From Mayamaea pseudoterrestris (Eukaryota), in assembly GCA_027923505.1 (NCBI GenBank), contig BROI01000011.1:992001-1042727 (forward strand): a DNA stretch of 50,727 nucleotides, written 5' to 3'. Position 1 is the first letter of the stretch, and each line of letters opens with the position of its first letter. Shown in pieces: positions 1 to 50,727 of this stretch. The notes below the pieces were generated by a model. That model did not search any database and was not told the origin of the DNA. It saw only the letters and a list, made by a program, of their open reading frames with translations. The translations under genes were made by a program, and so were the position numbers.

Positions 1-437
1 TGTCAGTGTGACATCAACTTCGCCAGCAGGTGACTGTGTACTCTGGCAGCAGCGCATATTGCGGACAAATAAACTTCTCGAATGCATAGCCATTCAATAC
101 TAAGGAAAATAATCAGGCTCGAGCTTCGCCTATTGGCATGAACGTCTGGATGGCTTTGGTGGTTGATGTTGCAAGTGTCGGCTTCGCGTCGTCAACTCCT
201 TCCAACTGAAACGTCACTTCGGAACTTTATATATAATACAGAAACCGTCATCTCCGAACTAAGACATCATCATGACACCTTGACACACGACCAACCAAAG
301 CTTGGAAGTTCGACGACCATGATTTTGCGTTGATGGCTTGCCCACTCTTTTGGTTGATGTTGGCCTCCATCGAACGCGAATCTATTGACAGCACCTCCTT
401 CATTGCAGCGTCAAAATAAATAATAATTTTCAAAATA

Positions 438-953
438 ATGAACAACGCAGTCATTCCCTTTCGCGAGCAATCGGCAGCCGTCGACAAGGCTGCCGAGCGC
501 AGCGTGGAACTCATTCGCAAGTTTGCCAACATGGATCCACGCGACTGCTCCAATAACGCCTGGAAGGATCCGGAACAAATACTGCAGCAGCTGGATGAGG
601 CACGGACGCAGCTGGCGGATGCCTGGGATGCTCTTCAAAAAGCGATTGATGCACATCAAGCTGCAGCCACGCAAACGAACAAGCCACGTGTTTCAGAAGA
701 TGATTTGCGGGCGTCGTATATTGACATGATTACCGACTCGTTTGCTGATGTATTGGAGGAGATGCGACACAATGAGACTGACATGGATATAGAGATCTTG
801 GCCGATTGCTTGCAATCTGGTCTTGAGCTCATGACGCAAGAAGACAAGGATTTGTTTTTAGAATGCATTGGCCGCGACGAGAATGACAATGACATGCTTA
901 CGCCGCATGAGCGGCGTCGACGACAATTAGGATATAATGTTGAATTGGAATGA
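438..953 (+). CDS. Hypothetical acidic, alpha-helical/coiled-coil protein (171 aa)
   Basis: ATG-to-TGA ORF preceded by an AT-rich stretch. The composition is protein-like (QQLDEARTQLADAWDALQKAID; acidic C-half). No family recognised. Confidence 0.7.
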   Translation: MNNAVIPFREQSAAVDKAAERSVELIRKFANMDPRDCSNNAWKDPEQILQQLDEARTQLADAWDALQKAIDAHQAAATQTNKPRVSEDDLRASYIDMITDSFADVLEEMRHNETDMDIEILADCLQSGLELMTQEDKDLFLECIGRDENDNDMLTPHERRRRQLGYNVELE

Positions 954-1268
954 AAGTTGTAAATCAAAGTCAAGATGCACGCCTTGAAAGGGACATCTCG
1001 GAATGGACAAGTATGAGGAAGAATTATGAAGCGAGATTGGTTCCCATGTCGTGGAGGCAGTGAATGCGCTCGTGCACCAAAAATATGTATACAATATTTA
1101 TTAGAACAATGTTATCTTATCAGCAGCCAAGCGCGATATCAGTGACTCAGTACTGCTCGTTGAAAAAAGAGAGCCATGTGCCATGATCTGACGTAGCGCT
1201 TCCACTCGCAAAGTAGGCGCATGGTACACAAAGCCTATCGGAAACGCACAAGCTGTCTCATGATGTAC

Positions 1269-1868
1269 TTATGTAACTGTATGCTGCCTTTTGTAATCAT
1301 CAATTTGATTCTGCAACAGCGAAATGGCAAGCTGTGCCTTGTCGTCCGTCAAACCTCTGTGACTTTCCGTCCTGACAAAATGTCTGTCAAAGCTATGAAG
1401 AGTTCCTCCCAAAAGCAAATCCTCGTCATCCAGTGCCACCCACGCCAAGGGAGGTTTGCGCTGCTTCTGCAGCCAATCGTCAATCTCATAATGTCGCTCC
1501 GAATGCATGGATGGGTCCGTAATGTCGAAAAAGGAAAACTCGGTCAAGGGACCACCATATTCGTATGCATATTGATGGAACTGATCGAGTATATCTTGAA
1601 TAAATTTTGGTTGTACCCTCCACGTTGAGCTCAAGACTACCTTTGTTTTGCCATGATGTGCCTGTAGAATGGTGGAAAAGGCCTGCAGTTGATCGTCTGG
1701 AAAACGATCCTTTCCAAAGGGCAGTAAGACGCCATCAATGTCCAGGAAAATGATGACTGATTCTGAAATATCTTGCGGCTCGCTCAAGGGAAGGCTTGCC
1801 ATGAGTGCATGGTCGTAGCAAAGGACAATCGAAGGTCCGTGCGCCGATGACGAAGCAGTGAAGGTCAT
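1269..1868 (-). CDS. HAD-superfamily phosphatase-like protein (resembles the HAD domain of Swiss Army Knife RNA-repair proteins, HAD_SAK_2 type)
   Basis: Motif I IIFLDIDGVL, motif II VVLSSTWR and motif IV WVALDDEDL are present, plus a C-terminal GLT. The ORF-track start at 1919 is TTG. The first ATG is at 1868 and an alternative ATG is at 1802 (MASLP). Confidence 0.85.
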   Translation of the reverse strand: MTFTASSSAHGPSIVLCYDHALMASLPLSEPQDISESVIIFLDIDGVLLPFGKDRFPDDQLQAFSTILQAHHGKTKVVLSSTWRVQPKFIQDILDQFHQYAYEYGGPLTEFSFFDITDPSMHSERHYEIDDWLQKQRKPPLAWVALDDEDLLLGGTLHSFDRHFVRTESHRGLTDDKAQLAISLLQNQIDDYKRQHTVT

Positions 1869-2049
1869 GGTGAAACGAGGGCGCCTTCGATCGGTAGGTG
1901 ACGTCACAAGGAATCGCAACGGTTATGACAAGGCGACGTCAACGCGAGCGCGAAGCAGTGCAAAAGTCATCATCACGCTTTGCACGACCAAACTCCGTCT
2001 AGTAATACAGCTCGTCTATTGTAAAGTCTTTACTCAACTTTAAAAGATC

Positions 2050-3579
2050 ATGGTGCGTTTACGAAATGTGGAAGTGCTGAAAGCGTATCTCTTGTCGCTT
2101 TTTACTTTTAGTTTTGAGAGTGTCGACAAAATTTTGGAAAAAGCTCCTCACGTTTCATTTATTTGAAAATGAATCACGCAGGGAGCCGCCATTAGCACGA
2201 GCATTAGCATGGGCTTGACCTACTGCTGCTGCAATGTTGCTGGAAATTTATGCCAGACTTGTCTAGGATCAACGGCGGCAGGAACGACGGGTCGCAAGCG
2301 TTCGGCGCTACTGCTGCTTCTGACAGTGATGCTTTCCCTCTGGTTTCAGTATTCCGTCGGACCTTCTATTGTGACGCAGACTGGAAGTATCTGGAAATTA
2401 TATCGCTGGATACCAGGCATGGGAACCATGGTCTTTAATGCCTGGCATGAGCCATGCGAAAAGTATCAGGGAGACGAACACCTATTGGCCCAGTGCGCTG
2501 GATATGCCGGCGTATATCGACCAACGAGCATGGCGAGTCTCTTTTTTGCGGCGTCGGCCGTTGCTGCAAAACTTAATTCGGAGCTAAATCGACAGGCCTG
2601 GCCGGCCAAGTTTGGAGTATACATGTTCGCAGTGGCGCTGTCAGTGTTCTTGTCAAGTTCACCTTGGTTTACAGGAATTTATTTATTCTTGGCACGCATT
2701 GGAGCAACTGTATTCTTGTTGCTGCAGCAAGTTATTCTCATTGACCTTGCGTACAATTGGAACGAGGATTGGGTTAACCGAGCTGATCAAGCCGATCGCC
2801 TTGACTATGGGAGTGGACAGGCGTGGTTACGATTGATTGTTGGAACTTGCGCAGGCTTCTACCTTTCGACGATTGTGGGCATTTCACTCTTGTATCACTT
2901 GTTTGGAAACTGTCCATCTAACAATTGGATCATAACCTTAACGCTACTGGGTGTCATTGCTTTCACGGCGATTCAGCTCAATTCAAGCGACGGGTCGCTC
3001 TTGACGAGTTCCATCATGAGTCTGTACGTCGTCTACTTGGCATACTCAATGGTCTCCAAGAATCCCGATGGTCACTGCAATCCATACTTGGGTGCAAATG
3101 ATGTATGGGGTATTACGATTGGACTGACATTGACGGCCGTGAGCTTGGCGTGGACTGGGCTTTCGTGGACAGCGGAGGAGCGGCTCAATGCAACCGGGGT
3201 GCAAGCGCCGAGGACGGTCAATGGAAGCGACAATCCCCATCATTCTTCCAATGAGGTGAACTTGGACGTGCCGTTCTTGGATCCAGAGGATATGCCAACC
3301 TCTGGACTGATTGTTGACTCGGATGCTGCCAACACGTCGTCGGGAGGTACGGATCTGTGGAAGCTCAATGTCGTCTTGTTTTTGATCACATGCTTTGTTG
3401 CCATGACGCTGACTGGCTGGGGCGCGATTGACCAGCTCGATGAAAATTCGAATGCTGCAAATCCAACGGTGGGTCGACTGAACATGGCGGCCATTGGAGT
3501 GAGTCAATGGGCGGCCATTGGCATGTACATTTGGACGATTCTCGCGCCTCAGCTATTCCCGGATCGAGACTTTTCGTAA
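2050..3579 (+). CDS. SERINC: Serine incorporator (Serinc/TMS/TDE family) multi-pass membrane protein; exon 1 = 2050-2052 (ATG), intron 2053-2181, exon 2 = 2182-3579
   Basis: Cys-rich N-terminus, about 10 hydrophobic segments, and Serinc motifs C.G..GVYR, FLLLQQVILIDLAYNWNE, GSLLTSS, AMTLTGW and terminal WTILAPQLFPDRDFS. ATG|GTGCGT...CACGCAG|GGA splices in frame to give MGAAISTSISMGLTYCCC. Confidence 0.93.
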
Positions 3580-3759
3580 AGACATACACGCTCAATAAAG
3601 CTGTGGCAACTGCGTATCTTCTCCATGAATGGCTATTGCATGACGGCAGGGCGGGCATGAAATGCGAGGCACGTCAAAGGAACAGGAACACGCTTGTTCG
3701 GCTCTCGCTTTTGCACGTAAGTTTATTACATACTCTACCTCTATAATATTTGCACTTAA

Positions 3760-5226
3760 CTATTGCTTATAATTGCTGGTAGGACGTACGTATGCATCTT
3801 CGGCCGGCAAGGTGTGCCAAAACTCTCCGTCTGCTCGCAGATGAGGATGTACGTAAAGCAAAGGTTCCAACAAGGACGCGCCCAGTGCCTGCGCTCTCGC
3901 TGGACTCCATCCTCGCTCAGGATCTGGATTCGACAAGCAGTCCTTGAACGGCATTTCCAACGTGACGGAGAGACAGTCGAAGCGAGCAGCAACCTGCGAG
4001 GATGCCACGCGGTGTATCTTGGACTCGCTGCATGGCTTGTCCCATGCTTCGTACCCGATTGTTCGCTGCATATCGGAATTGGCGCGCTCGTATGCAGAAA
4101 CAAAGGCGCCGTGCAGGCTCCGCAGCCGATCGCCCCAGTTTGGAACTGTGGGCTGGGCGCAAAAATTGTACGGCAAGACTTCGTCGCCATGCACGTCAAT
4201 AAAGACATCGCAACCAGTATCCTTCATCTTGTTCAAAACGCCAAACACTTCCGGTGATCGCTCAAGTGTCGGCGCTTGGTAAACGTCGGACGAGTCGGCC
4301 CATTCGCGATTGAGATTGGCTCCGCCCGCGTTGGTGCGAAGGTGTCCGCGCACACCTCCGTCGGGGTTCATGTTGGGAACAATGTGCAAGGTATACATCG
4401 ACAAGATCTTTTCGACAGCCGCATCATTGGCCGAATCTCCCAAGAGTCGCATCAATAGTCCTTCAGCATAGTACTCGGCCATGTGCTCGCCCGGATGCTG
4501 CCGATGAATGATCCATCCAACGCGGTCACCAGACCCGACTGTGACGCATTCAATCTCTCGACCATCCAAGCTTTGTCCAAGCGACTCCACTGCAGCAATG
4601 GGCGACGAGCAGCATTTTTGAATGAGATCTAAGTGTCTTGTGTATGAAAACGGTGGAAAGTAGCAAAAGTAAACGCTGCTTGAAAACTCATCATGCTGGT
4701 GCATCCACTTTAGTTTGCCGTCCTCGTATCTGGTTTCAATCTTTCGTTTCCACGAGTCGGATTCGTTAATGGAAGTCGAATAAAAGACTGTCGATTCCTC
4801 CCATGCCTTGGCGTACGATGTATTGCAAGCATTTTCAATAACATACTCGACGAGTGCCGACGACAAAGCGTTCCGATGAAGATTCACCGTCGACCGAAAG
4901 GAAAAGTACTGCAAATGGTTCGTCTTTTCCAGTTCCGTATATGGATCAGCCTTGACATTGAGTGATACTACTAATTTATCGTCTTGAATCTGCGTTCCGA
5001 CCCACTCAATGTTTCCTCCGTCATACGCGTCGCTAATGGAAACGCGAGGATGAGCTTGCGAAAAGAGGCGCGCCGAATGACGACTTGACGCTGGTATCCG
5101 ATGTAGACTTGGCCGCTGTAACAACAGTCCAGTTGCTTTTTCGGCTCTAAGAAAAAGACTTGTGACAACCAAAGCCATTAATAATCCTTTCCAATCTGAC
5201 TCAGTCGCTCGGCGAATGACCATCAT
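3760..5226 (-). CDS. Zinc carboxypeptidase, peptidase family M14 (Nna1/cytosolic carboxypeptidase-like, with the M14 N-terminal beta domain)
   Basis: Zinc ligand motif HRQHPGE, plus NPDG, NLNREW, DVHGDE and catalytic LTLEMPFKD; N-domain ISDAYDGGNI and YFPPFSY. The start is uncertain: 5403 is TTG, and ATGs lie at 5370, 5226 and about 5178. A hydrophobic signal-like segment LLMALVVTSLFL precedes the domain. Confidence 0.92.
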   Translation of the reverse strand: MMVIRRATESDWKGLLMALVVTSLFLRAEKATGLLLQRPSLHRIPASSRHSARLFSQAHPRVSISDAYDGGNIEWVGTQIQDDKLVVSLNVKADPYTELEKTNHLQYFSFRSTVNLHRNALSSALVEYVIENACNTSYAKAWEESTVFYSTSINESDSWKRKIETRYEDGKLKWMHQHDEFSSSVYFCYFPPFSYTRHLDLIQKCCSSPIAAVESLGQSLDGREIECVTVGSGDRVGWIIHRQHPGEHMAEYYAEGLLMRLLGDSANDAAVEKILSMYTLHIVPNMNPDGGVRGHLRTNAGGANLNREWADSSDVYQAPTLERSPEVFGVLNKMKDTGCDVFIDVHGDEVLPYNFCAQPTVPNWGDRLRSLHGAFVSAYERANSDMQRTIGYEAWDKPCSESKIHRVASSQVAARFDCLSVTLEMPFKDCLSNPDPERGWSPARAQALGASLLEPLLYVHPHLRADGEFWHTLPAEDAYVRPTSNYKQ

Positions 5227-5425
5227 GCGCAAAGACGCAAACACTTGGCCAGAGAGTCGTCTGCTTTTGTGATGGGCTTTGGACGAAGCGTGACACAAAA
5301 CGTGTTCGATGCTGGTGCGACATTTCGCCAAGTTGAAGCGCGCCGCGATCACCGACGACGATTCCATCATTCGTCCGTTTCCAAAGGCGCGCCGCGGGGA
5401 CAACGAAATAGGAGAGATCCACAGA

Positions 5426-6739
5426 ATGACACTTTCGGCAAGACTGATAGCATGGCTTTTTTGCCTTCAGACTCCGCTCTTGAGTGTGGCGCTTCTTTCA
5501 GTTCCGACATTGAAGTCACTGACTCACAGTCCACGGCAGCAGCAAGAATTAGGACATCAGCGACGTTCCACAATCTTGCACTCAACAAGCAGTACAACGA
5601 GACCCGAAAGAAATAACGAGGAGACTAGTCGTCGTTTACAATATAACAGTCTCGACAAGGCAGCAGTGACAATCATTGAGCCTCAAACCAACGTTCAAGT
5701 CATTTTGCTCGGATGCTTTCATGGATCGCAAAGCTCGGCACGAGACGTTCAAGCCTTGCTTGTTCCGCCGCGATCAGACGAGAAACACACGTTACCAACC
5801 AAGGCTGTCGTGCTGGAGCTATGCGCCAGTCGGTTTTTGAGTTTGAGAAAGGGCATGGAACAAGAAGAAGACGCGATGAAAAGTGACGACGATTTCGACG
5901 AGGCAATGCAGCAGCAAGAGGAGCAGCCTTGGATGACACGATATGTCCGCATGGTGTCCAAAGTGTCAAAGTCGCAAGGAGTATCAACTGGCATTGCTTC
6001 GGCACTGCTTGGGTTGGCGTCGGGATGGCAAACCGCCATGGCCGGACTGGAACCTGGCCTCGAGTTCAAAACGGCACTGTTGCACAATCCAGAAGGTAGC
6101 GACGTTATTTTGGCGGACCAAAGCGTTGATGAAACACTTTATAAGCTTGGTAACCTTCCAGCAACCTTTCTGGAGCTTTGACGCGCCTTTCTAAGCAAGG
6201 GATGGGACGACTCGTTTGGAGTGGAAGCGGACGCTTTGACGAATGCCGTGTTTGGGTCGTCGTCACCGACCGACCAGCACCAGCAGCAGCTAACGGTTCC
6301 TGATTTCATGACACGGAACTCTGCAGCTGTCAAGGACATGCTGCGACTGATTCTCCTTCCACTAGTTGGTTTGGAAACTTTGAATCTGATTTTGTCAACC
6401 TTGAGTGACCATCTTGCCAGGACGACGACATTGGACGCGTCGAGCTTTGATGGCACCACCATTGACGGACCTCACTTGCTCGTCAATTTATCACTCAACA
6501 TGTGTTTTCTGCTTGCCTGCTACATGGGAGTCGCTCTTCCCGCCGCGCGGGTAGTGTTACGCGAGCGTGATGAGCGTCTTGCCCAAGGCATTCGGGCAGC
6601 ATGCCGCATTGTTGCAAAGAATGAAGAAAGCGACAAGGCCAAGCCAAAAGGACGAGTCGTCGCTGTCTTGGGACTACTGCACGTCAATGGAGTCGCGCGA
6701 CGTTTACGAGCTACTGGGAATGATGAGAGACCAGCATGA
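5426..6739 (+). CDS. TraB/PrgY/GumN-family (TraB-domain) protein with one in-frame TGA at 6179-6181
   Basis: Track ORFs 5309-6181 and 6221-6739 share a frame (offset 912 = 304 codons) and are separated by a single TGA. TraB motifs span both parts: LLGCFHGS, VVLELCASR, PGLEFKTA, VILADQSVDETL, then LRERDERLA and VVAVLGLLHVNGV. The first ATG at 5426 is followed by a hydrophobic signal-like segment. Confidence 0.85.
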
Positions 6740-7153
6740 AAACGACAGCTTTGTAGCCGTCATGACTCCGTTTCAGCGACTGTGAGACGACATCGATCGA
6801 GCGTGCTTGTTCAATACAATCTCAGTCTCCTAATGCTCCTTGACACCGTAGCCTGATTTTAAACTCGTCGGCTACCAAAAGTGCTTTGTGGCGTTGACAC
6901 TCATGCGAAAACGATGCAAGTGCACATCGGCATTGATTGAACTGACATTGCACGCGCCGGCAATCAATTCACAAGTAAATGCAATACTATGAATATAAAC
7001 AATTTGTTACAGTATGTCAATTATTGTACGCACTTTTGAATGTCGTGGCAGTACTTTGGTGGCTGCCATTGTCGATGCGAGATCGGTTTAAACGTGAGTT
7101 ATTCGAAAACTTAGACGCAAAATGAATCGTCAGCCGACTCGTCCCATTCACCT

Positions 7154-8008
7154 CTACGCTTCCATATTACATCCATCATTCGAGTAGCTGTCAGAGCTAA
7201 CCATGTTCAAATCATTTAAAAGCATGGCGTTCTGAACGCGATGCTTGGTGACTTCGTCACGCATCATTTCCATAATGAGCGTTTTATTGACCGCCAACCG
7301 AAGCAAGCCGTCGAAGGGATTCATGCTGCTAGTGTTTTTGTATGCAGAGTCATAGTCCGCGCCGTCTGGACCTGCGGTGTTTTGCGACTCGGCCATGTCG
7401 ACAAATTCGCGAGAACTGCTTGGACGCACATCGTTCGTCGTCATGTCCACGGACGAATCATTCGTAAAATTCATTGGCTCCACCTCTTTGTCATATTCGT
7501 TCGTAAATAAAATTTGCTTATTTTCCTCTTCCTTTTCATCAACCGCAAATGATCTGGCAGCAGGAGCTGAATCAGTCATTGAGTGTCGCTCCTGCGAACG
7601 AAAGCTTGTCACATCCATAAACGTCGGGATTTTCATGGTCGATCGCGATTGCTTTGTAAACTGAAACTTGGATTTCTTCGAGGTAAATTGATTCGAACGT
7701 TTTTGAGGAGGGTAGCGGCGCGGCGTTTGTTGCGACATGCGAGATGAACTCACCGATGACGACGATGATGCAGCCGGCAACTGGTGCGGAGTAATGATGG
7801 CTGAAGGATCAAGAACGTCATGAGTCGAGTTCATGATATTACCATAGTAGTCTGTTATGCTCGAAGGTGTCTTTCCGCCAGCATAATCGTCGAGGAAGCT
7901 GTGGTCGTCCGTCATGGTGGTGCAATTATTTATCCTGCCTCGCCGAGACGACGAGAAATGCGACAAAGACATCATGCGCACCGCATGCGATGGGCGCGGC
8001 CGGCGCAT
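7154..8008 (-). CDS. Hypothetical Ser/Thr-rich, probably disordered protein (up to 284 aa)
   Basis: Long ATG-initiated ORF in CpG-rich genic sequence, with a poly-Ser tract and a short C-terminal helical segment (LIMEMMRDEVTKHRVQNAMLL). No family recognised and the start is uncertain. Confidence 0.55.
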   Translation of the reverse strand: MRRPRPSHAVRMMSLSHFSSSRRGRINNCTTMTDDHSFLDDYAGGKTPSSITDYYGNIMNSTHDVLDPSAIITPHQLPAASSSSSVSSSRMSQQTPRRYPPQKRSNQFTSKKSKFQFTKQSRSTMKIPTFMDVTSFRSQERHSMTDSAPAARSFAVDEKEEENKQILFTNEYDKEVEPMNFTNDSSVDMTTNDVRPSSSREFVDMAESQNTAGPDGADYDSAYKNTSSMNPFDGLLRLAVNKTLIMEMMRDEVTKHRVQNAMLLNDLNMVSSDSYSNDGCNMEA

Positions 8009-8354
8009 GTTTGCACGCCTGTCAGGTTTTGTGTGTCGTAGGCTATACCGTCGCTATTTATTTTTATATGCATAGCTAGGGCAAGTCCCTGCTGGCACCT
8101 AAGATGCTCCTGTCATTCAACTGCACCATTAAACTTCACCCATAATAGCTGGCAAGTCCCTTCAACAGCAATGTGGGTGAAATTCCCAAGGCCAGCCTGT
8201 GCAACATGCAGGACCAGCTTGAGCAATGTATGGGAGAAGCTAGCTCAATCATAAGCTCAGGTGCAAACAAGCTGTCAGCGGGACAATACACTGGTGCAAC
8301 AAGGTTGCTGTGAATGACCAAGACTGAATGTTGTGAGACATGTCCGGATATATC

Positions 8355-9557
8355 CTACTGCAACCAACTCCATTGTGCTACAGTGTGTGGCCTTCAAACA
8401 CTACCCCCAATAGTCTTGTTCCATAAATTCTGTTCTGGCAATCCTTTGGGACATGTATGCAGTGACATTGGTGCATAACAATCATTCCCAGCTCACGTGT
8501 AGCATCAGTTCTTTCGGAGGGCAAAGATCCACACAGTAACCAGCTACATGGTGCTACAGAATAAGGCCTTTAATGACTACCCCCAAAAGTCTTGTTCCAT
8601 GAATTCTGTTCTGGCTATGCTTGAGGACAAGTATGCGGTGAAATTGGTGCATAACAATCATTCCCAGCTCACGTGTAGCATCAGTTCTTTTGGAGGGCAA
8701 AGATCCCCACAGTAACCAGCTACATGGTGCTACAGAATAAGGCCTTCAATAACTACCCCCAAAAGTCTTGTTCCATGAATTCTGTTCTGGCTATGCTTGA
8801 TGACAAGTATGCGGTGAAATTGGTGCATAACAATCATTCCCAGCTCACATGTAGCATCAGTTGTTGGGGAGGGCAAAGATCCACACAGTAACCAGCTACA
8901 CGGTGCTACCGGTACATGTGTGGCCTTTAATGACTACCCCTCATAGTCTTGTTCCATGAATGCTGTTCTGGCTATCCTTGGGGACACATATGCGGTGAGA
9001 TTGGTGCATAACAGTCATTCCCAGCTCACATGTAGCATCAGTTGTTGGGGAGGGCAAAGATCCACACAGTAACCAGCTACACGGTGCTACAGAATAAGGC
9101 CTTCAATGACTACCCCCCATAGTCTTGTTCCATGACTTCTGTTCTGGCTATGCTTGAGGACACATATGCGATGATATTGGTGCACAACAATCATTCCCAG
9201 CTCACGTGTAGCATCAGTTGTTGGGGAGGGCAAAGATCCACACAGTAACCAGCTACACGGTGCTACATGTGTGGCCTTTAATGACTACCCCTCATTCTTG
9301 TTCCATGAATGCTGTTCTGGCTATTCTTGGGGACACATATGTGGTGAGATTGGTGCATAACAGTCATTCCCAGCTCACATGTAGCATCAGTTGTTGGGGA
9401 GGGCAGAGATCCGCACAGTAACCAGCTACAAGGTGCTACAGTGTGTGGCCTTTAATGACTACCCCCAATAGTCTTGTTCCATGACTTCTGTTCTGGCTAT
9501 CCTTGGGGACACATATGCGGTGAGATTGGTGCATAACAATCATTCCCAGCTCACATA
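8355..9557. repeat. Satellite A: about 176-bp monomer, about 6.8 tandem copies
   Basis: The anchor GCA(A/G)AGATCC occurs at 8521, 8697, 8873, 9054, 9230 and 9403 (spacings 176, 176, 181, 176, 173). Copies differ by scattered substitutions. Confidence 0.95.
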
Positions 9558-9954
9558 GCTAACAAAGTTATAGTCTTTTCAATTAATGTCATGAAGCATG
9601 TCCAGAAAAACACATTCGCGGGGCGGGGAGGTGGTTTGTAGGATCAATGGCTTCACAAAGCCTGCATTGACTTTTGCGCGCTCCACATGCACAAACAAAC
9701 ACAGCCAAGCAATAGACAGTAAAATTGACCCTGGCCTTCAAAGCAACCTTTGATAAGAAATGCCAACAACTCTTAACTACAGGTAGATGGAACAAATGGA
9801 GAGGCTAGAGATTGCAGTATTCAAGTGGTAATTAATGACTCTTTGAGAGCACACTCCTACTGTAAAACAATGTGCTTTGGGATAGCTAGCATGGTCATTG
9901 TGAGGGGCCATTGCATGCACCTGAAGCTTGACGTCATCTACGTTGTAGTGGCAG

Positions 9955-12900
9955 TTTTGGCTGCAGGAACATCAGCATTGCCTGCTGAGCCCTCCAATAT
10001 CTTTCACATCATATAAGTTGTCATGATGGGCCATAAGTTGGTCAGTTGCACCTCAGTACCATCACCACGTATGCCACGGTGAGACTGAGCAGATCCAACA
10101 ACTTGTTGGATCTGCTAGCAATGCACCTCAAGTGGCAAGTGAGACTTCCAAAATGGCCAAAAGACCCCATAAAACAACAAAAATGGACTCTAACATTGAA
10201 TGGGGCTCATAGACTTGTCCATTTGGGTGTGGAAGCTATCACTATGCCCTGAATGCCCGCACATTCAACAACTGGTTGAATGTGCCAGCATTGCTCCCTT
10301 TTTGGCTGCAGGGATCATCAGCATTGCCTGCTGAGCCCTCCAATATCTTTCACATCATGTTTGTTGTCATGATGGGCCATAACTTAGTCATTTGCACTGC
10401 AGTATTCACCGCCACACATGCCATGGTGAGACTGAGCAGATCCAACAACTTGTTGGATCTGCCAGCAGTGCACCTCAACTGGCAAGCGAGACTTCCAAAA
10501 TGGCCTCCAGACCCCATAATACAACTAACATAGACTTTAACATTGAATGGGACTCATAGACTTATCCGTTTGGGTGTGGAAGCCATCACTATGCCCAGAA
10601 ACTCTGCACATTCAACAACTGGTTGAATGTGCCAGCCCTGCTCCCTTTTTGGCTGCAGGGATCATCAGCATTGCCTGCTGAGCCCTCCAATATCTTTCAC
10701 ATCATATAAGATGTCATGATGGGCCATAAGTTGGTCAGTTGCAGCTCAGTATCCATCACCATGTATGTCATGGTGAGACTGAACAGATCCAACAACTTGT
10801 TGGATCTGCTAGCGGTGCACCTCAAGTGGCAAATGAGACTTCCAAAATGGCCACCAGACCCCATAATACAACAAACATAGACTCTAACATTGAATGGGGC
10901 TCATAGACTTGTACATTTGGGTGTGGAAGCCATCACTATGCCCTGAAACTCCGCACATTCAACAACTGGTTGAATGTGCCAGCATTGCTCACTTTTTGGC
11001 TGCAGAAATCATCAGCATTGCCTGCTGAGCCCTCCAATATCTTTCACATCATATAAGTTGTCATGATGGGCCATAAGTTGGTCAGTTGCACTGCAGTTTT
11101 CCATCACCATGTATGCCATGGTGAGACTGAACAGATCCAACAATTTGTTGGATCTGCCAGTGGTGCACCTCAAGTGGCAAGCAAGACTTTTAAAATGGCC
11201 TCAAGACCCCATAATACAACTAACATAGACTCTAACATTGAATGGGGCTCATAGACTTATCTGTTTGGGTGTGGAAGCCATCACTATGCCCTGAAACTCC
11301 GCACATTCAACAACTGGTTGAATGTGCCAGCATTGCTTCCTTTTTTGGCTGCAGGGATCATCAGCATTGCCTGCTGAGCCCTCCAATATCTTTCACATCA
11401 TATAAGTTGTCATGATGGGCCATAAGTTGGTCAGTTGCACTGCAGTATCCATCACCACTTAGGTCATGGTGAGACTGAGCAGATCCAACAACTTGTTGGA
11501 TCTGCCAGCGGTGCACCTCAAGTGGCAAGTGAGACTTCCAAAATGGCCACCAGACCCCATAATACAACAAACATGGACTCTAACATTGAATGGGGCTCAT
11601 AGACTTGTACATTTGGGTGTGGAAGCCATCACTATGCCCTGAAACTCCGCACATTCAACAACTGGTTAAATTTGCCAGCATTGCTCCCTTTTTGGCTGCA
11701 GGGATCATCAGCATTGCCTGCTGAGCCCTCCAATATCTTTCACATCATATAAGTTGTCATGATGGGCCATAAGTTGGTCAGTTGCACTGCAGTATTCGTC
11801 ACCATGTATGCCATGGTGAGACTGAGCAGAATACAACAAACATGGACTCTAACATTGAATGGGGCTCATAGACTTGTACATTTGGGTGTGGAAGCCATCA
11901 CTATGCCCTGAAACTCCGCACATTCAACAACTGGTTAAATTTGCCAGCATTGCTCCCTTTTTGGCTGCAGGGATCATCAGCATTGCCTGCTGAGCCCTCC
12001 AATATCTTTCACATCATATAAGTTGTCATGATGGGCCATAAGTTGGTCAGTTGCACTGCAGTATTCGTCACCATGTATGCCATGGTGAGACTGAGCAGAC
12101 ATTGTTGGATCTGCCGTGCATGGCAAGTGAGACGCCAGACCCCATAATACAACTTACATAGACTCTGACATTGAATGGGGCTCATAGACTTATCCGTTTG
12201 GGTGTGGAAGCCATCACTATGCCTAGAAACTCCGCACATTCAACAACTGGTTGAATGTGCCAGCATTGCTCCCTTTTGACTGCAGGGATCATCAGCATTG
12301 CCTGCTGAGCCCTCCAATATCTGTCCCATCATATCAGTTGTCATGATGGGCCATAAGTTGGTCAGTTGCACTGCAGTATCCATCACCTTTTATGCCATGG
12401 TGAGACTGGCGCAACAACTTGTTGGATCTGCCAGCGGCACCTCAAGTGGCAAGCGAGACTTCCAAAATGGCTCCAGACCCCATAATACAACACACCACAG
12501 GACTCTAACAGTGCCATAGACTTGTCCGTTTGGGTGTGGAAGCCATCACTATGCCCTGAAACTCCGCAAATCAACAACTGGTTGAATGTGCCAGCTACAC
12601 TTGCTCCCTTTTTGGCTGCAGATATCATCAGCATTGCCTGCTGAGCCCTCCAGTATCTTTCACATCATATAAGTTGTCATGATGGGCCATAAGTTGGTCA
12701 GTTGCACTGCAGTATCCATCACCATGTATGCCATGGTGAGACTGAGCAGATCCAACAACTTGTTGGATCTGCCAGCGGTGCACCTCAAGTGGCAAGCGAG
12801 ACTTCCAAAATGGCTTCCAGACCCCATTATACAACAACCATGGACTCTAACAGTGAATGGGCTCATAGACTTGTCCGTTTGGGTGTGGAAGCCATCACTA

Positions 12901-15900
12901 TGCCCTGAAACTCCGCACATTAACAACTGGTTGAATGTGCCAGCATTGCTCCCTTTTTGGCTGCAGGGATCATCAGCATTGCCTGCTGAGCCCTCCAATA
13001 TCTTTCACATCATATAAGTTGTCATGATGGGCCATAAGTTGGTCAGTTGCACTGCAGTATCCATCACCATGTATGCCATGTTGAGACTGAGCAGATCCAA
13101 CAACTTGTTGGATCTGCCAGCGGTGCACCTCAAGTGGCAAGTGAGACTTCCAAAATGGCCACCAGACCCCATAATACAACAAATATGGACTCTAACAGTG
13201 AATGGGGCTCATAGACTTGTCCGTTTGGGTGTGGAAGCCATAACTATGCCCTGAAACTCCGCACATTCAACAACTGGTTGAGTGTGCCAGCATTGCTCCC
13301 TTTTTATCTGCAGGCATCATCAGCATTGCCTGCTGAGCCCTCCAATATCTTTTACATCATATAAGTTGTCATGATGGGCCATAAGTTGGTCAGTTGCACT
13401 GCAGTATCCATCACCATGTATGCCATGGTGAGACTGAGCAGATCCAGCAACTTGTTGGATCTGCCAGTAATGCACCTCAAGTGGCAAGCGAGACTTGCAA
13501 AATGGCTACCAGACCCCATAATACAACACACATGGACTCTAACTTTGAATGGGGTTCATAGACTAAAACATTTGGGTGTGGAAGCCATCACTATGCCCTG
13601 AAACTCCGCACATTCAACAACTGGTTGAATGTGCCAGCATTCCCTTTTTGCTGCATCAGCATTGCCTGCGGCCCAGTCACACATATATGTCAATGATGGG
13701 CCATAAGTTGGTTAGTTGCACTGCAGTATCCATCACCATGTATGCCATGGTGAGACTGAGCAGATCCAACAACTTGTTGGATCTGCTAGCAGTGCACCTC
13801 AAGTGGCAAGCGAGACTTCCAAAATGGCCTCAAGACCCCAAAATACAACAAACATGGACTCTAACATTGAATAGGGCTCATAGACATATCCGTTTGGGTG
13901 TGGAAGCCATCACTATGCCCTGAAACTCAGCACATTCAACAACTGGTTGAATGTGCCAGCCCTGCTCCCTTTTTGGCTGCAGGGATCATCAGCATTGCCT
14001 GCTGAGCCCTCCAATATCTTTCACATCATATAAGTTGTCATGATGGGCCATAAGTGGTCAGTTGCACTGCAGTATCCATCACCATGTATGCCATGTTGAG
14101 ACTGAGCAGATCCAACAACTTGTTGGATCTGCCAGCGGTGCACCTCAAGTGGCAAGTGAGACTTCCAAAATGGCCACCAGACCCCATAATACAACAAACA
14201 TGGACTCTAACATTGAATGGGGCTCATAGACTTATCCGTTTGGGTGTGAAAGCCATTACTATGCCCTGAAACTCCGCACATTCAACAACTGGTTGAATGT
14301 GCCAGCATTGCTTCCTTTTTTGGCTGCAAGGATCATCAGCATTGCCTGCTGAGCCCTCCACTATCTTTTACATCATATAAGATGTCATGATGGGCCATAA
14401 TTTGGTCAGTTGTACTGCTGAATCCATCACCATGTATGCCATGGTGAGACTGAGCATATCCAACAACGTGTTGGATCTGCCAGTGGTGCACCTCAAGTGG
14501 CAAGTGAGACTTCCAAAATGGCCACCAGACCCCATAATACAACAAACATGGACTCTAACATTGAATGGGGCTCATAGACTTGTCCGTTTGGGTGTGGAAG
14601 CCATCACTATGCACTGAAACTCCGCACATTCAACAACTAGTTGAATGTGCCAGCATTGCTCCCTTATTGGCTGCAGGGATCATCAGCATTGCCTGCTGAG
14701 CCCTCCACTATCTTTCACATCATATAAGTTGTCATGATGGGCCATAAGTTAGTTGGTCAGTTGCACTGCAGTATCCATCATCATGTATGCCATGGTGAGA
14801 CTGAGCAGATCCAACAACTTGTTGGATCTGCCAGCAGTGCACCTCAAGTGGCAAGTGAGACTTCCAAAATGGCCACCAGACCCCATAATACAACAAACAT
14901 AGACTCTAACATTGAATGGGGCTCATAGACTTGTGCATTGGGTGTGGAAGCCATCACTATGCCCTGAAACTCCGCACATTCAACAACTGGTTGAATGTGC
15001 CAGCATTGCTCCCTTTTTGGCTGCAGGGATCATCAGCATTGCCTGCTGAGCCCTCCAATATCTTTTACATCTTTTTTGTTGTCATGATGGGCCATAAGTG
15101 GTCAGTTGCACTGCAGTATCCATCACCATGTATGCCATGGTGAGACTGAGCAGATCCAACAACTTGTTGGATCTGCCAGCGGTGCACCTCAAGTGGCAAG
15201 TGAGACTTCCAAAATGGCCTCCAGACCCCATAATACAACTAACATGGACTCTAACATTGAATGGGGCTCATAGACTTGTCCATTTGGGTGTGGAAGCCAT
15301 CACTATGCCCTGAAACTCCGCACATTCAACAACTGATTGAATGTGCCAGCAGTGCTCCCTTTTTGGCTGCAGGGATCATCAGCATTGCCTGCTGAGCCAT
15401 CCAATATCTTTCACATCATGTTTGTTGTCATGATGGGCCATAAGTTGGTCAGTTGCACTGCAGTAAACATCACCATGTATGCCATGGTGAGACTGAGCAG
15501 ATCCAACAACTTGTTGGATCTGCTAGCAGTGCACCTCAAGTGGCAAGCGAGACTTCCAAAATGGCCTCAAGACCCCATAATACAACAATCATAGACTCTA
15601 ACATTGAATAGGGCTCATAGACGTATCCATTTGGGTGTGGAAGCCATCACTATGCCCTGAAACTCCGCACATTCAACAACTGGTTGAATGTGCCAGCCCT
15701 GCCCCCTTTTTTGCTGCAGGGATCATCAGCATTGCCTGCTGAGCCCTCCAATATCTTTCACTTCTTGTTTGTTGTCATGATGGGCCATAAGTTGGTCAGT
15801 TGCACTGCAGTATCCATCACCATGTATGCCATGGTGAGACTGAGCAGATCCAACAACTTGTTGGATCTGCCAGCGGTGCACCTCAAGTGGCAAGTGAGAC

Positions 15901-18900
15901 TTCCAAAATAGCCACCAGACCCCATAATACAACAAACATGGACTCTAACATTGAATGGGGCTCATAGACTTATCCGTTTGGGTGTGAAAGCCATTACTAT
16001 GCCCTGAAACTCCGCACATTCAACAACTGGTTGAATGTGCCAGCATTGCTTCCTTTTTTGGCTGCAGGGATCATCAGCATTGCCTGCTGTGCCCTCCAAT
16101 ATCTTTTACATCGTATAAGATGTCATGATGGGCCATAATTTGGTCAGTTGCACTGCTGTATCCATCACCATGTATGCCATGGTGAGACTGAGCATATCCA
16201 ACAACGTGTTGGATCTGCCAGCGGTGCACCTCAAGTGGCAAGTGAGACTTCCAAAATGGCCACCAGACCCCATATTACAACAAGCGTTGACTCTAACAGT
16301 GAATGGGGCTCATAGACTTGTCCATTTGGGTGTGGAAGCCATCACTATGCCCTGAAACTCCGCACATTCAACAACTGGTTGAATGTGCCAGCCCTGCCCC
16401 CTTTTTTGCTGCAGGGATCATCAGCATTGCCTGCTGAGCCCTCCAATATGTTTCACATCATCTTCATTGTCATGATGGGCCATAAGATGGTCAGTTGCAC
16501 CTCAGTATTCATCACCATGTATGCCATGGTGAGACTGAACTGACCCCACAACTTGTTGGATCTGCCAGCGGTGCACCTCAAGTGGCAAGTGAGACTTCCA
16601 AAATGGCCACCAGACCCCATAATACAATAAACATGGACTTTAACAGTGCATGGGACTCATAGACTTGTCCATTGGGTGTGGAAGCCATCACTATGCCCTG
16701 AAACTCCGCACATTCAACAACTGGTTGAATGTGCCAGCATTGCTCCCTTTTTGGCTGCAGGGATCATCAGCATTGCCTGCTGAGCCCTCCACTATCTTTT
16801 ACATCATATAAGATGTCATGATGGGCCATAAGATGGTCAGTTGCACCTCAGTGTCCATCACCATGTATGTTATGTTGAGACTGAGCAGATCCAACAATTT
16901 GTTGGATCTGCCAGTGGTGCACCTCAGGTGGCAAGTGAGACTTCCAAAATGGCCACCAGACCCCATAATACAACAAACATGGACTGTAACAGTGAATGGG
17001 ACTCATAGACTTGTTCTTTTAGGTGTGGAAGCCATCACTATGCCCTGAGACTCCGCACATTCAACAACTGTTTGAATGTGCCAGCCCTGCTCCCCTTTGT
17101 GGCTACAGGGATCATCAGCATTGCCTGCTGAGCCCTCCAATATATTTCATATCATATTGTTGTCATGATAAGCCATTAATCAGTTGCACCTCGGTATCCT
17201 TCACCATGTATGCCATGGAGGAGACTGAGCAGATCCAACAACTTGTTGGATCTGCCAGCGGTGCACCTCAAGTGGCAAGTGAGACTTCCAAAATGGCCTT
17301 CAGTCCCCATAATACAACTAACATGAACTGTAACAGTGAATGGGGCTCATAGACTTATCCATGTTGGGTGTGGAAGCCATCACTATGCCCTGAGACTCAG
17401 CACATTCAACAACTGGTTGAATGTGCCAGCCCTGCTCCCTTTGTGGCTGCAGGGATCATCAGCATTGCCTGCTGAGCCCTCCAATATATTACAAATAGGT
17501 TGGTTGTCATGATGGGCCATGAGTTGGTCAGTTGCACCTCAGTATCCTTCACCATGTATGCCATGGTGAGACTGAGCAGATCCAACAACTTGTTGGATCT
17601 GCCAGCAGTGCACCTCAAGTGGCAAGTGAGACTTCCAAAATGGCCTGCAGACCCCATAATACAACAAACATGGACTGTAACAGTGAATGGGAATCATTGA
17701 TTTGTCCATTGGGGTGTGGAAGCCATCGCTATGCCCTAAAACTCAGCAAATTCAACAACTGGTTGAATGTGCCAGCCCTGCTCGCTTTGTGGCTGCAGGG
17801 ATCATCAGCATAGTCTGCTGAGCCCTCCAATATCCTTAAATATGTTTCTTATCATGATGGGCCATAAGTTGGTAGTTGCACCTCAGTATCCATCACCGTG
17901 TATGCCATGGTGAGACTGAACTGACCCTACAACTTGTTGGATCTGCCAGCGGTGCACCTCAAGTGGCAAGTGAGACTTTAAAAATGGCCTCCAGACCCCA
18001 TAATACAACTAACATGGACTGTAACAGTGAATGGGACTCATAGACTTGTTCTTTTAGGTGTGGAAGCCATCACTATGCCCTGAGACTCCGCACATTCAAC
18101 AACTGGTTGAATGTGCCAGCCCTGCTCCCTTTTTGGTTGCAGGGATCATCAGCATTGCCTGCTGAGCCCTCCAATATGTTTCGTTTTATGTTTGTTGTCA
18201 TGATGGGCCATGAGTTGGTCAGTTGCACCTCAGTATCTTTACCATGTATGCCACGGTGAGAGTGAGCAGATCCAACAACTTGTTGGATCTGCCAGCAGTG
18301 CACCGCAAGTGGCAAGTGAGACTTCCAAAATGGTCTCCAGACCCCATATTCCAACTAACATGGACTTTACCAGTAAATGGAACTCAAAGACTTGTCCATT
18401 GGGGTGTGGAAGCCATCACTATGCCCTGAGACTCCGCACATTCAACAACTGGTTGAATGTGCCAGCCCTGCTCCCCTTTGTGGCTACAGGGATCATCAGC
18501 ATTGCCTGCTGAGCCCTCCAATATATTTCATATCATATTTGTTGTCATGATAAGCCATAAGAAATCAGTTGCACCTCGGTATCCTTCACCATGTATGCCA
18601 TGGTGTGACTGAGCCGACCCTACAACTTGTTGGATCTGCCAGCGGTGCACCTCAAGTGGCAAGTGAGACTTCCAAAATGGCCTGCAGACCCCATAATACA
18701 ACTAACATGGACTGTAATTGTGAATGGGATTCATAGACTTGTCCAATGGGGTGTGGAAGCCATCACTATGCCCTGAGACTCAGCACATTCAACAACTGGT
18801 TGAATGTGCCAGCCCTGCTCCCTTTGTGGCTGCAGGGATCATCAGCATTGCCTGCTGAACCCTCCAATATATTTCAAATAGGTTGGTTGTCATGATGGGC

Positions 18901-19453
18901 CATAAGGCGGTCAGTTGCACCTCAGTATCCATCACCGTGTGTGCCATGGAGGAGACTGAACCGACCCTACAACTTGTTGGATCTGCCAGCGGTGCACCTC
19001 AAGTGGCAAGTGAGACTTCCAAAATGGCCTGCAGACCCATAATACAACAAATATGGACTGTAACAGTGAATGGGATTCATTGATTTGTCCATTGGGGTGT
19101 GGAAGCCATCACTATGCCCTAAAACTCAGCACATTCAACAACTGGTTGAATGTGCCAGCCCTGCTCCCTTTGTGGCTGCAGGGATCATCAGCATTGCCTG
19201 CTGAGCCCTCCAATATCTTTCATATCATGTTTGTTGTCATGATAGGCCATAAGTTGGTCAGTTGCACCTCAGTATCCATCACCTTGAAAGCCATGGTGAG
19301 ACTGAGCTGACCCTACAACTTGTTGGATCTGCCAGCAGTGCACCTCAAGTGGCAAGTGAGACTTCCAAAATGGCCTCCAGACCCCATAATACAATAAACA
19401 TGGACTTTAACAGTGCATGGGACTCATAGACTTGTTTTTTTGGTGTGGAAGCC
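9955..19453. repeat. Satellite B: about 347-bp unit (diverged dimer of about 170+177 bp), about 28 copies
   Basis: The anchor ATCAGCATTGCCTGCTGAG occurs at 9971, 10317, 10664, 11011, 11360, 11707 and onward to about 19187. The two halves align, e.g. GAGACTGAGCAGATCCAACAACTTGTTGGATCTGCCAGC vs GAAACTCCGCACATTCAACAACTGGTTGAATGTGCCAGC. Confidence 0.97.
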
Positions 19454-22400
19454 CAGGAGGCTGCCAAAACAAATTCCAGGGTATCTTGTCCCTCGCCATG
19501 GCGCCAGGGTGGGGCCTCTTTTGCCCAGGGCGTTGGGTGTACATACCAGCCCCGGTCTGGAAGCAGGCAACATGCAGGAGGCAAATGCACAAAGTGAATG
19601 CACTATACAATATCCATTTGTGACCTTGGATCATGCCCCAAGCCAGTTTACAAAGAGATTGTGGGGATCTGTTGTTTGCCACTGCTAGGGTAGGCAGTCA
19701 CATAGTACCTGCTAACTGAAGCTGCTGACCTGAGGGCAAAAGGCAAGCAGGAGGCTGATGCGCAAAACAAATTCACCAAGGAGGTCTTTCTTGTGCCCTC
19801 GGATCATGCACAGTGACTGTACGCATAGAGTGTGTGGGCACTTCATGTTTGCCACTGCTAGGTTGGTGTTCGGCAGTTGGTAGTAAGCAACATCTGCGGA
19901 TCTGGAAGCAGGCAACATGCAGGAGGCAAATGCACAAAGTGAATGCACTATACAATATCCATTTGTGACCTTGGATCATGCCCCAAGCCAGTTTACAAAG
20001 AGATTGTGGGGATCTGATGTTTGCCACTGCTAGGGTAGGCAGTCACATAGTACCTGCTAACTGAAGCTGCTGACCTGAAGGCAAAAGGCAAGCAGGAGGC
20101 TGATGCGCAAAACAAATTCACCAAGGAGGTATGTCTTGTGCCCTCGGATCATGCACAGTGGCTGTACGCATAGAGTGTGTGGGCACTTCATGTTTGCCAC
20201 TGCTAGGTTGGTGTTCGGCAGTTGGGTAGTACATACCAGCAACTTCTGCGGATCTGGAAGCAGGCAACATGCAGGAGGCAAATGCACAAAGTGAATGCAC
20301 TATACAATATCCATTTGTGACCTTGGATCATGCCCCAAGCCAGTTTACAAAGAGATTGTGGGGATCTGATGTTTGCCACTGCTAGGGTAGGCAGTCACAT
20401 AGTACCTGCTAACTGAAGCTGCTGACCTGAAGGCAAAAGGCAAGCAGGAGGCTGATGCGCAAAACAAATTCACCAAGGAGGTATGTCTTGTGCCCTCGGA
20501 TCATGCACAGTGGCTGTACGCATAGAGTGTGTGGGCACTTCATGTTTGCCACTGCTAGGTTGGTGTTCGGCAGTTGGGTAGTACATACCAGCAACTTCTG
20601 CGGATCTGGAAGCAGGCAACATGCAGGAGGCAAATGCACAAAGTGAATGCACTATACAATATCCATTTGTGACCTTGGATCATGCCCCAAGCCAGTTTAC
20701 AAAGAGATTGTGGGGATCTGATGTTTGCCACTGCTAGGGTAGGCAGTCACATAGTACCTGCTAACTGAAGCTGCTGACCTGAAGGCAAAAGGCAAGCAGG
20801 AGGCTGATGCGCAAAACAAATTCACCAAGGAGGTATGTCTTGTGCCCTCGGATCATGCACAGTGGCTGTACGCATAGAGTGTGTGGGCACTTCATGTTTG
20901 CCACTGCTAGGTTGGTGTTCGGCAGTTGGGTAGTACATACCAGCAACTTCTGCGGATCTGGAAGCAGGCAACATGCAGGAGGCAAATGCACAAAGTGAAT
21001 GCACTATACAATATCCATTTGTGACCTTGGATCATGCCCCAAGCCAGTTTACAAAGAGATTGTGGGGATCTGATGTTTGCCACTGCTAGGGTAGGCAGTC
21101 ACATAGTACCTGCTAACTGAAGCTGCTGACCTGAAGGCAAAAGGCAAGCAGGAGGCTGATGCGCAAAACAAATTCACCAAGGAGGTATGTCTTGTGCCCT
21201 CGGATCATGCACAGTGGCTGTACGCATAGAGTGTGTGGGCACTTCATGTTTGCCACTGCTAGGTTGGTGTTCGGCAGTTGGGTAGTACATACCAGCAACT
21301 TCTGCGGATCTGGAAGCAGGCAACATGCAGGAGGCAAATGCACAAAGTGAATGCACTATACAATATCCATTTGTGACCTTGGATCATGCCCCAAGCCAGT
21401 TTACAAAGAGATTGTGGGGATCTGATGTTTGCCACTGCTAGGGTAGGCAGTCACATAGTACCTGCTAACTGAAGCTGCTGACCTGAAGGCAAAAGGCAAG
21501 CAGGAGGCTGATGCGCAAAACAAATTCACCAAGGAGGTATGTCTTGTGCCCTCGGATCATGCACAGTGGCTGTACGCATAGAGTGTGTGGGCACTTCATG
21601 TTTGCCACTGCTAGGTTGGTGTTCGGCAGTTGGGTAGTACATACCAGCAACTTCTGCGGATCTGGAAGCAGGCAACATGCAGGAGGCAAATGCACAAAGT
21701 GAATGCACTATACAATATCCATTTGTGACCTTGGATCATGCCCCAAGCCAGTTTACAAAGAGATTGTGGGGATCTGATGTTTGCCACTGCTAGGGTAGGC
21801 AGTCACATAGTACCTGCTAACTGAAGCTGCTGACCTGAAGGCAAAAGGCAAGCAGGAGGCTGATGCGCAAAACAAATTCACCAAGGAGGTATGTCTTGTG
21901 CCCTCGGATCATGCACAGTGGCTGTACGCATAGAGTGTGTGGGCACTTCATGTTTGCCACTGCTAGGTTGGTGTTCGGCAGTTGGGTAGTACATACCAGC
22001 AACTTCTGCGGATCTGGAAGCAGGCAACATGCAGGAGGCAAATGCACAAAGTGAATGCACTATACAATATCCATTTGTGACCTTGGATCATGCCCCAAGC
22101 CAGTTTACAAAGAGATTGTGGGGATCTGATGTTTGCCACTGCTAGGGTAGGCAGTCACATAGTACCTGCTAACTGAAGCTGCTGACCTGAAGGCAAAAGG
22201 CAAGCAGGAGGCTGATGCGCAAAACAAATTCACCAAGGAGGTATGTCTTGTGCCCTCGGATCATGCACAGTGGCTGTACGCATAGAGTGTGTGGGCACTT
22301 CATGTTTGCCACTGCTAGGTTGGTGTTCGGCAGTTGGGTAGTACATACCAGCAACTTCTGCGGATCTGGAAGCAGGCAACATGCAGGAGGCAAATGCACA

Positions 22401-25400
22401 AAGTGAATGCACTATACAATATCCATTTGTGACCTTGGATCATGCCCCAAGCCAGTTTACAAAGAGATTGTGGGGATCTGATGTTTGCCACTGCTAGGGT
22501 AGGCAGTCACATAGTACCTGCTAACTGAAGCTGCTGACCTGAAGGCAAAAGGCAAGCAGGAGGCTGATGCGCAAAACAAATTCACCAAGGAGGTATGTCT
22601 TGTGCCCTCGGATCATGCACAGTGGCTGTACGCATAGAGTGTGTGGGCACTTCATGTTTGCCACTGCTAGGTTGGTGTTCGGCAGTTGGGTAGTACATAC
22701 CAGCAACTTCTGCGGATCTGGAAGCAGGCAACATGCAGGAGGCAAATGCACAAAGTGAATGCACTATACAATATCCATTTGTGACCTTGGATCATGCCCC
22801 AAGCCAGTTTACAAAGAGATTGTGGGGATCTGATGTTTGCCACTGCTAGGGTAGGCAGTCACATAGTACCTGCTAACTGAAGCTGCTGACCTGAAGGCAA
22901 AAGGCAAGCAGGAGGCTGATGCGCAAAACAAATTCACCAAGGAGGTATGTCTTGTGCCCTCGGATCATGCACAGTGGCTGTACGCATAGAGTGTGTGGGC
23001 ACTTCATGTTTGCCACTGCTAGGTTGGTGTTCGGCAGTTGGGTAGTACATACCAGCAACTTCTGCGGATCTGGAAGCAGGCAACATGCAGGAGGCAAATG
23101 CACAAAGTGAATGCACTATACAATATCCATTTGTGACCTTGGATCATGCCCCAAGCCAGTTTACAAAGAGATTGTGGGGATCTGATGTTTGCCACTGCTA
23201 GGGTAGGCAGTCACATAGTACCTGCTAACTGAAGCTGCTGACCTGAAGGCAAAAGGCAAGCAGGAGGCTGATGCGCAAAACAAATTCACCAAGGAGGTAT
23301 GTCTTGTGCCCTCGGATCATGCACAGTGGCTGCACGCATAGAGTGTGTGGGCACTTCATGTTTGCCACTGCTAGGTTGGTGTTCGGCAGTTGGGTAGTAC
23401 ATACCAGCAACTTCTGCGGATCTGGAAGCAGGCAACATGCAGGAGGCAAATGCACAAAGTGAATGCACTATACAATATCCATTTGTGACCTTGGATCATG
23501 CCCCAAGCCAGTTTACAAAGAGATTGTGGGGATCTGATGTTTGCCACTGCTAGGGTAGGCAGTCACATAGTACCTGCTAACTGAAGCTGCTGACCTGAAG
23601 GCAAAAGGCAAGCAGGAGGCTGATGCGCAAAACAAATTCACCAAGGAGGTATGTCTTGTGCCCTCGGATCATGCACAGTGGCTGTACGCATAGAGTGTGT
23701 GGGCACTTCATGTTTGCCACTGCTAGGTTGGTGTTCGGCAGTTGGGTAGTACATACCAGCAACTTCTGCGGATCTGGAAGCAGGCAACATGCAGGAGGCA
23801 AATGCACAAAGTGAATGCACTATACAATATCCATTTGTGACCTTGGATCATGCCCCAAGCCAGTTTACAAAGAGATTGTGGGGATCTGATGTTTGCCACT
23901 GCTAGGGTAGGCAGTCACATAGTACCTGCTAACTGAAGCTGCTGACCTGAAGGCAAAAGGCAAGCAGGAGGCTGATGCGCAAAACAAATTCACCAAGGAG
24001 GTATGTCTTGTGCCCTCGGATCATGCACAGTGGCTGTACGCATAGAGTGTGTGGGCACTTCATGTTTGCCACTGCTAGGTTGGTGTTCGGCAGTTGGGTA
24101 GTACATACCAGCAACTTCTGCGGATCTGGAAGCAGGCAACATGCAGGAGGCAAATGCACAAAGTGAATGCACTATACAATATCCATTTGTGACCTTGGAT
24201 CATGCCCCAAGCCAGTTTACAAAGAGATTGTGGGGATCTGATGTTTGCCACTGCTAGGGTAGGCAGTCACATAGTACCTGCTAACTGAAGCTGCTGACCT
24301 GAAGGCAAAAGGCAAGCAGGAGGCTGATGCGCAAAACAAATTCACCAAGGAGGTATGTCTTGTGCCCTCGGATCATGCACAGTGGCTGTACGCATAGAGT
24401 GTGTGGGCACTTCATGTTTGCCACTGCTAGGTTGGTGTTCGGCAGTTGGGTAGTACATACCAGCAACTTCTGCGGATCTGGAAGCAGGCAACATGCGGGA
24501 GGCAAATGCACAAAGTGAATGCACTATACAATATCCATTTGTGACCTTGGATCATGCCCCAAGCCAGTTTACAAAGAGATTGTGGGGATCTGATGTTTGC
24601 CACTGCTAGGGTAGGCAGTCACATAGTACCTGCTAACTGAAGCTGCTGACCTGAAGGCAAAAGGCAAGCAGGAGGCTGATGCGCAAAACAAATTCACCAA
24701 GGAGGTATGTCTTGTGCCCTTCGGATCATGCACAGTGGCTGTACGCATAGAGTGTGTGGGCACTTCATGTTTGCCACTGCTAGGTTGGTGTTCGGCAGTT
24801 GGGTAGTACATACCAGCAACTTCTGCGGATCTGGAAGCAGGCAACATGCAGGAGGCAAATGCACAAAGTGAATGCACTATACAATATCCATTTGTGACCT
24901 TGGATCATGCCCCAAGCCAGTTTACAAAGAGATTGTGGGGATCTGATGTTTGCCACTGCTAGGGTAGGCAGTCACATAGTACCTGCTAACTGAAGCTGCT
25001 GACCTGAAGGCAAAAGGCAAGCAGGAGGCTGATGCGCAAAACAAATTCACCAAGGAGGTATGTCTTGTGCCCTCGGATCATGCACAGTGGCTGTACGCAT
25101 AGAGTGTGTGGGCACTTCATGTTTGCCACTGCTAGGTTGGTGTTCGGCAGTTGGGTAGTACATACCAGCAACTTCTGCGGATCTGGAAGCAGGCAACATG
25201 CAGGAGGCAAATGCACAAAGTGAATGCACTATACAATATCCATTTGTGACCTTGGATCATGCCCCAAGCCAGTTTACAAAGAGATTGTGGGGATCTGATG
25301 TTTGCCACTGCTAGGGTAGGCAGTCACATAGTACCTGCTAACTGAAGCTGCTGACCTGAAGGCAAAAGGCAAGCAGGAGGCTGATGCGCAAAACAAATTC

Positions 25401-28400
25401 ACCAAGGAGGTATGTCTTGTGCCCTCGGATCATGCACAGTGGCTGTACGCATAGAGTGTGTGGGCACTTCATGTTTGCCACTGCTAGGTTGGTGTTCGGC
25501 AGTTGGGTAGTACATACCAGCAACTTCTGCGGATCTGGAAGCAGGCAACATGCAGGAGGCAAATGCACAAAGTGAATGCACTATACAATATCCATTTGTG
25601 ACCTTGGATCATGCCCCAAGCCAGTTTACAAAGAGATTGTGGGGATCTGATGTTTGCCACTGCTAGGGTAGGCAGTCACATAGTACCTGCTAACTGAAGC
25701 TGCTGACCTGAAGGCAAAAGGCAAGCAGGAGGCTGATGCGCAAAACAAATTCACCAAGGAGGTATGTCTTGTGCCCTCGGATCATGCACAGTGGCTGTAC
25801 GCATAGAGTGTGTGGGCACTTCATGTTTGCCACTGCTAGGTTGGTGTTCGGCAGTTGGGTAGTACATACCAGCAACTTCTGCGGATCTGGAAGCAGGCAA
25901 CATGCAGGAGGCAAATGCACAAAGTGAATGCACTATACAATATCCATTTGTGACCTTGGATCATGCCCCAAGCCAGTTTACAAAGAGATTGTGGGGATCT
26001 GATGTTTGCCACTGCTAGGGTAGGCAGTCACATAGTACCTGCTAACTGAAGCTGCTGACCTGAAGCAACAACGCAAGCAGGAGGCTGATGCGCAAAACAA
26101 ATTCACCAAGGAGGTATGTCTTGTGCCCTCGGATCATGCACAGTGGCTGTACGCATAGAGTGTGTGGGCACTTCATGTTTGCCACTGCTAGGTTGGTGTT
26201 CGGCAGTTGGGTAGTACATACCAGCAACTTCTGCGGATCTGGAAGCAGGCAACATGCAGGAGGCAAATGCACAAAGTGAATGCACTATACAATATCCATT
26301 TGTGACCTTGGATCATGCCCCAAGCCAGTTTACAAAGAGATTGTGGGGATCTGATGTTTGCCACTGCTAGGGTAGGCAGTCACATAGTACCTGCTAACTG
26401 AAGCTGCTGACCTGAAGGCAAAAGGCAAGCAGGAGGCTGATGCGCAAAACAAATTCACCAAGGAGGTATGTCTTGTGCCCTCGGATCATGCACAGTGGCT
26501 GTACGCATAGAGTGTGTGGGCACTTCATGTTTGCCACTGCTAGGTTGGTGTTCGGCAGTTGGGTAGTACATACCAGCAACTTCTGCGGATCTGGAAGCAG
26601 GCAACATGCAGGAGGCAAATGCACAAAGTGAATGCACTATACAATATCCATTTGTGACCTTGGATCATGCCCCAAGCCAGTTTACAAAGAGATTGTGGGG
26701 ATCTGATGTTTGCCACTGCTAGGGTAGGCAGTCACATAGTACCTGCTAACTGAAGCTGCTGACCTGAAGGCAAAAGGCAAGCAGGAGGCTGATGCGCAAA
26801 ACAAATTCACCAAGGAGGTATGTCTTGTGCCCTCGGATCATGCACAGTGGCTGTACGCATAGAGTGTGTGGGCACTTCATGTTTGCCACTGCTAGGTTGG
26901 TGTTCGGCAGTTGGGTAGTACATACCAGCAACTTCTGCGGATCTGGAAGCAGGCAACATGCAGGAGGCAAATGCACAAAGTGAATGCACTATACAATATC
27001 CATTTGTGACCTTGGATCATGCCCCAAGCCAGTTTACAAAGAGATTGTGGGGATCTGATGTTTGCCACTGCTAGGGTAGGCAGTCACATAGTACCTGCTA
27101 ACTGAAGCTGCTGACCTGAAGGCAAAAGGCAAGCAGGAGGCTGATGCGCAAAACAAATTCACCAAGGAGGTATGTCTTGTGCCCTCGGATCATGCACAGT
27201 GGCTGTACGCATAGAGTGTGTGGGCACTTCATGTTTGCCACTGCTAGGTTGGTGTTCGTCAGCTGGAGATCGGCAGGGTACATACCAGCAACTTCTGCGG
27301 ATCTGGAAGCAGGCAACATGCAGGAGGCAAATGCACAAAGTGAATGCACTATACAATATCCATTTGTGACCTTGGATCATGCCCCAAGCCAGTTTACAAA
27401 GAGATTGTGGGGATCTGATGTTTGCCACTGCTAGGGTAGGCAGTCACATAGTACCTGCTAACTGAAGCTGCTGACCTGAAGGCAAAAGGCAAGCAGGAGG
27501 CTGATGCACTCGGATCATGCACAGTGGCTGTACGCATAGAGTGTGTGGGCACTTCATGTTTGCCACTGCTAGGTTGGTGTTCGGCAGTTGGGTAGTACAT
27601 ACCAGCAACTTCTGCGGATCTGGAAGCAGGCAACATGCAGGAGGCAAATGCACAAAGTGAATGCACTATACAATATCCATTTGTGACCTTGGATCATGCC
27701 CCAAGCCAGTTTACAAAGAGATTGTGGGGATCTGATGTTTGCCACTGCTAGGGTAGGCAGTCACATAGTACCTGCTAACTGAAGCTGCTGACCTGAAGGC
27801 AAAAGGCAAGCAGGAGGCTGATGCGCAAAACAAATTCACCAAGGAGGTATGTCTTGTGCCCTCGGATCATGCACAGTGGCTGTACGCATAGAGTGTGTGG
27901 GCACTTCATGTTTGCCACTGCTAGGTTGGTGTTCGGCAGTTGGGTAGTACATACCAGCAACTTCTGCGGATCTGGAAGCAGGCAACATGCAGGAGGCAAA
28001 TGCACAAAGTGAATGCACTATACAATATCCATTTGTGACCTTGGATCATGCCCCAAGCCAGTTTACAAAGAGATTGTGGGGATCTGATGTTTGCCACTGC
28101 TAGGGTAGGCAGTCACATAGTACCTGCTAACTGAAGCTGCTGACCTGAAGGCAAAAGGCAAGCAGGAGGCTGATGCGCAAAACAAATTCACCAAGGAGGT
28201 ATGTCTTGTGCCCTCGGATCATGCACAGTGGCTGTACGCATAGAGTGTGTGGGCACTTCATGTTTGCCACTGCTAGGTTGGTGTTCGGCAGTTGGGTAGT
28301 ACATACCAGCAACTTCTGCGGATCTGGAAGCAGGCAACATGCAGGAGGCAAATGCACAAAGTGAATGCACTATACAATATCCATTTGTGACCTTGGATCA

Positions 28401-31400
28401 TGCCCCAAGCCAGTTTACAAAGAGATTGTGGGGATCTGATGTTTGCCACTGCTAGGGTAGGCAGTCACATAGTACCTGCTAACTGAAGCTGCTGACCTGA
28501 AGGCAAAAGGCAAGCAGGAGGCTGATGCGCAAAACAAATTCACCAAGGAGGTATGTCTTGTGCCCTCGGATCATGCACAGTGGCTGTACGCATAGAGTGT
28601 GTGGGCACTTCATGTTTGCCACTGCTAGGTTGGTGTTCGGCAGTTGGGTAGTACATACCAGCAACTTCTGCGGATCTGGAAGCAGGCAACATGCAGGAGG
28701 CAAATGCACAAAGTGAATGCACTATACAATATCCATTTGTGACCTTGGATCATGCCCCAAGCCAGTTTACAAAGAGATTGTGGGGATCTGATGTTTGCCA
28801 CTGCTAGGGTAGGCAGTCACATAGTACCTGCTAACTGAAGCTGCTGACCTGAAGGCAAAAGGCAAGCAGGAGGCTGATGCGCAAAACAAATTCACCAAGG
28901 AGGTATGTCTTGTGCCCTCGGATCATGCACAGTGGCTGTACGCATAGAGTGTGTGGGCACTTCATGTTTGCCACTGCTAGGTTGGTGTTCGGCAGTTGGG
29001 TAGTACATACCAGCAACTTCTGCGGATCTGGAAGCAGGCAACATGCAGGAGGCAAATGCACAAAGTGAATGCACTATACAATATCCATTTGTGACCTTGG
29101 ATCATGCCCCAAGCCAGTTTACAAAGAGATTGTGGGGATCTGATGTTTGCCACTGCTAGGGTAGGCAGTCACATAGTACCTGCTAACTGAAGCTGCTGAC
29201 CTGAAGGCAAAAGGCAAGCAGGAGGCTGATGCGCAAAACAAATTCACCAAGGAGGTATGTCTTGTGCCCTCGGATCATGCACAGTGGCTGTACGCATAGA
29301 GTGTGTGGGCACTTCATGTTTGCCACTGCTAGGTTGGTGTTCGGCAGTTGGGTAGTACATACCAGCAACTTCTGCGGATCTGGAAGCAGGCAACATGCAG
29401 GAGGCAAATGCACAAAGTGAATGCACTATACAATATCCATTTGTGACCTTGGATCATGCCCCAAGCCAGTTTACAAAGAGATTGTGGGGATCTGATGTTT
29501 GCCACTGCTAGGGTAGGCAGTCACATAGTACCTGCTAACTGAAGCTGCTGACCTGAAGGCAAAAGGCAAGCAGGAGGCTGATGCGCAAAACAAATTCACC
29601 AAGGAGGTATGTCTTGTGCCCTCGGATCATGCACAGTGGCTGTACGCATAGAGTGTGTGGGCACTTCATGTTTGCCACTGCTAGGTTGGTGTTCGGCAGT
29701 TGGGTAGTACATACCAGCAACTTCTGCGGATCTGGAAGCAGGCAACATGCAGGAGGCAAATGCACAAAGTGAATGCACTATACAATATCCATTTGTGACC
29801 TTGGATCATGCCCCAAGCCAGTTTACAAAGAGATTGTGGGGATCTGATGTTTGCCACTGCTAGGGTAGGCAGTCACATAGTACCTGCTAACTGAAGCTGC
29901 TGACCTGAAGGCAAAAGGCAAGCAGGAGGCTGATGCGCAAAACAAATTCACCAAGGAGGTATGTCTTGTGCCCTCGGATCATGCACAGTGGCTGTACGCA
30001 TAGAGTGTGTGGGCACTTCATGTTTGCCACTGCTAGGTTGGTGTTCGGCAGTTGGGTAGTACATACCAGCAACTTCTGCGGATCTGGAAGCAGGCAACAT
30101 GCAGGAGGCAAATGCACAAAGTGAATGCACTATACAATATCCATTTGTGACCTTGGATCATGCCCCAAGCCAGTTTACAAAGAGATTGTGGGGATCTGAT
30201 GTTTGCCACTGCTAGGGTAGGCAGTCACATAGTACCTGCTAACTGAAGCTGCTGACCTGAAGGCAAAAGGCAAGCAGGAGGCTGATGCGCAAAACAAATT
30301 CACCAAGGAGGTATGTCTTGTGCCCTCGGATCATGCACAGTGGCTGTACGCATAGAGTGTGTGGGCACTTCATGTTTGCCACTGCTAGGTTGGTGTTCGG
30401 CAGTTGGGTAGTACATACCAGCAACTTCTGCGGATCTGGAAGCAGGCAACATGCAGGAGGCAAATGCACAAAGTGAATGCACTATACAATATCCATTTGT
30501 GACCTTGGATCATGCCCCAAGCCAGTTTACAAAGAGATTGTGGGGATCTGATGTTTGCCACTGCTAGGGTAGGCAGTCACATAGTACCTGCTAACTGAAG
30601 CTGCTGACCTGAAGGCAAAAGGCAAGCAGGAGGCTGATGCGCAAAACAAATTCACCAAGGAGGTATGTCTTGTGCCCTCGGATCATGCACAGTGGCTGTA
30701 CGCATAGAGTGTGTGGGCACTTCATGTTTGCCACTGCTAGGTTGGTGTTCGGCAGTTGGGTAGTACATACCAGCAACTTCTGCGGATCTAGCCCACGCAG
30801 GCACACCCATGCAGGAGGCAAATGCACAAAGTGAATGCACTATACAATATCCATTTGTGACCTTGGATCATGCCCCAAGCCAGTTTACAAAGAGATTGTG
30901 GGGATCTGATGTTTGCCACTGCTAGGGTAGGCAGTCACATAGTACCTGCTAACTGAAGCTGCTGACCTGAAGGCAAAAGGCAAGCAGGAGGCTGATGCGC
31001 AAAACAAATTCACCAAGGAGGTATGTCTTGTGCCCTCGGATCATGCACAGTGGCTGTACGCATAGAGTGTGTGGGCACTTCATGTTTGCCACTGCTAGGT
31101 TGGTGTTCGGCAGTTGGGTAGTACATACCAGCAACTTCTGCGGATCTGGAAGCAGGCAACATGCAGGAGGCAAATGCACAAAGTGAATGCACTATACAAT
31201 ATCCATTTGTGACCTTGGATCATGCCCCAAGCCAGTTTACAAAGAGATTGTGGGGATCTGATGTTTGCCACTGCTAGGGTAGGCAGTCACATAGTACCTG
31301 CTAACTGAAGCTGCTGACCTGAAGGCAAAAGGCAAGCAGGAGGCTGATGCGCAAAACAAATTCACCAAGGAGGTATGTCTTGTGCCCTCGGATCATGCAC

Positions 31401-34400
31401 AGTGGCTGTACGCATAGAGTGTGTGGGCACTTCATGTTTGCCACTGCTAGGTTGGTGTTCGGCAGTTGGGTAGTACATACCAGCAACTTCTGCGGATCTG
31501 GAAGCAGGCAACATGCAGGAGGCAAATGCACAAAGTGAATGCACTATACAATATCCATTTGTGACCTTGGATCATGCCCCAAGCCAGTTTACAAAGAGAT
31601 TGTGGGGATCTGATGTTTGCCACTGCTAGGGTAGGCAGTCACATAGTACCTGCTAACTGAAGCTGCTGACCTGAAGGCAAAAGGCAAGCAGGAGGCTGAT
31701 GCGCAAAACAAATTCACCAAGGAGGTATGTCTTGTGCCCTCGGATCATGCACAGTGGCTGTACGCATAGAGTGTGTGGGCACTTCATGTTTGCCACTGCT
31801 AGGTTGGTGTTCGGCAGTTGGGTAGTACATACCAGCAACTTCTGCGGATCTGGAAGCAGGCAACATGCAGGAGGCAAATGCACAAAGTGAATGCACTATA
31901 CAATATCCATTTGTGACCTTGGATCATGCCCCAAGCCAGTTTACAAAGAGATTGTGGGGATCTGATGTTTGCCACTGCTAGGGTAGGCAGTCACATAGTA
32001 CCTGCTAACTGAAGCTGCTGACCTGAAGGCAAAAGGCAAGCAGGAGGCTGATGCGCAAAACAAATTCACCAAGGAGGTATGTCTTGTGCCCTCGGATCAT
32101 GCACAGTGGCTGTACGCATAGAGTGTGTGGGCACTTCATGTTTGCCACTGCTAGGTTGGTGTTCGGCAGTTGGGTAGTACATACCAGCAACTTCTGCGGA
32201 TCTGGAAGCAGGCAACATGCAGGAGGCAAATGCACAAAGTGAATGCACTATACAATATCCATTTGTGACCTTGGATCATGCCCCAAGCCAGTTTACAAAG
32301 AGATTGTGGGGATCTGATGTTTGCCACTGCTAGGGTAGGCAGTCACATAGTACCTGCTAACTGAAGCTGCTGACCTGAAGGCAAAAGGCAAGCAGGAGGC
32401 TGATGCGCAAAACAAATTCACCAAGGAGGTATGTCTTGTGCCCTCGGATCATGCACAGTGGCTGTACGCATAGAGTGTGTGGGCACTTCATGTTTGCCAC
32501 TGCTAGGTTGGTGTTCGGCAGTTGGGTAGTACATACCAGCAACTTCTGCGGATCTGGAAGCAGGCAACATGCAGGAGGCAAATGCACAAAGTGAATGCAC
32601 TATACAATATCCATTTGTGACCTTGGATCATGCCCCAAGCCAGTTTACAAAGAGATTGTGGGGATCTGATGTTTGCCACTGCTAGGGTAGGCAGTCACAT
32701 AGTACCTGCTAACTGAAGCTGCTGACCTGAAGGCAAAAGGCAAGCAGGAGGCTGATGCGCAAAACAAATTCACCAAGGAGGTATGTCTTGTGCCCTCGGA
32801 TCATGCACAGTGGCTGTACGCATAGAGTGTGTGGGCACTTCATGTTTGCCACTGCTAGGTTGGTGTTCGGCAGTTGGGTAGTACATACCAGCAACTTCTG
32901 CGGATCTGGAAGCAGGCAACATGCAGGAGGCAAATGCACAAAGTGAATGCACTATACAATATCCATTTGTGACCTTGGATCATGCCCCAAGCCAGTTTAC
33001 AAAGAGATTGTGGGGATCTGATGTTTGCCACTGCTAGGGTAGGCAGTCACATAGTACCTGCTAACTGAAGCTGCTGACCTGAAGGCAAAAGGCAAGCAGG
33101 AGGCTGATGCGCAAAACAAATTCACCAAGGAGGTATGTCTTGTGCCCTCGGATCATGCACAGTGGCTGTACGCATAGAGTGTGTGGGCACTTCATGTTTG
33201 CCACTGCTAGGTTGGTGTTCGGCAGTTGGGTAGTACATACCAGCAACTTCTGCGGATCTGGAAGCAGGCAACATGCAGGAGGCAAATGCACAAAGTGAAT
33301 GCACTATACAATATCCATTTGTGACCTTGGATCATGCCCCAAGCCAGTTTACAAAGAGATTGTGGGGATCTGATGTTTGCCACTGCTAGGGTAGGCAGTC
33401 ACATAGTACCTGCTAACTGAAGCTGCTGACCTGAAAGGAAAAAGGAAGCAGGAGGCTGATGCGCAAAACAAATTCACCAAGGAGGTATGTCTTGTGCCCT
33501 CGGATCATGCACAGTGGCTGTACGCATAGAGTGTGTGGGCACTTCATGTTTGCCACTGCTAGGTTGGTGTTCGGCAGTTGGGTAGTACATACCAGCAACT
33601 TCTGCGGATCTGGAAGCAGGCAACATGCAGGAGGCAAATGCACAAAGTGAATGCACTATACAATATCCATTTGTGACCTTGGATCATGCCCCAAGCCAGT
33701 TTACAAAGAGATTGTGGGGATCTGATGTTTGCCACTGCTAGGGTAGGCAGTCACATAGTACCTGCTAACTGAAGCTGCTGACCTGAAGGCAAAAGGCAAG
33801 CAGGAGGCTGATGCGCAAAACAAATTCACCAAGGTATGTCTTGGCCCTCGGATCATGCACGTGGCTGCACGGTGTGTGGGACTTCATGTTGCCACTGCTA
33901 GGTTGGTGTTTGGCAGTTGGGTGTACATACCAGCAACTTCTGGGATCTGGAAGCAGGAAAAATGCAGGAGGAAAATGAACAAAGTGAATGCACTATACAA
34001 TATTTTTTGTGACCTTGGATCATGCCCCAAGCCAGTTTACAAAGAGATTGTGGGGATCTGATGTTTGCCACTGCTAGGGTAGGCAGTCACATAGTACCTG
34101 CTAACTGAAGCTGCTGACCTGAAGGCAAAAGGCAAGCAGGAGGCTGATGCACTCGGATCATGCACAGTGGCTGTACGCATAGAGTGTGTGGGCACTTCAT
34201 GTTTGCCACTGCTAGGTTGGTGTTGGGCAGTTCGGTAGTACATACCAGCAACTTCTGCGGATCTGGAAGCAGGCAACATGCAGGAGGCAAATGCACAAAG
34301 TGAATGCACTATACAATATCCATTTGTGACCTTGGATCATGCCCCAAGCCAGTTTACAAAGAGATTGTGGGGATCTGATGTTTGCCACTGCTAGGGTAGG

Positions 34401-37400
34401 CAGTCACATAGTACCTGCTAACTGAAGCTGCTGACCTGAAGGCAAAAGGCAAGCAGGAGGCTGATGCGCAAAACAAATTCACCAAGGAGGTATGTCTTGT
34501 GCCCTCGGATCATGCACAGTGGCTGTACGCATAGAGTGTGTGGGCACTTCATGTTTGCCACTGCTAGGTTGGTGTGTTGCAGTTGGGTAGTACATACCAG
34601 CAACTTCTGCGGATCTGGAGGCAGGCAACATGCAGGAGGCAAATGCACAAAGTGAATGCACTATACAATATCCATTTGTGACCTTGGATCATGCCCCAAG
34701 CCAGTTTACAAAGAGATTGTGGGGATCTGATGTTTGCCACTGCTAGGGTAGGCAGTCACATAGTACCTGCCAACTGAAGCTGCTGACCTGAAGGCAAAAG
34801 GCAAGCAGGAGGCTGATGCGCAAAACAAATTCACCAAGGAGGTATGTCTTGTGCCCTCGGATCATGCACAGTGGCTGTACGCATAGAGTGTGTGGGCACT
34901 TCATGTTTGCCACTGCTAGGTTGGTGTTCGGCAGTTGGGTAGTACATACCAGCAACTTCTGCGGATCTGGAAGCAGGCAACATGCAGGAGGCAAATGCAC
35001 AAAGTGAATGCACTATACAATATCCATTTGTGACCTTGGATCATGCCCCAAGCCAGTTTACAAAGAGATTGTGGGGATCTGATGTTTGCCACTGCTAGGG
35101 TAGGCAGTCACATAGTACCTGCTAACTGAAGCTGCTGACCTGAAGGCAAAAGGCAAGCAGGAGGCTGATGCACAAAACAAATTCACCAAGGAGGTATGTC
35201 TTGTGCCCTCGGATCATGCACAGTGGCTGTACGCGTGTGCCAGTGTGTGGGCAGTTTAGTACATGCCACTGCTTAGTACAAGCAGAGGCAAATGCACAAA
35301 GTGAATGCACTATACAATATCCATTTGTGACCTTGGATCATGCCCCAAGCCAGTTTACAAAGAGATTGTGGGGGATCTGATGTTTGCCACTAGGTAGGCA
35401 GTCACAGCAGGCTGCTGACCTGAAGGCAAAAAGGCAAGCAGGGAGGCTGATGCGCAAAACAAATTCACCAAGGAGGTATGTCTTGTGCCCTCGGATCATG
35501 CACAGTGGCTGTACGCATAGAGTGTGTGGGCACTTCATGTTTGCCACTGCTAGGTTGGTGTTCGGCAGTTGGGTAGTACATACCAGCAACTTCTGCGGAT
35601 CTGGAAGCAGGCAACATGCAGGAGGCAAATGCACAAAGTGAATGCACTATACAATATCCATTTGTGACCTTGGATCATGCCCCAAGCCAGTTTACAAAGA
35701 GATTGTGGGGATCTGATGTTTGCCACTGCTAGGTTAGGCAGTCACATAGTACCTGCCAACAGACGCTGCTGACCTGAAGGCATTCGGCAAGCAGGAGGCT
35801 GATGCGCAAACAAAATTCACCAAGGAGGTATGTCTTGTGTCGTTGGATCATGCACAGTGGCTGTATCGCATAGAGTGTGTGGGCACTTCATGTTTGCTCT
35901 GAGTTGTTGCTTGGCATGGGTAGTACATACCAGCAACTTCTTGGATCTGGAAGCAGGCAACATGCAGGAGGCAAATGCACAAATGATGCAAAAACAAATC
36001 ATTTGTGACCTTGGATCATGCCCCAAGCCAGTAAATCGGTCTGATGTTGCCACCTGATAGGCAGTCACATAACGTCTGCTACAATTGTGCAGGCAAAGGC
36101 AAGCAGGAGGGCTGATGCAAACCATTAAGAAGGTATGTCTTGTGCCCTTGGATCATGCACAGTGGCTGTACGCATAGAGTGTGGGCACTTCATGTTTGCC
36201 ACTGCTAGGTTGGTGTTTAGCAGTTGGGTAGTGATACCAGCAACTTCTGCGGATCTGGAAGCAGGAAACAAGCAGGAGGCAAATGCACAAAGTGAATGCA
36301 CTATACAATATCCATTTGTGACCTTGGATCATGCCCCAAGCCAGTTTACAAAGAGATTGTGGGGATCTGATGTTTGCCACTGCTAGGTAAGGCAGTCACA
36401 AGGTACCTGCCAACAGAAGCTGCTGACCTGAAGGCAAAAGGCAAACAGGAGGCTGATGCGACAAACCAAATTCACCAAGGGGTATGTCTTGTGCCCTCGG
36501 GGTGGCGCATCAGAGTTGTGGCACTTCACATGTTTGCCACTGCTAGGTTGGTGTTCGGCAGTTGGGTGTACAAACCAAGAATCTGGAAGCAGGAAACATG
36601 CAGGAGGCAAATGCACAAAGTGAATGCACTATACAATATCCATTTGTGACCTTGGATCATGCCCCAAGCCAGTTTACAAAGAGATTGTGGGGATCTGATG
36701 TTTGCCACTGCTAGATAGGCAGTCACAAGGTACCTGCCAACAGAAGCTGCTGACCTGAAGGCAAAAGGCAAGCAGGAGGCTGATGCGCAAAACAAATTCA
36801 CCAAGGAGGTATGTCTTGTGCCCTTGGATCATGCAGTGGCTGCGCATAGCGTGTGTGGTCACTTCATGTTTGCCACTACTAGGGTGGTGTTTGGAAGTTG
36901 GGTAGTACATACCAGCAACTCCTGTGGATCTGGAGGCAGGCAACAAGCTGCAGGCAAATGCACAAAGTGAATGCATTATACAATATCCATTTGTGACCTT
37001 GGATCATGCCCCAAGCCAGTTTACAAAGAGGTTGTGGGGATCTGATGTTTGCCACTGCTAGGATAGGCAGTCACATAGTACCTGCCAACTGAAGCTGCTG
37101 ACCTGAAGGCAAAAGGCAAGCAGGAGGCTGATGCGCAAAACAAATTCACCAAGGAGGTATGTCTTGTGCCCTCGGATCATGCACAGTGGCTGTACGCATA
37201 GAGTGTGTGGGCACTTCTCATGCCAAAGGAAAAGGCAAGAGGAGGTGATTGCCACTGCTAGGTTGGTGTTCGGCAGTTGGGCAGTACATACCAGCAACTT
37301 CTGCGGATCTGGAAGCAGGCAACATGCAGGAGGCAAATGCACAAAGTGAATGCACTATACAATATTTTTTGTGACCTTGGATCATGCCCCAAGCCAGTTT

Positions 37401-40400
37401 ACAAAGAGTTTGTGGGGATCTGATGTTTGCCACTGCTAGGGTAGGCAGTCACATAGTACCTGCTAACTGAAGCTGCTGACCTGAAGGCAAAAGGCAAGCA
37501 GGAGGCTGATGCGCAAAACAAATTCACCAAGGAGGTATGTCTTGTGCCCTTCGGATTGCACGCAGAGTGGCTGTTGGCATATGTTGCCATGTTTGCCACT
37601 GCTGTTGGGAAGGATCGGGCAGGCAACATGCAGGGAGGCAAATGCACAATAATGAATGCACTATACAATATCCATTTGTGACCTTGGGATACCTGAACAA
37701 AGGTGTGGGGGCGTTTGCCACTGGCTGGGGCAGTTCTCCTGCCAGCACGCGGCTGGCCTGAGAAGGCAAAAAGCCACAGAAGGAGGCTGATGCGCAAACA
37801 AAATTCACCAAGGAGGTATGTCTTGTGTCCTTGGATCATGCACAGTGGCTGTACGCATAGAGTGTGTGGACATTTCATGTTTGCCACCGCTAGGTCGGTG
37901 TTCGGCAGTTGGGTAGTGCACCAGCAAATCCTGCGGATCTGGAGGCAGGCAACAAGCAGGAGGCAAATGCACAAAGTGAATGCACTATACAATATCCATT
38001 TGTAACCTTGATCGTAAATCAACTCACTTTCTAGAGAACTGCTTAATCAACTAGCGTTTTGTGGATAAGACCCCGGGATAAACCAAGGTAAAGGACTGAT
38101 CATCCCGCCACTTGGAAACCGACTACGAGGTAGGCAGCCGGCACTGTCACATAGTACCTGCCAACAAAAGCTGCTGACCTGAAGTCCAAGGCAAGCAGGA
38201 GGCTGATGCGCAAACCAAATTCTCCAAGGAGGTATGTCTTGTGCCCTTGGATCATGCACAGTGGCTGTACGCATAGAGTGTGTGGGCACTTCATGTTTGC
38301 CACTGCTAGGTTGGTGTTCGGCAGTTGGGTAGTACATACCAGCAACTCCTGCGGATCTGGAAGCAGGGAACAAGCAGGAGGCAAATGCACATAGTGAATG
38401 ACCTATGCACTATCCAATTGTGACCTTGGATCATGCCCCAAGCCAGTTTACAAAGAGGTTGTGGGGATCTGATGTTTGCCACTGCCAGGAAAGGCAGTCA
38501 CAAAGTACCTGCCAAAAGAAGCTGCTGACCTGAAGGCCAAGGCAAGCAGGAGGCTGATGCACACACCAAATTCACCAAGGAGGTATGTCTTGTGCCCTTG
38601 GATCATGCACAGTGGCTGTACGCATAGAGTGTGTGGGCACTTCATGTTTGCCACTGCTAGGTTGGTGTTCGGCAGTTGGGTATACATACCAGCAACTTCT
38701 GCGGATCTGGAAGCAGGCAACAAGCAGGAGGCAAATGCACATAGTTAATGCGCTAAACACTATCCATTGGTGACCTTGGATCATGCCCCAGCCAGTTGAC
38801 AAAGAGGTTGTGGGGATCTGATGTTTGCCACTGCTAGGATAGGCAGTCACATAGTACCTGCCAACAAAAGCTGCTGACCTGAAGGCCAAGGCAAGCAGGA
38901 GGCTGATGCGCAAACCAAATTCACCTAGGAGGTATGTCTTGTGCCCTTGGATCATGCACAGTGGCTGTACTCATAGAGTGTGTGGACACTTCATGTTTGC
39001 CACTGCTAGGTTGGTGTTTGGCAGTTGGGTAGTACATACCAGCAACTTCTGCGGATCTGGAAGCAGGGAACAAGCAGGAGGCAAATGCACAAAGTGAATG
39101 CACTATACAATATTTATTTGTGACCTTGGATCATGCCCCACGCCAGTTTACAAAGAGATTGTGGGGATCTGATGTTTGCCACTGCTAGGGTAGGCAGTCA
39201 CATAGTACCTGCTAACTGAAGCTGCTGACCTGAAGGCAAAAGGCAAGCAGGAGGCTGATGCGCAAAACAAATTCACCAAGGAGGTATGTCTTGTGCCCTC
39301 GGATCATGCACAGTGGCTGTACGCATAGAGTGTGTGGGCACTTCATGTGTGCCACTGCTAGGTTGGTGTTCGGCAGTTGGGTAGTACATACCAGCAACTT
39401 CTGCGGATCTGGAAGCAGGCAACATGCAGGAGGCAAATGCACAAAGTGAATGCACTATACAATATCCATTTGTGACCTTGGATCATGCCCCAAGCCAGTT
39501 TACAAAGAGATTGTGGGGATCTGATGTTTGCCACTGCTAGGATAGGCAGTCACATAGTACCTGCCAACTGAAGCTGCTGACCTGAAGGCAAAAGGCAAGC
39601 AGGAGGCTGATGCGCAAAACAAATTCACCAAGGAGGTATGTCTTGTGCCCTCGGATCATGCACAGTGGCTGTACGCATAGAGTGTGTGGGCACTTCATGT
39701 TTGCCACTGCTAGGTTGGTGTTCGGCAGTTGGGTAGTACATACCAGCAACTTCTGCGGATCTGGAAGCAGGCAACAAGCAGGAGGCAAATGCACATAGTG
39801 AATGCACTATGCACTATCAATTTGTGACCTTGGATCATGCCCCAAGCCAGTTGACAAAGAGGTTGTGGGGATCTGATGTTTGCCGCTGCTAGGATAGGCA
39901 GTCACATAGTACCTGCCAACTGAAGCTGCTGACCTGAAGGCAAAAGGCAAGCAGGAGGCTGATGCGCAAACCAAATTCACCAAGGAGGTATGTCTTGTGC
40001 CCTTGGATCATGCACAGTGGCTGTACGCATAGAGTGTGTGGGCACTTCATGTTTGCCACTGCTAGGTTGGTGTTCGGCAGTTGGGTAGTAGATACCAGCA
40101 ACTCCTGTGGATCTGGAGGCAGGCAACAAGCAGGAGGCAAATGCACAAAGTGAATGCACTATGCACTATCCATTTGTGACCTTGGATCATGCCCCAAGCC
40201 AGTTTACAAAGAGGTTGTGGGGATCTGATGTTTGCCACTGCCAGGATAGGCAGTCACATAGTACCTGCCAAAAGAAGCTGCTGACCTGAAAGCCAAGGCA
40301 AGCAGGAGGCTGATGCACACACCAAATTCACCAAGGAGGTATGTCTTGTGCCCTTGGATCATGCACAGTGGCTGTACGCATAGAGTGTGTGGGCACTTCA

Positions 40401-43400
40401 TGTTTGCCACTGCTAGGTTGGTGTTCGGCAGTTGGGTAGTAGATACCAGCAACTACTGCGGATTTAAAGGCAGGGAACAAGCAGGAGGCAAATGCACATA
40501 GTGAATGCACTATACACTATCCATTTGTGACCTTGGATCATGCCCCAAGCCAGTTTACAAAGAGGTTGTGGGGATCTGATGTTTGCCACTGCTAGGATAG
40601 GCAGTCACATAGTACCTGCCAACAGAAGCTGCTGACCTGAAGGCCAAGGCAAGCAGGAGGCTGATGCGCAAACCAAATTCACCAAGGAGGTATGTCTTGT
40701 GCCCTTGGATCATGCACAGTGGCTGTACGCATAGAGTGTGTGGGCACTTCATGTTTGCCACTGCTAGGTTGGTGTTCGGCAGTTGGGTAGTACATACCAG
40801 CAACTCCTGCAGATCTGGAAGCAGGGAACAAGCAGGAGGCAATTGCACAAAGTTAATGCGCTATACACTATCCATTTGTGACCTTGGATCATGCCCCAGC
40901 CAGTTTACAAAGAGATTGTGGGGATCTGATGTTTGCCACTGCTAGGGTAGGCAGTCACATAGTACCTGCCAAAAGAAGCTGCTGACCTGAAGGCAAAAGG
41001 CAAGCAGGAGGCTGATGCGCAAAACAAATTCACCAAGGAGGTATGTCTTGTGCCCTTGGATCATGCACAGTGGCTGTACGCATAGAGTGTGTGGGCACTT
41101 CATGTTTGCCACTGCTAGGTTGGTGTTCGGCAGTTGGGTAGTACATACCAGCAACTTCTGCGGATCTGGAAGCAGGCAACATGCAGGAGGCAAATGCACA
41201 AAGTGAATGCACTATACAATATCCATTTGTGACCTTGGATCATGCCCCAAGCCAGTTAACAAAGAGATTGTGGGGATCTGATGTTTGCCACTGCTAGGGT
41301 AGGCAGTCACATAGTACCTGCTAACTGAAGCTGCTGACCTGAAGGCAAAAGGCAAGCAGGAGGCTGATGCGCAAAACAAATTCACCAAGGAGGTATGTCT
41401 TGTGCCCTCGGATCATGCACAGTGGCTGTACGCATAGTGTGTGTGGGCACTTCATGTTTGCCACTGCTAGGTTGGTGTTCGGCAGTTGGGTAGTACATAC
41501 CAGCAACTTCTGCGGATCTGGAAGCAGGAAACAAGCAGGAGGCAAATGCACAAAGTGAATGCACTATACAATATCCATTTGTGACCTTGGATCATGCCCC
41601 AAGCCAGTTTACAAAGAGATTGTGGGGATCTGATGTTTGCCACTGCTAGGGTAGGCAGTCACATAGTACCTGCTAACTGAAGCTGCTGACCTGAAGGCAA
41701 AAGGCAAGCAGGAGGCTGATGCGCAAAACAAATTCACCAAGGATGTATGTCTTGTGCCCTCGGATCATGCACAGTGGCTGTACGCATAGAGTGTGTGGGC
41801 ACTTCATGTTTGCCACTGCTAGGTTGGTGTTCGGCAGTTGGGTAGTACATACCAGCAACTCCTGCGGATCTGGAAGCAGGGAACAAGCAGGAGGCAAATG
41901 CACATAGTGAATGCACTATACACTATCCATTTGTGACCTTGGATCATGCCCCAAGCCAGTTTACAAAGAGGTTGTGGGGATCTGATGTTTGCCACTGCTA
42001 GGATAGGCAGTCACATAGTACCTGCCAACTGAAGCTGCTGACCTGAAGGCAAAAGGCAAGCAGGAGGCTGATGCACAAAACAAATTCACCAAGGAGGTAT
42101 GTCTTGTGCCCTTGGATCAAGCACAGTGGCTGTATGCATAGAGTGTGTGGGCACTTCATGTTTGCCAATGCTAGGTTGGTGTTTGGCAGTTGGGTATACA
42201 TACCAGCAACTTCTGCGGATCTGGAAACAGGCAACAAGCAGGAGGCAAATGAACAAAGTGAATGCACTATAAAATTTTCATTTGTGACCTTGGATCATCC
42301 CCCAAGCCAGTTTACAAAGAGGTTGTGGAGATCTGATGTTTGCCACTGCTAGGATAGGCAGTCACATAGTACCTGCCAACAGAAGCTGCTGACCTGAAGG
42401 CCAAGGCAAGCAGGAGGCTGATGCGCAAACCAAATTCACCAAGGAGGTATGTCTTGTGCCCTCGGATCATGCACAGTGGCTGTACGCATAGAGTGTGTGG
42501 GCACTTCATGTTTGCCACTGCTAGGTTGGTGTTCGGCAGTTGGGTATACATACCAGCAACTTCTGCGGATCTGGAAGCAGGCAACAAGCAGGAGGCAAAT
42601 GCACATAGTGAATGCGCTAAACACTAACCATTGGTGACCTTGGATCATGCCCCAGCCAGTTGACAAAGAGGTTGTGGGGATCTGATGTTTGCCACTGCTA
42701 GGATAGGCAGTCACATAGTACCTGCCAACAAAAGCTGCTGACCTGAAGGCCAAGGCAAGCAGGAGGCTGATGCGCAAACCAAATTCACCTAGGAGGTATG
42801 TCTTGTGCCCTTGGATTATGCACAGTGGCTGCACACATAGAGTGTGTGGGCACTTCATGTTTGGCACTGCTAGGTTGGTGTTTAACAGTTGGGTAGTACA
42901 TACCAGCAACTCCTGCAGATCTGGAAGCAGGGAACAAGCAGGAGGCAATTGCACAAAGTGAATGCGCTATACACTATCCATTGGTGACCTTGGATCATGC
43001 CCCAGCCAGTTGACAAAGAGGTTGTGGGGATCTGATGTTTGCCACTGCTAGGATAGGCAGTCACATAGTACCTGGCAACTGAAACTGCTGACCTGAAGGC
43101 CAAGACAAGCAGGAGGCTGATGCGCAAACTAAATTCACCAAGGAGGTATGTCTTGTGCCCTTGGATCAAGCACAGTGGCTATACGCATACAAAGTGAATG
43201 CACTATACAATATCCATTTGTGACCTTGGATCATGCCCCAAGCCAGTTTACAAAGAGATTGTGGGGATCTGATGTTTGCCACTGCTAGGGTAGGCAGTCA
43301 CATAGTACCTGCTAACTGAAGCTGCTGACCTGAAGGCAAAAGGCAAGCAGGAGGCTGATGCGCAAAACAAATTCACCAAGGATGTATGTCTTGTGCCCTC

Positions 43401-44827
43401 GGATCATGCACAGTGGCTGTACGCATAGAGTGTGTGGGCACTTCATGTTTGCCACTGCTAGGTTGGTGTTCGGCAGTTGGGTAGTACATACCAGCAACTC
43501 CTGCGGATCTGGAAGCAGGGAACAAGCAGGAGGCAAATGCACATAGTGAATGCACTATACACTATCCATTTGTGACCTTGGATCATGCCCCAAGCCAGTT
43601 TACAAAGAGGTTGTGGGGATCTGATGTTTGCCACTGCTAGGATAGGCAGTCACATAGTACCTGCCAACTGAAGCTGCTGACCTGAAGGCAAAAGGCAAGC
43701 AGGAGGCTGATGCACAAAACAAATTCACCAAGGAGGTATGTCTTGTGCCCTTGGATCAAGCACAGTGGCTGTATGCATAGAGTGTGTGGGCACTTCATGT
43801 TTGCCAATGCTAGGTTGGTGTTTGGCAGTTGGGTATACATACCAGCAACTTCTGCGGATCTGGAAACAGGCAACAAGCAGGAGGCAAATGAACAAAGTGA
43901 ATGCACTATAAAATTTTCATTTGTGACCTTGGATCATCCCCCAAGCCAGTTTACAAAGAGGTTGTGGAGATCTGATGTTTGCCACTGCTAGGATAGGCAG
44001 TCACATAGTACCTGCCAACAGAAGCTGCTGACCTGAAGGCCAAGGCAAGCAGGAGGCTGATGCGCAAACCAAATTCACCAAGGAGGTATGTCTTGTGCCC
44101 TCGGATCATGCACAGTGGCTGTACGCATAGAGTGTGTGGGCACTTCATGTTTGCCACTGCTAGGTTGGTGTTCGGCAGTTGGGTATACATACCAGCAACT
44201 TCTGCGGATCTGGAAGCAGGCAACAAGCAGGAGGCAAATGCACATAGTGAATGCGCTAAACACTAACCATTGGTGACCTTGGATCATGCCCCAGCCAGTT
44301 GACAAAGAGGTTGTGGGGATCTGATGTTTGCCACTGCTAGGATAGGCAGTCACATAGTACCTGCCAACAAAAGCTGCTGACCTGAAGGCCAAGGCAAGCA
44401 GGAGGCTGATGCGCAAACCAAATTCACCTAGGAGGTATGTCTTGTGCCCTTGGATTATGCACAGTGGCTGCACACATAGAGTGTGTGGGCACTTCATGTT
44501 TGGCACTGCTAGGTTGGTGTTTAACAGTTGGGTAGTACATACCAGCAACTCCTGCAGATCTGGAAGCAGGGAACAAGCAGGAGGCAATTGCACAAAGTGA
44601 ATGCGCTATACACTATCCATTGGTGACCTTGGATCATGCCCCAGCCAGTTGACAAAGAGGTTGTGGGGATCTGATGTTTGCCACTGCTAGGATAGGCAGT
44701 CACATAGTACCTGGCAACTGAAACTGCTGACCTGAAGGCCAAGACAAGCAGGAGGCTGATGCGCAAACTAAATTCACCAAGGAGGTATGTCTTGTGCCCT
44801 TGGATCAAGCACAGTGGCTATACGCAT
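19454..44827. repeat. Satellite C: 352-bp unit (diverged dimer of 173+179 bp), about 72 copies; near-identical core about 20000-33800, divergent copies 38150-44827
   Basis: The ORF track repeats with an exact 352-bp period. TGTTTGCCACTGCTAGG occurs twice per unit (20018, 20191, 20370), as do GCAGGAGGC and GGATCATGC. Confidence 0.98.
41550..44827. repeat. Tandem duplication of a 1639-bp block of satellite C (41550-43188 and 43189-44827)
   Basis: Diagnostic variants and ORFs recur at +1639 (41673/43312, 41998/43637, 42436/44075, 42882/44521). The junction TATACGCAT|ACAAAGTGAATG lies at 43188/43189. Confidence 0.92.
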
Positions 44828-45576
44828 GCCATTGACAGGTGCAGAGTCTCAATGGTGCAAAAAGGACTGCCTGGAGGCTGACACCATGGGAACGGCCTCC
44901 ACTGTGGGCATGGCCAACAATATGAGTTGTAGATTCTGACCTGTCAAACGCCCCATGCCCTGGCCACCCAAATACCCAATGAGTCAGGCAAAACCTGTCC
45001 AGGGTAAGCCATTGACAGGTACAGAGTCTCAAATGATGCAAAAATGACTTCCTGGAGGCTGACACCATGGGTACGGCCTCCACTGTGGATATGGCCAACA
45101 CCAAAAGTTGTAGATTCTGACCTGTCATACGCCCCATTCCCTGGCTACCCAAATACCCAATGAGTCAGGCAAAACTTGTCCAGGGTATGCCATTGCCTGG
45201 TGCAGAGTCTCAAATGGCGCAAAAAGGACTGCCTGGAGGCTGACACGAAGGGTACGGCCTCCACTGTGGGTATGACCAACACCACAAGTTGTAGATTCTG
45301 ACCTGTCAAACATCCCATGCCCTGGCCACCCAATTACCCAATGAGTCAGGCAAAACATGTCCAGGGTATGCCATTGACAGGTGCAGAGTCTCAAATGGTG
45401 CATAAAGGACTGCTGGAGGCTGACACCATGGGTACGGCCTCCACTGTGGGTATGGCCAACACGACAAGTTGTAGATTCTGACCTGTCAAATGCCCCATGC
45501 CCTGGCCACCCAAATACCCAATGAGTCAGGCAAAACATGTCCCGGGTATGCAATTGATAGGTGCAAAGTCTCAAAT
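44828..45576. repeat. Satellite D: 180-181-bp monomer, about 4.2 copies
   Basis: The anchor GC(C/A)ATTG occurs at 44828, 45008, 45189, 45370 and 45550, with conserved AGTTGTAGATTCTGACCTGTCA and CCCAATGAGTCAGGCAAAAC in each copy. Confidence 0.95.
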
Positions 45577-48303
45577 CCCCTGAGAAGCCTACCATCTTGT
45601 AGCGCAGCCTGAATAATTATGTTGGCACCATTCTGGTGTATTGTGGGCATCTACAGGGCTTGCTGTAGGGGCATTTGAATGTCACGGCATCTGCAGGCTG
45701 AGACTGGTGACAAGTTGTCACCAAATACATTGCCATCCCCTGAGACACCCGTCAAGCCTACCATGTTGTAGCGCAGCATGAATAATGATGGTGGCACCAT
45801 TCTGGTGTATTGTGGGCACCTACAGGGCTTGCTGTAGGGGCGTTTGAATGTCACGGCATCTGCGGGCTGAGACTGGTGAAAAGTTGTCACCAAATACATT
45901 GCCATCCCCTGATACACCAGCCAAGCCTACCATGTTGTAGCGCAGCCTGAATAATGATGGTTGCACCATTCTGGTGTATTGTGGGCACCTACAGGGCTTG
46001 CTGTAGGGGCAATTGAATGTCACGGCATCTGCGTGCTGAGACTGGTGACAAGTTGTCACCAGATACATTGCCATCCCCTGAGACAACCGCCAAGCCTACC
46101 ATCTTGTAGCGCAGCCTAAATAATGATGTTGGCACCATTCTGGTGTATCGTGGGCACCTACAGGGCTTGCTGTAGGGGCGTTTGAATGTCACGGCATCTG
46201 TGGGCTGAGACTGGTGACAAGTTGTCACCAAATACATTGCCATCCCCTGAGACACCAGCCAAGCCTACCATCTTGTAGCGCAGCCTGGATAATGATTTGT
46301 GGCACCATTCTGGTGTATTTCGGGCACCTACAGGGCTTTCTGTTGGGGCGTTTTGAATGTCACGGCATCCGCGGGCTGAGACTGGTGACAAGTTGTCACC
46401 AAATACATTGCCATCCCCTGAGACAACAGCCAAGCCTACCATCTTGTAGCGCAGCCTGAGCAATTATGTTGGCACATTCTGGTGTATTTTGGGCACCTAC
46501 AGGGCTTGCAGTAGGGGCGTTTGAATGTCACGGCATCTGCGGGCTGAGACTGGTGACAAGTTGTCACCAAATACATTGCCATCCCCTGAGACAACCGCCA
46601 AGCCTACCATCTTGTAGCGCAGCCTGAATAATGATGGTGGCACCATTCTGGTGTATTTTGGCCACCTACAGGGCTTTCTGTAGGGGCGTTTGAATGTCAC
46701 GGCAGCCGCGGGCTGAGACTGGTGACAAGTTGTCACCAAATACATTGCCACCCTCTGAGACAACAGCCAAGCCTACCATCTTGTAGCGCAGCTTGAGCAA
46801 TGATGTTGGCACCATTCTGGTGTATTTTGAGCACCTACAGGGCTTGCTGTAGGGGCGTTTAAATGTCACGGCATCTGCGGGCTGAGAGTGGTGACAAGTT
46901 GTCACCAAATACATTGCCATCCCCTGAGACAACCGCCAAGCCTATCATCTTCTAGCGCAGCCTGAATAATGATGTTGGCACCATTCTGGTGTATTGTGGG
47001 CACCTACAGGGCTTGCTGTAGGGGCGTTTGAATGTCACGGCATCTGCAGGCTGAGACTGGTGACAATGTTGTCACCAAATACATTGCCATCCCCTGAAAC
47101 ACCAGCCAAGCCTACCATCTTGTAGCGCAGCCTTTTTAATCATGGTGGCACCATTCTGGTGTATTTTGGCCACCTACAGGGCTTGCTGTAGGGGCGTTTG
47201 AATGTCACGGCATCTGTGGGCTGAGACTGGTGACAAGTTGTCACCAAATACATTGCCATCCCCTGAGACACCAGCCAAGCCTACCATCTTGTAGCGCAGC
47301 CTGATCAATGATGGTGGCACCATTCTGGTGTATTGTGGGCATCTACAGGGCTTGCTGTAGGGGCGTTTGAATGTCACAGCATCTGCAGGCTGAGACTGGT
47401 GACAATGTTGTCACCAAATACATTGCCATCCCCTGAGACACCAGCCAAGCCTACCATCTTGTAGCGCAGCCTTTTCAATCATGGTGGCACCATTCTGGTG
47501 TATTTTGGCCACCTATAGGGCTTGCTGTAGGGGCGTTTGAATGTCACGGCATCTGTGGGCTGAGACTGGTGACAAGTTGTCACCAAATACATTGCCATCC
47601 CCTGAGACACCAGCCAAGCCTACCATCTTGTAGCGCAGCCTGATCAATGATGGTGGCACCATTCTGGTGTATATTGGGCATTTACAGGGCTTGCTGTAGG
47701 GGCGTTTGAATGAGACTGGTGACAAGTTGTCACCAGATACATTGCCATCCCCTGAGACACCAGTCAAGCCTACCATCTTGTAGCGTAGCCTGAATAATGA
47801 TGTTGGCACCTTTCTGGTGTATTTTGGGCATCTACAGGGCTTGCTGTAGGGGCGTATGAATGTCATGGCATCTGTGGGCTGAGACTGGTGACAAGTTGTC
47901 ACCAAATACATTGCCATCCCCTGAGACACCAGCCAAGCCTACCATCTTGTAGCGCAGCCTGATCAATGATGTTGGCACCATTCTGGTGTATTTTGGGCTT
48001 CTACAGGGCTTGCTGTAGGGGCGTATGAATGGCACGGCATCCGCGGGCTGAGACTGGTGACAAGTTGTCACCAGATACATTTCCATCCCCTGAGACAAAA
48101 ACCAAGCCTACCATCTTGTAGCACAGCCTGATCAATGATGTTGGCACCATTCTGGTGTATTTTGGGCATCTACAGGGCTTGCTGTAGGGGCGTTTGAATG
48201 TCACGGCATCTGCGGGCTGAGACTGGTGACAAGTTGTCACCAAATACATTGCCATCCCCTGAGACACCAGCCAAGCATACTATCTTGTAGCGCAGCTTAA
48301 ATA
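45577..48303. repeat. Satellite E: 169-bp monomer, about 16 copies
   Basis: ORF-track period of 169 (45651, 45820, 45989, 46158). GAGACTGGTGACAAGTTGTCACCAAATACATTGCCATCCCCTGAGAC is conserved across copies. Confidence 0.97.
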
Positions 48304-48312
48304 AGAAGGTTA

Positions 48313-50727
48313 GCACCTCATGTATACCCTGTTCAAAGGCGGCAATGGCTAAAAAAACAATCACAGCCATAGTTTGATTGGTTAGGATTCATAGACTGCA
48401 CTGTTGTTCTATTTGGCCCATCTACTCCCACAATTTACCTAACACTTGAGCGTGCCAGGTTTGTTTGTCTTTGTAGGCCTCATGGATAGCTTGGCCGATG
48501 GTGTCAATGTTGGTAATTGATGGGGATGCCTAGCGGACCTGGTGGTGTAGTGTGGTGACGTACGGGATACTTAGCTATGTGGAAGCAAGCATGTCTACTC
48601 CCAAATCTTGAAGGATTTGCATGACCGTCAAGGTTGTAGTGGATGTTTGACTTTATAAAAAGCTTTTTGAAAAGTGGGAATGCTTCACATGATGGGGATG
48701 GCCAACGTTTTGCGGGTGCTGCCGCTGCTGCCGCTGCTGCTGTGTGACATACAGTCGCACAAAAGACAGCGTATCTACTCCTGTTTTGCCAGGAACACAT
48801 AAGTTGTCCATCATTGAATGTGTCATAGAAGCTCAAACATACCTTGTTGAAAGGTGGCATTGGCTAAAATGACAATCAGAGCCATAGTTTGATTGGTTTG
48901 GATTCATAGACTGCGCTGTTGTTCTATTTGGCCCATCTACTCCCTCAGCTTTCCCAAAACTTGAGCTTGCCAGGTTTGTTTGTCTTTGTAGGCCTCATGG
49001 ATAGCTTGGCCGATGGTGGCAATGTTGGTAATTGATGGGGATGCCCAGCGGACCTGGTGGTGTAGTGTGGTGACGTATGGGATACTTAGCTATGTGGAAG
49101 CTAGCATGTCTACTCACAAATCTTGAAGGATTTGCATGACCGCCAAGGTTGTAGTGGATGATTGACTTTATAAAAAGCTTTTTGAAAGATGGGAATGCTT
49201 CACATGATGGGGATGGCCAAAGTTTTGCGGGTGCTGCCGCTGCTGCTGTGTGACATACGGTCGCACAAAATACAGCGTATCTACTCCTGTTTTGCCAGGA
49301 ACACATAAGTTGTCCAACATTGTATGTGTCATAGTACCTCATGTTTACCCTGTTGAAAGGTGGCAATGGCTAAAAAGACAATCACAGCCATAGTTTGATT
49401 GGTTAGGATTCATAGACTGCGCTGTTGTTCTATTTGGCCAATCTACTCCCACAGCTTTCCCAAAACTTGAGCTTGCCAGGTTTGTTTGTCTTTGTAGGCC
49501 TCATGGACAGCTTGGCCGATGGTGGCAATGTTGGTAATTGATGGGGATGCCCAGCGGACCTGGTGGTGTGATGTGGCGACATACGGGATACTTAGCTATG
49601 TGGAAGCTAGCATGTCTACTCACAAAACTTGAAGGATTTGCATGACCGCCAAGGTTGCAGTGGATAATTGACTTTACAAAAGGCTTTTTGAAAGGTGGGA
49701 ATGCTTCAAATGATGGGGACGACCTAAGTTCTGTGGGTGCTGCCGCTGCTGCTGCGGGGCATACAGTTGCACAAAATACAGCGTATCTACTCCTGTTTTG
49801 CCAGGAACACATAAGTTGTCCAACATTGTATGTGTCATAGTACCTCATGTATACCCTGTTGAAAGGTGGCAATGGCTAAAAAGACAATCACAGCCATAGT
49901 TTGATTGGTTCGGATTCATAGACTGCGCTGTTGTTCTATTTGGCCCATCTACTCCCACAGCTTTCCCAAAACTTGAGCTTGCCAGGTTTGTTTGTCTTTG
50001 TAGGCCTCATGGATAGCTTGGCCGATGGTGGCAATGTTGGTAATTGATGGGGATGCCCAGCGGACCTGGTGGTGTAGTGTGGTGACGTATGGGATACTTA
50101 GCTATGTGGAAGCAAGCATTTCTACTCCCAAATCTTGAAGCATTTGCATGACCGCCAAGGTTGTAGTGGATGAATGACTATATTAAAAGCTTTTTGAAAG
50201 GTGGGAATGCTTCACATGATGGGGATGGCCAAAGTTTTGCAGGTGCTGCCGCTGCTGCTGTGTGACATACAGTCGCACAAAATACAGTATATCTACTCCT
50301 GTTTTGCCAGGAACACATGAGTTGTCCAACATTGAATGAGTCATAGTTGCTCACGTATATCTTGTTGAAAGGTGGCATTTGCTAAAATGACAGTCAGAGC
50401 CATAGTTTGATTGGTTTGGATTCATAGACTGCGCTGTTGTTCTATTTGGCCCATCTACTCCCACAGCTTTCCCAAAACTTGAGCTTGCCAGGTTTGTTTG
50501 GTTTTGTTGGCCTCATTGATAGCTTGGCCAATGGTGGCAATGTTGGTAATTGATGGGGATGCCCAGCGGACCTGGTGGTGTGATGTGGCGACATACGGGA
50601 TACTTAGCTATGTGGAAGCTAGCATGTCTACTCACAAAACTTAAAGGATTTGCATAACCGCCAAGGTTGTAGAGGTTGATTGACCTTACCAAAAGCTTTT
50701 TGAAAGGTGGGAATGCTTCAAATGATG
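48313..50727. repeat. Satellite F: 506-bp unit (highly diverged trimer of about 173+171+162 bp), at least 4.7 copies, running off the window end
   Basis: Period of 506 (ORF starts 48860, 49366, 49872, 50378). Internal motifs recur three times per unit: G(G/A)TGG(C/G)AATG at 49015, 49188, 49359 (next 49521) and TCTACTC at 49109, 49280, 49442. Confidence 0.93.

What the first reader, a model, noticed from the sequence alone, without database searches (positions are those of the whole stretch)
8355..50727. Six different satellite families side by side, all built on a nucleosome-sized (162-181 bp) monomer
Seen: the units are 176, 347 (170+177), 352 (173+179), 181, 169 and 506 (173+171+162) bp. 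The families have clearly different sequences yet share one base period, and four of the five junctions (B/C, C/D, D/E, E/F) have essentially no spacer. Established: centromeric satellites in plants and animals (alpha satellite 171 bp, Arabidopsis CEN178) have mono- or di-nucleosome periods, whereas CENH3-mapped centromeres of the diatom Phaeodactylum tricornutum are short, low-GC, non-repetitive regions. Inference: this is a chromatin-organising satellite library, possibly a satellite-type regional centromere or heterochromatic knob, in a lineage where such centromeres are not the known model. The arrays are roughly half GC, not AT-rich.
Basis: partly seen in the sequence, partly recalled or inferred. 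Interest (0 to 1): 0.85.

Follow-up and report, generated by a model that had tools for sequence, protein, structure and literature searches.

The report
Six-family satellite DNA block, diatom
Beside ordinary genes of a pennate diatom lies at least 42 kb of non-coding DNA made of six unrelated tandem repeats that all share a unit of about 173 bases and look like long-methylated, silenced chromatin; whether it is also a centromere cannot be decided here.

Summary
Window 8375-50727 is six head-to-tail satellite arrays with periods 176, 347 (170+177), 352 (173+179), 181, 169 and 506 (173+171+162, the middle third only weakly related). No similarity between families exceeds shuffles. Four junctions have zero spacer.

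New here:
- All six families are CpG-depleted (o/e 0.14-0.38 against 1.15 in the gene flank).
- Remaining CpG sites mutate by transition six times faster than other C/G sites. This is the mark of long-standing cytosine methylation.
- In two DNA-like public runs, contigs of families A, B and C pile up at tens to about 2000 times the flank depth. These families are high-copy beyond this locus.
- Family B carries one perfect palindromic box per sub-monomer, with compensatory arm changes.

Best reading: methylated satellite heterochromatin, a "satellite library" with a nucleosome-length period. This is ordinary in plants and animals, but my four literature searches found no description of it in diatoms.

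The centromere reading is untested. No CENH3 data or genome is available, and another satellite block lies at a chromosome end on the same piece.

The scan noted similar blocks before on other DNA of this genome.

The parts
1..8054 (.). Ordinary gene-dense flank with intron-poor diatom genes: Rsa3-like 420-953 (+), HAD_SAK_2 1269-1922 (-), Serinc 2209-3576 (+), M14 carboxypeptidase 3760-5466 (-), ORF 5294-6739 (+), ORF 7154-8053 (-). CpG o/e is 1.15.
8055..8374 (.). Boundary stretch of 320 bases. It is already CpG-depleted (o/e 0.12), resembles no family, and is low-copy (one X1 contig of depth 152 against a flank of about 94).
8375..9554 (+). Satellite A: 176-bp monomer, 6.7 copies, 91-96% identical to consensus. 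It ends at consensus position 122.
9555..9954 (.). A/B spacer of 400 bases. It resembles no family, has CpG o/e 0.37, and is about single-copy (one X1 contig of depth 99).
9955..19453 (+). Satellite B: 347-bp dimer (170+177), about 27 units, 88-98% identical to consensus, with identity falling towards C. One perfect palindromic box sits in each sub-monomer. An exact 269-bp tandem duplication lies at 11561-12099.
19454..44827 (+). Satellite C: 352-bp dimer (173+179), about 71 units. It starts with about 100 bases of degenerate C. A core of about 40 units (19.9-33.9 kb) is about 100% identical to the consensus. The right part (34-44.8 kb) is 82-99% identical, with self-similarity at lags of about 1.64 and 1.76 kb.
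44826..45576 (+). Satellite D: 181-bp monomer, 4.2 copies, 94-97% identical to consensus.
45577..48310 (+). Satellite E: 169-bp monomer, 16 units plus partial units at both ends, mostly 93-98% identical to consensus. It contains the palindrome core ACAAGTTGT.
48311..50727 (+). Satellite F: 506-bp unit (173+171+162), 4.8 copies, 90-94% identical to the reference unit. It is cut by the window end at unit position 384.

Best explanation
This is a block of constitutive, CpG-methylated satellite heterochromatin in a pennate diatom nuclear genome. It is a local sample of a genome-wide 'library' of unrelated high-copy satellites.

Shown:
- Six non-coding head-to-tail arrays in one orientation.
- Base units of 162-181 bp, with dimer and trimer higher-order units.
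- Abrupt mid-unit junctions with 0-7 bases of overlap.
- Strong CpG loss and ongoing CpG-to-TpG/CpA decay in all six families.
- Very high contig depth for families A, B and C in two public DNA-like runs.

Inferred:
- The arrays are packed in regularly spaced nucleosomes and are cytosine-methylated.
- New arrays grow by unequal exchange and are homogenised locally. The identical core of C would be the youngest layer, and the diverged tail of C with A, B and F would be older.
- Unit lengths that fit the nucleosome spacing are the ones that persist. That would explain why unrelated sequences converge on about 173 bp.
- The zero-spacer junctions come from illegitimate or microhomology-mediated joining of arrays.

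The block need not have a sequence-specific function. Its chromosomal role (pericentromere, subtelomere or interstitial knob) stays open.
For: Structure:
- Periods and sub-monomers.
- Families unrelated to one another: 0 of 40 cross-family pairs above z 3.5 and 0 of 15 family pairs above z 3.5.
- Zero-spacer junctions.

Non-coding:
- No Rfam family and no tRNA.
- None of the periods is a multiple of 3.
- 18 stop-to-stop ORFs of at least 110 aa. Of the 5 that I scanned, none has a Pfam match above its cut-off.

Methylation signature:
- CpG o/e is 0.22, 0.14, 0.22, 0.20, 0.34 and 0.38 in A-F, against 1.15 in the flank and 0.91-1.44 in six genes.
- TpG+CpA o/e is 1.49-1.74 in the arrays against 1.23 in the flank.
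- Transitions away from consensus at CpG sites are 8.6% per site, against 1.4% at other C/G sites. They are higher at CpG in each of the six families, while transversions are equal at 1.0% and 1.1%.

Abundance, as summed contig word depth:
- Run X1: 79-106 on the flank, 12.7-16.4 thousand on A, 0.28-33.7 thousand on B, and 120-189 thousand on the C bins where contigs were placed.
- Run X2: 27-40 on the flank, 0.7-1.0 thousand on A, up to 3.3 thousand on B, and 6.7-18.9 thousand on C.
- Many contigs run on into letters not found at this locus.
- One X4 contig joins A-like letters to E-like letters, an adjacency absent from the window. The families therefore occur in other contexts.

Period:
- The nucleosome repeat length measured in another photosynthetic stramenopile, Nannochloropsis oceanica, is 178-179 bp (PMC12744764, passages read). 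This is compatible with the 162-181 bp units.
Against: - Methylation is inferred from mutation patterns, not measured.
- The tool itself warns that summed contig depth is not a copy number. Overlapping short contigs inflate it, and X1 and X2 differ three- to seven-fold in satellite-to-flank ratio.
- The monomers show no 10-bp WW periodicity above dinucleotide shuffles (196 of 300 shuffles reach the observed sum). Nothing in the sequence itself points to nucleosome positioning, and no diatom nucleosome repeat length was found.
- The roughly 40 identical C units could be a product of read polishing or array collapse in a long-read assembly rather than a young layer.
- Within F, the sub-monomers have diverged almost to noise (F1/F2 z 1.1-2.9). 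'Unrelated' families could therefore still share one ancient 173-bp ancestor, in which case the common period is inherited rather than convergently selected.
Confidence: 0.7

Rival explanations
1. The block is, or includes, the functional centromere of this chromosome. CENH3 nucleosomes would sit on the homogeneous core of satellite C, and the older diverged satellites around it would form the pericentromere, as in human alpha-satellite or Arabidopsis CEN178 centromeres.
For: - C has a core of about 40 units about 100% identical to the consensus, flanked on the right by units 82-99% identical and by other satellites. That is the layered picture typical of satellite centromeres.
- C is the most abundant of the three families measured.
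- Monomers are nucleosome-length with higher-order repeats.
- Family B has a dyad-symmetric box in every sub-monomer. This recalls the non-B-DNA or CENP-B-box features of centromeric satellites (recalled from general knowledge, not tested).
- No Phaeodactylum-type low-GC island competes for the role within this window.
Against: - No CENH3, Hi-C or whole-genome data could be used.
- CENH3-mapped centromeres of P. tricornutum are low-GC and lack repeats (10.1101/096016, abstract and passages). Predicted centromeres of F. solaris are low-GC without highly repeated elements (10.1101/2021.11.10.468027, passages).
- Earlier scan notes report at least seven other satellite blocks with other family mixes, one at a chromosome end on this same piece (unchecked by me). 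Such blocks are therefore not confined to one site per chromosome.
- The identical core may be an assembly artefact.
Confidence: 0.2
2. The block is subtelomeric heterochromatin at the far end of a chromosome of about 1 Mb, whose telomere was not assembled.
For: - The window ends inside family F, with a unit cut at position 384 of 506. The odd window length suggests that the contig ends there (inference).
Against: - No telomere-type repeat occurs anywhere in the window (0 matches with up to 2 mismatches).
- A contig break inside a long satellite array is equally expected at a centromere or an interstitial knob.
- Other blocks in earlier notes lie between ordinary genes.
Confidence: 0.3
3. The six families are not independent inventions. 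They descend from one ancient satellite of about 173 bp, so the shared period is inherited rather than imposed by chromatin.
For: - Sub-monomers of a single family have already diverged to the noise level while keeping their length (F1/F2 z 1.1-2.9, F2/F3 z 3.1-3.5).
- The best cross-family scores (D/F3 z 3.5, C1/D z 3.3) are just as strong.
- A short word, CATAAGTTG, is shared by B, D and F on the same strand (27 of 500 shuffles give any such 9-mer).
- A 10-mer centred on it, allowing one mismatch, occurs in 5 of 6 families (13 of 200 shuffles reach this).
Against: - Overall sharing of 6- and 7-mers among families equals the dinucleotide-shuffle expectation.
- No cross-family alignment is significant after 40 tests.
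- The motif hints have p of about 0.05-0.07 and were noticed post hoc.
Confidence: 0.25
4. The arrangement (order, sizes, identical units) is largely an artefact of assembling or polishing long arrays.
For: - About 40 consecutive C units are 100% identical, while all other arrays differ by 2-12% from consensus.
- There is an exact 269-bp duplication inside B.
Against: - Independent short-read contigs of two runs cover A, B and the edges of C.
- Those contigs include locus-specific B variants at about single-copy depth (bins 11755-12368 and 12983-13596) and the single-copy A/B spacer.
- The periods, sub-monomers and CpG decay do not depend on array length.
Confidence: 0.1

Closest known systems
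Satellite-DNA heterochromatin and the 'satellite library' of plants and animals (adjacent unrelated tandem families with monomers of about 170 or 340 bp)
   Same: Long head-to-tail non-coding arrays. Monomers of one or two nucleosome lengths. Higher-order units. Several unrelated families side by side. High copy number. Methylation-type CpG decay.
   Different: The host is a small-genome diatom, where I found no published satellite description. GC is about 50% rather than AT-rich. There is no 10-bp WW periodicity. The library concept itself is recalled from general knowledge, not from a paper read here.
Human alpha satellite (171 bp, higher-order repeats) and Arabidopsis CEN178 layered centromeres
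   Same: A period of about 170-180 bp, higher-order repeats, and a homogeneous core flanked by diverged layers (family C).
   Different: CENH3 occupancy is unknown. Six families share one locus. Blocks occur at several kinds of site in this genome according to earlier notes. The arrays seen are tens of kb, not Mb.
PpSat1 and PpSat2 satellites of the oomycete Phytophthora parasitica (PMC7290008, passages read)
   Same: Satellite families in a stramenopile. [quoted passage not shown] Those arrays also sit at scaffold ends.
   Different: Different lineage and sequences. PpSat2 is 142 bp. Two families rather than a stack of six.
Centromeres of Phaeodactylum tricornutum (10.1101/096016) and predicted centromeres of Fistulifera solaris (10.1101/2021.11.10.468027)
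   Same: The same group of organisms (pennate diatoms), and non-coding regions.
   Different: Those centromeres are short, low-GC (clusters of 100-bp windows at or below 32% GC) and repeat-free. Here 1 of 5063 windows is that low, and the region is entirely tandem repeats at 46-52% GC.

Membership tests
Satellite DNA | Long head-to-tail tandem arrays of a defined monomer | tested here: met
   Six arrays of 0.75 to 25 kb, all copies in one orientation.
Satellite DNA | High copy number in the genome | tested here: inconclusive
   Contig depth for A, B and C is tens to about 2000 times the flank in runs X1 and X2. The tool states that this is not a copy number.
Satellite DNA | Non-coding | tested here: met
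   No Rfam family or tRNA. No period is a multiple of 3. None of the 5 ORFs scanned, out of 18 of at least 110 aa, has a Pfam match above its cut-off.
Nucleosome-phased satellite | Monomer length equal to one nucleosome repeat | tested here: inconclusive
   Ten sub-monomers are 162-181 bp. The only stramenopile nucleosome repeat length found is 178-179 bp in Nannochloropsis. No diatom value was found.
Nucleosome-phased satellite | Intrinsic rotational positioning signal (10-bp WW periodicity) | tested here: not met
   196 of 300 dinucleotide shuffles reach the observed summed power. No single family is significant.
Nucleosome-phased satellite | Phased nucleosomes in vivo (MNase-seq) | not testable with these tools
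   No MNase data are available.
CpG-methylated heterochromatin | CpG depletion with TpG/CpA excess relative to neighbouring genes | tested here: met
   CpG o/e is 0.14-0.38 in all six families against 1.15 in the flank. TpG+CpA o/e is 1.49-1.74 against 1.23.
CpG-methylated heterochromatin | Excess of transitions at CpG sites among repeat copies | tested here: met
   8.6% against 1.4% per site, in each of six families. Transversions are equal.
CpG-methylated heterochromatin | Direct detection of 5-methylcytosine or repressive histone marks | not testable with these tools
   No bisulfite, nanopore-signal or ChIP data are available.
Satellite-type regional centromere | CENH3/CENP-A occupancy | not testable with these tools
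   No ChIP data are available.
Satellite-type regional centromere | One such site per chromosome | not testable with these tools
   No genome is held. Earlier notes report a second block at a chromosome end on this same piece (unchecked).
Satellite-type regional centromere | Homogeneous core flanked by diverged layers | tested here: inconclusive
   The C core of about 40 units is about 100% identical and the tail is 82-99%. The identity may be a polishing or collapse artefact.
Phaeodactylum-type diatom centromere | Cluster of 100-bp windows with GC at or below 32%, and no repeats | tested here: not met
   1 of 5063 windows, at 6961 in the gene flank. The region is all repeats.
Subtelomeric satellite | Adjacency to telomere repeats | tested here: inconclusive
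   No telomere-type repeat is in the window, but the window ends inside family F, so what follows is unknown.

The most novel reading that the evidence does not exclude
This diatom has satellite-based regional centromeres. CENH3 would sit on the homogeneous 352-bp dimer array of family C (or its counterpart on other chromosomes), flanked by methylated older satellites. Centromere type would then have switched within the pennate diatoms, between the repeat-free low-GC kind of Phaeodactylum and a plant- or animal-like satellite kind.
Probability: 0.17. Interest if true: 0.85.

Novelty: new member of a known kind. Interest (0 to 1): 0.5.

Why it matters
Diatom genomes are usually described as poor in satellites, and their mapped centromeres are short, low-GC and repeat-free.

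A small diatom genome with abundant, methylated, nucleosome-length satellites stacked in multi-family blocks matters in three ways:
- It shows that the classic satellite heterochromatin of plants and animals also exists in this lineage.
- It gives a compact system (a genome of about 30 Mb, if the species lead is right) for asking why unrelated satellites converge on one unit length.
- It makes the question "do all diatoms share Phaeodactylum-type centromeres?" directly testable by one CENH3 mapping experiment.

It also warns that such arrays are probably collapsed in current diatom assemblies, or break them.

Tried and rejected
- **Whole-genome mapping.** No genome is held for this window.
- **Look-alikes in earlier scan notes.** Sequence look-ups for C, for D-F and for A-B found none. 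The 'near' look-up found nothing. This says little, because the index samples short words.
- **Metagenome scan.** I scanned with an 18-base box conserved between both halves of C. It returned 11 loci, each with a single match, and all 11 match only over the 18-22-base seed. These are chance hits, so no relatives were found.
- **Rfam, tRNA and telomere-motif scans.** Nothing found.
- **Pfam on ORFs inside the arrays.** I scanned 5 of the 18 ORFs. There were only two sub-threshold matches, VHL at 19.4 bits and Mpo1-like at 18.1 bits, which I rejected.
- **A protein-binding box shared by all families.**
  - k-mer sharing among families is at the dinucleotide-shuffle expectation for k = 6 and 7.
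  - The ACAA-N-TTGT and CATAAGTTG hints have p of about 0.05-0.07. I kept them only as something noticed.
  - An earlier mononucleotide-shuffle test overstated the excess and is superseded.
- **Dyad symmetry.** Only B is significant. The other five families are within shuffles.
- **Expression.**
  - No RNA holder is listed.
  - Runs X3 and X4, of unknown kind, cover the flank genes at depth 2-9. They gave only a few contigs of depth 2-4 on the satellites.
  - Because their kind is not on record, I draw no conclusion on transcription.
- **Read laying.** The first request was one base over the size limit. The third, 5001-23400, was laid. D, E and F therefore remain unmeasured.
- **Species.** I could confirm only 'pennate diatom' from the Serinc search. 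The best named hits were 57-60% identical (Synedra, Fistulifera, Nitzschia, Seminavis), and an unnamed hit was 88% identical.
Full report
**Observation**

Tandem Repeats Finder reports five families at the stated places:
- A: 8375-9556, period 176, 6.7 copies.
- B: 9955-19453, period 347.
- C: 19556-44827, period 352/350, with a 173-base sub-period at 63% matches.
- D: 44826-45576, period 181, 4.2 copies.
- E: 45585-48304, period 169.

The sixth family, F, has a period above TRF's limit. The repeat finder found five copies spaced 515, 506, 506 and 506 bases from 48311 to the window end. A k-mer lag scan gives the same periods and shows no periodicity in the first 8 kb.

I built consensus units from 6, 20, 38, 3, 12 and 1 units for A-F. 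The F 'consensus' is therefore a single unit.

- B1/B2 z 10.5.
- C1/C2 z 15.9.
- F1/F3 z 7.3.
- F2/F3 z 3.5.
- F1/F2 z 2.9.

The dimers are solid. The trimer reading of F is only partly supported.

No family resembles another:
- 15 family pairs under stringent scoring are all at z <= 3.5.
- 40 cross-family sub-monomer pairs under permissive scoring, on both strands and in all rotations, are all at z <= 3.5.

**Junctions**

- The 102 bases between B and C are a degenerate piece of C (z 7.9).
- B stops at its consensus position 78, and C-like sequence starts at the next base.
- C (position 271) and D (position 1) overlap by 2 bases.
- D is followed at once by 8 bases of an E tail and then by full E units.
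- E and F overlap by up to 7 bases.
- Only A and B are separated. The 400-base spacer resembles no family and is about single-copy in run X1.

**Surroundings and taxon**

Bases 1-8054 carry closely packed, apparently intron-poor genes:
- A Serinc protein.
- An M14 carboxypeptidase with its N-terminal domain.
- A HAD_SAK_2 protein.
- An Rsa3-like ORF.
- Two ORFs without Pfam matches.

The Serinc protein finds diatom proteins throughout. The best named hits are 57-60% identical and come from pennate diatoms (Synedra, Fistulifera solaris, Nitzschia, Seminavis robusta). One unnamed protein is 88% identical. The host is a pennate diatom.

I could not verify that. The genome paper for that species (PMC9724779; passages found by term search) reports 30.6 Mb in 41 contigs with an N50 of 1,068 kb. 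It reports 19% repeats, mainly copia elements. Its main text never uses the words satellite, tandem, centromere or telomere. Its supplements were not looked at.

**What the block is**

The arrays are non-coding:
- No Rfam family.
- No tRNA.
- No period divisible by three.
- 18 stop-to-stop ORFs of at least 110 aa. Of the 5 that I scanned, none has a Pfam match above its cut-off.

The clearest new result is compositional:
- CpG observed/expected is 1.15 in the flank and 0.91-1.44 in six genes.
- It is 0.12 in the 320 bases before A.
- It is 0.22, 0.14, 0.22, 0.20, 0.34 and 0.38 in A-F, and 0.37 in the A/B spacer.
- TpG+CpA rises from 1.23 in the flank to 1.49-1.74 in the arrays.
- The switch lies at 8054/8055, directly next to a gene with CpG o/e 1.44.

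A tandem array is statistically one unit repeated. I therefore also looked at differences among copies:
- At consensus CpG sites, 8.6% of aligned positions show a transition, against 1.4% at other C/G sites.
- The excess appears in each of the six families (6.0-21% against 0.5-3.7%).
- Transversions do not differ (1.0% against 1.1%).

This is the pattern left by deamination of 5-methylcytosine. Methylation itself is inferred, not measured.

**Abundance**

A search for public runs with the unique flank found two DNA-like holders, X1 and X2, and three others. All are kept as contigs.

Contigs of X1-X4 were laid on 5001-23400.

| Region | X1 summed word depth | X2 summed word depth |
|---|---|---|
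| Flank | 79-106 | 27-40 |
| A | 12.7-16.4 thousand | 0.7-1.0 thousand |
| B | 285 to 33.7 thousand | 17 to 3.3 thousand |
| C (three bins where contigs were placed) | 120-189 thousand | 6.7-18.9 thousand |

The four bins of identical middle C units have depth 0, which shows that each contig is placed once.

The tool warns that this figure is no copy number, and overlapping short contigs inflate it. Even so, the ratios far exceed what the 6.7, 27 and 71 copies in the window could give. They are roughly 140-175 for A, up to 360 for B and 1,300-2,000 for C in X1, and three to seven times lower in X2.

Other details:
- Some B bins lie near single-copy depth (285 in X1 at 11755-12368; 17 in X2 at 12983-13596). 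These units carry locus-specific variants, which also supports the assembly there.
- Many contigs run on into letters not present at this locus.
- One X4 contig joins A-like letters to letters that match family E over 17 consecutive bases. That adjacency does not exist in the window.

The families are therefore used in other combinations elsewhere, which is what a 'library' means. D, E and F were not measured.

**Internal structure**

Identity to consensus:
- A: 91-96%.
- B: 88-98%, falling towards the C junction.
- D: 94-97%.
- E: mostly 93-98%.
- F: 90-94% to the reference unit.
- C: after the degenerate start, about 40 consecutive units (19.9-33.9 kb) are about 100% identical to the consensus. 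The right-hand 11 kb is 82-99% identical.

The right-hand part of C has self-similarity at lags of 1,639 and 1,757 bases, a higher-order repeat of about five dimers.

The identical core is either a very young expansion or an effect of polishing or collapse in a long-read assembly. I cannot tell which. An exact 269-base tandem duplication interrupts B at 11561-12099.

**Tests of the nucleosome idea**

The ten sub-monomers measure 176, 170, 177, 173, 179, 181, 169, 173, 171 and 162 bases.
- A measured nucleosome repeat length of 178-179 bp exists for Nannochloropsis oceanica (PMC12744764, passages).
- No diatom value turned up.
- The monomers carry no 10-bp WW periodicity above dinucleotide shuffles: 196 of 300 shuffles reach the observed sum, and no family is significant.

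The claim therefore rests on length alone.

**Dyad symmetry**

Only family B has a hairpin-forming box beyond chance. Its best 40-base DNA fold is -15.0 kcal/mol against -7.9 +/- 1.5 in shuffles, and 0 of 40 shuffles reach it. The other five families are within shuffles.

The box occurs once per sub-monomer. The B1 form has 10-base arms and 18 exact copies. The B2 form has 12-base arms and 15 exact copies. Both are perfect palindromes. They differ at two arm positions, each matched by the complementary change in the other arm.

Whether that block is family B is unknown.

**Shared motif**

The palindrome core ACAA-N-TTGT occurs 39 times in the window: once in the flank, 23 times in B, twice in D and 13 times in E.

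The word CATAAGTTG is shared by the B, D and F consensus on the same strand. Against dinucleotide-preserving shuffles this is weak:
- 27 of 500 shuffles give such a 9-mer.
- 13 of 200 shuffles give a 10-mer centre reaching five families.
- General k-mer sharing at k = 6 and 7 is at expectation.

I record it as a lead only.

**Centromere, subtelomere or neither**

Nothing here measures kinetochore function.

For a centromere:
- The layered look of C and its abundance.
- Higher-order repeats.
- The dyad box of B.

Against:
- The mapped centromeres of P. tricornutum are low-GC and lack repeats (10.1101/096016, abstract and passages).
- The predicted centromeres of F. solaris are similar (10.1101/2021.11.10.468027, passages).
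- Earlier notes of this scan list at least seven other satellite blocks in this genome with other family mixes. Some lie between genes, some at window ends, and one at a chromosome end 951,763 letters before this window on the same piece (not checked by me).

The window has no telomere-type repeat. It also has no Phaeodactylum-type low-GC cluster: 1 of 5,063 100-bp windows is at or below 32% GC. It ends inside F, and its odd length suggests that the contig ends there (inference).

My estimates overlap, because they answer different questions. About 0.2 that the block contains the functional centromere. About 0.3 that it is subtelomeric. The rest goes to interstitial or pericentromeric heterochromatin.

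**Independent origin or common descent**

The sub-monomers of F have drifted to the noise level while keeping their length. The absence of cross-family similarity therefore does not prove independent origin. One ancient 173-bp satellite could underlie all six families (about 0.25).

**Comparison and novelty**

The block behaves like classic satellite heterochromatin of plants and animals.

Within stramenopiles, satellites have been characterised in Phytophthora parasitica. [quoted passage not shown]

Four full-text searches found no paper describing satellite DNA families in a diatom:
- diatom + satellite DNA + centromere.
- diatom + telomere-to-telomere + centromere + tandem repeat.
- diatom genome + satellite + tandem repeats + monomer.
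- diatom + satDNA.

The library lacks most subscription journals, so this is not proof of absence.

I class the block as a new member of a known kind. The same kind of block was noted several times before by this scan on other DNA of this genome, with the same conclusion and the same open question.

Noticed in passing
window 6179-6181: An in-frame TGA separates two ORFs in the same frame (5294-6181 and 6182-6739), which would otherwise be one ORF of about 480 codons. Run X1's contig reads G at 6181 (TGG, Trp), while run X2 agrees with the window. This could be an allelic nonsense variant, a consensus error or a small intron.
   Followed up: partly
window 9955-19453 (for example 10090, 10260 and every 170/177 bases): Family B carries one perfect palindromic box of about 25 bases per sub-monomer. 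The B1 and B2 forms differ at two arm positions with matching changes in the opposite arm. The fold is -15.0 kcal/mol against -7.9 in shuffles. It may be a binding site for a dimeric protein, a cruciform former, or arm-to-arm copying.
   Followed up: partly
window B, D and E arrays; consensus of B, D and F: The palindrome core ACAA-N-TTGT occurs in B (23 times), D (2 times) and E (13 times). CATAAGTTG is shared by B, D and F on one strand. Support against dinucleotide shuffles is weak, with p of about 0.05-0.07.
   Followed up: partly
window 19900-33900: About 40 consecutive 352-bp units are about 100% identical to the consensus, while neighbouring arrays differ by 2-12%. This is either a very young expansion or a polishing or collapse artefact of the assembly.
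   Followed up: no
window 11561-12099: An exact (100%) tandem duplication of 269 bases breaks the 347-bp register of family B. Contig depth in this bin is near single-copy.
   Followed up: partly
window 9318-9413 (run X4 contig): A 319-base contig of run X4 joins family-A-like letters to letters matching family E over 17 bases. This A/E adjacency does not exist in the window, so the same families adjoin differently elsewhere in the genome.
   Followed up: no
window 8054/8055: The CpG boundary is very sharp. The gene at 7154-8053 has CpG o/e 1.44, and the next 320 bases have 0.12. The gene's 5' end faces the satellite block.
   Followed up: no
window 19454-19555: The first 102 bases of C are a degenerate, GC-rich (0.62) C fragment that keeps more CpG (o/e 0.42) than the arrays.
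   Followed up: no
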